From Candidatus Nanoarchaeia archaeon (GTDB taxonomy: Archaea; Nanobdellota; Nanobdellia; SCGC-AAA011-G17; GW2011-AR18): a stretch of 53,777 nucleotides of DNA. A program made the translations under genes and the position numbers. Below are positions 1-53,777 of this stretch, in pieces. The notes below the pieces were generated by a model. That model was given only the letters and a program-made list of their open reading frames with translations, did not search any database and was not told where the DNA came from. Each line of letters starts with the position of its first letter. Position 1 is the first letter of the stretch. The DNA lies in contig DATDVT010000026.1 in NCBI GenBank assembly GCA_035289905.1, positions 1 through 53,777 of the forward strand, read 5' to 3'.

Positions 1-1
1 T

Positions 2-172
2 GTTTTTGATGCATTAATCTCAGAAAGACCATATAGAAAGGCAATTCCAGCAGAGAAAGTATACGAAATAATGAGTAAAGGAGATGGTAGAACAAAGCCA
101 GAGCATTTTGACCCAAACTTTTTAAAAATTTTTTTAAAAAATTATCTCAAATTTACTGAATTATTAAATTAA
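2..172 (+). CDS. 3' end of an HD-superfamily (HD-GYP-like) phosphohydrolase gene; the 5' part lies outside the window
   Basis: Frame is open from the window edge to TAA 170-172. Translation VFDALISERPYRKAIPAEKVYEIMSKGDGRTKPEHFDPNFLKIF carries the FDALxSxRPYRKA signature found downstream of the HD motif in HD-GYP-type domains. Confidence 0.55.
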   Translation, partial: VFDALISERPYRKAIPAEKVYEIMSKGDGRTKPEHFDPNFLKIFLKNYLKFTELLN

Positions 173-355
173 CCTTTATTTTATTCTAAAGCAGCAAAAG
201 AAAGCGGAGAAGTTGTAGGTAATGCTAGAATAGAAGCAGAAAAGAAAATAGGAAAACCAATATCCTCTGGAGAAAACTATTTAGATGCAGCTGAAAAGAG
301 AAGAAGAATGAAATAAAACCAAAACTTATTTAATCTAATAATTAAAATTATAATT

Positions 356-754
356 ATGATTTACATTAACTGTGATGGCGGTTCTAGAGGAAATCCTGGA
401 AAAGCAGCCATAGGAATAGTTCTCTGGGATAAAGATCATAAAAAATTAAAAGAATACAAAGAATACATAGGAATAGCAACAAATAATATTGCAGAATACA
501 AATCTTTAATCAAAGCACTTGAATTAGCAATAAAATATTCTAAAGAAGTAGAAGTTAATATGGATTCAGAGTTGGTTATTAAACAAATCAAAGGAATATA
601 TAAAGTAAAAGCCACCCACCTACCCCCTTTATTGCAAGAAGTAAAAGCTAATGAAAAACATTTTAAAAAAATAATTTATCATAACGTTTCTAGGGAAAAT
701 ATCTATCAAAAAGTAGCAGATTTTTTAGTAAACAAAGTCCTAGATGAAAATTAA
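356..754 (+). CDS. rnhA: Ribonuclease HI family protein
   Basis: 132 aa. INCDGGSRGNPGKAAIGIVL ... NNIAEYKSLIKALELA ... MDSELVIKQ matches the DGxxxGNPG / AEY / DS(E/Q)L core pattern of type 1 RNase H. Confidence 0.85.
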   Translation: MIYINCDGGSRGNPGKAAIGIVLWDKDHKKLKEYKEYIGIATNNIAEYKSLIKALELAIKYSKEVEVNMDSELVIKQIKGIYKVKATHLPPLLQEVKANEKHFKKIIYHNVSRENIYQKVADFLVNKVLDEN

Positions 755-1050
755 AATCCCCTAGCCATTATCCATTTTCTTTTAAAATACCAAATCCTTA
801 TTTTTTCAATAGGATACAAAATTAATTGACCAAAAACACAACCAAAAATAACTAAAATAACAAATAACAAAAAACTAGTCCCTAAATCTGGTAAAGTATA
901 CATCAAATAAGGACTATTTACTGTAGGATTCATTGTCATCCACAATTTAGTATTATAATAATTAGTTAAAATCTTAGCAAAATAAAACCATAATCCCAAT
1001 AATCCTCCAAATAAACCTCCAATTAACCAACCCCTCATACTTGGTTCCAC
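751..1050 (-). CDS. Small integral membrane protein, function unknown
   Basis: 99-aa ORF with hydrophobic segments GWLIGGLFGGLLGLWFYF and FLLFVILVIFGCVFGQLIL. It overlaps the 3' end of the upstream same-strand gene by 16 nt. Its T/G-ending codon bias is typical of minus-strand genes in this flank. Confidence 0.5.
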   Translation of the reverse strand: MEPSMRGWLIGGLFGGLLGLWFYFAKILTNYYNTKLWMTMNPTVNSPYLMYTLPDLGTSFLLFVILVIFGCVFGQLILYPIEKIRIWYFKRKWIMARGF

Positions 1051-1769
1051 CTATAAAATAATATTCCAGCAATTAATAAAGCAATTACTAAACTAATAAA
1101 CACACCCCAACCTAGACCTACGCTAAATAATAAATAACTCAACACAACAAAAATTAAACTAATTACATAAATCAATTTACCACCAAAGAAAATATAACTA
1201 CCATCTAATCTATGAAAAGGAATATAATTAAAAATAACCATAAAAAAAGTAATTCTAACAAACAGATCAACATCAAAACCAAAAAATTTATTCAACACAT
1301 TCAAAACAATCAAAAAAACAGCAAGCATCATATACCCACCTACACAAATTAAACTCCTTTCATAGTCAGTAACATGTGTCCAAATTCTACCTACCCTTTT
1401 AGTTCGTATTCCTTTAGAAACATGTTCACCAGTAAAAGTTAAAGCTAAACCTCCCTGTGTTAAAAAACTAATTAACAAAGGTAACCAAATACCTAGTCGA
1501 AACGGTTTTTTTAATTTAGATGAAGCACTAAACCATAAACTACTAATTGTCCAAACCCTATACTCTACTATACAATCCCTCCACCTAGCCATAATCTTAT
1601 GACCTGATTCTTTAAGAAAAAAAACTATCAAAACCATAAAAAACACCTTTAGCAAATTCATTAACCAATTTTCTAAAACAAAAATTTCAGAACCATCATC
1701 AAATCCAAAAACAAAAGTTAAAACTAACAAACTATATACATAAGCGCATAATTCCTTTTTTTGAAACAT
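1035..1769 (-). CDS. Polytopic membrane protein related to site-2 protease (peptidase M50) family, with a degenerate zinc motif
   Basis: 244 aa, multi-TM. FNYIPFHRLDGSYIFFG matches the M50 NxxPxxxLDG motif. The expected HExxH position reads KESGH (FFLKESGHKIMAR). Confidence 0.55.
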   Translation of the reverse strand: MFQKKELCAYVYSLLVLTFVFGFDDGSEIFVLENWLMNLLKVFFMVLIVFFLKESGHKIMARWRDCIVEYRVWTISSLWFSASSKLKKPFRLGIWLPLLISFLTQGGLALTFTGEHVSKGIRTKRVGRIWTHVTDYERSLICVGGYMMLAVFLIVLNVLNKFFGFDVDLFVRITFFMVIFNYIPFHRLDGSYIFFGGKLIYVISLIFVVLSYLLFSVGLGWGVFISLVIALLIAGILFYRWNQV

Positions 1770-1848
1770 ATTCTCTCTAGTATTTTCTCTTTTAAAAATT
1801 TAATCTTTAGAAGAAACTTTAAAAAGAATAAAAATCAAGTTTAAATAA

Positions 1849-3027
1849 ATGGCCGCCTTAGCAATAATTTTTGTAATTATCACGATAATTGTAGGTATTT
1901 ATTTAATATTAAAACTATCAAAACATTACGTATTCGATAGAACCTTAAATTCAAAAGAAAAAGGTAAAGGAATAATTAACTGGTTATCACCAAGTGCAAG
2001 AAGAGAAAGAAAAAAACAAAAATTAGGTCAACAAATAGAAATTAAAAAGTTAAAAAACCAAAAAGGAAAAAAAATTAAAGATACAATAAGAGAATCTAAT
2101 AAAAAATATTTAGCTGAAATTCAAAATATAGAAAGAAACTTACCTAAAAAAACAATAACTGATAAGGATGGAAGGGTAATGCCTAACCCAGAATATGTTA
2201 ATGAAGTAAATAAAACAGAAATATTAAAAGATACAATCCAACTTAATGATGCAATTGGAGAAAACACAGATGAAAGAACAGCTACCACCGAACAAATAGC
2301 AACAACCATATCTGAAATAGAAAGTGTTACAACTAATTTAGCAGGATCAGTTACAAAAGAAATAATAAAATCATTAATTGGATCTACCCTCTCAAAAACA
2401 AAAATATATCAATCTTTAGAAATAAATCAAAGAGATTTAAATGAAGAAGAAACAAATAATTATGCAGACGAAACAGAAAGAACAGTTTTGGCACTATCCA
2501 ACTACAAAACAGAAGACCTAACCGAAACAAAAATAGAATATACAAAATTATTTGATCAACAGAAAAAAGATATAGAAACTTTAAAAAAAATAATAATAAT
2601 AAAGTCTAAATTAGCCGCAGGAAATCACCTACCAGAAATAGACAAATTTAACAGAGGTATAATTCCAGCAGAGAAATCACTTTTAGAACTTTATAGACAG
2701 ATGCAAGAACTATTGATCTTTTTTTTTAAAAAAACAGAAGAAATAGAAAAAAATATAGAATCTTGTATAGCCTCCTTTATCCAAGAAAGAAACATTCTAA
2801 GAGGAGATAAAAATAAAAGACTGTTATTAATACAAGCCACAAATCAATTAAATATTTTAGAATCAATTCTAAAAATAATTGAAGAAATTGAAACTAAAGT
2901 ACTAGAGCTAAAAAAATTAATTGAATCCTTTGAAAAATTAAATGAAGAGATAAATACATTAGAATTGGAAAAGCAAAAACAACAAGAAAAAAGTATGCAA
3001 GAATATCTTACATCTCTAAGAGTTTAA
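1849..3027 (+). CDS. Membrane-anchored coiled-coil protein, function unknown
   Basis: 392 aa with an N-terminal TM (ALAIIFVIITIIVGIYLIL) followed by long K/E/Q/I-rich heptad-like sequence. A/C-ending codon bias fits a plus-strand gene of this flank. Confidence 0.6.
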   Translation: MAALAIIFVIITIIVGIYLILKLSKHYVFDRTLNSKEKGKGIINWLSPSARRERKKQKLGQQIEIKKLKNQKGKKIKDTIRESNKKYLAEIQNIERNLPKKTITDKDGRVMPNPEYVNEVNKTEILKDTIQLNDAIGENTDERTATTEQIATTISEIESVTTNLAGSVTKEIIKSLIGSTLSKTKIYQSLEINQRDLNEEETNNYADETERTVLALSNYKTEDLTETKIEYTKLFDQQKKDIETLKKIIIIKSKLAAGNHLPEIDKFNRGIIPAEKSLLELYRQMQELLIFFFKKTEEIEKNIESCIASFIQERNILRGDKNKRLLLIQATNQLNILESILKIIEEIETKVLELKKLIESFEKLNEEINTLELEKQKQQEKSMQEYLTSLRV

Positions 3028-3682
3028 CCTCTTCAATTAAATCCTCAACATGTCCAGCCCCAACAATAGCAACAATTAAATCAAAATTATTCATTAATTT
3101 TTTTAATCTAATTGCCATATACTTATTTCTATCAACAACTAATACATTATACAAAGAAGGATATCTATCCTTCACCTTTAATAACATCTTCTCAATTAAT
3201 TTATCATCAGGTACCTTATTTAAATCAAAATTTATCTTTTCACCAAAACCAAAAACAGCTTTCAAAACATCTATAAAAAATCTTCCCCTTTCTTTCCAAG
3301 TAATATATTTATTCAAATTTTTTAAAGTGACCTCAATTCTTTGATCAATCAAAGCTACCTTAATCTTATGTTCTTTAGCAATCATTACCGCCTTTAACAT
3401 ATCCTCTCCAGGTTTAACACCTACTTTTTCACCAAGTTTATTTTCTATCCATTCAACTAGTCTAGCAAAAATATATCCTTTAATGCCTATTCTCCTTATA
3501 TCTCCCCATTTCGCTCTTCTATCTACGTTGTCTTTATTTAATAAAGCATACAATCTTTCTTTATCTAACTCCAAAGCAACAACATCAGGTTTTTTTTCTA
3601 AAATAACCTTTTCTACATCATTCAGACTTTGTCTAGCAATATGAGATGTTCCAACAATAACTAAATTTTTATATACTTCCAT
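3008..3682 (-). CDS. TraB/PrgY (pheromone-shutdown-like) family protein
   Basis: 224 aa. VGTSHIARQSLNDVEKVILEKKPDVVALELDKERL and the C-terminal VGAGHV are the characteristic TraB-family N- and C-terminal motifs. Confidence 0.8.
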   Translation of the reverse strand: MEVYKNLVIVGTSHIARQSLNDVEKVILEKKPDVVALELDKERLYALLNKDNVDRRAKWGDIRRIGIKGYIFARLVEWIENKLGEKVGVKPGEDMLKAVMIAKEHKIKVALIDQRIEVTLKNLNKYITWKERGRFFIDVLKAVFGFGEKINFDLNKVPDDKLIEKMLLKVKDRYPSLYNVLVVDRNKYMAIRLKKLMNNFDLIVAIVGAGHVEDLIEEVKLLEM

Positions 3683-3733
3683 AACTTTAAAAACCTACAC
3701 AACTATAAATAAATTACTAAAAACGAGGAAAAA

Positions 3734-4006
3734 ATGGTAAAGACATTAAAAATAACCGATTTAATTGGTATGCCTGTATATACAGATGATGGCAACTATT
3801 ATGGAGATATTGAAGAATCAGTTCTTCTTAACAATAAAGTATTTGGCTGGAGAGTTAGATCCACAAAGCATTCACAACTGAGTAAAGTATTAAGTGGTGC
3901 TAGAGGGGTTACTGTACCACACCAAATGGTAAAAGCTATTGGTAATATAATTTTAATCTCCAAATCAGCTATGCCTGCAATAGAGGAAATGCCAGATTCT
4001 TTTTAA
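3734..4006 (+). CDS. PRC-barrel domain protein
   Basis: 90 aa. LIGMPVYTDDGNYYGDIEESVLLNNKVFGWRV resembles the PRC-barrel pattern (L.G..V....G..lG.v.d....). Confidence 0.65.
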   Translation: MVKTLKITDLIGMPVYTDDGNYYGDIEESVLLNNKVFGWRVRSTKHSQLSKVLSGARGVTVPHQMVKAIGNIILISKSAMPAIEEMPDSF

Positions 4007-4056
4007 TTTTTCTTTAATAACTTTTTTTAATATAAAAATTATATTTTTATAAGAAT

Positions 4057-4100
4057 TGCAAAAGAAAACCAACTAATTTATTGGTTGGTTGAATTTTGCA
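4057..4100. repeat. Imperfect 44-nt hairpin upstream of the TnpB relic (possible IS200/IS605-type subterminal hairpin)
   Basis: TGCAAAA-GAA-AACCAAC (4057-4073) pairs with GTTGGTT-GAA-TTTTGCA (4084-4100): two 7-bp stems separated by a 3-nt internal mismatch. Confidence 0.4.
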
Positions 4101-4149
4101 GTGGACATGAATGCATAAAATATATAAATAAAAAATACTTATTCTGATT

Positions 4150-4589
4150 ATGATAAGCTATAAGTTCCGATTATACCCTAATAAAGAACAACAAAAACGA
4201 TTAGAATTATCTTTAGATATTTGCAGAAGAACTTATAATGAACTTCTTTCAGAGTTAAATAGTGGATTTACTAAATTAGAACTATCAAATTATCTTTTAG
4301 ATTTAAAAGCTTGTTACCTCAAATGAAGAATGTATATTCTAAATCATTGCAAGTAGAGAATGATAACCTCGAATGTTCTTCTTGTGGAAGAATACAAAAA
4401 ATAAAATTATCCGAGAGAATATATAATTGTTTTTGCGGATTAATTTTAGATAGAGATGAAAATGCAGCTAAGAATATTATTAAATATGGAAGGCTAGGAA
4501 TTAGCCTTAATGGAGAAGAAACCAATACTCAATCAAATGAGCAAGTGTCTTCTATGAAGTTAGAAGCCTATCCTTTTAATGGTGGGTGA
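4150..4589 (+). pseudogene. tnpB: Decayed IS200/IS605-family TnpB (OrfB) gene: frameshifted and internally deleted
   Basis: Frame A, 4150-4326: MISYKFRLYPNKEQQKRLELSLDICRRTYNELL is a typical TnpB N-terminus. Frame B, 4311-4589: CSSCGRIQKIKLSERIYNCFCGLILDRDENAAKNI is the TnpB zinc ribbon plus the last RuvC motif. Together about 150 aa instead of about 400, with no intervening RuvC core. Confidence 0.75.
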
Positions 4590-4740
4590 TTCACTATGGA
4601 TGATTATGAATTTCCATCAAAACGTAAATCTAAATCTGATAAAAAACAAAAAAGAAAATTTAGAGTATATAAAAAAGGAGGGCCAAATAGAACATAACCT
4701 TTATTAATCAACTAAATTATAGGTTAATAAAAGGGGAAAT

Positions 4741-5316
4741 ATGGCAGCAACAGTTTTAGGTAGCGCAATTGAATTTTTTAAAGAGTTTGGTTTATTTGAT
4801 ATTATTCTTCCATTCTTATTAGTTTTCACAGTAACCTTTGCTTTATTAGAAAAAACTATGATTTTAGGGTCTGAAGAAAATGAGAAAGGCAAAAAATATC
4901 CTAAAAAAAATCTCAATGCAATGGTTGCCTTTGTTATAGGCCTTTTAGTCGTAACAGCAAATAAAGTAGTGAACGCAATTAATGTTGCTCTACCAAATAT
5001 TGTTTTTCTAATCATCATCATCATATCTTTTTTGATGTTAGTAGGTACATTCTTTAAAACAGGAGAATTAGATTTTATGGAAACATACGGCAACAAAGCA
5101 AAAATCGGATTTATGATGGTTGTTTTACTTCTAGTTATTTTAATCTTTCTAGATTCAATTCCAACAGATTCTGGAGAATCTTGGCTAGAATACGCATTTA
5201 ATTATACTCTAAATAATTTTTCAGGGGCAGTTGTAACCTCTTTGATTCTCCTTTTAGTTGTAATAGGCGCCATAGCCTTAGTAGTTAGAGGTAATAATAA
5301 AGGAGGAAAAGAATAA
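4741..5316 (+). CDS. Membrane protein, paralog 1 of an unrecognised 5-TM family
   Basis: 191 aa. N-terminal signature GLFDIILPFLLVFTVTFALLEKTMILG, then NLNAMVAFVIGLLVV. Shared with the next two ORFs and with the N-terminus of 36097..38580. Confidence 0.75.
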   Translation: MAATVLGSAIEFFKEFGLFDIILPFLLVFTVTFALLEKTMILGSEENEKGKKYPKKNLNAMVAFVIGLLVVTANKVVNAINVALPNIVFLIIIIISFLMLVGTFFKTGELDFMETYGNKAKIGFMMVVLLLVILIFLDSIPTDSGESWLEYAFNYTLNNFSGAVVTSLILLLVVIGAIALVVRGNNKGGKE

Positions 5317-5894
5317 TGGCATTAAATTTTAATATTGGTCCAATAGTTGAATCCCTTCAAGATATGGGAATATATGATTATTTATTACCATTCATACTAA
5401 TATTCGCAATTATCTTTGCTATATTAGAAAAAACAAAAGTTTTAGGTTCAGAGGGAACAAAACCAAAAACAAATATTAATGCTTTAGTTGCCATAGTTAT
5501 TGGTCTTCTTTTAATCGTAAATCAAAATATAGTCTATATAATAAATTCATTCTTACCAAAGGTTTCATTATTAATAATAATCTTATTGATGGGTCTTTTA
5601 GTCATTGCCATGCTCGCTGGAAAAGAATTTAAAGGACTGCAAGGCAGTGTATTTGCAGTGGCTTTTATTATTTCAATTATAGCAATTATTATATCCTTAA
5701 CTCCAGATCTTTCAATACCTGGTCTAAACCTCTCTCAAAGCGATAAAGAACAATTATTAGGAATAGGTGTTTTAGTAGGAATTATTTTGCTAGTCTATTT
5801 TTTGATTACTAGCGGAGGCAAAAAAGAACCAGGAAAAGGAGAAAGTGGTTGGAAAAAATTTGTTGATGCCCTGAATGACGGAGTGAAAGAGTAA
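5316..5894 (+). CDS. Membrane protein, paralog 2 of the same family
   Basis: 192 aa. GIYDYLLPFILIFAIIFAILEKTKVLG ... NINALVAIVIGLLLI. Its ATG overlaps the upstream stop (TAATG). Confidence 0.75.
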   Translation: MALNFNIGPIVESLQDMGIYDYLLPFILIFAIIFAILEKTKVLGSEGTKPKTNINALVAIVIGLLLIVNQNIVYIINSFLPKVSLLIIILLMGLLVIAMLAGKEFKGLQGSVFAVAFIISIIAIIISLTPDLSIPGLNLSQSDKEQLLGIGVLVGIILLVYFLITSGGKKEPGKGESGWKKFVDALNDGVKE

Positions 5895-6431
5895 ATGGCC
5901 ACAATAATGGATGTTTCAGCTTTATATTATTTTTTACCATTTGTTATATTCCTATTTATATTTGTAGCCTCTTATGGATTCTTAAGCAAAATAAAAATTT
6001 TAGGAGATAACACAAAATTAAATCTAATAGCTGCCCTTTGTATTGGTTTACTAACCATTTTTATAGGAGATTTAATTGATATTTTATCTTTTACAATTCC
6101 ATGGCTATTTTTTATAGTAATTGCTTTATTAATGATATTTGGTCTATTCCTATTTTTTAAAATTGGAAAGACTGAAGAAGAATCTTATGCAAAGGTATGG
6201 GACTTAATTGGTTCAACACCAGTTTTAATTATAATGCTTATAATTATCTTTATAGCAATTACTCAAGTGTTTGAATCAACCATCTCCCCATATAGTTCTG
6301 AAGACGGAACAAAAACACCAACAAGTGAAACCCTTAGAACTCTAACACATCCAAGGATACTAAGTGCATTATTTATCCTAATCATTTCAGGTGTAGTTGT
6401 ACGCTATCTAGTAGATCTAGTAAAAAGTTAA
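5895..6431 (+). CDS. Membrane protein, paralog 3 of the same family
   Basis: 178 aa. ALYYFLPFVIFLFIFVASYGFLSKIKILG ... LNLIAALCIGLLTI. Its ATG directly abuts the upstream stop. Confidence 0.7.
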   Translation: MATIMDVSALYYFLPFVIFLFIFVASYGFLSKIKILGDNTKLNLIAALCIGLLTIFIGDLIDILSFTIPWLFFIVIALLMIFGLFLFFKIGKTEEESYAKVWDLIGSTPVLIIMLIIIFIAITQVFESTISPYSSEDGTKTPTSETLRTLTHPRILSALFILIISGVVVRYLVDLVKS

Positions 6432-6988
6432 ATCTTCCTATTATGTTTCATATCCTGAGTTATTCTTTCTAATTCTTTTATATTCATAACTAAAGGTTCT
6501 AAAATCTTTTCAAATACCTTTTCAAGTGCTTTCATCTCATCATGAATATTACTTAAAGTATCATCATAAATCTTCACTCTACCAACAATAGAATTCTGTA
6601 AATTTTCAAATCGATCACTTAACCTAACCAATTCTTGTTTAACTGCAGTGATATTCGTATCTACCCTCTCCTTCCACAAGGTTAAATTTCCTAAATTACC
6701 CATTAAATCATCCCACTTTTCATTTACTACTGCTTCAATTAATTCATGCATTCTGTCTACATCCACATCTGATGTAGGACCAGGAGTAGCCTCTTGTGCA
6801 ACACCCCATTCAGAACTACCTTGAGGACTAATATCTGTAGTTACAGCCACAGGCATTTCTTCTTGAACATTTTCTGTATTTTGCCATTCACTTGTAGGTG
6901 CAACACCAGAAGGAGATGGAGCATCTAAACCACCAGATGTTCCTGCCTTAGTATTTACAAAATCTTGACCATCAACCATTTTCTTCAC
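6428..6988 (-). CDS. Protein with an acidic/Pro-Ser-Thr-rich disordered N-half and a coiled-coil C-half, function unknown
   Basis: 186 aa. Low-complexity N-half contains two SEW motifs (PTSEWQN, GSSEWGV). The C-half is heptad-like (LVRLSDRFENLQNSIVGRVKIYDDTLSNIHDEMKALEKVFEKIL). Overlaps the upstream gene by 4 nt. Confidence 0.6.
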   Translation of the reverse strand: MKKMVDGQDFVNTKAGTSGGLDAPSPSGVAPTSEWQNTENVQEEMPVAVTTDISPQGSSEWGVAQEATPGPTSDVDVDRMHELIEAVVNEKWDDLMGNLGNLTLWKERVDTNITAVKQELVRLSDRFENLQNSIVGRVKIYDDTLSNIHDEMKALEKVFEKILEPLVMNIKELERITQDMKHNRKI

Positions 6989-7347
6989 CCTCTTTTTTTA
7001 TGTTTTTTAATTAATTCTATAACTTCTTCTTCTGTTACAAATTTCATAGGGTTCCACAAATTAATATACTTTTCTAAAACCCTAATATCCCCCTTCGAGG
7101 CATATTGCCCCAATTCTTTTACAACATATCTTAATGTCTCAGTAATTTCAAAAAGTTCAGATTTCATTTTTTTTAAATCTTCATCAACTATATTTATATT
7201 TCCAGATAATTTTTTATGTTGTAAAATTAAATTCTGGTTTATTACAAGCAATCTATCTCTTAATAAATTATATTGTCCCTCTAGCCCTCTCAATCTAGAA
7301 ATCATATCTACATAAACATCTTGTTCAGCATATTGCTCATCAACCAT
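6985..7347 (-). CDS. Small coiled-coil protein, function unknown
   Basis: 120 aa, heptad-like (LRGLEGQYNLLRDRLLVINQNLILQHKKL...). Preferred over the antisense ORF 6965..7315, which translates to low-complexity sequence. Confidence 0.6.
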   Translation of the reverse strand: MVDEQYAEQDVYVDMISRLRGLEGQYNLLRDRLLVINQNLILQHKKLSGNINIVDEDLKKMKSELFEITETLRYVVKELGQYASKGDIRVLEKYINLWNPMKFVTEEEVIELIKKHKKRG

Positions 7348-7382
7348 TTGTTTAAAATAAATTAGTTTAACTAATAAAGTTT

Positions 7383-7587
7383 ATGTAGTACCTTAAAAAG
7401 GTACTTTTGGAATATTTATTTATTATTGGTTTTTTTATAGCTTATCTGCAGATCCTGTTGAAGCACAAGAGTTTCTCAAGAAAACGATAAGCAAGAGAAA
7501 ACCAAAGTATATCCAAACTGATGCTGGAATGTTTTATTCTTTAAGTGACGTTAACTTTACAGCTCAGCTCAAGGTCATTGTGATATA
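7383..7587 (+). pseudogene. Gene debris: disrupted 5' end of a pilin-like gene (paralog of 53677..), running in frame into a transposase-like fragment
   Basis: ATG-TAG at 7383-7388. 7397-7420 (AAAGGTACTTTTGGAATATTTATT) matches 53686-53709 at 23 of 24 positions, and TAAAGTTTA recurs upstream of both. The frame then reads KGTFGIFIYYWFFYSLSADPVEAQEFLKKTISKRKPKYIQTDAGMFYS...* with no usable start. The A..FLkk....kP..I.TD pattern recalls DDE (IS6-like) transposases; this is from memory and weak. Confidence 0.35.
7388..7404. repeat. Perfect 17-nt palindrome GTACCTTAAAAAGGTAC
   Basis: 7-bp arms GTACCTT/AAGGTAC with a 3-nt centre. It sits inside the debris at the left composition-switch gap. Confidence 0.8.
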
Positions 7588-7673
7588 AAAAACTATTCTG
7601 CTAAAAAAATTAGTGATTCTTTTTCTAAATAGACTATTATACCACAAGTTAATATTATTTTCAAGAGAATAAC

Positions 7674-7681
7674 TTTATAAA
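7674..7681 (+). promoter_or_regulatory. TATA box for top6B
   Basis: TTTATAAA centred about 28 nt upstream of ATG 7706. Confidence 0.5.
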
Positions 7682-7705
7682 GGAATTATTTTTTTGTCAA
7701 GGATA

Positions 7706-9337
7706 ATGGCAGAAAAAGTAGCAGCAGAGTTAATGGCAGAGAATCAAAGAAGTATTTCTGTTTCAGAATTTTTTGCAAAGAATAGACATCTTTTAGGTTT
7801 TGATAATCCTTTAAAGGCATTAATGACTACTGTAAAAGAAGGAGTTGATAATTCTTTAGATGCAGCTGAGGAAGCAGGAATTTTACCAAGTTTAAAGATA
7901 GAAATATATGCTGTTAAAGATAGAGAAGATAGATATATTATTATTGTCGAGGATAATGGTCCAGGTATTATAAAAGAGCAAATTCCTAATATTTTTGGTA
8001 AATTATTATATGGAAGTAAGTTTCATACTAAACGGCAGCAAAGAGGTCAACAAGGTATTGGAATTAGTGCTGCAGCAATGTATGGTCAATTGACTACAGG
8101 AAAAGGTATTAAAATAACTTCTAGAATCTCTAAGAATCATCCTGCACATTATTTTTATTTGCAATTGAATACTAATACCAATGAAGCTGAGATTGTTAAA
8201 AATGAGCAAGTTGAATGGGATAAAGAACATGGAGTTAGATTAGAAATTGAATTAGAAGCTAAATATCAAAAAGGTAAGAAGGGTGTTGAAGAATTTTTAA
8301 AACAAACTTCTGTTGCTAATCCTCATTGTATGATTGAATATTTGAGTCCATTAGGCGAAAAAATAATTTTTCCTAGATCCACTGATAAATTACCTAAACA
8401 AGGCAAAGAGATTAAACCTCATCCTTATGGTATTGAGTTAGGTATGTTAATTAATATGTTAAAGAGTTCTTCAGCTTCTACAATCTCTGGATTTTTACAG
8501 AGTGAATTTTGTAGGGTTAGTGATAAAGTTGCTAAAGAAATTTGTGATAAAGCTGGAATATATGAGAAATCAAGACCATCAACAATAGCTAGGAATGAAG
8601 TAGAACATTTGTTTGATGCAATGCAAAAAGTGAAAATAATGGCACCACCTACAGACTGTCTAAGTCCAATAGGCGAGCAATTATTAGATAAGAGTTTAAG
8701 AAACGAATATCAAGCAGAATTTTATACCGCTGTCACTAGAAGTCCTGTTGTTTATAGAGGTATACCATTCCAGATTGAAGTTTCAATGTGTTATGGAGGA
8801 GATTTAGAAAAAGAAGATTTGGTTAAAGTAATTAGATTAGCAAATAGAGTTCCACTTTTATATCAACAGGGTGCTTGTGGTATAAATAAAGCAATATTAG
8901 AAACTAATTGGAGAAGTTATGGTTTAAATCAAAGTAAAGGTGCATTACCTTCTGGTCCTTGTGTTCTTGTTGTGCATATAGCTTCAGTTTGGGTGCCTTT
9001 TACTTCAGAGAGTAAAGAGGCTATTGCACACTATCCAGATATAATTAAAGAAATGAAATTGGCTTTACAGGATTGTGGTAGAAATTTATCTAAGTACATA
9101 AGAAAGAATGTTAGAATTAAGGAGCAAAAAGAGAGAGCAAGTTTATTTGAGAAATATATTCCAGAGGTTGCTGTAGCAATTTCTAAATTAAGTGAATATG
9201 ATGTTAAAAAGATAAATGAAAAATTAATGATAGGATTAAGGAAAAATTTACCTCTTTTAGTTGGGATAAGTCATGAAAAATTAAGGAAAGAAATGGAACA
9301 TGGAGAAGAAAAACAAATCACCCTTGCAGAAAGCTAA
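7706..9337 (+). CDS. top6B: DNA topoisomerase VI subunit B
   Basis: GHKL ATPase motifs EGVDNSLDA and VEDNGPGI, then the transducer region. The ORF track starts at TTG 7694; ATG 7706 (MAEKVAAEL) is preferred. Confidence 0.93.
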
Positions 9338-10400
9338 AGAAGCCTTGGATGAATTAGGTAAGGATTTAGTTAAACAGATAAATAAAATAGAGAACCCAAC
9401 AATTAATTTACCAGTTAGAGGATTGAGCAACATTAATTATAATAAAACTAAAGGAACATTGGAGTTAGGAGATAAGATGGCTTCAAGGTCATTCTTTAAT
9501 TTGGGGCATGCTAAGAAATTTATGCAGACATTAGAGGTGGCTGCAGTTAGTAAGGAATTATTAAATGTTGGAAAACATGCATCTCTTAGAGATGTTTTTT
9601 ATCAAGTAAAAAGAACTATTCCACATACTAATATCAATATGGTTGATGATCAAGTTGAGACTGATTCTGCTTTGGAGGATTTAGAATTAATTACTGGTTG
9701 TTCTAGAGAACAGTTGAATGTTAATGCTAATAAAAATGGTTCTGTTGCTGGGAAAGTTGTAATTGAAGATAGAGGGGATACTATTGATTGGTCTAAGTTA
9801 GGTTCAGGCGGTTGGAGTATTCCTAGTAATGTTGAAGAAATTGAATTTAAGAAGGTTAATGCTAAATATTTATTATACATGGAAAAGGCAGCAATTTTTG
9901 AAAGACTTCTAGAAGATCGTTATTGGGATAAACAGAATTGTATTATTATGTCTTCACAAGGTCAGACAACAAGAGGTATTAGAAGATTATTACAGAGATT
10001 AAGTACTGAGCATGATATGCCTATTTATGTATTAACTGATCTCGATAGCTGGGGGCACTATATTTATTCTGTAGTAAAATATGGAAGTATTGCTTTAGCT
10101 CACATGAGTGAGCAGTTAACTATCCCTAGTGTAAAATACTTAGGTATAAGGGTGAGTGATGTTGAAGAATATGGTTTGCAGAAAAATTTAATTAAATTGA
10201 ATGAAAAAGATATTGCTAGATTAAATCAAATATCAGGTTATGATTGGTTTAAAGATCATCAAGGTTGGCAAAAAGAATTTAAGGCTTTTAAACAAATGAA
10301 GGCTAAAGCAGAGATTCAAGCTTTGAGTGCAAGAGGAATTAGTTTTATTTCTGATAAATATTTACCGGAAAAGGTAAAAAGGCAGGATTTCTTAGACTAG
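9300..10400 (+). CDS. top6A: DNA topoisomerase VI subunit A (Spo11 family)
   Basis: 366 aa. Catalytic-Tyr region LRDVFYQ and Toprim region [14 protein letters not shown]. Overlaps top6B by 38 nt. Confidence 0.93.
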
Positions 10401-10470
10401 TCTTTTGATTGTAAATATACTTTATAAATTCTTTATTAGCTTATTCATTAGAGGTTTAATCGAAATCAAA

Positions 10471-11001
10471 CTAGAGTAATTCCCTCTTAAGCATTTTATG
10501 AGCATTATTTATTTTTTTAAAAAGTTCAAGATCCCCTTGAGTCATGTCAGGATGATAGATTTTTGCTAGTTCTTTATATTTTTGATCTATAAGAGCAATA
10601 TCTGAAGAATCAATATCTACACCTAATGTTTCTCTAGCTTGAATACGCTGTTCTTCAATATCCTTATTTTCTGAAAATTCATCAAGGAATTCATTCATTG
10701 TTATTTTGTTTTCAATTAAATCATTAACTTTAAATTCAACTATTTTAGACACAACAAAGAGATTTTCAACATGATTTCTTGCTCTTTTATAATTATAATA
10801 TAAACGAGAATTTTCCATAAACCAGCAAACAGAGGCATGTGTATTCTTTAGAGCCATACTTTCTTCAAAGATTATATCATCTTCAGATACACCTATTTTT
10901 TTTAATGTTGCAATAATCTTGTTTCTATATTGAATAGCTCTTCTATCATGTGCGCTAGTTATTGGTAAAATCCCAAATTCATACCCTTTTATTGTTATCA
11001 T
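10471..11001 (-). CDS. Protein with a C-terminal J domain and an uncharacterised N-terminal domain
   Basis: 176 aa. C-terminus IDQKYKELAKIYHPDMTQGDLELFKKINNAHKMLK has the HPD tripeptide and J-domain helix II/III pattern. The N-terminal roughly 120 aa were not recognised. Confidence 0.7.
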   Translation of the reverse strand: MITIKGYEFGILPITSAHDRRAIQYRNKIIATLKKIGVSEDDIIFEESMALKNTHASVCWFMENSRLYYNYKRARNHVENLFVVSKIVEFKVNDLIENKITMNEFLDEFSENKDIEEQRIQARETLGVDIDSSDIALIDQKYKELAKIYHPDMTQGDLELFKKINNAHKMLKRELL

Positions 11002-11048
11002 TGTTAAAGATTGAATAGAAAGTTTTTTAAAACTTGGCTTTTAGAATT

Positions 11049-11318
11049 TCAATTTTTGTATATATTATCATGATGGTCAAAGTCATCAAAATTGATTTCT
11101 TGTTTTTCTTTATTAAATTGAAATATTAATACAAAATAGTTAATATGTACTCTTTTTGAATCTTTTAATTTATATTTTAAATTTTTATAATGTTCTATGT
11201 TATAAGAATTAACAATTTCATTAATTTTATTTAGTAATTGTTCATAAAGAGTTTTGTCTTTTTTAGAAAGTTTGCTCATTATTTCTTTTAAATTTTCACT
11301 TATTTGTGCCTTGTACAT
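11049..11318 (-). CDS. RelE/ParE-superfamily toxin (type II TA)
   Basis: 89 aa. Size, position immediately downstream of a 78-aa partner, and the pattern ...KKDKTLYEQLLNKINEI...HYKNLKYKLKDSKRVHINYFVLIFQ are typical of RelE/YafQ-like toxins. Confidence 0.65.
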   Translation of the reverse strand: MYKAQISENLKEIMSKLSKKDKTLYEQLLNKINEIVNSYNIEHYKNLKYKLKDSKRVHINYFVLIFQFNKEKQEINFDDFDHHDNIYKN

Positions 11319-11326
11319 TAAACCTC

Positions 11327-11563
11327 TTAGCTCGTTATTTTTCTTAGCTCTTCAATTGAACTAAATTTTATGTACTTACCTTTTCTTATTTTTTCTAATT
11401 TTTCTATATATTCTGGTCTTAATTCTGGTTCTAGAATGGTTTCTTCATATTGTTTTACTATTAAGTCAATTGCTTGAGATTTATCATTAAATCCGAACTT
11501 TGCTTTGACTATGTTAATTACTCTATTTGTGTTTTCTTCAATATTTATCATAGCTTGTACCAT
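11327..11563 (-). CDS. Small antitoxin-like protein (DUF2683-like)
   Basis: 78 aa, 8 nt upstream of the toxin ORF. IEENTNRVINIVKAKFGFNDKSQAIDLIVKQYEE resembles archaeal DUF2683 antitoxin-like proteins (from memory). Confidence 0.55.
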   Translation of the reverse strand: MVQAMINIEENTNRVINIVKAKFGFNDKSQAIDLIVKQYEETILEPELRPEYIEKLEKIRKGKYIKFSSIEELRKITS

Positions 11564-11613
11564 ATTATTTCACGTATATAACTATATATTCCATATATAT
11601 AAGCTTTACTATT

Positions 11614-11658
11614 TATGTGTCTACATTAAATCTAATTTATTTATTATTGTAGATGTAA
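11614..11658. repeat. Copy A of a ~45-nt element: inverted repeat GTCTAC / GTAGA around a 24-nt AT-rich spacer
   Basis: TATGTGTCTAC-(N21)-ATTGTAGATGTAA, ending at the Fic stop codon. Same architecture and spacing as copy B (12562..12606). Confidence 0.6.
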
Positions 11659-12555
11659 TTAAAAAAATAATTTGTTTTCTTTAAAATTTTTAATTAAATA
11701 TTCTATAAATAGCTTTAAATTGCCTTTTTGTGCTTCTTCTAATGATTTGTAATATTCATATTTTGTGGAGTTACTTATACTAATCATTGAAAACTTGTTT
11801 TTATGCAAAATAAAATTCATTAATAATCTTCCAACTCTTCCGTTGCCATCAACAAATGGATGAATTATTTCAAAACCTGCATGAAAATATGCTGCTGTGA
11901 CTAAAGGATGTAATTCATCTTTATTTTTTGTGTACCATTTTAATAAAGCGCCTATTTCTTTTGGAACTATTTCTGGTTGTGGAGGTAGCCAATTTGTACC
12001 TCTAATAAATACTTGAAGTTTTCTAAATTTGCCTATTTGTGTTTCTAATTCAGGTTTTAATGTATTAATAACTACTAATTTATGCAATTCTAAGATAAAT
12101 TCTTTGTTTATATCTTCTTTATAACTTAATGAGAAATCAAATGCTTTTTTATGATTTACAATTTCATTAATTTCTCTTAATGTTTTTCTAGGTGTAATAT
12201 TTTCAAATAATAATTGGGCTGTTTCTTGTAAATTTATTGTATTACCTTCTATGGCTGTTGAGTTATAAGTAAAATTAGAGATAAATGCTTCATATCTATT
12301 TTCTAGGGTTTCTTTCGGTTCTTGTGAGTATTTTTCTTTGATTTTTTTTAAAAATTCTAGATCTTCTTTTGTTAGTAAAGTATTTAGTAATTGCATTTTT
12401 TTGTCAGCTTCTTTTTCAGCTAATTTTAATTCTTCTTTCTTTAAATCTTTGCCCATATATCTTCTTTTTTTTGTTATTTTATTGTTTTTTCTTATTGAAA
12501 TAGTTCTGTAATAGTATTTTTTGTTATTTTTCTCTTTAATTTCAGTATATACCAT
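11659..12555 (-). CDS. Fic family protein, class II (internal inhibitory motif)
   Basis: 298 aa. Active-site HPFVDGNGRVGR, and an upstream STAIEGN that fits the (S/T)xxxE(G/N) autoinhibitory helix. Confidence 0.9.
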   Translation of the reverse strand: MVYTEIKEKNNKKYYYRTISIRKNNKITKKRRYMGKDLKKEELKLAEKEADKKMQLLNTLLTKEDLEFLKKIKEKYSQEPKETLENRYEAFISNFTYNSTAIEGNTINLQETAQLLFENITPRKTLREINEIVNHKKAFDFSLSYKEDINKEFILELHKLVVINTLKPELETQIGKFRKLQVFIRGTNWLPPQPEIVPKEIGALLKWYTKNKDELHPLVTAAYFHAGFEIIHPFVDGNGRVGRLLMNFILHKNKFSMISISNSTKYEYYKSLEEAQKGNLKLFIEYLIKNFKENKLFF

Positions 12556-12561
12556 AATAAT

Positions 12562-12606
12562 TATACGTCTACTATATTTATAAATCTTTCTTTATTGTAG
12601 ACGTAA
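12562..12606. repeat. Copy B of the ~45-nt element; its arms bracket the Fic TATA box
   Basis: TATACGTCTAC-(N21)-ATTGTAGACGTAA. The 8-bp arms ACGTCTAC (12565-12572) and GTAGACGT (12597-12604) are perfect reverse complements. TTTATAAA at 12577-12584 lies about 25 nt upstream of Fic ATG 12555. Confidence 0.65.
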
Positions 12607-12650
12607 GAATGATTAGATAGCTTTAAATGGTTTTTTAATGGATTTTAATT

Positions 12651-13145
12651 ATGATACTTGTAAATTTGTTAGATTTATGGACAGAACAAAAAGTAGAATA
12701 TATTTTAGCTGGAGGTCAAGCTTGTGTTTTGTATGGTGTTCCTAGAATGACTTTTGATATAGATTTATTACTAAATTTAACTCAAGAGAATCTAGAAAGA
12801 TTTGTTAAAGTTCTTGATCCATATGGTTATAGACCAAAAATTCCTATTTCTTTATTAGATTTAAAGGATAAAGATTTAGTTAGTTCTTGGATTAGTCAGA
12901 AAAATATGAAAGCATTGAATCTTTCTTCAGAAGCTAATCCTGAAATAGATGTTTTATTGGATGTTCCTGTAACCTATGAATCTGCAAAACTAAATTGTGA
13001 ATATAAATCTTTTAGATCTATAAAAATACCTTTATTAGGATTAGATGATCTTATACTTTGTAAGAAGGTAGCAGGCAGGCCACAAGATTTGTCAGATTTA
13101 AAGGCTTTAGAATTGATTAAATATAGAAGGTGGAAAGATGAATGA
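12651..13145 (+). CDS. Nucleotidyltransferase-fold protein (DUF6036/MNT-like)
   Basis: 164 aa. ILAGGQACVLYGVPRMTFDIDLLL fits the minimal NTase GG..a...G..R.T.DiDl pattern. Confidence 0.6.
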   Translation: MILVNLLDLWTEQKVEYILAGGQACVLYGVPRMTFDIDLLLNLTQENLERFVKVLDPYGYRPKIPISLLDLKDKDLVSSWISQKNMKALNLSSEANPEIDVLLDVPVTYESAKLNCEYKSFRSIKIPLLGLDDLILCKKVAGRPQDLSDLKALELIKYRRWKDE

Positions 13146-13308
13146 TCAAGGAGAATTTACTATTGAAGAGATCATTGAATTTTCTAAGTTAACTATAGAA
13201 GAAAGATTACTATGGGTAGAAAGAACTTATGATTTTGTAATGGAAGTTATGGGTGAAGAGGGAAGGAAGAATTTTAATTATTTAAGACATCTTAATGACA
13301 ATTACTAG
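13138..13308 (+). CDS. Small companion ORF overlapping the nucleotidyltransferase gene (56 aa)
   Basis: ATG 13138 overlaps the upstream stop by 8 nt. Translation MNDQGEFTIEEIIEFSKLTIEERLLWVERTYDFVMEVMGEEGRKNFNYLRHLNDNY. Below the ORF-track length cutoff; read by hand. Confidence 0.45.
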   Translation: MNDQGEFTIEEIIEFSKLTIEERLLWVERTYDFVMEVMGEEGRKNFNYLRHLNDNY

Positions 13309-13659
13309 TTCTATACTTAATTTTATTAATTTGAAAAGAGGAATGAGAATATGCAACTTGATCATTGTATTTATGCAATTTTAAATCCTTCTCAGTTGGC
13401 TTATTTTTGTAAAAGATTTAATTTTAGCTTTTAGAAGAAATATGTGGAAAATATATTTGAATTTAAATGTTGAAAGTTTAAATTTATTTTATACTTTAAA
13501 TGAGATTACTGGAATTATTCGATAAAAAGAAGAAAAAGAGATAGGATATAATGGTTTGAATTTTACTGAATCTATGAACTTGTATGTTTTTAGGTTAGAA
13601 GAAATCGATAAAAGACTATTTTGAATATATTTTTAAAGAATTTTGTTATTGTAACTTTA

Positions 13660-15042
13660 ATGTTTAATGAAGTTAAGTGGGATAAAGAATTAAGAAAGGT
13701 AATGGTTAAAAGGGGCATTCAAGAGTATAAGCTAAACGCAGGTTTAAAATATGATGAGCAATTAATTAAAAGATTAGATAAAAATTTAACAGATTCAAGT
13801 AAAAAAGTTTTAAAAAATAAAGTAAATAGAAATTTATTTTTGAATTGTTTAGATTTAAGTTTAAGTGATAAATTAGGAAGATTAAATATAGAGTTTTATA
13901 AGAATAGAAATATGATAATTAAGAATAAATATTGCAACTGGAGTAGTTGGAGACAGTTCGCTAGTAATTCTAGGAGTCCTAAATTAAGGAAAGAAGTTTT
14001 CGACGATTTTTTAAAAAAATCTGTAAAACTTAAAAGTAATGTAAAAAAAAGAACAGAGATTGTTGCTAAAGAATATGAAAAATATAATTTAAATGTGGTT
14101 GATTCTTATTGTGAACAGAATTTTTTAACTAAAATTCAATTAAAGAATGTTTTAAAAGAATTAAATGTTAAAAAACAATTTAACAGAGAAATAGAATTAT
14201 TTATGCAAGAAAAATTTAAAAAAGGCTTTGAATATTATGATGATTTATATTATGTTAGAAATGTTTTATTTGATGATTTTAATATAAAAAATGATCCAGT
14301 AAAAGAATGTGACCAAGTTTTTAAAAAAATGGGTTTTGATTTGAAAAAAATAAAAATAGATGATAAAAATAGAAAAAGTAAGACTGCGACAGCTTGTTGT
14401 TTTGGCATTGATCCTGGAAAGGATGTTAGAGTTATGTACAAGAGAGAAAACGGAATAAATGACTTTTCTTCAGTATTTCATGAATTAGGGCATGCTATAC
14501 ATTTTTATGTAATGGATAATCCTTTGTGGTGGAAAAGAAGTTTTGTTCCAAATTCTGTTGCTGAAGTTTTTTCAATTTTAACTGAGAATATATTCTTTGA
14601 TAAGAATTTTTTAAGTAAATATAATTTAGATGTTAATTTGTTAGATAAAAGAAGAAAACTAAACGAAATGTATTTTTTAGCGTTTTATATTCCAAATTCT
14701 TTAGTAAAAATAGAATATTGGGAAGGAAAAATTAAATTTGATGAGATTTCTTCTAGATACTCAGAATTGATTAAAGAGTATATGGGTGTGGATTTAAACG
14801 GGAATTATTGGTTATTACACCATATTTTACCAGAAGAAATCATTTATTGTCCAAGTTATATAATTGCTTCTGTTAGGGTGTTTGAATTAATTAATATTTT
14901 AAAGAAAAAGCATGGTAATGAATGGTGGAATGATAAAGAATCTGGTTATTATTTAAGAGAATTAATGCGATGCGGAGTTGATATTGATTTAGGATTTAGT
15001 AAGTTAGATACTAGTTATTTTAGGAGTGTAATTGATAATTAG
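13660..15042 (+). CDS. M3-family (oligoendopeptidase F-like) zinc metallopeptidase, short form
   Basis: HELGH (FHELGHAIH) with a Glu 24 residues downstream of the second His (NSVAEVF), the gluzincin spacing. The ORF track starts at TTG 13621; the first in-frame ATG is 13660. Confidence 0.7.
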   Translation: MFNEVKWDKELRKVMVKRGIQEYKLNAGLKYDEQLIKRLDKNLTDSSKKVLKNKVNRNLFLNCLDLSLSDKLGRLNIEFYKNRNMIIKNKYCNWSSWRQFASNSRSPKLRKEVFDDFLKKSVKLKSNVKKRTEIVAKEYEKYNLNVVDSYCEQNFLTKIQLKNVLKELNVKKQFNREIELFMQEKFKKGFEYYDDLYYVRNVLFDDFNIKNDPVKECDQVFKKMGFDLKKIKIDDKNRKSKTATACCFGIDPGKDVRVMYKRENGINDFSSVFHELGHAIHFYVMDNPLWWKRSFVPNSVAEVFSILTENIFFDKNFLSKYNLDVNLLDKRRKLNEMYFLAFYIPNSLVKIEYWEGKIKFDEISSRYSELIKEYMGVDLNGNYWLLHHILPEEIIYCPSYIIASVRVFELINILKKKHGNEWWNDKESGYYLRELMRCGVDIDLGFSKLDTSYFRSVIDN

Positions 15043-15083
15043 TTTTGGATCTTTTTGTGAAGTTAATTTATTTGAGTGAGAAG

Positions 15084-15407
15084 TTAGGTTCTAATTAAAA
15101 CAGTTGCTCTGTATATTCCTGTTTGTTTATCTTTATGACGACCGTAAAGTTGTTTGGAAATGACTACTTTAGCTTTGAATATTCTTTTTATTTTTGGAGC
15201 TAATGTTGATCTGGCAAATTTTTGTGAGGAAATATAAATATCTATTCCTGTTTTTAGTTTTTCTTCTTTTGAAATCCAAATTTGAGGATATTTTTTAATT
15301 TGTTGATATATAAAATCATAGATTGTTTGTTTATATGGTCTTAACTGGATTTTTGCTTCATAATACATACAATGCTTAGATGCAGTAGATTTGACAGTGA
15401 GGGACAT
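15084..15407 (-). CDS. NMD3-like domain protein (short)
   Basis: 107 aa. YYEAKIQLRP ... GIDIYISSQKFARS ... ISKQLYGRHKDKQTGIYRATVLIR follows the NMD3 core pattern (fEA.iQlR ... G.D.y ... S.kL.G ... yR.T.lvR). The real start may be the internal Met at 15368. Confidence 0.5.
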   Translation of the reverse strand: MSLTVKSTASKHCMYYEAKIQLRPYKQTIYDFIYQQIKKYPQIWISKEEKLKTGIDIYISSQKFARSTLAPKIKRIFKAKVVISKQLYGRHKDKQTGIYRATVLIRT

Positions 15408-15672
15408 TTTTAAAATAAACTATATTTTCTTCATTAATAAGGTTTAGCTTTTTTGCAAGTTTAATTATATTTTTTCCGATTATATTTATATTAGGACATT
15501 CTTGTAATAAAATTGCTGCTTTTTTTTCATTACAAAGTTGACCTTTATAAAATTGTTCTGATATGTTTATTTCTATTATTTTATCCTTTATTTTTTTTCC
15601 AATTAGGTTTTCATCAGCTATTGCTATTACGTATGATCTAATTGATTCGTGGGTTTTTATATAAAATTTCAT
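15376..15672 (-). CDS. DUF424 (COG2412) family protein
   Basis: MKFYIKTHESIRSYVIAIADENLIGKK...FYKGQ...NIIGKNII...NVPHCQIY matches the archaeal DUF424 pattern, and this family commonly neighbours aIF2-beta. Start moved to ATG 15672. Confidence 0.7.
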   Translation of the reverse strand: MKFYIKTHESIRSYVIAIADENLIGKKIKDKIIEINISEQFYKGQLCNEKKAAILLQECPNINIIGKNIIKLAKKLNLINEENIVYFKNVPHCQIYCI

Positions 15673-16067
15673 TTTATTGGGGTTTGGGTGCCACAAGCAC
15701 TACATTTTAGATATGTTTTATTTTCTTTTTCTATAATTTGTGTATCAGGTTTTTTGCATATTGAACATATTACATAGTATTCAGTGTATTGTTGTATTTT
15801 TTGGTTGATTAGTGTGGAAGAGATTTTTCTTCCTAAAATTAATGAATTACTTTCTAATTTTCCTGGACTTGCTAATTCTTTTAGAAGATATTTTAAAAAA
15901 TGTTGTTCATTTCTTCTTAATGTTTGTGCAATTTGGTGGAAATTTATGATTACTGTTTTATTTCCTTGGATATGACCTTTTGCTTTAGGCATTTCAAATC
16001 TTTCTGTTTTAATTATTTTCTCAGGTAAATTTTTTATTCCACGTTCAAGCATTTCTTTATAATTCAT
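15669..16067 (-). CDS. eif2b: Translation initiation factor 2 subunit beta
   Basis: MNYKEMLERG...KTVIINFHQIAQTLRRNEQHFLKYLLKELASPG...YVICSICKKPDTQIIKENKTYLKCSACG: aIF2-beta core plus the C4 zinc ribbon. The 74-aa N-terminal extension in the ORF track is rejected. Confidence 0.9.
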   Translation of the reverse strand: MNYKEMLERGIKNLPEKIIKTERFEMPKAKGHIQGNKTVIINFHQIAQTLRRNEQHFLKYLLKELASPGKLESNSLILGRKISSTLINQKIQQYTEYYVICSICKKPDTQIIEKENKTYLKCSACGTQTPIK

Positions 16068-16099
16068 AAATATTTTAAGGAGTGAAGGATTTATAAATC

Positions 16100-16282
16100 T
16101 TATAGTCGTCCTTGAATAGACTTTTTTGCAAGTTTGAATTGTAATAATACAAATAAAATTGCTAATATTCCTATTCCTGAAAGGATAAGTGATTTTGGTG
16201 AATTCAAGGTAATTGTTAAAATAATTCCTAAAATTAATAAAAGAATTCCAGTAATTAGCGAGCCTGTTGCTTTTAATCTCAT
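16100..16282 (-). CDS. Small 2-TM membrane protein
   Basis: 60 aa with two hydrophobic helices. A/C-ending codon bias (ACA, ATC, CTA, TTC) matches minus-strand genes of this block. Confidence 0.45.
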   Translation of the reverse strand: MRLKATGSLITGILLLILGIILTITLNSPKSLILSGIGILAILFVLLQFKLAKKSIQGRL

Positions 16283-16314
16283 TCTCCATCCAGCTAATTT
16301 GTAACTTGTGGATA

Positions 16315-16533
16315 TTATTTTTTCTCCAGTTGTTTTTGGATTGTTCGATTAATTACTTTTTTTCTAGAATAAACAATCCAAATAGATGCTATTATTATTA
16401 GAATGATTATAGTAACTATTAATTTTATACTTGTTAACATATTTATGATATTTCTTGCCCAAATAAAAATTAATATTACTAAAGAGATTATTGTATAAAA
16501 AATTAAAGATAGATAAGATTTATTTTTTTCCAT
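16315..16533 (-). CDS. Small 2-TM membrane protein
   Basis: 72 aa (YLSLIFYTIISLVILIFIW; IKLIVTIIILIIIASIWIV) with a basic C-tail. Confidence 0.5.
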   Translation of the reverse strand: MEKNKSYLSLIFYTIISLVILIFIWARNIINMLTSIKLIVTIIILIIIASIWIVYSRKKVINRTIQKQLEKK

Positions 16534-16562
16534 AAATTATATATATACTTTATAAATCTTTT

Positions 16563-17222
16563 TTAGGTTATAGTTCTTAGACGACCTGATTTAATTTCAA
16601 ATATTTCTCCTTCTTTTATTAGTTCTTTTATGATTTTTTCTGCTTCTTGTTCTATTAATTTTGAGTTTTCTATAACTTCATTGATATCTGCGCCTTGTTT
16701 GTCATCTAGTTTTTCAATTAGTTTTAGGATTATTTCTCTTTTGGATGTTGGTGTAATGTTTTCTATATTGATTATTATTGCATCATCTGATTTTTCAAGA
16801 ATTTTTTCTTTTAGAATAGGTTCTTTATATTTTAATTTTAATTCTAAGTGGCGAATTTTTAACCATTCTTTGGTTGTGTTTTTGATTATTTCTGGTGAGA
16901 GATATATTTGATTGTTAAAATATCTTATTTTTCCAATTACAATAACTATTTGTCCTGGAAGGATATTATCTAATAATTTTGTGTCTTCATTCCAGGTTCT
17001 AATATTTATTTGTGCAGTAGAATCATCTAGAATAATGGAGCTATAATTTTCTTGTTTTTGTATATTGGTTGTTATTCCTATAATATTTACTCTAGAGATT
17101 TGTAAATTTCTTGTTGTTATAAAGTTGGGTGTCATTTGTTCTTGTGTTTGGGTAAATGGAGCAATTATTATATCAGATATCCATAATTTGTATGCTGTTT
17201 GTCTTAGGAATTGTTCTGTCAT
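16563..17222 (-). CDS. RPA32/Stn1-like OB-fold protein with a C-terminal winged-helix-like domain
   Basis: 219 aa. RVNIIGITTNI...SIILDDSTAQINIRTWNED...LPGQIVIVIGKIRYFNNQIYLSPEII is the RPA2-type OB pattern. C-terminal KIIKELIKEGEIFEIKSGRLR looks winged-helix-like. Its start overlaps the MCM stop by 4 nt. Confidence 0.6.
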   Translation of the reverse strand: MTEQFLRQTAYKLWISDIIIAPFTQTQEQMTPNFITTRNLQISRVNIIGITTNIQKQENYSSIILDDSTAQINIRTWNEDTKLLDNILPGQIVIVIGKIRYFNNQIYLSPEIIKNTTKEWLKIRHLELKLKYKEPILKEKILEKSDDAIIINIENITPTSKREIILKLIEKLDDKQGADINEVIENSKLIEQEAEKIIKELIKEGEIFEIKSGRLRTIT

Positions 17223-20200
17223 ATTTTTTGTATGAATCCTTTTTTTGGTTCAAATATTTCACCTGATTTTTTTAATTGTTCAATTACTTGTTCTGTTTTA
17301 TCTTCACTTAATCCTTTTTGTATTGCTTGTGCAAAGATTTCTTCTATTGGGACTGTTTTAAGGCCTGCGTCGTTTAATTTATTTAAAATTTCTTTTATTA
17401 TAACCATTTTATTTCTTGTTGATGCAGTTATTATTCCTGAGATTCTGTCTTGGTCTATTTGACCTGTTTCTGGGTCCATACCTACTTGTGTAAGACAATA
17501 AGTTAGTAGAGATATTGCTCTTTCAGCATCTTCTTTAGTTGCTTTTGTTGATAGTCTTAGTCTAGCAGAGGCTTCAGTTAAACGGATTAGACCTTCTAAT
17601 TGTCTTGCAGATATGGGAATTGGTTTTATTAATTGATTATCTGTTTTGTTTGAGTTTCTTAGACTAACGTAAAAATTTTTAATTTCATTGATTGCTTGTT
17701 TTGTTAGTGTAGGTTTTATTCTTTGTTTGATATATGATATATACTTTTTTAGAAATTCTGAGGTAATTGTGTCTTTATAGCTTTCTTTTATTTGTGTGGT
17801 TTCAAGAACATGGATTGCAATTTCTGCATCTCTTTCTTTATCTGGGATATCTCTTATTGGAAATATTAAATCAAATCTATTTAGTAATGTTGGTGGAAGA
17901 TCTATTTGTTGAGGTATTGGTGTATAGGGATCGAATCTTGAACCTTTTGGGTTTGCTGCAGCTAGGAGAGTTGTTTCTGCTCTTAAAGATGCTTGAATAT
18001 TTGCTTTTGAGATTGTTACAGTATTATGTAAAATCATTCCATTACTAATAAAAGTATGATTTGGTTCAATTGTTACATCATAAACCCATTTTATGCCTTT
18101 ATTTTTTATTTTTGAGATTTTTTTTATTTTCATGTTATTTAAGATAGTCCTATTATTCTTAGTTGAAGGCACATTATATCCTTCTTTTAATTCATTTGCA
18201 GGGATTGTTTTATAACCTTCTTTTTGAAATATAAAAATTGGATGTTCTGAAGTGACCACGATTCTTTGTTTATTTGAAAATTCTATTTTTATAAATTCAT
18301 TAGGAGCTATGTGTCTACTAACTTTAGCAATATTAGTTTCAAAAATTTTGTTAAAATCAGTAGAAAGTAATTTATAATTATTAATATTAAGTATTTCACA
18401 ATTTATTCCTTTTATTACTTTCTCTTTATTTGTTTGGATAAGTTTATCGACAAATTCTCCTATTTTTTTAGAGTTTCCATTTGAAAAAGTTATTTTAAAA
18501 TCAGGGTGATAAGATTGTTGCTCTAATGCTTCGTGAAGGGCACTTCTATCTTCTGGGGTCATTTTATCTAGTTCATCTACTACTGCAATTCCTTTATTTG
18601 CTAAAACTAATGCGCCTGCTTCTAGAGACCAACCTCTTAAGAATTCATCTTTTATTACTGCTGCAGTCAATCCTGCTCCAGAATTGTGACAGATTATCCC
18701 ACCAATCCCCCCTACGAAATTTTCAAATTTAGGTATTGATACATCATATACATATTTGTTAGTGGGGTTAATTCTTTTTATTGATTTAATTCTACAGAAT
18801 CCAAATCCACTTTCACACATTTTTTTTAAATTTTTAAATTTTACAAATAATTTATTTCCATAATTTGTTAAAGAAATATAATTGGTTCTTCCTCTTTTTA
18901 TTTTGTTGTAAATTTTAGGGTTTTCTTTGAAATATTCCAATGCACCGTTTCCATATTTTTTAGTTAGTATTGGAGCATCTACTACTTTTTTGTTACCAAT
19001 AAATAAAATTCTTTCAATTAAACTGAGATATGGCATTCTTTGCCATTTAAATCTTTTATAATCCTTTTTTATCATACTTTTACAATATTTTTTAAATATT
19101 TCTTTATCTATTGCTTCTAATGGAATATTTTTATACCTATTAGAATATAATTTAGATATATGGGGGGATTTTAAGTCAAATCTATCTCCTGAGCTCTTTA
19201 TTATTCTATCTCTTATTTTAGTTTGTTTTATGTCTTCTCCTTGACTAAACCCTGCAAGTATATTTTGTTCAAGGAATAAATATAATAAATCTGACATAAG
19301 ATATTTAGATTTTGTGACTCCAGAATCTCCTTCAATATATGCGTTAATGAAAGCTTTTTGATTTTCTTTAGTTGTATTAAATATAATATTTGGTATTCTT
19401 TTTTCCTTTGCTTTTTTTTCATAGGCATTTTCCATAAAAGTTTTAAATTTTTCATATGGCTCTTTTCTATAAATTGTTACTCTCATGCCATTTTCTCCAT
19501 GTTGATATTTTTTTGCAGAAATATTAAATAGTTTTTTAGAACATTCGTTAATTTTATTGTATATATAGATTTCATTTTTATTTAATGTAAATTCCATTTT
19601 ATAAGATCCTTTGGAGTTTCTCATATGTCCTTCTGCTATGAAATAACCTAATAAGGTTGCCATTTCTTTTTCTAATGGTTCTTTTTCAATAAATGGAATA
19701 TTATTGGGTACAAGAACGACATCATTAATTTTTAGCAATGATGCTTTAATACATTTAATATTTCCATTTTTTATTACGAATATACTATGATCTCCAGTAA
19801 CTTTAATATTTCTGCCAGTTTCAAGAAAGAAATGGTATAATTTTTTTGCGGTTTTATGTTTGTATCCAAATTTTATTTCTTTCCATTCTAATTGATAATC
19901 ATTATGATTAAATGTCAATGCTTCAATTTTATTTTTAAAAGGTAAAAAAATATTTTCACTATTTTTGCAATTGTCTTCTATAAGCTTTCCAATTAATTCA
20001 ATTCTTATTCTCTTATTTTCACGGATAAGTATTGGTTCAGAATGATCTAATGAAGATCCTTTACCAGATACGAACCTTGCTTTTGGAGCATTTTTTGCTA
20101 TAAATTGAATTATTTGTGATTTTCCGCTCCCAGGGTCTCCAATTAGTAAAATATGTATGTCGCCTCTAGTTGTTGTTCCATCTTCTTTTATTTTTTTTAC

Positions 20201-21109
20201 TCCACCTGCGAGTTGTAGACACAATGCTAGTTTTATTTTTTCATAGCCATAAATAGAAGGTGCAATTGATTTAGTGAGTGTATTAAAGATGTTTGGGTCT
20301 TTACCAAAATTTTCTATTTCTTCTTCGTCTTTTCTTGTTAGTGAGATTTCACTAAAGTCTTCTTGGGTAGCTTCTACATTGTTTGCTTCCATTATTATAT
20401 CATAGCGTATTGATTGTGCTCCTGTTTTTAGTAGTGTTGGTATTTCTTTAATTAATCCAGTGATTAGAATTCTACTTCCAGGGGTAGTTTTTTTAACCAT
20501 GTTTGATTCTACTAAATCTTCTTTTACAAATACAGATAGTCGTTTTGGCTGTTCTCCACCTGAAAGGGCTTCAGGGGATTCTTCTATTTTTAAGTGTTGG
20601 ACGTCTATAAGTTCTTTCGACAATAATTTAAAAGAGGATGCACCTTTTCTTCCGCATGTACATCTCGTTGGTTCTTTAAACTTTTGATCTATTTGGAGTA
20701 TTTTAATTTGAAAACCACATGATTGACATTCGAATTTAGCTTCTGTAACTTGTGGCCTGATATCAGAGGCTTGTCTGACTATACCTTCTACTGAGATAAA
20801 TTTTCCTAAATGTATGGATCTTATATCTGTGATTTTTGTTTTTTGAGTTTCAGGGAGATTTTTTATTCTAATTCTTTTTAGGATGCTTTCTTCTGGTAGA
20901 TCTATTTGTTCAATGGCTATTTCTGCAGCTTTTATTATTTCTTCTGGTTGTTGAATTAATTCTTCAGCTAGTTCATGATCATATCTAGCAAGTTCTTTGA
21001 AATCTATAATTAAGGATTGTTTACCCTTTTGGATTGCATCATATATTTCATCTTTGTAATTTTCTTCAATAAACTCTGTTAGTTTTTCTATTTGTTCATT
21101 AGCATTCAT
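17219..21109 (-). CDS. mcm: Minichromosome maintenance (MCM) helicase, interrupted by two inteins
   Basis: N-terminal zinc motif CQSCG...CTCG, Walker A GDPGSGKS, Walker B VVDELDKM, arginine-finger region NRFDLIF and a C-terminal wH. The extein sums to 675 aa of the 1296-aa ORF. Confidence 0.95.
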   Translation of the reverse strand: MNANEQIEKLTEFIEENYKDEIYDAIQKGKQSLIIDFKELARYDHELAEELIQQPEEIIKAAEIAIEQIDLPEESILKRIRIKNLPETQKTKITDIRSIHLGKFISVEGIVRQASDIRPQVTEAKFECQSCGFQIKILQIDQKFKEPTRCTCGRKGASSFKLLSKELIDVQHLKIEESPEALSGGEQPKRLSVFVKEDLVESNMVKKTTPGSRILITGLIKEIPTLLKTGAQSIRYDIIMEANNVEATQEDFSEISLTRKDEEEIENFGKDPNIFNTLTKSIAPSIYGYEKIKLALCLQLAGGVKKIKEDGTTTRGDIHILLIGDPGSGKSQIIQFIAKNAPKARFVSGKGSSLDHSEPILIRENKRIRIELIGKLIEDNCKNSENIFLPFKNKIEALTFNHNDYQLEWKEIKFGYKHKTAKKLYHFFLETGRNIKVTGDHSIFVIKNGNIKCIKASLLKINDVVLVPNNIPFIEKEPLEKEMATLLGYFIAEGHMRNSKGSYKMEFTLNKNEIYIYNKINECSKKLFNISAKKYQHGENGMRVTIYRKEPYEKFKTFMENAYEKKAKEKRIPNIIFNTTKENQKAFINAYIEGDSGVTKSKYLMSDLLYLFLEQNILAGFSQGEDIKQTKIRDRIIKSSGDRFDLKSPHISKLYSNRYKNIPLEAIDKEIFKKYCKSMIKKDYKRFKWQRMPYLSLIERILFIGNKKVVDAPILTKKYGNGALEYFKENPKIYNKIKRGRTNYISLTNYGNKLFVKFKNLKKMCESGFGFCRIKSIKRINPTNKYVYDVSIPKFENFVGGIGGIICHNSGAGLTAAVIKDEFLRGWSLEAGALVLANKGIAVVDELDKMTPEDRSALHEALEQQSYHPDFKITFSNGNSKKIGEFVDKLIQTNKEKVIKGINCEILNINNYKLLSTDFNKIFETNIAKVSRHIAPNEFIKIEFSNKQRIVVTSEHPIFIFQKEGYKTIPANELKEGYNVPSTKNNRTILNNMKIKKISKIKNKGIKWVYDVTIEPNHTFISNGMILHNTVTISKANIQASLRAETTLLAAANPKGSRFDPYTPIPQQIDLPPTLLNRFDLIFPIRDIPDKERDAEIAIHVLETTQIKESYKDTITSEFLKKYISYIKQRIKPTLTKQAINEIKNFYVSLRNSNKTDNQLIKPIPISARQLEGLIRLTEASARLRLSTKATKEDAERAISLLTYCLTQVGMDPETGQIDQDRISGIITASTRNKMVIIKEILNKLNDAGLKTVPIEEIFAQAIQKGLSEDKTEQVIEQLKKSGEIFEPKKGFIQKI
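18023..18514 (-). mobile_element. MCM intein 2: 164-aa mini-intein with no homing-endonuclease domain
   Basis: Inserted in ALHEALEQQ|TVTISKANI. Begins SYHPDFKITF, block B VVTSEHPIF, ends VYDVTIEPNHTFISNGMILHN with +1 Thr. Confidence 0.85.
18683..20053 (-). mobile_element. MCM intein 1: 457 aa with a LAGLIDADG endonuclease domain
   Basis: Inserted in SGKGS|SGAGLTAAV. Begins SLDHSEPILI, block B VTGDHSIF, LAGLIDADG motifs LLGYFIAEGH and FINAYIEGDSG, ends VYDVSIPKFENFVGGIGGIICHN with +1 Ser. Confidence 0.85.
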
Positions 21110-21130
21110 GATTAAAAAATAAGGCTTTCT

Positions 21131-21141
21131 TTTTTAAAATT
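21131..21141 (-). promoter_or_regulatory. TATA-like box for mcm
   Basis: ATTTTAAAAA on the minus strand, centred about 27 nt upstream of ATG 21109. Confidence 0.45.
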
Positions 21142-21171
21142 ATTTGTGTTATTAATAAGTAAAAGAAATGA

Positions 21172-21714
21172 TTATTTTTTAAGAGATTGAAGGTTTTTAA
21201 TTAAAAGGTCTACAGCTTCTTTTAATCTAACTTCAGATCTTGTACCCGTACATACTATTTTTCCATTACTAAAGAGTAGAAATGTAGCTCTAGTTTCTGG
21301 TAATTTATATACTAAACCTGGAAATTGTTCTGGTTCATATTCTGTGTTTTGTAATTCCATAGCTAGGGAGTTTAGGTTTAAATCCATGCCTATAGACCCG
21401 GAGGCTACCATATTTTGAACTTTCACACGTGGTTGTATTTTAATTTTAATTCCGATTTTTTCTATATTTTTAATTATTTGTTTTATGCTTTCTCTTAGTT
21501 TTTGCATAGAACGAGCACCAGTACAAACTACTTTACCAGAACTGAATATTAAAGCAGAGGTTTTTGGTTCTCTTATTCTCATTACTAAACCTGGAAATTG
21601 TTCTGGATTATATTCTGTATTAGGTAGTTTTTCTGTTAGTTTGATTAAGGGAATATCATGCTCTAGGAATGTTGAAGCTACAATATTAACTATTTTGAGT
21701 TCTTTCTTTGCCAT
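21172..21714 (-). CDS. tbp: TATA-box binding protein
   Basis: 180 aa with two direct repeats (NIVAS...PEQFPGLVMRI...IFSSGKVVCTGA and NMVAS...PEQFPGLVYKL...LFSNGKIVCTG). Confidence 0.95.
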   Translation of the reverse strand: MAKKELKIVNIVASTFLEHDIPLIKLTEKLPNTEYNPEQFPGLVMRIREPKTSALIFSSGKVVCTGARSMQKLRESIKQIIKNIEKIGIKIKIQPRVKVQNMVASGSIGMDLNLNSLAMELQNTEYEPEQFPGLVYKLPETRATFLLFSNGKIVCTGTRSEVRLKEAVDLLIKNLQSLKK

Positions 21715-21737
21715 TTAATTGCGGTTCCTTATTTGTA

Positions 21738-21745
21738 TTTATAAA
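21738..21745 (-). promoter_or_regulatory. Proximal TATA box for tbp
   Basis: TTTATAAA centred about 27 nt upstream of ATG 21714. Two further TTTATAAA copies lie at 21761-21768 and 21773-21780. Confidence 0.5.
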
Positions 21746-21785
21746 TCAATAAAGTAAAGTTTATAAAGGTATTTATAAAGGAGGT

Positions 21786-21796
21786 TCTGTCCTAAA
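21786..21796 (-). promoter_or_regulatory. Copy 1 of the conserved motif TTTAGGACAGA (read on the minus strand), upstream of the tbp TATA boxes
   Basis: The plus strand reads TCTGTCCTAAA. The identical 11-mer recurs at 53601-53611 (same orientation) and 44382-44392 (opposite strand), each just upstream of a TATA-like box. Confidence 0.5.
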
Positions 21797-21840
21797 TAGT
21801 TCTAAATCTGCCCAAAAGCCTATAAAAAGGATTTTGAAAA

Positions 21841-21849
21841 TATTTAAAA
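21841..21849 (+). promoter_or_regulatory. TATA-like box for the CN-hydrolase gene
   Basis: TATTTAAAA centred about 27 nt upstream of ATG 21872. Confidence 0.45.
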
Positions 21850-21871
21850 GTATTAAGTTGATTTAGTTTAT

Positions 21872-22642
21872 ATGATTGATAGATTTAGGGTTGCTGCTGT
21901 TCAATTGGATTTAAGTGGAAGTGCTAGTAATATTTTTGAAAGGATTAAGAAATATATGGTTTTGGCTAAGAAAAATAAGGTAGATATTATTTGTTTTCCA
22001 GAGGATACTTTTTATGCTGGCCCTAAAAAGAATAAATTATTAATTAAAAAGATAGGCGAGGAATGTAGAAAGAATGGTCTTTCTTGTGTATTGACTGGTC
22101 ATTTAAGGGAGAAAAAACATGTTTATAATACAGCTATAATAATTGATAGTCATGGAAATATATGTGGAAAGCATAAAAAAGTACGTGTTTGTGATAGTCA
22201 TAATGTTAAGGCAGGTTCAGATTATGAGATAATAGATACTATTTTTTGTAAGGTTGGTTTAGCAATTTGTTGGGATATTTCTGATTCATATGCAATGAAT
22301 TCTTTGGCTAAAAAAGGTGCAAGAATAGTTTTTTGTCCACTCTATTGGTGTTATGATGAATGGTCACATAAAAAACATCATAAGAAACATGAAAAGAAGC
22401 TTTTAGAATCTTTGGCATTGGTTAGGGCTTTTGAGAATTTGATTTATATTGTTTTTTGTAATGCTTATTCTAAGAAAGAAAAAAGTTTGGTTTCTTATTC
22501 TGTAATATCTGGACCACATATGATTAAAAAAGAAATTTTCGATAGGGAGGGAATGATTATTGGAGATATTGATCTGAATTATCTTGATTATTTGCGAAGA
22601 ATGTATAAAAAAGATTATAATACCATTATTTCTAAATTTTAG
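21872..22642 (+). CDS. Carbon-nitrogen hydrolase (nitrilase superfamily) protein
   Basis: 256 aa. Candidate E-K-C triad in the expected contexts: CFPEDTF, GKHKKVRV, GLAICWD. Confidence 0.8.
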   Translation: MIDRFRVAAVQLDLSGSASNIFERIKKYMVLAKKNKVDIICFPEDTFYAGPKKNKLLIKKIGEECRKNGLSCVLTGHLREKKHVYNTAIIIDSHGNICGKHKKVRVCDSHNVKAGSDYEIIDTIFCKVGLAICWDISDSYAMNSLAKKGARIVFCPLYWCYDEWSHKKHHKKHEKKLLESLALVRAFENLIYIVFCNAYSKKEKSLVSYSVISGPHMIKKEIFDREGMIIGDIDLNYLDYLRRMYKKDYNTIISKF

Positions 22643-23492
22643 ATATTAAAAAATTAGACAATTTTTTGGAAAGTCTTTTGCAATCGTCATAGATAAAATC
22701 CATTCCTGGGCAGCCATTTGCTTCTATAAAATACCATTTATTGTTATTTTTTATTAAATCTAAACCACAAACGTCCATGCAAAGTATCTTTGATGCTTTT
22801 TCACATAGATCTTTTGTGTTTTTGTCTAGTTTTATTGTTCTATAATGTGCTTTTTTTTCATTTCCTGTTTGTTTCCATCTTTTATTTATTTTTACTATTG
22901 CTTGTTCTACTTTATTTCCAAATAATGTTACTCTATAAGATCTATTTTGATTTGGAATAAATTCTTGAGCTATAATTGGGGATTCAGGTAAAATTTTTTT
23001 TATTTTTTTTATTTTTTCTTTGAATTCTTTGTAATTTTTTACTCTTTCTACACCAATCCCATTATCTGAATAAACTGGTTTGAGAATTAGATTATTTTTT
23101 TTTAATATTTCTTTGATTAGATTTGAATTTATCTTTTTTTCTTTTGGAATTAAATATGTTTTTGGGGTTGGGAGTTTATTTTCAAGACATTTAAGATAAA
23201 ACATCCATTTATCTTCGTCATATAATAAAGAATGTGTTGAATTTATAACTTTTTTTCCTAGTTCTTCCATTGTTTTAGAGAGTTGTATTGATTCAAAGGT
23301 TATAGGCCTAAATGTTGCGCTATTTAATATTAAATTACATTTTTTTGTTGTTTCTTTAATATCTTTAATATCTATTTGATCTTCTATTGATATCATGATA
23401 ACATTAACTTTCTTTTTTAGTTCATTTATTATAGTAAAATCTTCAGGAAAGTAATAAGTTTTATAATAAATGTAACCTATTGATTTCTTCAT
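22632..23492 (-). CDS. ATP-grasp fold protein (RimK/glutathione-synthetase-like)
   Basis: 286 aa. LILKPVYSDNGIGVERV, IIAQEFI and the C-terminal GLDLIKNNNKWYFIEANGCPG fit the ATP-grasp pattern. Confidence 0.65.
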   Translation of the reverse strand: MKKSIGYIYYKTYYFPEDFTIINELKKKVNVIMISIEDQIDIKDIKETTKKCNLILNSATFRPITFESIQLSKTMEELGKKVINSTHSLLYDEDKWMFYLKCLENKLPTPKTYLIPKEKKINSNLIKEILKKNNLILKPVYSDNGIGVERVKNYKEFKEKIKKIKKILPESPIIAQEFIPNQNRSYRVTLFGNKVEQAIVKINKRWKQTGNEKKAHYRTIKLDKNTKDLCEKASKILCMDVCGLDLIKNNNKWYFIEANGCPGMDFIYDDCKRLSKKLSNFLISKI

Positions 23493-23530
23493 CTCTTGAT
23501 TAAAAAGTTTTCATTTATAAATATTCTTTA

Positions 23531-26368
23531 TTATATTTTTGTAAAAAAAATCTTAAATATTTTTCCTTTTATTTTAAATTCTTCTTTTATATTATATTGA
23601 CTTTTTGGAATTTCTTCTGAAATTGTAATATTTTTAGCGCCGACTGTTAGTTTTATTTCATTGTCTAATAATTCTTGCGAAGTTTCAATGTATAAGTTAA
23701 TTTCTTGTTCTTTTTTCATAGATTGTTTTTTTCTTAAATCTTGTATTTTTCTAGTTATTTCCCTTGTGAATCCTTCTTTTTCTAGTTCTTTGTCAATTGT
23801 TGTATTTAATGATGCTTCTCCGTATTTGAATTCAACCTTTGTTTCTTCAATTTGCTTTTTTGTTAATTTTATTTCTTTTATGTTTGTTTGTTCTTTAATT
23901 AATTCTTTTAGAGATTTTGGGAATTTTTTTTCTTTTAGATATATTCTAGCTTCAGAAAGTGGCCATCTTATTCCTATTTGTACTTTATTTCTTGAGGCAA
24001 GTATGGATTCTATGATTAATAAAGCAGTTTCCATTTCCATTTCTAGTTTTTTCTTTATTTGCTTTTTATTTACTTTTGGCCAATCTTCTAGATGAATCGA
24101 TTCTTTATTTTTGTATAATTTTAGATAGATTTCTTCTGTTGTAAAAGGAATAATCGGGGCGAACAATTTAAGGATTGTTTTGAAAACCAAATGTAAGCTT
24201 TGGATTGCTGATCCTCTATTTTTTCCGTTTTCGTTTTGAACTCTATTTCTAATAAATTTTATGTAGTTTTTTGAGAAATCATTTGAAAGGAATTCTATTA
24301 AAGTGGTTGTTGAATTGTTTGGTTTTAATTCTTCTAGATTTTCTGTTGCTATTTTGATTGTGTTATTTAGTTTAGATATTATCCATTCATCTTCTAGATT
24401 GTATATCTGTGTGTTTGTTTCATGGAATTGGGAGATATATGTTTCTAGATTTATTAAAGTATTTATTACTTTTTTATTTTCTTCTGCGGAGTTATAACCG
24501 AATTTAAGATTAAGTTTTGGATTTTGTTGGGTATAGATTAAACGCATTGCATCAGCGCCTATTTTTTCTACAGCGTCATTAAACCAAATTGTATTACCAC
24601 TACTCTTATGCATTATCTCTCCTTTTTCATCTCTAACTTCTTCATAACAAAATACTTTTTTATATGGTGCTTTGTTTTCTAAGGTTGTTGACATGAATAA
24701 TAATGAATAAAACCAGAGTCTTATTTGAGCACGCATTTCTATTACTAGGTTTGCAGGGAACCATGTTTTCCAATATTTTTTATTATTTAGATATTTTAAT
24801 GTTGAAAATGGGACTATTCCTGCATCTAGCCAACAATCACCGACTTCTTTTATTCTTTCAATATGTTCTTTGCACTTTGGACATTTTATTTTTATTTCAT
24901 CTATCCAAGGGCGATGTAATTCTGGAAGATTTTTAATTTTAATCGGTTCAATTGCTAATTTTTTTAGTTCTTTAATTGAACCTATGACTATTATTTCTTT
25001 ACATTTACATTCGTAAAACATTAAGGGAAGCCCCCAATATCTTTTTCTTGAAATGCACCAATCTTCCATATTTATTAGCCAATCTTCCATTAATTTTTTG
25101 CAATAAGATGGTTGCCAATCCACTTTTGAAGAGTTTTCTAACATTAATGGTCTAATCTTTTCTGCGGATATAAACCATTCTGAAACCATTCTGAAGACTA
25201 GTTCTTCTTTACATCTCCAACATATAGGATAACGATGAGTTATTGGTTCTGTTTTAAACAGTGCGTTTTTTTCTTTTAGATCTTCTAAGACTTGTTTGTT
25301 TACGTCCCAGACAAATTTATTAGTTTGCCACCCATAATTTTTTTTGAAGGTTCCATCTTCATTTAGAGGAGATAGTGCTTGGAGGTTGTATAGTTTACTT
25401 AATTCAAAGTCTTCTTCACCACAACCTGGAGCGATATGTACTATACCCGTACCTGTATCTGCACCTACTTCTTTCCAAGGAATTATTTTATGGATTATAT
25501 TTTTTTGTATTTCAAAGTCATCATACGGAGATTCATATTCTAAATTTAATAGATCTTTTCCTTTTAAATGATTTAAGACTATATAGTCTTCATGGATTGT
25601 TTTTTTTAGAGATGCTTCTGAAAGATATATTATTTTATTTTTTATTTGTATTTGTAAATATTCTAACTCTGGATTAACAGCTGCAGCGATATTGGATGAA
25701 AATGTCCAAGGCGTGGTAGACCAAATTAGGAGGTATTCATTTTCTCTATTTTTTAATTTGAATAAAAAATAAACTGAGGTGTGGGTTAATTCTGTATAAC
25801 CTCCATCGCTCATTTCATGTTTTGAAGATGAAGAACCACATCTGATGCACCAAGGCATTATTTTTGAACCTTTGTATAACCAATTTTTTTCATGACATTT
25901 TTTAAGGAAATACCAGATATGCTCTATGTTACTATCGGACATAGTATAATAAGAATTATTCCAGTCCATCCATTGTCCAAGACGAATTGATTGTTCAGTT
26001 TGAATTTTTGAGTATTTATCTACTCTTTCTCTGCAGGCTTTTGAAAAGTTTTCTAAACCAAAGTTTTCTATGTCTTTTTTTGAGTTAAAATTTAGTTGTT
26101 TTTCAACTTCTACTTCTACCCAAAGGCCTTGACAGTCAAAACCATTTTGATATCTTTGATCGTAACCTTGCATTGCTTTAAATCTTTGATAGACATCTTT
26201 GTAGGTTCTTCCCCATGCATGATGTACTCCCATAGGATTATTAGCTGTAATTGGGCCATCTATGAAAGAGAATCTTTTTTTTCCTCTATTTTTTTCCTTT
26301 AATTTTTTGAAAATCTCATTTGTTTCCCAGTAATTAAGGATTTTAAGCTCGTTTTCGGGGAAGTACAT
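23531..26368 (-). CDS. ileS: Class I aminoacyl-tRNA synthetase of the Ile/Val/Leu type, most like isoleucyl-tRNA synthetase
   Basis: 945 aa. QNGFDCQGLWVEVEVEK parallels GWDTHGLPVE; WCISRKRYWGLPLP-like WCISRKRYWGLPLMF; zinc knuckles CIRCG, CWRCK, CPKCK; KMSKS region reads IMHKSSGN. The HIGH region is non-canonical (GVHHAWGR). Confidence 0.75.
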   Translation of the reverse strand: MYFPENELKILNYWETNEIFKKLKEKNRGKKRFSFIDGPITANNPMGVHHAWGRTYKDVYQRFKAMQGYDQRYQNGFDCQGLWVEVEVEKQLNFNSKKDIENFGLENFSKACRERVDKYSKIQTEQSIRLGQWMDWNNSYYTMSDSNIEHIWYFLKKCHEKNWLYKGSKIMPWCIRCGSSSSKHEMSDGGYTELTHTSVYFLFKLKNRENEYLLIWSTTPWTFSSNIAAAVNPELEYLQIQIKNKIIYLSEASLKKTIHEDYIVLNHLKGKDLLNLEYESPYDDFEIQKNIIHKIIPWKEVGADTGTGIVHIAPGCGEEDFELSKLYNLQALSPLNEDGTFKKNYGWQTNKFVWDVNKQVLEDLKEKNALFKTEPITHRYPICWRCKEELVFRMVSEWFISAEKIRPLMLENSSKVDWQPSYCKKLMEDWLINMEDWCISRKRYWGLPLMFYECKCKEIIVIGSIKELKKLAIEPIKIKNLPELHRPWIDEIKIKCPKCKEHIERIKEVGDCWLDAGIVPFSTLKYLNNKKYWKTWFPANLVIEMRAQIRLWFYSLLFMSTTLENKAPYKKVFCYEEVRDEKGEIMHKSSGNTIWFNDAVEKIGADAMRLIYTQQNPKLNLKFGYNSAEENKKVINTLINLETYISQFHETNTQIYNLEDEWIISKLNNTIKIATENLEELKPNNSTTTLIEFLSNDFSKNYIKFIRNRVQNENGKNRGSAIQSLHLVFKTILKLFAPIIPFTTEEIYLKLYKNKESIHLEDWPKVNKKQIKKKLEMEMETALLIIESILASRNKVQIGIRWPLSEARIYLKEKKFPKSLKELIKEQTNIKEIKLTKKQIEETKVEFKYGEASLNTTIDKELEKEGFTREITRKIQDLRKKQSMKKEQEINLYIETSQELLDNEIKLTVGAKNITISEEIPKSQYNIKEEFKIKGKIFKIFFTKI

Positions 26369-26391
26369 GGTTTTAGACTAAAAGATATACC

Positions 26392-26399
26392 TTTATAAA
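26392..26399 (-). promoter_or_regulatory. TATA box for the tRNA-synthetase gene
   Basis: TTTATAAA centred about 27 nt upstream of ATG 26368. Confidence 0.5.
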
Positions 26400-26466
26400 T
26401 TTATCTTTGATATCATTTTATGCTTGGGGTTAATTCTCTAAGTTAAACTTCGGGGTGTTATATATT

Positions 26467-26793
26467 ATGTATGGAGAAAGAAAGAAAAGATATGCTCCTG
26501 TTAAAGAAGGAGACATTGTAGACTTAAAGATTGAAGCAGATGGCACTAAAGGCGATGGTATTGCTAAAGTAGAAGGATTTATTGTCTTTGTCAAAGATGC
26601 GAAGAAGGGTGATGAACTAAAGGTAAAGATTACTAGGGTGTTGGATAAATATGCTTTTGGTGAAGTTCTTGGAGAGGGATCGAGTAGTGAAAGCGAATCT
26701 AGTGAAAGTAGTGAAGATCATTATGAAGACAATGAAGAGGAAGAAGGATTTGATGATGAAGCTTTTGAGGATGAAGAAGAGGACACGGTTTGA
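26467..26793 (+). CDS. TRAM-domain protein with a highly acidic C-terminal tail
   Basis: PVKEGDIVDLKIEADGTKGDGIAKVEGFIVFVKDAKKGDELKVKITRVLDKYAFGEV is a TRAM fold pattern. The tail is SSSESESSESSEDHYEDNEEEEGFDDEAFEDEEEDTV. ATG 26467 preferred over GTG 26455. Confidence 0.8.
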   Translation: MYGERKKRYAPVKEGDIVDLKIEADGTKGDGIAKVEGFIVFVKDAKKGDELKVKITRVLDKYAFGEVLGEGSSSESESSESSEDHYEDNEEEEGFDDEAFEDEEEDTV

Positions 26794-26821
26794 TTCTATT
26801 AAAAGATATATTGAATAAATC

Positions 26822-26829
26822 TTTATAAA
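26822..26829 (+). promoter_or_regulatory. TATA box for rfcS
   Basis: TTTATAAA centred about 26 nt upstream of ATG 26851. Confidence 0.5.
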
Positions 26830-26850
26830 TAAATTAATTTCTTTTTTTAT

Positions 26851-27810
26851 ATGAATAATGAAATCTGGGTAGAAAAATATAGACCTAAGACTTTTGGTGA
26901 GATTAAAGGACAAAGACATATTATTGAGAGGATTAAATCTTTTGTTCAAAAAAAAAATATGCCACATTTATTGTTTAGTGGTTCTCCAGGTACTGGTAAA
27001 TCAACTGTTGCTTTTGTGATTGCTAATGAATTATTTGGAAGTAATAAAGAAAATTTTTTAGATTTGAATTCTAGTGATGCACGTGGAATAGATGTTATTA
27101 GGATGCAGGTTAAGGATTTTGCAAGGACTAAAAGTATTAAGGATGTTCCTTTTAAGATTATACATTTAGATGAATCTGATGCTTTGACTAAGGAGGCTCA
27201 GCAAGCTTTGAGAAGAACAATGGAGAATTATTCTAAAACATGTAGATTTATTTTAAGTGTTAATTATCCGTCGAAAATAATTGATCCTATAAAGAGTAGA
27301 TGCGCTTTGTTTAGATTCAAACCTTTAGATAAATTAGATTTGTATGAATTGATTGATGAAATTATCAGTAAGGAAGGTTTAATTTTAGGAGATGGTGTTA
27401 AATCCAGATTAGTTGAAATTTCTGGGGGAGACGTAAGGCAAACTTTAAATTTATTGCAAAGCTGTGCTTCTCTTTCGAATGAGGTAAATTTAGATGTTAT
27501 TAAAGAGGTTTCTGGAATTGTTGAATCTTTTGATATTAAAGAGGTTTTGGAGATGGCTGTTGGGGGTGGTTTTTTAAATGCTAAAAAAAGAATGTTAGAT
27601 ATTATGTTAGAGAATGGTTTGAGTGGAATTGATATTATTAAACAGATTCAGAAGACTATTTATGAGTTGAATATTTCAGATGATGAGAAGTTAAAATTAA
27701 TTGAAAAATGTGGAGAGGTAGAATTTAGACTTGTTGAAGGAGCCGATGATTTTATTCAAATAGAGGCATTATTGGCTGGTTTTGGATTAGTTGATAGATA
27801 TCATCCTTAA
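26851..27810 (+). CDS. rfcS: Replication factor C small subunit
   Basis: 319 aa. WVEKYRPKTF, Walker A GSPGTGKST, DEAD-like HLDESDAL, SRC motif (KSRCALFRF). Confidence 0.95.
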   Translation: MNNEIWVEKYRPKTFGEIKGQRHIIERIKSFVQKKNMPHLLFSGSPGTGKSTVAFVIANELFGSNKENFLDLNSSDARGIDVIRMQVKDFARTKSIKDVPFKIIHLDESDALTKEAQQALRRTMENYSKTCRFILSVNYPSKIIDPIKSRCALFRFKPLDKLDLYELIDEIISKEGLILGDGVKSRLVEISGGDVRQTLNLLQSCASLSNEVNLDVIKEVSGIVESFDIKEVLEMAVGGGFLNAKKRMLDIMLENGLSGIDIIKQIQKTIYELNISDDEKLKLIEKCGEVEFRLVEGADDFIQIEALLAGFGLVDRYHP

Positions 27811-27830
27811 GGTTTGTATTAATATAAATC

Positions 27831-27839
27831 TTTATTAAA
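27831..27839 (+). promoter_or_regulatory. TATA-like box for rfcL
   Basis: TTTATTAAA centred about 25 nt upstream of ATG 27860. Confidence 0.45.
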
Positions 27840-27859
27840 TCTTTATTTTTGTTTTTTAT

Positions 27860-29008
27860 ATGATTTTTGTTGATAAATATAAACCGCAGAAATTAGAGGA
27901 GATTCCTCAAGAAAATGTTATTAAATTGAAGAAATTATTATCTATCAAAAAAAAAGGAATTTTTGTTTATGGACCTACTGGATGTGGAAAGAGTGCGACT
28001 ATTGAAATTATTTTGAAGGAGTATGATGTTATTGAGATTGATCCAAGTGATTATATGGGTAGGGAAGAAATAGAAAATAAATTAATTAAATCTTCTAAAC
28101 AGAGTAGTTTATATGGCAAGCAGAAATTATTTTTAATAGATAATATTAATGGTATTTCTAGAATAAATGATAAGGGTTGTGTGGAGGCAATTGTAGAACT
28201 AATTGATAAAAGTGTTTTTTCTGTGGTAATTGTAGGTAATGATCCTTATGATATTAGATTGAAGGCTTTGTTAAAGGTATGTAATTTAGTGGAATTTAGG
28301 TTGGTTGATGGACATAGTATTTTTAATATTTTAAAAAGAATTTCTGAGATAGAGGGTATTGTTTATGAGGAAAATGATTTGAAGACTATTTCTAGGAGGT
28401 GTGGGGGAGATCTGAGGGGGGCTATAAATGATTTACAAGTTGCTTCTTCTTTAGGTTATATTGATCTGAAGGGGGTTGATGAAAGAACTTATGAAACAGA
28501 TATTTTTAATGGATTAAAATTAGTTTTTAAGTCTAGAAGTTTAAATATAACTAAAAGTATTTTTGATAATGTTAATTATGATTTTAATGAATTTGTTTTA
28601 TGGCTTGAAGAGAATTTACCGTTAGAGTATAAGGGAGAGGATTTAATGAATGCTTATATTCAATTGGGAAGAGCTACAATTTTTGAATCCAGAATTAAAA
28701 GATGGCAGTATTGGAGGTATTTAGTCTATGTAATACATTATATCAGTTCAGGTGTTGCTTTTGCTAAGAGAGATAAATGCGTTGGTTTTGTTCAATATAA
28801 GAGGACTATGAAACCTTTAAGGATTTGGCAAATAAATATGAAATTGGTAAAGAAGAGGAGTATTGTGGATAAACTGGTTAAATTAACACACAGTTCAAAA
28901 AAAAGATTGTTTAAGGATTTTAATTATTATAGATTATTTTTATTAGATTATAAAGATGAATTAAAGTTAGATGCTGATGAGATTAATTGGCTAAGAAATA
29001 ACGTCTAA
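27860..29008 (+). CDS. rfcL: Replication factor C large subunit
   Basis: 382 aa. FVDKYKPQKLEEI, Walker A GPTGCGKSA, GGDLRGAINDLQ sensor region. Directly follows rfcS. Confidence 0.85.
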   Translation: MIFVDKYKPQKLEEIPQENVIKLKKLLSIKKKGIFVYGPTGCGKSATIEIILKEYDVIEIDPSDYMGREEIENKLIKSSKQSSLYGKQKLFLIDNINGISRINDKGCVEAIVELIDKSVFSVVIVGNDPYDIRLKALLKVCNLVEFRLVDGHSIFNILKRISEIEGIVYEENDLKTISRRCGGDLRGAINDLQVASSLGYIDLKGVDERTYETDIFNGLKLVFKSRSLNITKSIFDNVNYDFNEFVLWLEENLPLEYKGEDLMNAYIQLGRATIFESRIKRWQYWRYLVYVIHYISSGVAFAKRDKCVGFVQYKRTMKPLRIWQINMKLVKKRSIVDKLVKLTHSSKKRLFKDFNYYRLFLLDYKDELKLDADEINWLRNNV

Positions 29009-29767
29009 TAATGTTACATTAAATGTTAATGATTTCCCTGCTAATTCGTGGTTTAGATCAATATCGTATGTTGTATCATCTAGTCTTGATATTTTTCCAT
29101 TTATCATTCCTGTTTGGGTTGGTATGAATACTTGCATATATAATTCAGGATACTGATAGAGTGTTATTTTTTCTTCTGTTATTCTAATTACTTTGGATGG
29201 CCAACTTATTCCTGGGAGTGTAATTTCTTGATTTATTTTTAAATCGTTATTTAATGTAATATTCTCTGATATTTCTTCTACAGTTAGACTCCAAGGTAGT
29301 TGAGAAACATTTATTACTAAACCAATTGTTGGTTCTTGCTTAATTGCCTCTTCAAACTCTTTTTTTGTTAAACTTAATTTTGTATCTATTTCAACTTCTC
29401 TTTTTAAATTTTTGTTTATTAATTCTTCTTTGTATTCTCCATATGCTTCTTCTGGTAGAATTGTGAATATTTTATTTTCATTTATTTTCATAGTTTTAAT
29501 ATTTTTTTCAAAACCATGAACTACTTTATTTGCCCCTATTGTGAATTCAAATGGTTCATAGGTTTTTTGTTCGTTAAATAGGTTATTTTCTATTGCTATT
29601 TGTTTTATGTTTGTATCAAAAATAGTTCCATCTTCTAGGGTGCCTATATAATTAACTCTTAATTTATTTCCATCTTTAATTTTATTATCTTTTATTGAAT
29701 AGATGATTAAAGCGAGTAATATTATGGTTAATGTAATTAATAAGAAATTTTTATATTTATCTTTCAT
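28991..29767 (-). CDS. Membrane-anchored FKBP-type peptidyl-prolyl isomerase
   Basis: 258 aa. N-terminal TM NFLLITLTIILLALIIYSI. FKBP core LRVNYIGTLEDGTIFDTN ... EPFEFTIGANKVVHGFEKNIKTM ... PEEAYG. Confidence 0.8.
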   Translation of the reverse strand: MKDKYKNFLLITLTIILLALIIYSIKDNKIKDGNKLRVNYIGTLEDGTIFDTNIKQIAIENNLFNEQKTYEPFEFTIGANKVVHGFEKNIKTMKINENKIFTILPEEAYGEYKEELINKNLKREVEIDTKLSLTKKEFEEAIKQEPTIGLVINVSQLPWSLTVEEISENITLNNDLKINQEITLPGISWPSKVIRITEEKITLYQYPELYMQVFIPTQTGMINGKISRLDDTTYDIDLNHELAGKSLTFNVTLLDVIS

Positions 29768-29838
29768 GTTTTTTTGGTGTTGTTTTTTTATTTAAGGATA
29801 TTGGAAATATTTATTAGGGTGGTTGTTATTTTAAGAAT

Positions 29839-32800
29839 ATGTATGAGATTGTTGTTGGTAGAAATGATATCGAGAGAAAAGAGCTTGGGTTAAAAGGTTC
29901 TGTTTTTTTAGGTAAACATTATGTACAAATGGGTTCTGTAGTTTCTTTGTCTAATAAGGTGTATATGGATGTTGCTAGATCACATGTTGTATTTATAGTG
30001 GGAAAACGTGGAAGTGGAAAGTGTATACATGGAGATACTTTAATAACTTTAGATGATGGTTCGTTAGTACCAATTAAGAATTTAGAGAATAATGAGCGTA
30101 ATATTTTATCTTTGAATCATAATCTAAAGATTAAATCTACTCAAAAAAGTGAATTTTTTTCTAGAAATGTTGATAGATTACTGTATATTAAATTAAGAAG
30201 TGGAAAATCAATTAAATTGACCCAAGAACATCCTTTGTTGACAGTTAAAGGCTGGGTTCCTGTTCAAGATTTAAAAGTGGGGTCTAGAATTGCTACACCT
30301 AGAGTAATGGATTGTTTTGGTAGTTATAATATGCTTGATCATGAAGTTAAATTGTTAGCTTATTTGATAGCTGAGGGTCATACAAAGAAAATAGTAATTT
30401 TTTCCAATACTGATAAAGATATAATAAATGATTTTAAAGATTCTCTTTATTCTTTTGATTCAAATTTAGAATTGGTTGAAGAAAGATTTGGTTCTTATAG
30501 AATATCTATGCCTTTTTGGCGAAATGAAGTTTTGGAAGTTAATGTTGCTAGAGATAAAATGGGCAAATTTATATCAAGTGAAGATAAAAATATCTATAAA
30601 AAAAGGAGTATTAGACAATTAATAGAAAGGGAGGAATTATTTGGGTTGTTATCAAAAGAGAAATATTTATCACAAAATATTTTAAGATTGAATAAAAGTA
30701 AATTAGCTTTGTTTTTAAATAGGTTATTTAGTTGTGATGGAAGTATATATTCCTCTAATAATACTTGGGAAATTAGTTATGCTTCTTCTTCAAGAAAATT
30801 AATAGATCAAATTCATCATTTGTTGTTAAGATTTGGTATATTATCTAGAATAAGGACTAAAAAGATTAAGTTTAATGGCAATTGTTTTGATAGTTATGAA
30901 ATTGTGATTGGTTCTTCGAACGTTGTAACTTTTATAAATCAAATTGGTTTTTTTGGAGAAAAAAGTCTTAAGCAAAAAATAGCTTTGGTTGAATTGAGTA
31001 AAAAATCTTGGAATCCCAATACTGATATTATCCCTAAGGAAATTTGGAATGTTACACAACCGAAAGATTGGACTAATATTGGAAGAGCTTTAGGCTATAA
31101 ATATCCAAAAGCTATGAGAGAAACATTAAGATATTCGCCATCTAGACAAAAATTATTGCAAATTGCAAATGTTGAGCAAAATGAAATACTTTTGTCTTTG
31201 TCAACGTCAGACGTTTTTTGGGATGAAATTGTTTCTATTGAATTACTAGAAGGAGATTTTATGGTTTATGATCTTAGTGTACCTGTTAACCATAATTTTA
31301 TTGCAAATGATATTATAATTCATAATAGTTATTCTTTAGGGGTAATAGCTGAAGAGATGTGTAATTTACCAGAAGAGGTTTCCAATAAATTAGCCATTTT
31401 AATTTTCGATACGATGGGTATCTATTGGACAATGAAATATGAAAATGAAAAAGATGATGACTTATTAAGAGAATGGGGGTTGAGAAAAAAGGCTTTAGAT
31501 GTTGATATTTACACTCCTGCGGGCTATTATGAACAATATAAAGAAGAGGGAATGCCTGCTAATTTTAAGTTTACGATTAATCCTTCTGAGATAGAAGTGA
31601 ATGATTGGTGTATGGCTTTTGATGTTGGATTAATGAGCCAAGAGGGAATTTTAATTGAGAATGTTGTTGGTAATTTAAAAAAAAGAGGGGACTTTAGTTT
31701 AGAAGATGTGGTTGTTGATTTAGAACAAGTTAAGGATGTTGATGAGAATGTTAGGAAAGCAGTAATTAATAGATTTAAGGCGGCAATAAGTTGGGGCTTG
31801 TTTGATATTAAAGGAACCAAATTAAAAGATATTTTGAGGGGGGGTAGAGCGTCAGTATTAGATATTAGTTGCTATAATAATTGGACTGTTAAAACTTTAG
31901 TAGTTGGTTTGATTTGTAGAAAGCTAATGTTAGAGAGAATGGCCGCTAGAAAAAAAGAGGAATTAGTTGATGTTGAAAGGGGTTATTCTAGATTTTCTAA
32001 TCCTTTGGAATTGGCTGAACAAATGCCAATTGTTTGGTTGTTAATTGATGAATGTTTGCCTTATAATGCTGAGATTATTACTAGTAAAAACCATACTGCA
32101 ATAGGAGATATAATAAATGATTTTGAGAAAGGTGAAAATATTGATGTTTGGGCTTATAATACTGAGATAAAACAATATGGTTACTATCCTGTTCAAGCAG
32201 TATATAGAAAAGGTAAAAGATCTTTAATTAAGATAATTACTGAGACAGGAAGAGATTTGATATGTACACCAAATCATAGAATTTTAACTAAAAACGGTTT
32301 TATTCATTCTAACTTAGCGAATAATGTTGGTGTTCCTGCGGTTTATCATCATGATCAAAATCTAAATAGTGTGAAAGCAAGATTATTAGGTTGTATTTTT
32401 GGAGATAGTTGGTTGTCTAATAACAGATCTGTTGAATTTAGTAGAAAAGGTTGTGAAGACGATTTGTTAAAAATAAAAGATGATTTATTTGTTTTAAACT
32501 TATCCTCAGGTTTAATTCATTCTAGAGATACTAAATCTAAGATTTGTGATTCTGATGGAAAAATAGTTGAAGTAAATGGATTAAGTCAAAGTATCTGTTA
32601 TTCTAGAAAAGCATTTAATTTTTTTAAGGATTTGGGTGCTCCTGTGGGTATTAAAGTAATTAACGTAGTTAAAATTCCAGAATGGATAATTAATGGAGAT
32701 AATAAAGTTAAATCAGAATTTTTAGCTGCATTATTTGCAAGTGATAGGACTTCTCCTTCACTGGCTAAGAAAATTTATTCTGATTATAATCCTATTGAAC

Positions 32801-33762
32801 TTTCTTTTAATAAATCTGAATTATTTATAAAAGAAGCATATTTTTATGCTAATCAAATTACTAGTTTATTAGATTCTTTAACTATTAAAAGTAAAATTTC
32901 ACAGAGAAAAGGAAATATAAGAAAAGATGGGGTAAGAACTATTAAAATAGTTATAACTATTGATAAGCAGTTAGATAATATGATTTTATTTTTGAGTAAG
33001 GTAGGATATAGATATTGTAAAAGAAAAGAAATTGAAGGAAAAAAGTGGTTGAGTTATTTAATGTTTAGAAATAAATGGAAGCAAGATAGAATTGAATTAA
33101 AAAGAAAAGCTTTAAATTTATATGATATACGGGGATTACGAAGGATAAAAATAACAAGAATTTTAGATATTAAGGATTATGAAGTATACTATAGTAAAAA
33201 TGTTTGTTTCTCTAAAATTATAATGAGCTTTGATGATTGGATAAAAACTAGATATAAAAATGAAACCATATTCGAACAAATTATTGATAAACAAAATGCA
33301 GGGGAGGAGGAAGTTTATGATCTAGCAGTTGAGAATGTTCATAATTTTGTTTCGAATGATATTGTGGTTCATAATTGCCACGAGTTCTTACCTAAAGAGG
33401 GAAAGACGTTAGCTAGTGATGCTTTGATTCAAGTTTTAAGAGAGGGTAGACAGCCAGGTGTGAGTTTGATAGCAGCTTCTCAACAGCCAGGAATGATTCA
33501 TAATGATATGATTACCCAGACAGATATTGTTATAGCACATAGATTAACTGCTAAAAGAGATATTGCTGCTTTGAATGCAATGATGCAATCTTATACTGGC
33601 GCAGATATAAGAAAATATTTGAATGCTTTACCAAATCTCAAGGGTAGTGCTTTAATTTTAGATGATAATTCTGAAAGGTTGTATCCTATAAGGGTAAGAC
33701 CTAGATTGAGTTGGCATGGTGGCGAGGCGCCAAGAGCAGTTAGACCTGAGAAAAATATTTAA
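29839..33762 (+). CDS. HerA/FtsK-superfamily P-loop ATPase (DUF87/COG0433-like), interrupted by two inteins
   Basis: The extein (431 aa) rejoins as Walker A VGKRGSGK|SYSLGV and Walker B WLLIDE|CHEFLP. The C-terminal IRVRPRLSWHGGEAP is typical of COG0433-type ATPases. Confidence 0.8.
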   Translation: MYEIVVGRNDIERKELGLKGSVFLGKHYVQMGSVVSLSNKVYMDVARSHVVFIVGKRGSGKCIHGDTLITLDDGSLVPIKNLENNERNILSLNHNLKIKSTQKSEFFSRNVDRLLYIKLRSGKSIKLTQEHPLLTVKGWVPVQDLKVGSRIATPRVMDCFGSYNMLDHEVKLLAYLIAEGHTKKIVIFSNTDKDIINDFKDSLYSFDSNLELVEERFGSYRISMPFWRNEVLEVNVARDKMGKFISSEDKNIYKKRSIRQLIEREELFGLLSKEKYLSQNILRLNKSKLALFLNRLFSCDGSIYSSNNTWEISYASSSRKLIDQIHHLLLRFGILSRIRTKKIKFNGNCFDSYEIVIGSSNVVTFINQIGFFGEKSLKQKIALVELSKKSWNPNTDIIPKEIWNVTQPKDWTNIGRALGYKYPKAMRETLRYSPSRQKLLQIANVEQNEILLSLSTSDVFWDEIVSIELLEGDFMVYDLSVPVNHNFIANDIIIHNSYSLGVIAEEMCNLPEEVSNKLAILIFDTMGIYWTMKYENEKDDDLLREWGLRKKALDVDIYTPAGYYEQYKEEGMPANFKFTINPSEIEVNDWCMAFDVGLMSQEGILIENVVGNLKKRGDFSLEDVVVDLEQVKDVDENVRKAVINRFKAAISWGLFDIKGTKLKDILRGGRASVLDISCYNNWTVKTLVVGLICRKLMLERMAARKKEELVDVERGYSRFSNPLELAEQMPIVWLLIDECLPYNAEIITSKNHTAIGDIINDFEKGENIDVWAYNTEIKQYGYYPVQAVYRKGKRSLIKIITETGRDLICTPNHRILTKNGFIHSNLANNVGVPAVYHHDQNLNSVKARLLGCIFGDSWLSNNRSVEFSRKGCEDDLLKIKDDLFVLNLSSGLIHSRDTKSKICDSDGKIVEVNGLSQSICYSRKAFNFFKDLGAPVGIKVINVVKIPEWIINGDNKVKSEFLAALFASDRTSPSLAKKIYSDYNPIELSFNKSELFIKEAYFYANQITSLLDSLTIKSKISQRKGNIRKDGVRTIKIVITIDKQLDNMILFLSKVGYRYCKRKEIEGKKWLSYLMFRNKWKQDRIELKRKALNLYDIRGLRRIKITRILDIKDYEVYYSKNVCFSKIIMSFDDWIKTRYKNETIFEQIIDKQNAGEEEVYDLAVENVHNFVSNDIVVHNCHEFLPKEGKTLASDALIQVLREGRQPGVSLIAASQQPGMIHNDMITQTDIVIAHRLTAKRDIAALNAMMQSYTGADIRKYLNALPNLKGSALILDDNSERLYPIRVRPRLSWHGGEAPRAVRPEKNI
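30022..31326 (+). mobile_element. HerA-like ATPase intein 1: 435 aa, LAGLIDADG type, inserted inside the P-loop
   Basis: Begins CIHGDTLITLDDG, block B KLTQEHPLL, LAGLIDADG motifs LLAYLIAEGH and LFLNRLFSCDGS, ends VYDLSVPVNHNFIANDIIIHN with +1 Ser. Confidence 0.9.
32053..33375 (+). mobile_element. HerA-like ATPase intein 2: 441 aa, LAGLIDADG type, inserted at Walker B
   Basis: Begins CLPYNAEIITS, block B LICTPNHRIL, motifs LLGCIFGDSW and FLAALFASDRT, ends VYDLAVENVHNFVSNDIVVHN with +1 Cys. Confidence 0.9.
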
Positions 33763-33848
33763 TTGGGTCAGAAGCTACTCCATCAGTCATTCTTTAATCC
33801 TAGGGTGTTCACTTCATCATTCCCTTATTTTAAAAGTGATAATGATAT

Positions 33849-34172
33849 TTATTCATTTCCTATATATATTTCATTATCTATGAGTTTTTTTTGGCTGCCA
33901 ATTTTGAATGTAACTGGGTATTCATTTACTAGAATTGGATTTCTATTAGCGTCATAGGATATAAAGTATTGATTATTATTAAATTTTATATATGGAATTA
34001 TATCTGATTTATCCCCATCCTTGATTTCTACACCTTTTAGTTTAGTACCTTGTTCGGATAATCTATCAGTAATATCTGATCCACAACTTCTCATTAGGAA
34101 TGTACTACTAACACTAAGCCCGGCTGTTAAAATCCAGGATCCAATTAATATTGGCCATCTTATTTCAGGCAT
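33849..34172 (-). CDS. Small membrane-anchored or secreted protein, function unknown
   Basis: 107 aa with an N-terminal hydrophobic segment WPILIGSWILTAGLSVSSTFL. A/C-ending codon bias matches minus-strand genes of this block. Confidence 0.5.
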   Translation of the reverse strand: MPEIRWPILIGSWILTAGLSVSSTFLMRSCGSDITDRLSEQGTKLKGVEIKDGDKSDIIPYIKFNNNQYFISYDANRNPILVNEYPVTFKIGSQKKLIDNEIYIGNE

Positions 34173-34302
34173 TTTGCTATCTCCAAATGTTACTATTATA
34201 AAGTGATATTATTTAAAGCTTTCGGTTGAGGGCTTTACACATAATATAAGTTTTTGTAATTAAAGTTGATTTATTGTGCAGAATGAGATTTTTGCATTAA
34301 AA

Positions 34303-34401
34303 TTAATTATTACTAATAAAAACGAAATAAAAGAAGAATACAATTAATCCTATAAAGAATAGTATCTTCCAATTTCTGATTAACCAATCAACTATTTTCA
34401 T
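34303..34401 (-). CDS. 32-aa hydrophobic mini-ORF
   Basis: MKIVDWLIRNWKILFFIGLIVFFFYFVFISNN, read by hand. Its ATG overlaps the TGA of the upstream mini-ORF (ATGA). Codon bias (ATC, CTA, TTC, GTA) fits local minus-strand genes. Confidence 0.35.
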   Translation of the reverse strand: MKIVDWLIRNWKILFFIGLIVFFFYFVFISNN

Positions 34402-34503
34402 TCTAACTTATTCCTCATATAGGTTAATAATATTACTGTAAGCAATATATATATAGTTAATGCCATAGGTAGTTCACAAATAAGGATAATTTTGGTCTTC
34501 ATT
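34399..34503 (-). CDS. 34-aa hydrophobic mini-ORF
   Basis: MKTKIILICELPMALTIYILLTVILLTYMRNKLE, read by hand. Lies 27 nt downstream of the stop of 34530..34997 on the same strand. Confidence 0.3.
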
Positions 34504-34529
34504 TAAAACAAAATTTTTTTAAAAAATTA

Positions 34530-34997
34530 TTATTGATTGTTTATAATTTTTTTTACTATATTATTCCTTTTTATCTTTGCATAGTTTTTATTAATTGTTC
34601 CTATGTTTATTGTTCCAGTATTTTCTATTTTATTTACTTTTATTACTGTTATCTTACTATTTTCATTATTTTCTATTGATTTTTCATTATTTTCTTTAAG
34701 ATTTAAGAAATTTTTATTAATTGTTCCTATGTTTATTGTTCCAGTATTTTCTATTTTATTTACTCTTATTATAGTTGGTTTTTCTAATCCAATTAAATTT
34801 TTTAAAAAATTTATCCAATTTGGCTCGTCAATTGGTTCTTCTTGAGATAGACATTCAGCATTCAGAATGTCACACTCATCATGGGTAATTCCTAGATTAT
34901 CACATTCATTGTGAGTCAATTGGTTGCAGGATTCTTGGGCGAATACTCCAAGTGTACTTAATATGAGACAACAAAATATAGTTAGAACTTTTTTCAT
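34530..34997 (-). CDS. Secreted Cys-rich protein with two 42-aa internal repeats
   Basis: 155 aa. Signal-peptide-like MKKVLTIFCCLILSTLGVFAQE, a C-x-rich segment (CNQLTHNECDNLGITHDECDILNAEC), and VNKIENTGTINIGTINKN occurring twice. Confidence 0.6.
   Translation of the reverse strand: MKKVLTIFCCLILSTLGVFAQESCNQLTHNECDNLGITHDECDILNAECLSQEEPIDEPNWINFLKNLIGLEKPTIIRVNKIENTGTINIGTINKNFLNLKENNEKSIENNENSKITVIKVNKIENTGTINIGTINKNYAKIKRNNIVKKIINNQ
34585..34764. repeat. Two identical 54-nt copies spaced 126 nt apart, within the coding sequence
   Basis: 34585-34638 and 34711-34764 both read TTTTTATTAATTGTTCCTATGTTTATTGTTCCAGTATTTTCTATTTTATTTACT. Confidence 0.85.
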
Positions 34998-35084
34998 TTT
35001 TTCACCTCTTTGTTTTTAAATAATAGTTCTAAGGTCTATATATAAACTATTTAATCTAAATATTTCTTTTGGTTAATATATATT

Positions 35085-36062
35085 CTAATCATTATTTTTT
35101 AGATCAAGGCATACTCTATAAATTCTCGCTGATTGTTGACCACATTTTGTTGTCTTTAAATGTAAAAATTTGAATTGTTTTTGAATTGTTTTTCTTTTTT
35201 CTTTTATTTTATCTAATTCAGAAAAGAGATATAGATGAATGAATGTTTTTTTCTTTAATAGATTTTTTGTTATTGAGATGTAGTCTTCTGCATTTTTAGG
35301 TGCAGGCATAATGATTCTATCGAATTTTTTATTTATTCTTGGAATTATTTTTTTTACATCTTCATTGTATAGGGTTATATTTTTACAATTATTTATTTTT
35401 ATGTTTTCTTCTGCTAGTTTATTGGCTTTAGAATTTATTTCTATTCCTATAATTTTTTTTGCTTTTGTATTTTTTGAGATATTTATAGGATAAACTCCAC
35501 ACCCAGAGAACATTACTAATATGGTTTCGTTTGGACGAATTAATTTATTAATTCTATTTCTTTCAGTTGCTAGTCTTGGTGAAAAATATGTTTCATTTAT
35601 TTTTATTTTTAATTGTATGTTGTTTTCTTTATGAAGTGTTGTAAATATTTTTTTCCCTGCTAGGAATTCATATTTTTGAAGTCTAAATTTTCCTTTATGT
35701 TCTGAGGCTTTTCTTACTATTGTTTTTATTTTTTTGTTTGTTTTTAATAATAGTTTGGCAATTTCTTTTTTTTGTTTTAAATTTTTTATATCGATTTCTA
35801 AAATGGCAATTGTACCTATTACATCATAACTACTTTTAAGTTTTGGGTTTATTTTCTTTAATTCTTTTTTAAAATTCAATATCTTTTTTATTTTCTTTAA
35901 TTTTAGTTTAACTTCAGGATATTTTTTTTGGGGTTTTTTTGTTGCTAGATATGCGTTTTCGTTGACAACTTTTATTTTGTAGTCTTTTGATAAATTTTCT
36001 TTTAAATCATGTTTTACTTTTTCAATATCTTTTTTTTTGATTTTTATTGTAGGCATTATCAA
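35085..36062 (-). CDS. trm5: tRNA (guanine37-N1)-methyltransferase Trm5/Taw22-like (Met-10+ family)
   Basis: 325 aa. SYDVIGTIAILEI, FSPRLATER, SAM-binding VMFSGCGVYPI and RIIMPAPK match the Trm5 pattern. Confidence 0.75.
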   Translation of the reverse strand: MIMPTIKIKKKDIEKVKHDLKENLSKDYKIKVVNENAYLATKKPQKKYPEVKLKLKKIKKILNFKKELKKINPKLKSSYDVIGTIAILEIDIKNLKQKKEIAKLLLKTNKKIKTIVRKASEHKGKFRLQKYEFLAGKKIFTTLHKENNIQLKIKINETYFSPRLATERNRINKLIRPNETILVMFSGCGVYPINISKNTKAKKIIGIEINSKANKLAEENIKINNCKNITLYNEDVKKIIPRINKKFDRIIMPAPKNAEDYISITKNLLKKKTFIHLYLFSELDKIKEKRKTIQKQFKFLHLKTTKCGQQSARIYRVCLDLKNND

Positions 36063-36066
36063 AACC

Positions 36067-36076
36067 TTTATATAAA
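36067..36076 (+). promoter_or_regulatory. TATA box for the 36097..42191 operon, with a GGAGG just before the ATG
   Basis: TTTATATAAA centred about 26 nt upstream of ATG 36097. GGAGG at 36087-36091. Confidence 0.45.
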
Positions 36077-36096
36077 TAAATTTCTAGGAGGTATAT

Positions 36097-38580
36097 ATGT
36101 TTTATCTCCTAAGAAAGAGAATTGTTTTAGTGTTAGCTTTTTTATTAGTTATACCTTTTGTTTCTGGGTTAAGTTTTCCTTCTTTAATAAGTACATATAA
36201 TCAATTTTCTGGTTGGTTAGATTTTTTAATATTTTTTTTAATATTCTTTAGTTTGCCTAAAATTGTTTTTAAGAAGCATTTTGAGGGCGAAGAATCAGGG
36301 GCATTTAATGCTTTGTGTTTAGGCATTGGTCTGGTTTTAAGTTTTGCTATGTTGGGATTGGAATATTATTTCGGAGTTAATATTTTTAGTTTTGGTCCTT
36401 TGGCAATTCTTGTTTTGGTGCTTGCAGTTTTATTACCTTTAATTGGGTTGTTTAAGAAAGAAGGTGAAGGGGGAAGTAATAGATGGTTAGCTTTTTTGAT
36501 AATTTTGTTAATAATTCTGTTAGCAGTTTGGTTTTTTTATCCTGAATTATTGACATATATTCCTTACGGTGATGACCTTTGGTGGATTTTGATAGTTATT
36601 ATCGGTCTAATTTTGTTGCTTTTATTATTGAAGGGGGTATCTAAGCATGTTAAATGGCCTGAGTGGAGCAGGAAAGAGAAACGACCTGATTATAGTAAGG
36701 AGGGATTGTCTCCTTATGATGGTTCTTCTGCTGGTGTTGAGAGAGAACCTTTTAAGCACGGGGATTTGGTCGATAATAAAACTGGACAACCTAATAAAGA
36801 AGACAAGGTTTTAGGTTATTCTAAATTAAAAATAAAGATAGAGTTTAAGCCTTCTAAGAGAATTTTTGGGGATACAGAGGATTTTGTTGTTGTTTCTAAT
36901 GTTAATGGCGGTTCTGGAGATTATGTATACCAATGGTCTTTACCTGGATTAGCTGGTGTAATTTCTGATAAACCGTATGTTCAATTAAGTGGACGTAATT
37001 TTCCTTTACCTTCAGGTAAAGATAAGATTGAATATGCAATTGAATTAGTGGTCAGGGATAACACTACCGGGAATCTTGTTAAGGCTGTTAGTAGGTTTAA
37101 GATTAAGAGGATGGATATTTTTACTAAAGAGAAGATTGGTATTGTTGTTCAGGATATGATTGATGGCCGGTCTTTGCAAGAGGGTAGTAAATTTATACAG
37201 CTTAGAGATCCTATTTTTGTTGCTTCTAATGGTGGTGATTTGTTAATAAGTGCAGTAATCAGTGGGGGTTATGTTGTTGGAGAGCATGATATTGTTTGGG
37301 ATGTAGGTGTCCCTTTGGGTGTAAGAACGAAGGCAGAGTCTTTTATTTTTAATAGTGGTGATTGGGGCTTTGGTAAGGGATTTTTTACTGGTAAACAAAA
37401 AAATGAAGAAACTAAGACAATAGGGTTAAAGGTAAGGTATAAGGGAAAACTTGTTGAGAAGGCTTTTAATTTAGTGTTGTTGAAAAGAGAGCATGAAGAT
37501 CATGTAAAGATTAAGATTGATAAGCCTATTTCTCAGGACTTTGCTATTGGTGAACAGATTGAGTTGTTGGCTAGGGTTGAAAGAGATGATTATAGTGTTG
37601 TTGAAAAGATTGTTTGGTATTATATGTTTGGGGGTTTAAAGGGTTTTAATAAGAAGAGTTCTAGGCCAATAATGGTTTCTAATGTAGTACTTGAAACTGA
37701 TAGCGGTGTTTCACAAACTGTAGTTTTGCCAGTTATAAAGGAAGGATCTTATGTTATTTATGCTGTAGCTAAGGGTACGGGTGGAATAATTGATAGTGAT
37801 TATGATAGGGTTCTTGTTAATTTTTTTACTAATAAATTAGAGATAATTAAACCAAAGAATTTGAGTAGGCATTTTAATCATAATATATTGGATTTAGAAT
37901 GCGATTTTAGAGATTTTACAGGAAGGATTCAGTTTTTGCAATGGGTTTTGTTTGATTCTACAGGAAATAATGTTATGAAAGATAATAATGGGAATCCCAT
38001 GGTAGTGATGGATGATTTATTAAAGATAAGTGGAAAACAAGGTTTGAAGGTTGCGATACCAAAACAGTTAGATATTAGTGATCTGGATTCTGAAGTTTAT
38101 GTTGTTGCTTTATTTGCTTTGAATAGTTCAAATGATATATTTGATCAAAAAAGGGTGAGAATTAGGGTTGAAAAACCACAGAATCCTGTATTGAAGATTG
38201 TAGAACCAGAGGTTCGTAAGAGAATTACACAGGGTTATGTGCCTGGAGAATCTTTAAAGTATAGGATTAAGTTGACTGATCCAGATAAAATATGTAGTCC
38301 TTCTTTATTTGAATGGGAAATATATGATATAAATGGAATGCGTATTCCAATTAAATTATCTTCTGTTAAGGGAGGAACTTTTGTTATACCTAAAACTATG
38401 CCTTTCGGAAATTATACGTTAATGGTTAGTGCTGTGAACGTTAGAGTTAAGTCTAGTTTTAAGGGTTATTATACTGGAGAGATTGATAGAAAAGATTTAT
38501 TACCCTTTAAAGATAAAGTTGATTTTGTTGTTAAGAATCGTTTAGTTAAGATAAGGAGAATAATATGGCCGAACCCTTAA
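36097..38580 (+). CDS. 827-aa protein: N-terminal multi-TM anchor related to the 4741..6431 family, followed by a roughly 640-aa array of beta-sandwich repeats
   Basis: TM region aa 1-185 contains GWLDFLIFFLIFFSLPKIVFKK...GAFNALCLGIGLVLS (family signature). The remainder is repeated modules beginning (L/V)KI..P and ending G.Y.(L/I).V (e.g. LKIVEPEVRK...GNYTLMVSAV). Confidence 0.8.
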   Translation: MFYLLRKRIVLVLAFLLVIPFVSGLSFPSLISTYNQFSGWLDFLIFFLIFFSLPKIVFKKHFEGEESGAFNALCLGIGLVLSFAMLGLEYYFGVNIFSFGPLAILVLVLAVLLPLIGLFKKEGEGGSNRWLAFLIILLIILLAVWFFYPELLTYIPYGDDLWWILIVIIGLILLLLLLKGVSKHVKWPEWSRKEKRPDYSKEGLSPYDGSSAGVEREPFKHGDLVDNKTGQPNKEDKVLGYSKLKIKIEFKPSKRIFGDTEDFVVVSNVNGGSGDYVYQWSLPGLAGVISDKPYVQLSGRNFPLPSGKDKIEYAIELVVRDNTTGNLVKAVSRFKIKRMDIFTKEKIGIVVQDMIDGRSLQEGSKFIQLRDPIFVASNGGDLLISAVISGGYVVGEHDIVWDVGVPLGVRTKAESFIFNSGDWGFGKGFFTGKQKNEETKTIGLKVRYKGKLVEKAFNLVLLKREHEDHVKIKIDKPISQDFAIGEQIELLARVERDDYSVVEKIVWYYMFGGLKGFNKKSSRPIMVSNVVLETDSGVSQTVVLPVIKEGSYVIYAVAKGTGGIIDSDYDRVLVNFFTNKLEIIKPKNLSRHFNHNILDLECDFRDFTGRIQFLQWVLFDSTGNNVMKDNNGNPMVVMDDLLKISGKQGLKVAIPKQLDISDLDSEVYVVALFALNSSNDIFDQKRVRIRVEKPQNPVLKIVEPEVRKRITQGYVPGESLKYRIKLTDPDKICSPSLFEWEIYDINGMRIPIKLSSVKGGTFVIPKTMPFGNYTLMVSAVNVRVKSSFKGYYTGEIDRKDLLPFKDKVDFVVKNRLVKIRRIIWPNP

Positions 38581-41500
38581 TTATTAATGTAAAGATTGGA
38601 GAGGGAAAAAACGTAGAGGTTTTTTATTCTGATAGTTCTAATTTGGTTGCTAAGGTTGGTTTTATTTATAAAAAGGTTGATGAAGAGTTTTGGCATAAAG
38701 AAATTTCTGAAGTTAAGTCTTCAAAACAATTGTTTGATTCTTGGAAGGAAAAAGAAACTGTAAAAATGGTTAAGTTAAATATTTTATTTGATGAACATTT
38801 TAGTGGAGCTTATGAGTATAAGGTTGCTTTATTTAATTCAAATGAAGAGGTTTTAGTAGAATCAGATGACAGTTGTTTTTTTGTAATGCCAGAGAGTGAT
38901 TTAGGTTTAAAAATAATTTCACCAAGGGACGTTATTGAAGATAATAATGGAAAGATTGGTTTACAACAAGGATTGAATTTTGTTTATGATTTAAAGGGAT
39001 TGTCTCCTTTGAGTTCTAATGTTTTTGTTAGGTGGTTTTTAGTTGAAGGGGATTATGTTGATAATGGATTGTTTAGTGAAGGGGGATTGATTAAGAACAA
39101 TAAAGTAAAATTTCTTTTTGATTCAGATACAAAAGACTTAGATAAATTTAAGCGTTATTCTTTAGAAGATTTTGATATTACTAATAAAGGGATTTATACT
39201 TTAATTGTTGGGGTTTTTAAAGAAGAAATTATTGAATCTAATTTAATAGATCAAGATAGTATACTCTTAGATGTTGTAGATAGTGATTTAAATGTAAAAA
39301 TGAAAGTGATTGAGGTTGTTGATTCGATAACAAGAGAAAAAATATATTCTGTTTTAAATAATAAGGACATAATAAAATTGAGAGATGATATTGACTATCA
39401 GTTTTATCTGGAGATAGAAGATAGTGTTGGTGTTCTTGAGAATATTGGTATTGGATATAATGGGAGATATAAAACCATTTCTGCTTTAAATAAAGAGTTT
39501 ACTCTTAAGTTTGATTCGCCTTGGGTTGGGGAAAGAATAGTAGAGATTTCTCCAATTGGTTTAAATGGGAATTTAGTTGGAGAAATTTTTAGGTTTATAG
39601 TTCTTTGTGAGGAGGGTGATAGGAATGGAGTGAGGTTTAAGTTTTTAGCTTATAAAGATCTTTTAGGGAATAATGTTACTAGGCTCTTAAAGGAGAATAG
39701 TAATAATTTTATTTCAAAACAACTTTATGAGGTTGGGGTTAATGTTTTTAATTTTAGTGGAAATGTTGAGGCTGTTGAATTTGGTTATATTGTAAATAAT
39801 TTAGAGGAGCCTTTATTTCTTGTAAAACCTATAAGTGTTCTTAAAGGTAGTGCAGGGGATATTTCTTTTCCTTATGATTTTAGTGCTTTGAATTGGAGGG
39901 GAGATTTAATATTGTATGTTAGGGGGGTTTTGGGATTAAGGAAAAATAGTATTAAGTATACAACACCAAGTTATATAAAAATTAGTACTTCTGGCGTTGA
40001 GGTTTATTTATCTGATTATAGAACGGGTTTAAAACCTTATGGTGTAAAATTTGGTCAGATTCTTTCTTTAAATGTTAAGGTTGAAGATCCTTCAGATAAA
40101 GTAGGTTCAGTTGTTTTATGGTATCAATGTAAAGATAAGGGAGAGTTTGTAGTAGCTGTTGATTATCCTGAAGGGGATGTACTTAATGAGGGTGAAAATT
40201 TAGTACGAAGGATTGGGAGTAAGGATTTTTCTATTGATTGGAGTGTTAGTTGTGATGATGATTTTTTGTTAATTGTTAGAGCGTATGGTAAGGGGGATAA
40301 AACTAATGTTTTAAATGAACAAAGGATTAATTTTGAATTATTAGAGGTTGTAAGTGTTATAGTTAAGTTTTTGCATAATTTAAATTCTGAGGGTATTTAT
40401 GAGGTTCCATTTGGAGACTTTAATTTAGTTGTTGATTATGATAATAGTGTTGGTTTAGCTGCTGAAGTTTATATTAAATATGATAATTATTTTTTAGGAA
40501 GGATTTCTATACCTAAGGGAAAGAATAGACTAGTTTTACCTTATAATTTTAAATTGTTGAGGGGCTGGGATGGGGAGAGAAAATTTGTTACACAATGTGT
40601 GGATAGTAAGGGGTATCTTGTTGGTAAGGGAGATGTTCTTAGGGTTAAATTGATTGATAAAAAACTTTCTGAATCTACTAAAATTGAATTAAATAGTGTG
40701 AATGCTAAAAGATTTGATGATTATTATTTATTAAATAAAAGGGTTGGTGAGAATTTATTTAAATTAAAGATAGTTAATAAAGATAAAGATATAGATAGAA
40801 TTGTTTTGGGAGAGGTTATGGGTGGTGGTATTTTTGAACTTCTTGGTGTTGTTTTTGATAAAAATAAACATGTGCAGATTTTAGATGTAGAGGATATTTT
40901 TGATTTATGGTGGGATGGTAATAAAGAGGTATGTTTTGTTGGTTATGATAAAAAAGGGATTGTTAGTACAAATGTTGTTAAAGTGATTTTAAGGTTGCCT
41001 GAGACTAATGTGAAATTAGTTGGTTTAAATGATATTAAGGTTATTAATAAGGGTGAGAGGTATGATATTTATAGTCTAGAGAATGAATACAGGGTTGTTG
41101 TAGACGATAAAAGGGGAATAATAGATCAAGTTAGATTTGGTTGGTTTGATGAATTTGGTTATAATGTTTATATTGATCTGAAAAAAGATAGAATGTTTAA
41201 ATATGAATTTAGGGCTAAGGAATTATGGTCTGGTGATAAGGATTGTTATATAGTTGGCGTAGATAATAATCGTAAATTTGTTGGACCGGTTTTTAATTTT
41301 ATTTTAAGGAGATATTCAGAGGATGATTTAGCTTTAATGTTGAGGGAAAAATATTTGGCTAGATATCTTTGGTGGGGGAGTAAAAATCAATACTCGAGCG
41401 AAGATTTGTTAGCTATTGATCTAGGTGTTGTGTTATTACAGAGTTTTTTTAGTTCTTTAAAAATTAATCAAAAAAATATTTACGGAGAATTGGTTTTGGG

Positions 41501-42191
41501 AGGCAATTTAGAATTAAAAAAATTTCAATATTTTAGTATCTTAAAAAAAGCAGTTGAATTGTTTAAATTAAGTGACTTTAGAGTTTATCTTAGAGATAAT
41601 TCAATTAGGTTATTAAAAAATGGAGAATATTTATCTGAATCTGAAATTGTTATAGATGAGGGTGTAGAGGAATCTATAGTGAATTTATTAATTGGGGCTA
41701 ATGTTTATTATATTCAGTTAGTTTATAAGACAGTTGAAAAGGGTGAATGGTCTTTTGGATTGTATCAGCCAAAATACAACGGTGAAAGGGGGATTGTTGG
41801 ATTGCATTTAGATATTGATGTTTCTATTTTAAAAGAAGAGGGGCAGCTGTTAGTTAATTTTATTCCTTTAGGGGAAGATAGGCTTGTTATTGGTGGTGGT
41901 CTTGATTGTTTGAGAATAAAATTTATAAAGGGAAAAGAAGTTAGTATAAACTATGATTTGTTGAGCGATAGGTTCATTCAGAATTATTCTGATGCTATGT
42001 TTGAATATTTAGGTGATGAAGAGTTGAATGGAGCTAGTGTTGGGGAGTTTATTAGTGATGAATTTAATAAGGATGATAGTATTTCTTTAAATGAACAGTT
42101 GATGGATGCCTTAGGGCAAAAAAATATAGAGTTAGGTCTTGTTGAGCTTAATATTTTGATTGATAAAATTGTTGAGAAGCTTAGAAAATAG
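38565..42191 (+). CDS. 1208-aa protein with no signal peptide or TM: at least 7 beta-sandwich repeats of the same type plus a roughly 300-aa helical C-terminal region
   Basis: ATG 38565 overlaps the upstream gene by 16 nt and is preceded by AAGGAG (38553-38558). Modules such as LKIISPRDV...GIYTLIVGVF resemble those of 36097..38580. The C-terminus (LREKYLARYLWWGSK...) is helix-like. Confidence 0.8.
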   Translation: MAEPLIINVKIGEGKNVEVFYSDSSNLVAKVGFIYKKVDEEFWHKEISEVKSSKQLFDSWKEKETVKMVKLNILFDEHFSGAYEYKVALFNSNEEVLVESDDSCFFVMPESDLGLKIISPRDVIEDNNGKIGLQQGLNFVYDLKGLSPLSSNVFVRWFLVEGDYVDNGLFSEGGLIKNNKVKFLFDSDTKDLDKFKRYSLEDFDITNKGIYTLIVGVFKEEIIESNLIDQDSILLDVVDSDLNVKMKVIEVVDSITREKIYSVLNNKDIIKLRDDIDYQFYLEIEDSVGVLENIGIGYNGRYKTISALNKEFTLKFDSPWVGERIVEISPIGLNGNLVGEIFRFIVLCEEGDRNGVRFKFLAYKDLLGNNVTRLLKENSNNFISKQLYEVGVNVFNFSGNVEAVEFGYIVNNLEEPLFLVKPISVLKGSAGDISFPYDFSALNWRGDLILYVRGVLGLRKNSIKYTTPSYIKISTSGVEVYLSDYRTGLKPYGVKFGQILSLNVKVEDPSDKVGSVVLWYQCKDKGEFVVAVDYPEGDVLNEGENLVRRIGSKDFSIDWSVSCDDDFLLIVRAYGKGDKTNVLNEQRINFELLEVVSVIVKFLHNLNSEGIYEVPFGDFNLVVDYDNSVGLAAEVYIKYDNYFLGRISIPKGKNRLVLPYNFKLLRGWDGERKFVTQCVDSKGYLVGKGDVLRVKLIDKKLSESTKIELNSVNAKRFDDYYLLNKRVGENLFKLKIVNKDKDIDRIVLGEVMGGGIFELLGVVFDKNKHVQILDVEDIFDLWWDGNKEVCFVGYDKKGIVSTNVVKVILRLPETNVKLVGLNDIKVINKGERYDIYSLENEYRVVVDDKRGIIDQVRFGWFDEFGYNVYIDLKKDRMFKYEFRAKELWSGDKDCYIVGVDNNRKFVGPVFNFILRRYSEDDLALMLREKYLARYLWWGSKNQYSSEDLLAIDLGVVLLQSFFSSLKINQKNIYGELVLGGNLELKKFQYFSILKKAVELFKLSDFRVYLRDNSIRLLKNGEYLSESEIVIDEGVEESIVNLLIGANVYYIQLVYKTVEKGEWSFGLYQPKYNGERGIVGLHLDIDVSILKEEGQLLVNFIPLGEDRLVIGGGLDCLRIKFIKGKEVSINYDLLSDRFIQNYSDAMFEYLGDEELNGASVGEFISDEFNKDDSISLNEQLMDALGQKNIELGLVELNILIDKIVEKLRK

Positions 42192-42235
42192 AGAAAATGT
42201 TTTTAAATAAATTTCTAAAACGAAAATTTATTGAG

Positions 42236-43246
42236 TTAATTGTTAAAAAACCCAGATAAATTATTTTGCTCTTTTTTTAAAAGATTTTTTGATTTATTTA
42301 GGAGAATATCAATTCTTTCTTTTGAGAAATCATGTTTTTCAATTAAAATTTCTTTTAGTTTTTTTTCATCAATTGGATTCCATTTTAATTTATAATCTTT
42401 TGTTACAGGTATTTTTGTGAATATATTATATATTTCTCTCCAATTAAAATCTGCTTCTTTAAATATTTCTTCAGGTGATTGGGTTTTTATAAGTTTTAAT
42501 GCTTTTTTTGGACCAATTCCTTTTATTCCTCCTGGATTAAAGTCTGTGCCTACAAGAATTCCTAAAGTGATTAATTGATCATAATTTATTTCTAATGATT
42601 TTAATGTATCTTCTAATTTTATTTCTTCTAAAAAAGTATAGATGATTTTTCCATAAACAGTTTTTCTTTTTTGTGATAAAGTTAGATTTCTGATTAAGAT
42701 TGGTGTGCCAAATAGTAAGGAATCTGCATCTTGAGATGCTGTTGCGTAAACATCTTTATTTTTGCACATGAATGCGGCTTGTGCTTCTGCTTCAGAGGGG
42801 GCTTCTATTATTGGCAGCCCTAATGCTTTAATTAATTCTTTTGCTTCTTCAGTCATTTCTTTTGTAAGTCTAGATGTTGTTTTTGCATATTTTAGCATGT
42901 TCTTAATATCTTTTTCTTGACTTGCTTCTAGGTATTTATTATAACCTTTAAGTTTTTGTTCTTTTCTTAATTCTCTTTCTCTTTCTTTTAATTTTGGTGC
43001 AATACCATCAAAAATGTAGATAATTTTTATGTTTTTATTCATTAAATTTATGGTTCTTGATAGTAATCCTTGTAGATGAGAGGTTATGTTTCCTTGAGTA
43101 TCCATTAATGGTGTTCCATCATACTGCCTTATTGATGAGAGAAATTGATATAATACGTTGAATGCATCGATAGCTATTATTTTGTTATTCAAATCATTAA
43201 AACTAATTTCTTTCTTTGGTAATAATTCTGAGATGTTAACTCCCAT
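42236..43246 (-). CDS. fen: Flap endonuclease 1
   Basis: 336 aa. MGVNISELLPKKEI...IAIDAFNVLYQFLS...GNITSHLQGLLSRT, SEAEAQAA, and the H3TH region GTDFNPGGIKGIGPKKALKLI. Confidence 0.93.
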   Translation of the reverse strand: MGVNISELLPKKEISFNDLNNKIIAIDAFNVLYQFLSSIRQYDGTPLMDTQGNITSHLQGLLSRTINLMNKNIKIIYIFDGIAPKLKERERELRKEQKLKGYNKYLEASQEKDIKNMLKYAKTTSRLTKEMTEEAKELIKALGLPIIEAPSEAEAQAAFMCKNKDVYATASQDADSLLFGTPILIRNLTLSQKRKTVYGKIIYTFLEEIKLEDTLKSLEINYDQLITLGILVGTDFNPGGIKGIGPKKALKLIKTQSPEEIFKEADFNWREIYNIFTKIPVTKDYKLKWNPIDEKKLKEILIEKHDFSKERIDILLNKSKNLLKKEQNNLSGFFNN

Positions 43247-43308
43247 TTTTAGTTTAAGATTGTTTTATATTTAATAAAATTTATTAATGTAGAAAAATAA
43301 ATAGTTTT

Positions 43309-43914
43309 GTGATATTAAAAAAGAGCTTTAAGCATGGATGGTTTTATATGTATAGATTACATAAAGATAAAATAGATCATTTGTGTTGTGATGAACTAAA
43401 TAATTATTTGTTTGATGTTTTACATAATTGTGATGATGAAAAATTTTGTAATGGTCCAAGGAGTAGCGCTTTAAGATTTGATTTAGGGATTAATGTTAAA
43501 GAGGTATTGAATCATGAAGTTTGTGGTTTGACTTCTAGGGGATTAGAGGAAAATTTTGAGAGGTTTAAGACAGCACATTCACAAGTTCAAGTTTATATGT
43601 TAGAAAACGATGATAAGACTATTGGTGTTGAGGTTCCTGTTTGGTTTGAGAAGGAAGAAATGAACACTTTTAAGAATATTTTTGGTGGATGTGGCGGTGT
43701 TTTGAGTGGACATATCGATATTTTAAGGGTAGATAATGAAAAGGTTTGGGTTTTGGACTATAAACCTAATGCTTATAAAGAGAAGTATGCTGCTACACAG
43801 GTTTATTTCTATGCTTTGATGTTAAGTGCTAGAACTGGGATTTCTTTGAATAAATTTAGATGTGGTTATTTTGATTCTTCTAGGTGTTACATATTTAAGG
43901 CAATTTTAGAATAA
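43309..43914 (+). CDS. PD-(D/E)XK nuclease-superfamily protein (RecB/Cas4-like core), Cys-rich N-terminus
   Basis: GHIDILRVDNEKVWVLDYKPN...ATQVYFYALML fits the D...(D/E)xK...QxxxY core. Cys residues are at CCDE...HNCDDEKFC and C-terminal FRCGYFDSSRC. The start is GTG 43309; the first in-frame ATG is 43348. Confidence 0.55.
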   Translation: MILKKSFKHGWFYMYRLHKDKIDHLCCDELNNYLFDVLHNCDDEKFCNGPRSSALRFDLGINVKEVLNHEVCGLTSRGLEENFERFKTAHSQVQVYMLENDDKTIGVEVPVWFEKEEMNTFKNIFGGCGGVLSGHIDILRVDNEKVWVLDYKPNAYKEKYAATQVYFYALMLSARTGISLNKFRCGYFDSSRCYIFKAILE

Positions 43915-43944
43915 CTTTATTACTTTATTTAGTTTTATTTGTAT

Positions 43945-44385
43945 ATGAATTTTTTATTAATTGTTTTTGTAGTATGGATTGCAATGATTGCTCATTCTTT
44001 TTGGGAGGCATCGGTTGAAGGAAAAAACGCTTGGGATAAGAATAAATATGGCTGGAAGTGGAGATTTGCTAAGAATATCTCTCTAACAAGATATCATTTT
44101 TGGTTGTTTGTTATTTATTTGCCTATATTAATTATTCTATTACCAATTGTTATTGTTGGATTTAGTTGGAAATTATTTGGGATTCTAAGTAGTGCTTACT
44201 TTTCAGGAATGGTAATAGAAGATTTTTTTTGGTTTGTTGTAAATACTGAGATTAAATTTAAAGATTCTTGGAATCCTAGCTTTGCTAATTATTATCCTTG
44301 GTTAGTTATTGGGCGATTTAGGATTCCTGTTTATTATTTAGTGGGTATTGGTATTGCTGTTTTGTTTTGGATATTTTTTGTTTAG
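43945..44385 (+). CDS. 4-TM membrane protein, Trp/Phe-rich, function unknown
   Basis: 146 aa from ATG 43945 (the ORF track uses TTG 43939). Its TAG stop lies inside the TTTAGGACAGA motif. Confidence 0.55.
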   Translation: MNFLLIVFVVWIAMIAHSFWEASVEGKNAWDKNKYGWKWRFAKNISLTRYHFWLFVIYLPILIILLPIVIVGFSWKLFGILSSAYFSGMVIEDFFWFVVNTEIKFKDSWNPSFANYYPWLVIGRFRIPVYYLVGIGIAVLFWIFFV

Positions 44386-44392
44386 GACAGAA
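44382..44392 (+). promoter_or_regulatory. Copy 2 of motif TTTAGGACAGA, followed 2 nt later by TTATATAAAA
   Basis: Identical 11-mer to the other two copies. It lies at the right composition-switch gap, about 140 nt upstream of topA. Confidence 0.5.
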
Positions 44393-44532
44393 CTTATATA
44401 AAAAATCTATCTATATTGTCTTTCTAATCATAAAACTTATAGTTTTTAACAATTAATTAAAGTTAATTATTTATAGTCTATTTTAAATAAATTAACATAA
44501 CCTTTTTATAGTTTATCTCTAAAAATCAATAA

Positions 44533-46731
44533 ATGAAAACCCAATTAATAATAACAGAGAAACCATCCGTAGCAGAAAAAATAGCTCAAGCATTAAAAGA
44601 AACAAAGATAGAAAAACATAAAGAAGGAAAGGTTGCTTATTATATATTAACAAGAAATAATATAAAAATAAGTATAGTTTGTGCGGTTGGTCATTTATAC
44701 ACAGTTACCGAGAAAGATAAAAAAGGTTGGAAATACCCCACATTCAATACAGAATGGAAAGCATCTTATGAAGTAAATAAAGATTCAGCATATATAAAAC
44801 CTTATTTAACAATAATAAAAAAACTCTGCAAGGACTCTGAAGAAATAATAATAGCTACAGATTGGGATATAGAAGGAGAAGTTATTGGAGAAAGAATTCT
44901 AAAATTCATATGCAAAAAATCTGAAGCAAAAAGAATGAATTATTCTACAACAACAAAAGAAGATTTATTAAGTTCATACGAACACCTAGCAAAAACATAC
45001 GATAAAAAATTAGCAGAAGCTGGAATTACAAGGCATGAACTAGATTTTATATTTGGAATAAATCTTTCTAGAGCACTAACCCTTTCAATAAAACACGCGT
45101 TAAACAGATTCAAAATACTGTCTTCCGGAAGAGTTCAAGGTCCAGCTCTAAAAATTTTATATAATCGAGAACTAGAAATAGAAAATTTTAAACCTGTTCC
45201 ATTCTTTGAAATATACCTAAACTCAGAAACAAAAAAGAAAGAAATAATAAAGGCTCAACACGAAAAAGGAAAAATAGAAGATAAAAAAGAAGCAGAAAAA
45301 ATTTATAAAAAAATTAAAGATGAAAAAAATGCAACAATAAAAAATATTGAAAAAAGACAATATAAACAACTTCCACCTTTCCCTTTCGATCTAACAACTT
45401 TACAAACAGAAGCATACTCCGTACTAAAAATTACTCCAAAAAAAACATTAGAAATAGCACAAAACCTCTATACAAATTCCTATATCTCCTACCCTAGAAC
45501 ATCCTCACAAAAACTACCAGAATCTATAGGATACAAAAAAATATTAAAAAAATTAGAAACAAAATTCAAAGAAGAATGTACTTTTTTGCTTTCAAAAGAA
45601 AACCTTAAACCAAGAGAAGGAGATAAAACAGATCCTGCTCACCCCTCATGTTATCCCACAGGTGAAATACCAAAAAAATTATCGCCTCAAGAAGCAAAAT
45701 TATACGAATTAATAGTTAGAAGATTTTTCTCAGTATTTGGAGAACAAGCATTAAGAGAAACCCAAACATTAACAATTGACGTAAAAAAAGAAAACTTCGT
45801 TGCCAAAGGTACAGTTACTTTAAAACCTGGTTGGCATGATTTATATAAACCATTCTTAAAAATAAAAGAAGAAACATTGCCTATAGTTATTTTAAATGAT
45901 AGTTTACACATTAAAAAAATAAATCTTGAAAAAAAAGAAACGCAACCTCCTGCAAGATATAATGAAGCTTCAATAATTAAAGAACTCGAGGCCAAATCAC
46001 TTGGAACAAAATCTACAAGAAGCACCATTATAGATAATTTATTCCAAAGAAATTATACTGAAGGAAGACCCATCAAAGTAACAGAATTAGGTAAAAAAAC
46101 TATCAATACTCTATTGAAATATTGTCCAGAAATACTAGATGAGAAGCTTACCAGAGATTTTGAAGAAGATATGGAAGCAATCCAACAAAAAGAAAAAAAA
46201 GGTTCAGAAGTAATAGAGGCTGCTGAAAAATTCCTGACCATAAGTTTAAAAAAATTCAAAACACATGAAAAAGAAATAGGAAAAGAACTTGGAGAAGCAA
46301 ATATAGAAACACAACAAAAACAATCAAAAATTGGTCCTTGTCCTATATGCAAAAAAGGAGAACTAACAATTAAAAGAGGAAAATTTGGTTTGTTTATAGC
46401 TTGTACAGAATATCCTAAATGTAATGCAACCTTTAAAATACCACAAGGAAAAATACTGTCTAACGAAAAATCATGTGAACAATGTAACTATCCAACAATA
46501 AAATTAATCAAAGCAAGACGTGCCCCTCAAATTTTATGTATAAATCCCGATTGTCCAACAAAAAAAATTAACGAAAAGGAGATATTATCAGAAAAAAGAA
46601 AATGTCCAAATTGTGGCACAGAATTAATAATTAGAAAATCTGCATACGGTGCATTCTTAGCCTGCCCTAACTATCCAAAATGCAAACATATTGAAGCAAT
46701 AAAACAAAATAAAGATTATCAAAAAAAATAA
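44533..46731 (+). CDS. topA: Type IA DNA topoisomerase with C-terminal zinc ribbons
   Basis: 732 aa. Toprim LIITEKPS...ATDWDIEGE, active-site region ISYPRTSS, C-terminal CPICKKG...C..C, C.QC...C, CPNCG...CPNYPKC. Confidence 0.9.
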   Translation: MKTQLIITEKPSVAEKIAQALKETKIEKHKEGKVAYYILTRNNIKISIVCAVGHLYTVTEKDKKGWKYPTFNTEWKASYEVNKDSAYIKPYLTIIKKLCKDSEEIIIATDWDIEGEVIGERILKFICKKSEAKRMNYSTTTKEDLLSSYEHLAKTYDKKLAEAGITRHELDFIFGINLSRALTLSIKHALNRFKILSSGRVQGPALKILYNRELEIENFKPVPFFEIYLNSETKKKEIIKAQHEKGKIEDKKEAEKIYKKIKDEKNATIKNIEKRQYKQLPPFPFDLTTLQTEAYSVLKITPKKTLEIAQNLYTNSYISYPRTSSQKLPESIGYKKILKKLETKFKEECTFLLSKENLKPREGDKTDPAHPSCYPTGEIPKKLSPQEAKLYELIVRRFFSVFGEQALRETQTLTIDVKKENFVAKGTVTLKPGWHDLYKPFLKIKEETLPIVILNDSLHIKKINLEKKETQPPARYNEASIIKELEAKSLGTKSTRSTIIDNLFQRNYTEGRPIKVTELGKKTINTLLKYCPEILDEKLTRDFEEDMEAIQQKEKKGSEVIEAAEKFLTISLKKFKTHEKEIGKELGEANIETQQKQSKIGPCPICKKGELTIKRGKFGLFIACTEYPKCNATFKIPQGKILSNEKSCEQCNYPTIKLIKARRAPQILCINPDCPTKKINEKEILSEKRKCPNCGTELIIRKSAYGAFLACPNYPKCKHIEAIKQNKDYQKK

Positions 46732-47318
46732 ATACCTTTATCATTAATTTCAAACTCCAAAGATTTATTATCAAAAATTAGTTTTCTAGGATTTTTAGAT
46801 AAAAAATATTTGCTATTACAGTTTTCCATAACAAAATTCCCACCAACACACTTAACCACATTATTATTAATGTCACAATATACTTGATTTAAAACCAGAA
46901 CACAACTGTTTACACTAAATTTTTTTAGAATATTAAAATATTTTTTTACAAGAGTATTAGCTAAGAGATAATTCATCTTCAATTCTTCTCGATAATAATA
47001 ACCTAAGCTATCTAATACCAACAAATCACACTTTAAAGGTAATTTTTCTAATAATTTAAATTGTTCTTCTAAACTATGCACCTTAAAAACAATAAGAGAA
47101 TCATAAACCTTTCCATTTGATATTTGTTTAAATCTATCCATATTAAACCCATTCTCAGAATCAATATAAAATACCTTTTTTCCCTTAGAAGCAAAAAAAT
47201 TGCTTGCCATCATTCCTAAAGTCGTCTTTCCAGTAGCACACGCTCCATAAATTAAATTAATCCCCCTAGAAAAACCACCAATTCTCAAATCTAAATCCCC
47301 ACAACCAGTACTAAACAT
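46719..47318 (-). CDS. radB: RadB (RecA-superfamily, short archaeal paralog)
   Basis: MFSTGCGDLDLRIGGFSRGINLIYGACATGKTTLGMM...VFYIDSENGFNMDRFKQI is the RadB pattern with Walker A GACATGKT. ATG 47318 preferred over TTG 47324. Confidence 0.8.
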   Translation of the reverse strand: MFSTGCGDLDLRIGGFSRGINLIYGACATGKTTLGMMASNFFASKGKKVFYIDSENGFNMDRFKQISNGKVYDSLIVFKVHSLEEQFKLLEKLPLKCDLLVLDSLGYYYREELKMNYLLANTLVKKYFNILKKFSVNSCVLVLNQVYCDINNNVVKCVGGNFVMENCNSKYFLSKNPRKLIFDNKSLEFEINDKGIYFF

Positions 47319-47426
47319 AATCAATCTAAGAAATTCAACTTTAAATATATTTAGTATAAATTATTTACTACCAAGAAAGAATAACAAACCAAAAGCCTTA
47401 AATACATGAAAAAAAATTAAAAAAAT

Positions 47427-48080
47427 ATGAAAAGATTGCCAAAACCCATATTGCCAAAAGAAGTATATGAATTTACAGAAGAAGATTGGATATCCTTCGA
47501 AGATTCATGTAAAGAAATCCCACAAAAATGTTTAAACGAAAAACCTTCTAAAAAAAATGTAGAAGATTTATCTGATCAATTACCTACTGAGGAAGATTTA
47601 TCTGATCAATTACCTACTGGGGAATATTTATTAACAAATTACCCTGGAATTCACCCATTATCTCAATTTATAAATGGCAGAGCAGTTATTAATTTTTATA
47701 GAGCATGGGATCACAATGAAAACAAAGGACCTCAAGACTATCCATCAACTAGTAATAAAATTCGTGTAATAAACATTCCTGATCCTAATGAAAAAAAACT
47801 TACAGAAGAACAACTAAAAAGTCTATATGAAACACTTTTTAAAAAAACCAATATTTTTACAAAGGGAGATATAAAAATTATAAATCAAAGATTAATTAAT
47901 AATTCTGGACTAGAAGTCTTTGTTAATGAACAAAGAACCAATAATATTGAATTAAAACATAGAGATAGAATTGGTATAGGAACAGAATACCCCCCTGAAA
48001 TAGAATTTATTTATTTAATCTCTCAACCATATTCTCAAAACCAGTTAAAAAATCATCAAACAAATCATCCCCCTTCTTAA
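47427..48080 (+). CDS. Hypothetical protein with a tandem 10-aa repeat and a possible FHA-like C-terminal region
   Basis: 217 aa. EDLSDQLPTE/EDLSDQLPTG repeat. SGLEVFVNEQRTNNIELKHRDRIGIG loosely fits the FHA tail (G..vN......L..gD.I.iG). The last 74 nt overlap the convergent ORF 48007..48432. Confidence 0.45.
   Translation: MKRLPKPILPKEVYEFTEEDWISFEDSCKEIPQKCLNEKPSKKNVEDLSDQLPTEEDLSDQLPTGEYLLTNYPGIHPLSQFINGRAVINFYRAWDHNENKGPQDYPSTSNKIRVINIPDPNEKKLTEEQLKSLYETLFKKTNIFTKGDIKIINQRLINNSGLEVFVNEQRTNNIELKHRDRIGIGTEYPPEIEFIYLISQPYSQNQLKNHQTNHPPS
47562..47621 (+). repeat. Tandem 30-nt repeat, two copies with 1 mismatch
   Basis: GAAGATTTATCTGATCAATTACCTACTG(A/G)G occurs twice, in frame. Confidence 0.9.
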
Positions 48081-48432
48081 ATCTCCTAAGTTTATAATAT
48101 TCACTAACATTAACCAACTGTCTAGCTAATTTATTAAACACTCTAATATAAATCACCATATCTTCAGATTTACCAAAACGTATTATCTTTTCTAAAGCAA
48201 GTTTATATCTTTTATAATCACTTTTATTCTTCATAATTCTCTGTAAATTAATATATTCTTTAATAAATTCATTAAAATAAACTAAAGATTTATCATCCTC
48301 TTTTTCATAAGCCTCAACAGCCCTAATAAAAGGATCAACCATCCCCATAACAACCTTTCTTATCCTTTTAGCCTCTACAGAAGTATCAACCGCTTTCCTA
48401 CCAAAAATCAACTCCTTTAATGTATCAAACAT
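48007..48432 (-). CDS. Helical hypothetical protein
   Basis: 141-aa ORF with no recognised motif; plausible composition. Confidence 0.45.
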   Translation of the reverse strand: MFDTLKELIFGRKAVDTSVEAKRIRKVVMGMVDPFIRAVEAYEKEDDKSLVYFNEFIKEYINLQRIMKNKSDYKRYKLALEKIIRFGKSEDMVIYIRVFNKLARQLVNVSEYYKLRRFKKGDDLFDDFLTGFENMVERLNK

Positions 48433-48507
48433 CCTATAATTATTCTACTCTACTTTAAAAATATTTCTAGAGAAAGGCTTAAATATATTTATAAATAAAA
48501 ACAAATC

Positions 48508-51500
48508 ATGGCTGAAGTCAAACTCAAAGTAATGGAAGCTCTCCAAGAAGAAGCTTATAAAGGTATTGTTAGAATAGATGCCCAAAATATGAGGGAGATG
48601 AATATTAGACCTGGAGACATTGTAGAAATAGAGGGCATAAGAAAAACAGTAGGAATTGCAGATAGAGCCTATCCTACAGATATCGGTCAAAATGTAATTC
48701 GTATGGATGGAATTTTAAGAAGAAATGCAAAAACATCATTAGGAGAAAATATAATAGTAAGAAAAGCTGAAGTAAAAGAAGCAATATCTGTAACAATTGC
48801 ACCAGCACAAACAAATATTTCAATACAAGCAGACCCACTTGTTTTTAAACGAGGATTATTAGGTAGACCAGTTTTAAAAGGAGACCAAATAGCTCTAGGT
48901 GGAACAACTAGAAGAAAAACAACAATGACTGGCTCCCCATTTGAAGATATATTTGACTTTTTCGAACAAGATTCAGGTTCACCATTTGGTTTCGGCAAAC
49001 TAAAATTTTTAATCCTAAACACAGAACCAAAAAATAATGCAGTAATTATCACAGAAAATACAAAACTGAACTTAAAATCAAAAATAGATGAAATACCAGA
49101 AGAAAAAGTAATTGACATCACATATGAAGATGTTGGTGGCCTAACTGAAGAAATAAAAAAAATAAGAGAAATGGTTGAACTTCCACTAAAACATCCAGAA
49201 ATATTTGAAAGATTAGGAATCCAACCACCAAAAGGAGTTTTACTTCATGGTCCACCTGGAACAGGTAAAACACTTTTAGCCAAAGCAGTAGCTAACGAAA
49301 CTAATGCTCAATTTATCCACCTAGATAGCCCAGCAGTCATGTCAAAATATGTCGGAGAAGCAGAAAGAAAAATAAGATCTGTATTCCAAGAAGCAGAAAA
49401 AAATGCACCAAGCATAATATTTATAGATGAAATAGATGCCATTGCAATAAAAAGAGAAGAAAGTTATGGCGAAGTTGAAAGACGAGTAGTAGCCCAACTA
49501 CTTGCAACAATGGATGGTCTAAAAGCAAGAGGTAAAGTAATTGTGATCGCTGCAACAAATAGACCAAACTCAATTGATCCAGCACTAAGACGTCCAGGAA
49601 GATTTGATAGAGAAATAGAAATTGGTGTTCCTAAACCATCTGCTAGATTAGACATATTAAAAATTCATACAAGAACAATGCCCTTAAACGAAGATGTTAA
49701 TTTAAAAGAAATTGCTGATTTAACACACGGTTTTGTTGGAGCTGACTTAGAATCATTATGTAAAGAAGCAGCTATGATTGTCCTAAGAAGATTGCTTCCA
49801 GATATCCAATATAAAAAAGAAGAACCAATACCTAAAGAAATTTTAGAAAAATTAATAATATCAGACAAAGATTTAAAAGAAGCATTAAAGGTTGTAAGGC
49901 CCTCAGCATTAAGAGAAGTATTTATAGAAACACCAAATATATCATGGGAAGATATTGGTGGTCTAGAAAAACTAAAACAAGATTTAAAAGAAGCGGTAGA
50001 ATTGCCATTAAAACACCCTGAAGTCTTCAAAAATTTAGGAATAAAACCACCAAAAGGAATTCTAATGTATGGCCCACCTGGAACAGGCAAAACACTTTTA
50101 GCTAAAGCAGTAGCAAAAGAATCTGAAGCTAATTTTATTTTGATCAAAGGTGCAGAATTACTCTGCTTAGATGGAAATACAAATGTATTTACTGATTTTT
50201 GTGGTGTGAGAAAGATCAGTGAAGTATATGATAATATGAAAAAAATAAGTAAAATTATTAAAAAAACACAAGATATAGAAATAAGAAAAATTGAAAAACC
50301 AGCATATGGTTATGCTCTTAATGAAAAAGGAAAGATTATAAAAACAAAAATAAATAAGATCTATAAATTATGGGTCGATGAAACATATAAACTAAAATTC
50401 AAAGATAATAATGAATTGATTATATCCAAAAATCAACCACTTTACACATTTAGAGATGGAGAAATAAAATGGATAAAGACTGAAGATTTAAAAGAAGGGG
50501 ATTTTGTCGCAAAACCTACGAAAATACCTTTCTTCAACAAAGAAATTAAAATAGAGTTACCAAAATATAAACACCTAAAATTAATAAAAGAAGACAATAA
50601 TTATTATCACACAAAAATATTTTCCACAAAGCAAATTACAAAACTTCCAAAAAAACTAGATAAAAATCTTGCATCATTCCTAGGATGGTTTGTAGCTGAA
50701 GGTAATATTTCTAAAGGAGATGTAGTCATTTGTAATACCCAAGAAAGAAATAAAGAAGAAATAAAAAAATTATTTGAAATATTCACTGAAAAAGAAAGAA
50801 TACAAGAATCAAAAAAGAAAGTAGCGATTTCTTCTACACCTCTAGTCAAATATTTAGAAAACATATTCGAAATGAAATTGGGTGCAAAAAAGAGTCATAG
50901 TATCATCATCCCCTCAATAATAAGCAAGAGTAATAAAGAAATAATAAGTTCTTTCATAAATGCTCTGTATAAAGGCGATGGTCATATAGATAACCAAAAA
51001 ATAGAATATGGCACAATGAGCAAAAAAGTAGCTGAAGTATTAAGCTATCTACTTTTAAACTTTGAAATAAAAAACAAATATTGGCAAAGAAGTGACGGTA
51101 TGCACCTCATTACAATTAGTGGTCAAAGAGAAATAAATAAATTTAAGAATAGTATATTAAATGAAAACAATAGCTTGGAAGTTAGAAACGAATATAATGC
51201 ACAATATATAATTCCTCCTATAAGTAAATATTTAAAATATTGTAAAGAAAAATTAAATATTTATTATGATAAAGAAGTAAAAGACGGTTCATTTGAACAT
51301 ATAATAAGTGGAAGAAGAAAATGTGGTTTATTACGTCTAAAAAAACTAATGGTTATAATAAATAAATATGCAACAAAAGAATTCAAAAAAGATAAAATTT
51401 TCAATAATTTACAAAAAATAGCCACAAGTGATTTAAGTTGGACAAGTATTAAATGTAAAACTAAAGCTGAACCTAGGATAATGTATGATTTTGAAACAGA

Positions 51501-52173
51501 ACATGGCTCATTTATAGGAGGCAAATTACCTATAATATTACATAACTCTAAATGGGTGGGAGACTCAGAAAAAGCAGTAAAGAAAATCTTTGAAAAGGCA
51601 CGTCAAACCTCGCCAACAATAATCTTTTTTGATGAAATAGATGCAATAGTTCCAAAACGAGGTCGTTCACACGACTCTGGTGTAACAGAACGAGTAGTAA
51701 ATCAAATGTTAACTGAAATTGACGGTTTAATAGAATTAAACGATGTTTTAGTAATTGGAGCAACAAATAGGCCAGATATAATAGATCCTGCATTACTGAG
51801 ACCAGGAAGATTTGACAGAATTATATTAACACAAACACCAGACGAAAAAGCAAGACTATCAATTCTAAAAATTCACACAAAAAATACACCACTTGCTTCA
51901 GATATAGACTTAAATAAAATAGCAAAAGAAACAGAAAATTATGTTGGAGCAGATTTAGAATCCTTATGCAAAGAAGCAGGAATGTTAGCACTAAGAGAAG
52001 ATATAAACGCAAAAGAAGTCAAAATGAAACATTTCAAAGAAGCATTAAAAAAAGTAAGAGCCTCAGTAACAGAAGAAGACATTAAAAAATACGAAGAAAT
52101 TGAAGCTAATTATATAAAAACTGCAAGAGGCGGAGCAATAAGAGAAAAAGATGTCCTTAGTTATATGGGTTAA
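48508..52173 (+). CDS. cdc48: CDC48/VCP-type AAA+ ATPase, interrupted by one intein in the D2 domain
   Basis: N-domain MAEVKLKV...GDIVEIEG. D1 Walker A GPPGTGKT with IIFIDEID; D2 GPPGTGKT with IIFFDEID. The extein is 760 aa of the 1221-aa ORF. Confidence 0.95.
50164..51546 (+). mobile_element. CDC48 intein: 461 aa, LAGLIDADG type, with a non-canonical block B
   Basis: Inserted in LIKGAELL|[10 protein letters not shown]. Begins [18 protein letters not shown] motifs LGWFVAEGN and [11 protein letters not shown], ends [22 protein letters not shown] with +1 Ser. Block B reads ISKNQPLY (Ser/Gln where TxxH is expected). Confidence 0.88.
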
Positions 52174-52203
52174 ATTTATTAACAAAAATATTTCTTTCTA
52201 TTT

Positions 52204-52467
52204 ATGTTTAAAAGAACTTCAAAAAAATTAACAACGGAAGAAATAAAAAAAATAAAAACCTATATAAAACTAATCTATTTATGGTTCAAATCCAAAAAAG
52301 AACCAGAAGAATTAATAATTGAACAAGCAAACAAATTATATACAAACAAGATCGAAGAAAGAAGAATTATAATAAATATACTAAACGAGCTTATTCCTTT
52401 ATTAGAAAGATACAAATATTCTCTAAAAAAAGAAATAGAGATCGCAACTAAAATTCTAAAAAAATAA
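52204..52467 (+). CDS. Small basic helical hypothetical protein
   Basis: 87-aa ORF with no motif recognised. Confidence 0.4.
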   Translation: MFKRTSKKLTTEEIKKIKTYIKLIYLWFKSKKEPEELIIEQANKLYTNKIEERRIIINILNELIPLLERYKYSLKKEIEIATKILKK

Positions 52468-52508
52468 AAAATAATTAAATTTATATATTTCTTTAAAGAA
52501 TAAATCTT

Positions 52509-52694
52509 ATGACAAACAAAGAAATAATATTAGAGGAAATAATCAATTTAGCAAAAAATATAGAAATATTTTCAAAGCAGGGAGAACTAAACTTTACAAG
52601 AGCAGAAGTAAAACAATTCTTAGACAGTATAGAACTATTGACAATAGAACTTAATAACCTAAATAGAAAAATCAAAAAACTTAAAGTGTCATAA
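52509..52694 (+). CDS. Small coiled-coil hypothetical protein
   Basis: 61-aa ORF. Its 3' end overlaps the convergent map gene by 14 nt. Confidence 0.3.
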   Translation: MTNKEIILEEIINLAKNIEIFSKQGELNFTRAEVKQFLDSIELLTIELNNLNRKIKKLKVS

Positions 52695-53553
52695 CATCAC
52701 AACCATCTTTAGTAATTAAAACAGTATGTTCTGCCTGACTAACTATTCCTCCACTTCTTTCAACTAAATGTGGATAACTATAAAGAAGATTACTTAAACT
52801 CCTTAAAGCCATATTGACCTTAAATTCTGAAAATTTACCTAATAAATGTCTCTTAGAAAAAGGTAATGTCTTCCTTTCATTCCAAATATATTCTAATATC
52901 CGCCTACTACTCATATCTCTCACATTTTTCTTTTCAATCAGTCTATAAATATCAGAAACCTTACCATCTCTAACAAAACCATCTCCATTAGTTGCAAAAG
53001 GTTCAATTGCAATAACCATCCCCTCAACTAATTTATTCTTTTCACTACTATCATAATTTGGAATATTAATGCCTGAATGAACCATATACCGCTCCATACT
53101 ATGCCCTGACAAATTTTTAATAGGAAAAAAACCCATCTCTCTAATCTCCCCCTCAATCACTCTTCCAACCTCAGCTAAAGTAATCCCAGCTCTTATAACA
53201 TTTATTGCCTCCTTCAGAGCATTCTCTGCAGCCTGAATTATTTCAGATTTATCACAACCAATACAAACACTAACAGCTGTATCTCCAATTGCTCCATTAA
53301 CAGCAACCCCCAAATCCAATTTTACTAAATCATTTTTTTTAAAAATAGCTATATCATTATTATAAGCCGCATAATGCGCAGCTATTTCATTCAAAGAAAT
53401 CTGAACAGGAAAAGCAAGTTCTCCATTATTATCCAAAATATATTTTTCTATCTTTTCAGTAACCTCTAATAAAGAAGCATTCTCTTTAATTAACTTTTTA
53501 CCATAATCCCTCGCACTAGAAGTCAGTTTTCCAGCCTTATACCAATCTTCCAT
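52681..53553 (-). CDS. map: Methionine aminopeptidase, type 2 (archaeal)
   Basis: Metal-ligand contexts DLVKLDLGVAVNGAIGDTA, LSGHSM, VIAIEPF and QAEHTVLIT. ATG 53553 (MEDWYKAGK) preferred over TTG 53571. Confidence 0.9.
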   Translation of the reverse strand: MEDWYKAGKLTSSARDYGKKLIKENASLLEVTEKIEKYILDNNGELAFPVQISLNEIAAHYAAYNNDIAIFKKNDLVKLDLGVAVNGAIGDTAVSVCIGCDKSEIIQAAENALKEAINVIRAGITLAEVGRVIEGEIREMGFFPIKNLSGHSMERYMVHSGINIPNYDSSEKNKLVEGMVIAIEPFATNGDGFVRDGKVSDIYRLIEKKNVRDMSSRRILEYIWNERKTLPFSKRHLLGKFSEFKVNMALRSLSNLLYSYPHLVERSGGIVSQAEHTVLITKDGCDVMTL

Positions 53554-53600
53554 AGCACTTAATAAAATCAAATTTATATAAAATTATCTAAACAAAAGGC

Positions 53601-53611
53601 TCTGTCCTAAA
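53601..53611 (-). promoter_or_regulatory. Copy 3 of motif TTTAGGACAGA (read on the minus strand), 19 nt upstream of the map TATA box
   Basis: The plus strand reads TCTGTCCTAAA. The map TATA TTTTATATAAA (53572-53582) is centred about 25 nt upstream of ATG 53553. Confidence 0.5.
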
Positions 53612-53676
53612 TTTTTTAAAAATATTTATTAATTTTTTTTAATCAACTTTATTAATTGCTAAAGTTTAATTAATTT

Positions 53677-53777
53677 ATGAATAAGAAAGGTAGTTTTGGA
53701 ATATTTATTACTATTACTACAGTTGTTTGTTTCTTTATTGGTTATGTTATCTGGCCTATTAATACTATAGAAATAAT
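53677..53777 (+). CDS. 5' part of a gene with an archaeal class III (type IV pilin-like) signal peptide; runs off the window
   Basis: MNKKG|SFGIFITITTVVCFFIGYVIW: a short basic N-terminus, Gly before the putative prepilin-peptidase site, then a hydrophobic helix. Confidence 0.45.
   Translation, partial: MNKKGSFGIFITITTVVCFFIGYVIWPINTIEI

Follow-up and report, generated by a model that had tools for sequence, protein, structure and literature searches.

Replication-associated strand asymmetry is a classic feature of bacterial genomes, and it is present in some Euryarchaeota as well. Among the DPANN archaea, a replication-associated GC and keto skew has been reported for Ca. Forterrea (PMC5905446), and a survey of such skews is available, where aberrant cumulative-skew patterns serve to flag inversions or misassemblies (PMC7111523). 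With respect to inversions themselves, the staggered-break model, as applied to cases in Drosophila, describes inversions with short inverted duplications at both breakpoints (PMC1885836).

The stretch of DNA analyzed here, hereafter the window, spans 53,777 nucleotides (GCA_035289905.1, DATDVT010000026.1:1-53777), and its source is a low-GC (~28%) Woesearchaeota/Nanoarchaeia-type DPANN archaeon from aquifer (groundwater) metagenomes. Its G/T versus A/C bias resembles replication-associated skew in that it peaks at silent sites, does not depend on the direction of transcription, and has equal amplitude but opposite sign in opposed segments. It is unlike the usual archaeal skew in its unusually high amplitude, as seen over a fragment of only 54 kb (GC3 ~+/-0.5, with single genes up to 0.8–1.0), and we found no description in the literature of such strong skew in a Woesearchaeota-type lineage. 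By the sign of the skew, the window reads L(-)/C(+)/R(-)/Z(+), a mosaic that we regard as the probable outcome of two events in a genome whose replication-linked skew is strong, namely an inversion of R and a separate rearrangement at the left junction, J1.

Strand composition of the window

Third-codon-position counts were taken per gene and read on the + strand, with keto skew defined as (G+T-A-C)/N, across the following features:

1..7347, block L: silent sites of the + strand A/C-rich (third-position counts); RNase H, 95-aa, 244-aa, 392-aa, TraB, PRC, 183-aa and 120-aa genes, and three paralogous membrane proteins (191, 192 and 178 aa)
4150..4595, + strand: decayed IS200/IS605-type element between PRC and a 33-aa gene (Pfam matches)
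7706..44385, block C: silent sites of the + strand G/T-rich; top6B/A, DnaJ-like, Fic, DUF6036, M3 peptidase, NMD3, eIF2-beta and OB-fold genes, then MCM (2 inteins), TBP, IleRS, RFC-S/L and a 1307-aa intein-bearing protein, and in the right part TRM5, 827-aa, 1208-aa, FEN1, PDDEXK and 146-aa genes
44386..53598, block R: 9.2 kb, + strand A/C-rich, inverted versus the relatives' contigs L017, L019 and L069, ends ambiguous within repeats; ~100 nt of old topA-upstream spacer, topA+, radB-, 217aa+, 141aa-, cdc48+ (intein), 87aa+, 61aa+, and map- with its promoter
53677..53777, + strand: 5' end of gene Z (MNKKGSFGIFITITT...), with a return to G/T-rich skew

The earlier note had claimed that the center is opposite to its flanks in silent-site composition whatever the strand of the gene. 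The counts confirm a real pattern that is independent of gene orientation: for genes on either strand, the + strand is A/C-rich at 1-7347 and 44533-53553 and G/T-rich at 7706-44385. Pooled GC3 and keto skews are -0.50 and -0.25 in the left flank (11 genes, 356-7347), +0.53 and +0.29 in the center (30 genes, 7706-44385), and -0.48 and -0.36 in the right flank (8 genes, 44533-53553). In a per-gene regression of GC3 skew (R2 0.89), the block effect is +/-0.52 and the gene-strand effect +/-0.21, and the center differs from the flanks with a Mann-Whitney p = 7e-9. The hand counts that the note had offered at 45421-45480 and 27001-27060 proved exactly right on recount. Within C, the sole discordant gene is the DnaJ-domain ORF at 10471-11001 (GC3 -0.24); non-coding DNA agrees in sign with the coding third positions, more weakly, and GC content is similar throughout the window.

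The right switch is razor sharp: the cumulative keto skew reaches its maximum at 44386, and the change point fits best at 44520. The per-gene comparison of GC3 and AT3 skew that the note had proposed finds a GC3 sign change at both gaps, which at the left one is likewise sharp (-0.75 over 6985-7347 to +0.59 over 7706-9337, with the cumulative GC skew minimum at 7345), but the A/T change there is smeared, TA3 skew being weak at ~3-11 kb and the all-site change point falling at ~9.5 kb.

Contigs of this population all end 87-376 nt past map. The reversal of sign in that stretch was beyond the earlier reader's view and rests on 84 codons of gene Z from sister contigs (A25 T45 G12 C2, keto +0.36). 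Among the genes lying upstream of topA in relatives, none is homologous to gene Z.

Reproducibility of the junctions

The blocks meet at three junctions: J1 between L and C, J2 (146aa/topA) and J3 (map/Z). That the switches are an artefact, either a chimeric join, which the note had listed as an alternative, or an inversion made by the assembler at repeats, is suggested by the nature of the window as a MEGAHIT metagenome contig, many of whose sister contigs break off in RNase H, at the IS remnant, at J1 (as do L004 and L009) or in Z. Yet independent samples supply at least 8 contigs that span J1, at least 5 that span J2 and ~23 that span J3, at 99.7–100% identity and with no alternative arrangement, and all three junctions take an identical form in many samples, whether the assembly is by MEGAHIT, of the ANAN16/IDBA type or from JGI. 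The repeats at the ends of R measure only 10–13 bp, far shorter than assembly k-mers, and for L as for C/R, the nearest relatives come from one ERR78500xx organism. Because the junctions recur identically over samples and three assembly pipelines, the skew switches are not misassembly; a chimeric join is thereby refuted, and we give an assembly artefact of either kind next to no credence.

Inversion of the right-hand segment

The ends of R are marked by short repeats, one of which recurs elsewhere in the window:

44376..44393, + strand: J2 repeats, TTTTGTTTAG (44376-44385) overlapping TTTAGGACAGAAC (44381-44393)
53588..53611, - strand: J3 repeats, CTAAACAAAA (53588-53597), then GCTCTGTCCTAAA (53599-53611)
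21784..21796, - strand: the 13-nt motif once more, ~70 nt upstream of TBP, which brings its total in the window to three

In the closest relative, L017 (topA 85% identical), and in L019 (81%), the gene order is S-topA+ radB- ... cdc48+ ... map- 149aa- PDDEXK- FEN1+ 1250aa-, the orthologs of the window genes showing BLASTP identities of 54–85%, and the right end of block C is syntenic with both contigs in reverse. The outgroup L069 (MAG RIFCSPLOWO2_01_FULL_28_39) displays radB- cdc48+ map- ... FEN1+ ... TRM5+, and in all three map lies on the 146aa-PDDEXK-FEN1 side. The S block, SerRS-Metallophos, adjoins topA in L017, L019 and L057, the last of which (topA 61%) retains LigT-Hef-SerRS-Metallophos/topA. 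This order of map/146aa and S/topA in the relatives implies that the right switch pairs with the breakpoint at 53588-53611 and not with the left switch. Since the skew of L017 is uniform over the equivalent junctions (keto -0.19 to -0.48, 21/21 genes) while R is discordant with both of its neighbors, C and Z, the comparison points to an inversion of R that arose in the window's own lineage.

The breakpoints preserve traces of the earlier arrangement. TTTTGTTTAG constitutes the final 10 nt of the 146-aa gene, and CTAAACAAAA, unique in the window, is the reverse complement of that tail; GCTCTGTCCTAAA is the 13-nt motif in reverse complement, the inverted repeat matching at 12/13 positions, and TTTTGTTTAG and TTTAGGACAGAAC have one + strand copy each within the window. 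At the 149aa/map junction of L017, homology to the window reaches 53596 and the gene tail likewise lies directly upstream of the map promoter; judged by this counterpart, the 10-nt CTAAACAAAA beside the map promoter is the footprint of a former 146aa/map adjacency. R thus combines a sign change at both ends with reversed gene order, reproducible junctions and breakpoint repeats. If its inversion is true, block S (Metallophos-, SerRS-, Hef+) would be expected after Z.

These observations bear directly on the reading that the note had preferred, a single 37-kb inversion of the center inside one replichore, its ends at 7348-7705 and 44386-44532, to which the shared sign of the flanks, the opposite sign of the center and the debris at the left junction lend themselves. 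Such an event predicts ancestral 120aa/146aa and top6B/topA adjacencies, neither of which is seen in relatives; these possess instead map/146aa (L017, L019, L069), S/topA (L017, L019, L057) and 120aa/T2SSE ATPase (L053, L058). Further, the footprint of the 146-aa tail adjoins map, the sign reverts after map, no inverted repeat was found linking 7348-7705 with 44386-44532, and the J2 repeats pair with 53588-53611. The inversion-type footprints in a strongly skewed genome hold good, but the single 37-kb event is contradicted by the adjacencies of the relatives and is extremely improbable: aligned to them, it is the topA-map segment rather than 7.7-44.4 kb that is inverted, and the left switch is a separate breakpoint.

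R might also be conceived as a programmed site-specific invertible segment, with the 13-bp inverted repeats (TTTAGGACAGARC) as recombinase sites and reversible switching. Near-perfect inverted repeats (12/13) do lie exactly at both ends of R, and the motif is over-represented, with 3 copies in the window against 0/100 shuffles that reach 3. Nevertheless, all assembled contigs, from ~20 samples, have R in a single orientation, no recombinase or integrase domain was found among the window ORFs (Pfam), the motif is absent from the corresponding loci of relatives, and frequent flipping would erase the full-strength skew of R. The third copy is in the TBP promoter, and as the regions upstream of TBP and map are similar across 45 nt, the motif may be a regulatory element. 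We consider programmed switching very unlikely.

The left junction

The left switch contains the following features:

7348..7705: junction J1, where the sign changes on the left, a synteny breakpoint versus relatives
7397..7588, + strand: Z' debris, a decayed ORF without start codon, KGTFGIFIYYWFF...DPVEAQEF

The gene order of block L is contiguous, with the same skew sign, in the relatives L053 (TraB 79%) and L058 (TraB 57%, GCA_053531575.1), in which the 120/124-aa gene leads into a T2SSE ATPase. Homology to L053 stops at 7381 and homology to the region upstream of top6B in L033 begins at 7567, so that 7382-7566 is a lineage-specific filler of 185 bp between the 120-aa gene and top6B. Because the L gene order in L053 and L058 runs on into the ATPase without a sign change, J1 is, by this comparison, a derived synteny breakpoint separate from the right switch. 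The gene debris that the note had noticed here is borne out: much of the J1 spacer is a decayed ORF, Z', whose first 29 nt (~30) match the 5' end of gene Z (53686-53716) almost exactly; the alignment scores 45, whereas 500 shuffles gave at most 40 and the rest of the window at most 38.

The main rival to a rearrangement at J1 is a genuine replication origin at the left switch, with divergent forks, only the right flank having been inverted. The polarity, A/C-rich to G/T-rich on the + strand, fits an origin, restoring R makes everything rightward uniformly G/T-rich, the replication genes top6, mcm and rfc lie to the right, and for one DPANN archaeon a single origin with skew of the bacterial type has been documented (PMC5905446). 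On the other hand, no orc1/cdc6 was found among the window ORFs (Pfam), and 7348-7705, half of it a decayed ORF, has no ORB-like repeats, a weak test as the ORB consensus of the lineage is not established, with only chance-level short repeats in 6900-7800. Nor is the switch conserved: L053 and L058 keep one sign over the 120aa/ATPase junction, and Rel-3, which is syntenic with 13657-27792, has no skew switch within 10 kb left of its M3 peptidase gene. A priori, too, the chance of meeting the origin of a ~1-Mb genome inside a 54-kb window is low (~5%), and we judge an origin at J1 unlikely.

Alternatively, some blocks could have been horizontally acquired from genomes of different composition, with no change of orientation. 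The top6BA pair is 87% identical in nucleotide sequence to contigs whose flanks are unrelated, and may have a history separate from its neighbors; Fic, DUF6036 and IS elements also occur near the left end. Against this, GC content is similar in all the blocks, and L, C and R are all housekeeping, with orthologs 57–85% identical in one set of relatives, where each block, once oriented alike, has an unchanged skew sign. As a foreign source would not give mirror-image skews of equal amplitude, we find acquisition scarcely credible as the cause of the pattern.

The IS remnant in L, with HTH_OrfB_IS605 and TnpB/Cas12f-like TNB fragments (Pfam), has no equivalent in L053 and L058, and the 99.8% identical strain contig L043 departs exactly at its right end, 4595, into AP_endonuc_2/SLT/OGG. 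The remnant is a strain-level rearrangement point, and the alternative adjacency is independent evidence of ongoing rearrangement. A decayed IS605-type element beyond which a near-identical strain differs is what IS200/IS605-mediated rearrangement would resemble, but the remnant lies at none of the three skew junctions, and no IS copy was found at J1, J2 or J3.

Evolutionary history of the locus

In the two-event account, replication would impose a strong mutational strand asymmetry, rendering the leading strand G/T-rich at silent sites with a GC3 amplitude of ~+/-0.5. Each segment would bear the sign of its long-held orientation, a recently flipped segment would stand out, and at least two rearrangements in the lineage would have built the mosaic. 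In Event 1, R (topA...map, ~44386-53598) was inverted in place between J2 and J3, as the comparison with relatives shows. It may have proceeded by exchange between short inverted repeats, the 10-bp TTTTGTTTAG/CTAAACAAAA and/or the 13-bp TTTAGGACAGARC, or by staggered breaks that duplicated the short stretch at both ends; the breakpoint sequences are compatible with either route. In Event 2, J1 (7382-7566) would represent one breakpoint of a different inversion or of an inter-replichore move, which would have parted L from its ancestral neighbor, a type II/IV secretion ATPase cluster, and joined it via the 185-bp filler to the top6B end. The relatives' gene orders show the breakpoint itself; no partner to it was found, and the location of that partner outside the contig, like the type of event, is what we infer.

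The locus parallels an intra-replichore inversion in that the flipped segment retains its old skew, the switches are intergenic and the gene order is reversed versus relatives. It is unlike a simple skew-reversing inversion in comprising two independent events side by side, of which the resolved one is small (9.2 kb) and lies in the flank rather than the center. A parallel may also be struck with staggered-break inversions: the ends of R bear a perfect repeat of 10 bp overlapped by an inverted one of 13 bp (12/13), and a piece of the 3' end of the former neighbor gene is found at both. In contrast to the Drosophila cases, the repeats of R are far shorter, the host is an archaeon and the mechanism is read from sequence alone. 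Seen in this way, two neighboring independent events would mimic one larger inversion, and the mosaic would reflect an ordinary kind of genome evolution.

Silent-site composition of the window

Third-codon-position bases, counted gene by gene on the + strand, divide the window into three blocks of alternating sign.

Table. Third-position skew by block, + strand
Left block (L), 356-7347: 11 genes; GC3 skew -0.50; keto skew -0.25
Centre block (C), 7706-44385: 30 genes; GC3 skew +0.53; keto skew +0.29
Right block (R), 44533-53553: 8 genes; GC3 skew -0.48; keto skew -0.36

In a two-factor fit of GC3 skew (R2 0.89), the block effect (+/-0.52) exceeds the gene-strand effect (+/-0.21), the sign reversing from L to C and again from C to R; centre and flanks differ at p = 7e-9 (Mann-Whitney). 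The opposite silent-site composition of centre and flanks described in the earlier note is thus real and well past chance, and its two hand counts were exact on recount. In non-coding DNA, the skew signs match the third-position signs in each block. The right switch (J2, between the 146-aa gene and topA) is sharp: cumulative keto skew peaks at 44386, and 44520 is the best change point. At the left switch (J1, 7348-7705, between the 120-aa gene and top6B), G/C skew turns sharply (cumulative minimum at 7345) and A/T skew diffusely, owing to weak TA3 skew between ~3 and 11 kb. The sole centre gene with discordant GC3 skew (-0.24) is a DnaJ ORF.

Close relatives differ strongly in skew (loci compared: L019 1-16630; L050 1-21383): it is uniformly strong in L017 and patchy in L019, where genes at up to -0.4 stand alongside genes near 0. 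In Rel-3, a relative sharing genes of C, a strong G/T bias left of the M3 peptidase gene gives way to almost none between NMD3 and RFC. Such unevenness may reflect other, older inversions that have partly re-equilibrated.

Source population and gene content

The window is a complete MEGAHIT metagenome contig (ena:ERZ4903055:k141_2960465, 53,777 bp) of ~28% GC, and domain matches mark its genes as archaeal housekeeping: topoisomerase VI B/A, MCM (with two inteins), TBP, IleRS, the RFC small and large subunits, TRM5, FEN1, topoisomerase I, RadB, CDC48 (with an intein) and methionine aminopeptidase. The best matches of its topA are annotated Candidatus Woesearchaeota/Nanoarchaeia. A GTDB scan with the 392-aa protein returned no match; therefore, the species and its near relatives are absent from the species representatives.

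Sister contigs come from the aquifer metagenome series ANAN16, JGI 33000021xx and JGI 33000253xx, and at 99.7–100% identity they depict a nearly clonal population, with too few strain SNPs to polarise recent mutations for fork direction. They reach no further than 376 nt (right) and 832 nt (left) past the window ends. Contigs from many samples break off at shared positions, which suggests repeats or hypervariable regions there: up to 832 nt to the left of RNase H, within that gene itself (356-754), at an IS remnant, at 7662-7687, a point at which the sequence upstream of top6B has 93% identity to a co-occurring species, and inside gene Z, the gene following map, 87-376 nt past map.

The stretch from top6A to the M3 peptidase gene holds a small accessory-type island (10471-13308; DnaJ-domain protein, DUF2683, Fic and DUF6036 nucleotidyltransferase), and synteny with Rel-3 begins only past it, at 13657. 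Intein load differs even among close relatives: MCM (17219-21109) has 1296 aa in the window versus 678 aa in Rel-3, and CDC48 (48508-52173) 1221 aa versus 749-760 aa in L017 and L019; a 1307-aa protein (29839-33762) carries Intein_splicing and LAGLIDADG domains, and two JGI contigs (L032/L033, 8276-11488) have a top6B intein near residue 48 that the window lacks. Two large overlapping ORFs of 827 aa (36097-38580) and 1208 aa (38565-42191) gave no Pfam match; orthologues of the latter adjoin FEN1 in L017 (54% identity) and L019 (25%).

Both switches are genuine junctions rather than assembly artefacts. Exact-protein look-ups with the genes beside each junction, across samples and pipelines, found the 120aa–top6B junction spanned by at least eight contigs, the 146aa–topA junction by at least five, and the map-upstream region present in ~23; none of these contigs, 99.7–100% identical to the window, showed an alternative arrangement. 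Because the same junctions recur in contigs of other samples and pipelines, misassembly is ruled out, and with it the chimeric assembly that the earlier note had held as an alternative.

The right switch as the boundary of a 9.2-kb inversion

The closest relatives found via topA are L017 (85% identity) and L019 (81%), which share the following order:

SerRS – Metallophos – 231/243aa – topA (+) – radB (-) ... cdc48 (+) ... map (-) – 149/147aa (-) – PDDEXK (-) – FEN1 (+) – 1250aa (-)

By BLASTP, the last four of these genes are orthologues of the 146aa, PDDEXK, FEN1 and 1208aa genes of the window (54–85% identity); therefore, map adjoins the 146-aa end of C in the relatives, and topA adjoins the SerRS-Metallophos block. 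In the window that block is missing, and topA, not map, adjoins the 146-aa gene. Deeper comparisons point the same way: the more distant L057 (topA 61%) retains LigT-Hef-SerRS-Metallophos next to topA-radB-cdc48, and the GTDB genome RIFCSPLOWO2_01_FULL_28_39 has radB (-), cdc48 (+), map (-) ... FEN1 (+) ... TRM5 (+).

That the rearrangement arose in the lineage of the window is shown by the uniform skew of L017, where every one of the 21 genes spanning the two equivalent junctions falls between keto -0.19 and -0.48, by the discordance of R with both its neighbours, by gene Z and by a remnant of the former neighbour. Gene Z, the first gene after map (start 53677), is again G/T-rich over the 84 codons recovered via sister contigs L029-L031 (A25 T45 G12 C2), and the tail of the 146-aa gene remains upstream of the map promoter. 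The ends of R carry the following:

44376-44385: last 10 nt of the 146-aa gene, TTTTGTTTAG
53588-53597: CTAAACAAAA, reverse complement of TTTTGTTTAG, directly upstream of the map promoter and corresponding in position to the end of the 149-aa gene in L017
44381, + strand: TTTAGGACAGAAC, one arm of a 13-nt inverted repeat overlapping the 10-mers
53599, - strand: TTTAGGACAGAGC, the other arm

Each 10-mer is single-copy in the window. The footprint and the inverted repeats at both ends therefore define the inverted unit as ~44386-53598, and the right switch is one end of this 9.2-kb right-flank inversion, not of the central block. The inversion could have proceeded by exchange within the 10-bp (or 13-bp) inverted repeat or by staggered breaks with fill-in, as described for inversions flanked by inverted duplications (PMC1885836); judged from the sequences, both routes would fit, with neither favoured.

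The 13-nt motif TTTAGGACAGARC occurs three times in the window versus 0.13 expected (21784-21796, 44381-44393 and 53599-53611), always in an intergenic or promoter context. Two copies lie at the ends of the inverted segment, the third ~70 nt upstream of TBP, and the regions upstream of TBP and map are alike over 45 nt; none of the relatives' loci searched holds a copy. Given the copy upstream of TBP and the absence from relatives, the motif may be a promoter-associated element and not a recombination site.

A separate break at the left switch

Block L was recovered via TraB in the ERR78500xx relative, which also supplies the nearest relative of C and R (L053, TraB 79%), and in a distant NCBI MAG (L058, 57%), in the order:

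244aa – (405aa) – TraB – PRC – three or four paralogous membrane proteins – 181/171aa – 120/124aa

A type II/IV secretion ATPase gene (PF00437) follows directly in L053 and one extra gene past 124aa in L058, and both keep one skew sign from 244aa into the ATPase. Homology of the window to L053 DNA ends at 7381, and homology to the top6B upstream region of the two JGI contigs begins at 7567; thus, the left junction is a derived synteny break, whose partner breakpoint must lie outside the contig and would be whatever now adjoins the secretion-ATPase cluster. The intervening 185 bp are lineage-specific and contain a decayed ORF, in keeping with the gene debris noticed there earlier.

Over its first 29 nt (7397-7425), this filler ORF is nearly identical to the start of Z (53686-53716) in the same orientation (alignment score 45; none of 500 shuffles exceeded 40, and the rest of the window gave 38), and the two proteins share KG(S/T)FGIFI and a weaker DP..EAQ.F stretch; no further copy or paralogue was found in the window or the relatives' loci. 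The filler could be a decayed paralogue, a templated copy made during repair, or a hint that the partner breakpoint lies near Z, inside which all contigs of the population stop. Z shows no similarity to the relatives' topA-upstream genes (252, 243/231, 136 and 181 aa), the 221-aa gene between 124aa and the ATPase in L058 is not its homologue, and an exact-pattern scan of viral contigs gave no match.

On the other side of the junction, the top6B-top6A operon (7567-10406) is 87% identical in nucleotides (top6B 94% in amino acids) to Ga0209541_10000284 and Ga0209343_10000213 (L032/L033), where both flanks are unrelated to the window and skew tracks gene strand, not replication. The window copy has full GC3 skew with almost no TA3 skew. 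Gene transfer or a rearrangement-prone location could account for this.

A replication origin at the left switch would explain its skew polarity, which is that expected of an origin, and with R un-inverted the contig reduces to a simple minus-to-plus switch. However, orc1/cdc6 is absent from the window, J1 has no ORB-like repeats, and much of its spacer is pseudogene filler; the junction is non-ancestral, the equivalent place in two relatives lacks a switch, and Rel-3, syntenic from the M3 peptidase gene to RFC (window 13657-27792), keeps one strong sign over 10 kb left of the M3 gene. An origin here is accordingly improbable. Also improbable is an origin devoid of adjacent orc1/cdc6 or recognisable ORB boxes that rearrangement would have moved beside top6B, and/or a topA-cdc48-map segment that its 13-bp inverted repeats would make a recombinase-driven invertible cassette of essential genes.

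Two probable events in place of one

The earlier note read both switches as the ends of a single 37-kb inversion. Inversion stands as the kind of event, and alignment to relatives does reveal an inverted segment; that segment is topA-map, not 7.7-44.4 kb, and the left break is separate. A single inversion predicts the ancestral adjacencies 120aa–146aa and top6B–topA, neither of which occurs in any relative, and no inverted repeat connects the two junctions, nor does the window hold long inverted repeats or IS copies joining them. Integration of the tRNA or integrase type at the junctions was rejected, the window having no tRNA genes and no recombinase domains.

The most economical history is thus one of two events, in either order: one, an inversion or a comparable move between replichores, had a breakpoint at J1, and the other inverted R in place. 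If the J1 event inverted everything rightwards, the R flip would have restored the original phase of R; if it inverted the L side, R would be the out-of-phase segment. The contig alone is compatible with either.

A decayed IS200/IS605-type element (4150-4595; HTH_OrfB_IS605 and TnpB TNB fragments) lies between PRC and a 33-aa gene, at a site empty in L053 and L058; one sample carries a longer, more intact TnpB there. Past the IS end (4595), a 99.8%-identical JGI contig continues into AP_endonuc_2/SLT/OGG genes, not into window 4596 onward (loci compared: L043/L061, L044/L063). This alternative adjacency is a strain-level structural polymorphism.

Implications

Bacterial-type cumulative skew is known from a minority of archaea, including one DPANN archaeon (PMC5905446; PMC7111523), and its reversal within a replichore is a recognised sign of inversion or misassembly (PMC7111523). 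The window is a further instance of the same kind, notable for a bias amplitude that is high for an archaeon and for two unrelated events that imitate one, with one of them resolved at base level. A full-text literature search for Woesearchaeota and GC skew returned nothing relevant. Current understanding is not overturned. A replication strand bias of bacterial style and unusual strength is present in at least some DPANN archaea of the Woesearchaeota type; therefore, silent-site skew in their metagenome contigs can serve for assembly checks, for contig orientation and for finding recent rearrangements. The case is also a caution: two unrelated events lying side by side can pass for one large inversion until gene order in relatives, the only means of telling them apart, is compared. 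The 9.2-kb inversion, with its 10–13-bp inverted repeats and remnant of a former neighbour, offers a natural archaeal example of short-repeat or staggered-break inversion, and the IS-linked alternative adjacency within a nearly clonal population suggests that this small, symbiont-type genome changes its structure rapidly.

Follow-up and report, generated by a model that had tools for sequence, protein, structure and literature searches.

Two long genes, named here A and B, lie one behind the other on the forward strand of the window, the whole stretch of 53,777 nucleotides that was analysed. Both ORFs are present where the earlier note had put them, and the genes that flank the pair are those of Trm5 and FEN1, as it had also reported. 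The features at this level are the following:

36067-36096, forward strand: region upstream of A, with the TATA-like TTTATATAA (36067-36075) and GGAGG (36087-36091)
36097-38580, forward strand: gene A, an ORF of 827 aa
38553-38567, forward strand: coupling junction, with AAGGAG (38553-38558), a 6-nt spacer and the ATG of B at 38565
38565-42191, forward strand: gene B, an ORF of 1208 aa

Regarding the junction, the overlap of 16 nt between A and B claimed earlier was confirmed, and the junction is contained in the final codons of A, whose stop codon is 38578-38580; the AAGGAG reported ahead of the second ATG is present as well, but its spacer is 6 nt and not 7. In a relative (contig L002), the order of the two genes is kept and the overlap is 10 nt, with GGGGGAG, an arrangement that supports A and B as a probable translationally coupled two-gene unit. 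The region upstream of A is common to the divergent trm5 gene, its GGAGG is 5 nt from the ATG, and a nearly identical string, AAAACCTTTATATAAATAAATTTCTAGGGAGTATATATG, precedes the ortholog of A in L002; this region may have a promoter role. The coding strand is poor in C (5.9% of B overall) and rich in G/T, in agreement with the earlier note, although its hand count for 39001-39060 (A10 T31 G19 C4) was slightly off and the recount gave A9 T30 G17 C4. The peptides that it had quoted were all found, both in A (LKIVEPEV, FEWEIYD, GNYTLMVS and KHVKWPEWSRKEKRPDYSK) and in B (LKIISPRD, VRWFLVEG and GIYTLIVG).

As for relatives, the co-conservation of A and B is narrow. Among 1.84 billion cluster representatives, a single ortholog of B was found, which again overlaps an ortholog of A; the pair recurs, adjacent and overlapping, in one close relative (three samples, one study) with perfect synteny around it, but it does not on L007, another DPANN contig, where a distant positional ortholog of A (21% identity) lies beside trm5 and is followed by a glycosyltransferase in place of B. 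Because a positional ortholog of A exists without B, A is probably the older component and B a recent accessory, grown by internal duplication.

Both genes are under purifying selection, with dN/dS of 0.30 (A) and 0.34 (B), compared with 0.11-0.23 for the housekeeping neighbours, which evolve more slowly by a factor of 2-3.5; the ratio is <0.6 in every segment of the pair. It is extremely unlikely that A and B are decaying or function-less lineage-specific ORFs, or one gene split by a frameshift; the very few homologs and the elevated dN would fit such a condition, but these ratios do not, both long ORFs have stayed open in two genomes despite differences at ~45% of residues, the junction of the two ORFs is conserved with its own SD and ATG, and the repeat module of B is predicted to fold confidently.

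Searches of known families gave little. Whole A and B had no match in Pfam at E up to 1, and single modules stayed under the Pfam gathering thresholds (SprB, 12.9 bits with a cut-off of 28; Y_Y_Y, 13.3 with a cut-off of 26.6). Neither protein belongs to a described adhesin or S-layer family, and the repeats do not map to a well-known one; such a mapping would, by the earlier note, have refuted its proposal. Its view that one 90-110-aa module makes up both A and B did not hold: the full three-part motif occurs just once per protein, a profile of the B repeat found no match in A, and leave-one-out profiles of the five modules of A and the first two of B scored inside the shuffled range. A common module is not supported, and only B 241-916 is statistically supported as a repeat. 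The parts of B are listed below:

38565-39284, forward strand: B 1-240, two N-terminal beta-rich modules
39285-41312, forward strand: B 241-916, six tandem Ig-like beta-sandwich modules of 104-125 aa (241-350, 351-475, 476-594, 595-704, 705-812 and 813-916)
41313-42191, forward strand: B 917-1208, non-repeat C-terminal domain

The six modules share the motif F.Y.F..W.G(D/E)...V.G.D..G..VG....F.L., and in the leave-one-out test five of the six reached 12-24 bits, compared with ≤10 for shuffles. A single module was modelled by AlphaFold, as the earlier note had proposed: module 8, with a 12-module alignment, gave an eight-strand sandwich in AF2 (pLDDT 87.6, pTM 0.78), and Foldseek returned only generic Ig-like/E-set folds for it (CopC, Y_Y_Y, CARDB, PKD and FN3), which supports an Ig-like beta-sandwich as the predicted fold of the repeat. 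At the N-terminus, the second module holds the LKIISP...VRWFLV...GIYTLIV motif, and both modules of this region are missed by the repeat profile and do not match each other. The C-terminal domain, with 47-61% identity to the ortholog, was read by eye as helical, then beta-rich, with an acidic helical tail, and it had no match in Pfam, NCBIfam or PDB. Hydropathy found no TM segment and no signal peptide in B, in keeping with the earlier note; its sole hydrophobic window is marginal, and no Sec, Tat or pilin-type signal was found. B is, on these results, a soluble protein with a core of six tandem Ig-like domains, and its gene is a clean case of a giant gene that has hardly any relatives and grew through a recent internal duplication, six-fold, of a single beta-sandwich module.

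The fold matches bear also on an origin of the pair as cargo of a mobile element, virus or defence system, namely tail-fibre-like proteins or a membrane-effector defence pair lying between housekeeping genes. Foldseek with viral models gave FN3-like, tail-fibre-like domains at E ~2e-3, B is missing at the equivalent position of L007 and the taxonomic range is narrow; however, the viral matches are those of a generic Ig fold, PHROG and PADLOC gave no match, IMG/VR contigs held no relatives, no integrase, repeats or tRNA were noted at the borders, the relative is perfectly syntenic, and A has its positional ortholog beside trm5 across a deep divergence, all of which makes this origin very unlikely.

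Protein A has a different architecture, with six hydrophobic helices at its N-terminus, a signal-peptide-like helix and five TM segments by hydropathy, and lacks a C-terminal TM helix:

36097-36168, forward strand: A 1-24, signal-peptide-like, with MFYLLRKR, a hydrophobic core and VSG↓LS (hydropathy)
36169-36630, forward strand: A 25-178, five-TM core, with TM at ~40-56, 67-88, 98-118, 129-147 and 159-178
36631-36816, forward strand: A 179-240, K/R/E/D/G/P-rich linker, with 8 K/R within 37 residues past the last TM
36817-38580, forward strand: A 241-827, all-beta, ~5 modules of 100-130 aa

The N-terminal segment is conserved in the relative if the ATG at L002 9950 is taken as the start of its ORF (MFYVLKKR...SAFA↓LS), and also in the L007 homolog (MQIEKRVK...VFA↓DI); by the -3/-1 rule, the segment of A may be cleaved. 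In the TM core, loops bearing K/R alternate with K/R-free ones: K+R along the successive non-TM regions is 2/0/2/0/2/0/8, with 5 K/R within 15 residues past the last TM, and the alternation is also seen in P0004 (by eye) and in the L007 homolog. This charge distribution predicts that A is N-out/C-in, with its short, invariant N-terminal peptide probably facing outward and the linker and beta chain, ~650 residues, probably in the cytoplasm. The earlier note had likewise reasoned from K/R-rich inner loops to a cytoplasmic array, and the K/R residues are indeed confined to alternate loops and to the segment after the last TM.

Conservation is concentrated in the membrane. Residues 32-91 are identical to the ortholog at 58/60 positions, with 41-70% identity in the rest of A (45% in the linker, with indels) and 74-85% in the housekeeping neighbours; dN of the TM core is 0.14. 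The GW(L/F)DF..FFLI and (Y/F)PE motifs are retained in the L007 homolog, where the Asp of GW(L/F)DF and (Y/F)PE persist despite the 21% overall identity. Such conservation would suit a membrane domain that is itself the functional core, channel-, transporter- or receptor-like, with the beta array and B as cytoplasmic regulatory or adaptor parts. This is unlikely, as five TM with very short loops make a small core for a transporter and searches of Pfam, NCBIfam and PDB found no transporter or channel family that resembles A.

The window also encodes members of a short five-TM family:

4741-5316: short five-TM family member
5316-5894: short five-TM family member
5895-6431: short five-TM family member

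According to the earlier note, A carries the anchor of this family, a claim that failed: an HMM from 120 short-family members misses A, its HMMER score being within or below the shuffled range, and the native order of the TM blocks of A ranks 70-95 of 120 block permutations in the comparison with the family. Hhalign gave a marginal 48-column local match (P 7.5e-5; 2e-3 for the reversed control). Homology of the TM domain of A with the short five-TM paralogs was left unsupported by the HMM and the block permutation.

As for the beta region of A (~590 aa), its AF2 model shows strands only, at low confidence (pLDDT 36), and the fold matches of this model include tandems of FN3 from integrin beta4 and titin. 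The first module is PKD/SprB-like (GGSGDYVYQW ... IELVVRD) and alignable with the L007 homolog; the modules had no significant similarity to each other, and faint Pfam matches among the single ones were SprB (E 0.09) and Y_Y_Y (E 0.08).

Regarding the compartment, N-glycosylation sequons are few in both proteins: 5 in the soluble part of A (0.77 per 100 aa), none conserved in the ortholog, and 3 in B (0.25 per 100 aa; observed/expected 0.46), one conserved; the surface-type protein of L007 has 3.8 per 100 aa. Cysteines are kept between orthologs in 3/3 cases in A and 6/8 in B, and by position most of them are single in their module, which would fit a reducing compartment more readily. In the L007 homolog of A, the soluble part is N/S/T-rich and has few charged residues, with K+R 8.9%, D+E 7.6% and 14 sequons, a composition nearer to the surface glycoprotein of that contig than to its cytoplasmic proteins; the sequon count follows from this composition, with observed/expected of 1.29, compared with 1.80 for the true surface-type protein. 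In the genome of the window itself, the composition of exported and cytoplasmic proteins is not clearly different, and for this reason the argument from composition is weak.

Ig-like, PKD-like and FN3-like arrays of prokaryotes are overwhelmingly extracellular, and a surface or host-attachment role has to be weighed, in which the array of A is extracellular (its TM count or orientation being mispredicted) and adhesin- or S-layer-like, and B is exported by an unrecognised route or is an unrelated cytoplasmic protein encoded on a common transcript. The signal-peptide-like start of A (with an AXA-type site, in three lineages), the rapid divergence of A and B, typical of surface proteins, and the surface-like composition of the L007 homolog all count against a cytoplasmic reading and for the surface, and the absence of B beside that homolog also counts against the former. 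The generic Ig-like/PKD/FN3/CARDB fold matches suit a surface role as well, and the putative surface proteins of DPANN archaea, too, are multi-Ig and lineage-specific (bioRxiv 10.1101/2023.10.27.564410). Against this stand the clean positive-inside pattern of 3/3 A homologs, with the K/R cluster after the last TM, the lack of a C-terminal anchor in A and B, unlike most of those putative surface proteins, the few and unconserved sequons, which in B are depleted and come with no export signal, and the L007 sequon count, which composition accounts for. A surface role is, on balance, possible but doubtful, and the undescribed cell-envelope or host-attachment apparatus of the earlier note, although conceivable, is not favoured.

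The preferred reading, held tentatively as something close to an even chance, is that A and B form a lineage-restricted, membrane-tethered cytoplasmic Ig-domain complex of a small-genome, DPANN-type archaeon. The conserved overlap and SD arrangement suggest that the two proteins are made together and would associate, the gene arrangement being what points to their interaction; their association would produce a rod or scaffold of beta-sandwich domains, tethered to the membrane from inside the cell, in a location analogous to that of filamin, titin and the FN3 pairs of integrin beta4. The highly conserved TM core of A may link this scaffold to a component within the membrane or outside it. Both beta arrays would be intracellular, provided that the predicted topology is right, and no unknown export route would then be needed. 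A bolder version, rather doubtful, makes this Ig rod or lattice a prokaryotic counterpart of filamin and titin, with the TM core and the external peptide coupling it to a surface or host contact site. Ig-like arrays of bacteria and archaea are nearly always read as a sign of the cell surface. Cytoplasmic arrays, if true, would call for caution in taking Ig arrays as surface markers in DPANN "surfaceomes", and would point to a novel structure inside the cell, associated with the membrane, in organisms with a host-contact machinery yet to be characterised; with the opposite topology, the locus would hold a new anchoring architecture, a signal peptide with five N-terminal TM, among fast-evolving DPANN surface proteins.

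Among known systems, the DPANN-wide five-TM family (~185 aa, at least 960 relatives) resembles A in the size of the membrane domain, the five TM, the K-rich inner loops and the predicted N-out/C-in topology, while A differs in its extra signal-peptide-like helix and its 650-aa extension. Putative DPANN surface proteins, e.g., the multi-Ig, surface/S-layer-like MJ1_0160, MJ1_0299 and MJ1_0707 of Nanobdella aerobiophila, start with a signal peptide, usually have a TM helix at the C-terminus, and carry 13-52 N-glycosylation sites and long regions predicted to be extracellular (bioRxiv 10.1101/2023.10.27.564410). A and B are like them in length (800-1300 aa), in their several Ig-like folds, in their narrow lineages and in being invisible to sequence-family searches; in contrast, the anchor of A is N-terminal, five-TM and predicted C-in, sequons are scarce and B is signal-less. 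Filamin, titin and the FN3 pairs in the tail of integrin beta4 are cytoplasmic beta-sandwich chains, some of them membrane-tethered, and the likeness to them is one of predicted location only (that of A being itself a prediction), with no sequence relationship.

Bacterial alpha-2-macroglobulin-like proteins combine a chain of MG domains with a helical thioester domain, and B is similar in that a partly helical domain comes after its run of beta-sandwich domains of ~100 aa; the fold matches of its module include MG domains of CD109 and C4 (E ~0.03). B differs from these proteins in having no lipoprotein or Sec signal, and an assignment to alpha-2-macroglobulin was rejected, with no CxEQ at any of the 8 cysteines and no Pfam or PDB match. 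Finally, PKD, CARDB, FN3, Y_Y_Y, CopC and macroglobulin (MG) domains superpose on the modelled eight-strand sandwich of the B module with TM-scores of 0.45-0.62, at ~10% identity and with no Pfam model reaching even E 0.01; the W.G(D/E)...G.D..G..VG motif sets B apart from these Ig/E-set families as a feature of its own.

The two open reading frames described in the earlier note are both present, and contain all the peptide strings quoted from them; they lie between trm5, which is divergent from the first, and fen1, whose product FEN1 is encoded convergently with the 3′ end of the second:

36097-38580, A: 827 aa, five TM helices followed by a beta array
38565-42191, B: 1208 aa, Ig-like repeats

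The window has about 28% GC and encodes MCM, Cdc48, topoisomerase VI, RFC, HerA, FEN1 and Trm5, several of its genes being interrupted by inteins; where a source is named, the relatives of its small membrane proteins carry the annotation Woesearchaeota, Pacearchaeota or Nanoarchaeia, which makes a DPANN (Nanobdellota-type) origin probable. As for the junction, A and B do overlap by 16 nt and AAGGAG (38553-38558) does precede the ATG of B, with a spacer of 6 nt, and not 7 as first counted. Upstream of A, GGAGG and a TATA-like box are found in the short divergent intergenic region common to A and trm5; the promoter/terminator scan was uninformative, its consensus being bacterial and the host an archaeon. 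The coding strand is G/T-rich, as previously reported: B has 5.9% C and a GC skew of 0.60, and A a GC skew of 0.44, whereas TopA (-0.07) and Cdc48 (0.11), on the same strand, are A-rich and lack this C-poor bias. In B, we infer that the bias is due mainly to the V/F/G/L/D-rich composition of a beta protein. Composition is uneven between same-strand genes (36097-42191 versus 44533-52173), and the cumulative GC skew climbs steadily between about 12 and 45 kb, levelling off thereafter.

A close relative, assembled from Logan run ERR7850082 and seen in ERR7850080 and ERR7850085 too, has an ortholog of each protein (P0004, 56% identical to A; P0002, 53% identical to B) and keeps the gene order RFC, FKBP, HerA, ..., Trm5, A, B, FEN1, PD-(D/E)XK nuclease. 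Its two genes overlap as well, by 10 nt, with GGGGGAG ahead of the ATG; this conserved two-ORF junction argues against a single gene recently broken by a frameshift. Regarding selection, A has a dN/dS of 0.30 and B one of 0.34, with values below 0.6 in every segment of both; therefore, both are under purifying selection, which leaves the idea of junk ORFs poorly supported. Neighbour genes have dN/dS values of 0.11-0.23 at similar dS (~0.8-1.1), and amino-acid identity to the relative is 53-56% for A and B versus 72-95% for the surrounding housekeeping genes, so that A and B change 2-3.5 times faster than the latter.

Around the pair, synteny with the relative breaks just downstream of A-B, where TopA differs in position and orientation. 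The relative has an extra gene for a 268-aa protein of the PRTase-CE family (L001 15603-16471, in its own locus) between those of the PD-(D/E)XK nuclease and of a 148-aa membrane protein; this gene is absent from the window, in which the corresponding site is 43914-43939. A small secreted-looking protein is encoded at 34530-34997 on the reverse strand, with the signal peptide MKKVLTIFCCLILSTLGVFAQ, a Cys-rich N-terminus, two copies of VNKIENTGTINIGTINKN and no Pfam match; it is 53-57% identical to its ortholog, diverging as fast as A and B. Finally, three proteins of the window bear inteins, and the HerA and Cdc48 orthologs of the relative are intein-free:

17219-21109, reverse strand: MCM, with Intein_splicing, LAGLIDADG and Hint matches
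29839-33762, forward strand: HerA, 1307 aa versus 431 aa in the relative, with insertions at ~62-496 and ~739-1163
48508-52173, forward strand: Cdc48, 1221 aa versus 760 aa in the relative, with an insertion at ~554-1013

In A, residues 1-24 resemble a Sec signal peptide, with MFYLLRKR, a hydrophobic core and VSG/LS; in the ortholog, an in-frame ATG at position 9950 of its locus (L002) gives MFYVLKKR...SAFA/LS, and the annotated start is, on this reading of the sequence, probably too short. Five more TM helices follow at ~40-56, 67-88, 98-118, 129-147 and 159-178, and the successive non-TM regions contain 2, 0, 2, 0, 2, 0 and 8 K+R residues, a clean positive-inside pattern that predicts a mature N-terminus outside the cell and everything beyond residue 178 inside. 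Between the orthologs, 58 of the 60 residues at 32-91 are identical and the TM core has a dN of 0.14, the remainder of A being 41-70% identical; this constraint exceeds the need of a passive anchor, and a rival reading places a transport or signalling function in the TM segment itself. The TM core is followed by a K/E/G/P-rich linker and by ~590 aa that AF2 modelled solely as beta strands; the full-length model, from a two-sequence alignment, has a pLDDT of 36, so that its secondary structure alone is usable and no fold is claimed. This region was divided by eye into five modules, the first of which is PKD/SprB-like (GGSGDYVYQW ... IELVVRD), with sub-threshold Pfam matches to SprB (E 0.09) and Y_Y_Y (E 0.08); Foldseek with the low-confidence model matched tandem FN3 arrays, taken as weak.

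The TM segment of A had been assigned to a family of short five-TM proteins, which is DPANN-wide (at least 960 matches), has no Pfam domain and is represented in the window by three tandem genes for proteins of ~185 aa within 4741-6431. MAFFT aligns the TM domain of A co-linearly with these proteins, and hhalign gave a single match to the family (P 7.5e-5), with a modest margin over its reversed control (2e-3). However, the HMM built from 120 members of the family does not score A above shuffled sequences, and the native order of the TM blocks of A ranks 70-95 of 120 block permutations; on these controls homology was rejected, and the likeness is treated as architectural, the topology argument for A resting on its own charges. 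The three tandem genes belong to a cluster that is conserved between the window and two other genomes:

Window 4741-5316, 5316-5894 and 5895-6431, forward strand: triplet of five-TM proteins, ~180-190 aa
L005 8001-9684: triplet cluster, conserved with the window
L006 8001-9650: triplet cluster, conserved with the window

The conserved cluster comprises a TraB/PrgY/GumN-like gene, the triplet and two reverse-strand genes; in L005 and L006 an additional small called gene separates the triplet from the TraB-like gene, and after the cluster come a T2SSE-type ATPase and a gene for ~710-725 aa with no Pfam domain. The cluster may be linked to a type-IV-filament-like machine.

As for B, it has neither a signal peptide nor a convincing TM segment, as the earlier note had it. 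Manual alignment defined six tandem modules of 104-125 aa at residues 241-916, with the common motif F.Y.F..W.G(D/E)...V.G.D..G..VG....F.L. Leave-one-out profiles, built from five module positions of both orthologs, recognised the omitted module in five of six cases, with scores of 12-24 bits, 200 shuffles reaching at most 10 bits; module 5 (476-594) was not recovered in this test. Compared by BLASTP with themselves and with one another, A and B showed no significant internal repeat, and hhalign self-comparison gave weak repeat hints, in B only. The single-module modelling suggested beforehand was successful: with an alignment of 12 module copies, AF2 folded module 8 as an eight-strand sandwich (pLDDT 87.6, pTM 0.78), which Foldseek matched to generic Ig-like/E-set folds only (CopC, Y_Y_Y, CARDB, PKD, FN3 and MG domains), with a best E of 7e-4, TM-scores of 0.45-0.62 and ~10% identity. 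Named matches include Y_Y_Y of Bacteroides hybrid two-component sensors and CARDB of PF1109, and the viral library returned FN3-like and tail-fibre Ig domains. The flanks, residues 1-240 with two further beta-rich modules and residues 917-1208, which by their pattern would comprise a helical part, a beta part and an acidic tail of helices, had no match in Pfam, NCBIfam or PDB sequences.

The idea that A and B are built from the same module was not borne out: hKIhxP ... xW ... GxYTLxV occurs once per protein and is essentially a generic signature of the Ig-like sandwich, the five modules of A and the first two of B match one another no better than shuffled controls do, and the B-repeat profile matches neither A nor any other part of the window, nor six related loci.

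Regarding distribution, whole proteins, two-sequence profiles and single modules gave nothing usable against Pfam, NCBIfam, PADLOC, PHROGs and PDB sequences. The k-mer-filtered search, over 5.8 billion clusters, yielded a single ortholog for A and a single one for B; exhaustive HMMER with the B profile over 1.84 billion representatives added a B fragment (P0005) and a repetitive bacterial protein (P0006), rejected as spurious. P0005 is a 262-aa variant identical to B over residues 1-106, after which ~18 residues (VMPESDLGLKIISPRDVI) are missing and an unrelated tail follows; it probably stems from the same organism, as an assembly or frameshift variant present in a different dataset. Scanning GTDB genomes, JGI metagenomes and IMG/VR with one or the other protein gave no match, and, by sequence, B is almost an orphan gene. 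The empty IMG/VR scans and the lack of PHROG or PADLOC matches also speak against A and B being mobile-element cargo, a poorly supported reading.

A positional search with FEN1 as bait reached contig Ga0209542_10003241 (L007), whose FEN1 and Trm5 are 58% and 39% identical to those of the window:

L007 15508-17937, reverse strand: positional ortholog of A, 809 aa, divergent from trm5, with signal peptide and five TM helices
L007 17989-19014 and 9667-10698, forward strand: companion loci of the A ortholog
L007 4361-6985, forward strand: surface-glycoprotein candidate, 874 aa, with signal peptide and 33 N-X-S/T sequons

The A homolog keeps the motifs GW(L/F)DF..FFLI and (Y/F)PE and a homologous PKD-like first beta module (BLASTP E 7e-9, 21% identity over A residues 26-336). 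The gene after it is for a GT4 glycosyltransferase and not for a B-like protein, and tblastn with B across L007-L011 found nothing; between the A homolog and FEN1 lie two GT4 glycosyltransferases and a TPR protein. Hence, the pair is conserved, and overlapping, in the relative but not at L007, which in part fulfils the earlier note's own ground for refutation, a lack of co-conservation of the two ORFs. A is thus an older family that evolves very fast, and B a lineage-specific accessory, probably expanded by internal duplication.

The location of the repeats is where the evidence divides. Prokaryotic Ig/PKD arrays are, as a strong prior, external, and a surface adhesin with mispredicted topology would also explain the signal-peptide-like start of A and the rapid divergence of both proteins. 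Against it, the three A homologs all show the positive-inside pattern, the 15 residues after the last TM helix of A include five K/R, the linker is K/E-rich, and sequons are few and unconserved (0.77 per 100 aa in the soluble part of A; 0.25 in B, observed/expected 0.46). For comparison, putative Nanobdella surface proteins have 13-52 N-glycosylation sites (bioRxiv 10.1101/2023.10.27.564410), and the product of L007 4361-6985, used as composition calibrator, has an S/T-rich stalk, a C-terminal TM helix, a basic tail and 3.8 sequons per 100 aa. Cysteines conserved between orthologs are mostly single within a module (positions by eye), and B, translationally coupled to A, is signal-less. Composition points both ways: it is cytoplasmic-looking for A and B of the window but surface-like for the L007 homolog, whose soluble part is N/S/T/Q-rich, its residues being 16.5% charged, nearer to the surface protein of its contig than to the cytoplasmic ones (~30% charged), and which has 14 sequons, as its composition predicts (observed/expected 1.29). 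In the genome of the window, composition does not separate exported from cytoplasmic proteins, and there the test is weak. On the charges, linker, sequons, lone cysteines and signal-less, coupled B, a cytoplasmic location is rather likely, an extracellular one being a serious, lesser prospect.

With a cytoplasmic array, the most economical model is that A would tether its consecutive beta-sandwich domains to the membrane from within the cell. B would be a rod with eight or more sandwiches, a head of its own and a helical, acidic tail, and would associate with A by docking onto these domains; the role of the pair would be structural rather than catalytic. Through the invariant TM core and the N-terminal peptide, predicted to be external, the assembly could be connected to something within the membrane or on its far side.

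In conclusion, A and B have a clear anatomy and an unusual predicted location, which the composition of the L007 homolog contradicts. DPANN genomes commonly encode large hypothetical proteins that are lineage-specific, and what has been described nearest to A and B are putative surface proteins of these archaea, multi-Ig and likewise lineage-specific; by sequence, A and B belong to no Pfam Ig-like family, and they depart from those surface proteins in three of the four defining features, namely predicted orientation, glycosylation sites and, for B, the signal peptide. They are Ig-repeat giant proteins in which a polytopic segment provides the anchor at the N-terminus, the arrays are predicted to be intracellular and the partner is a near-orphan.
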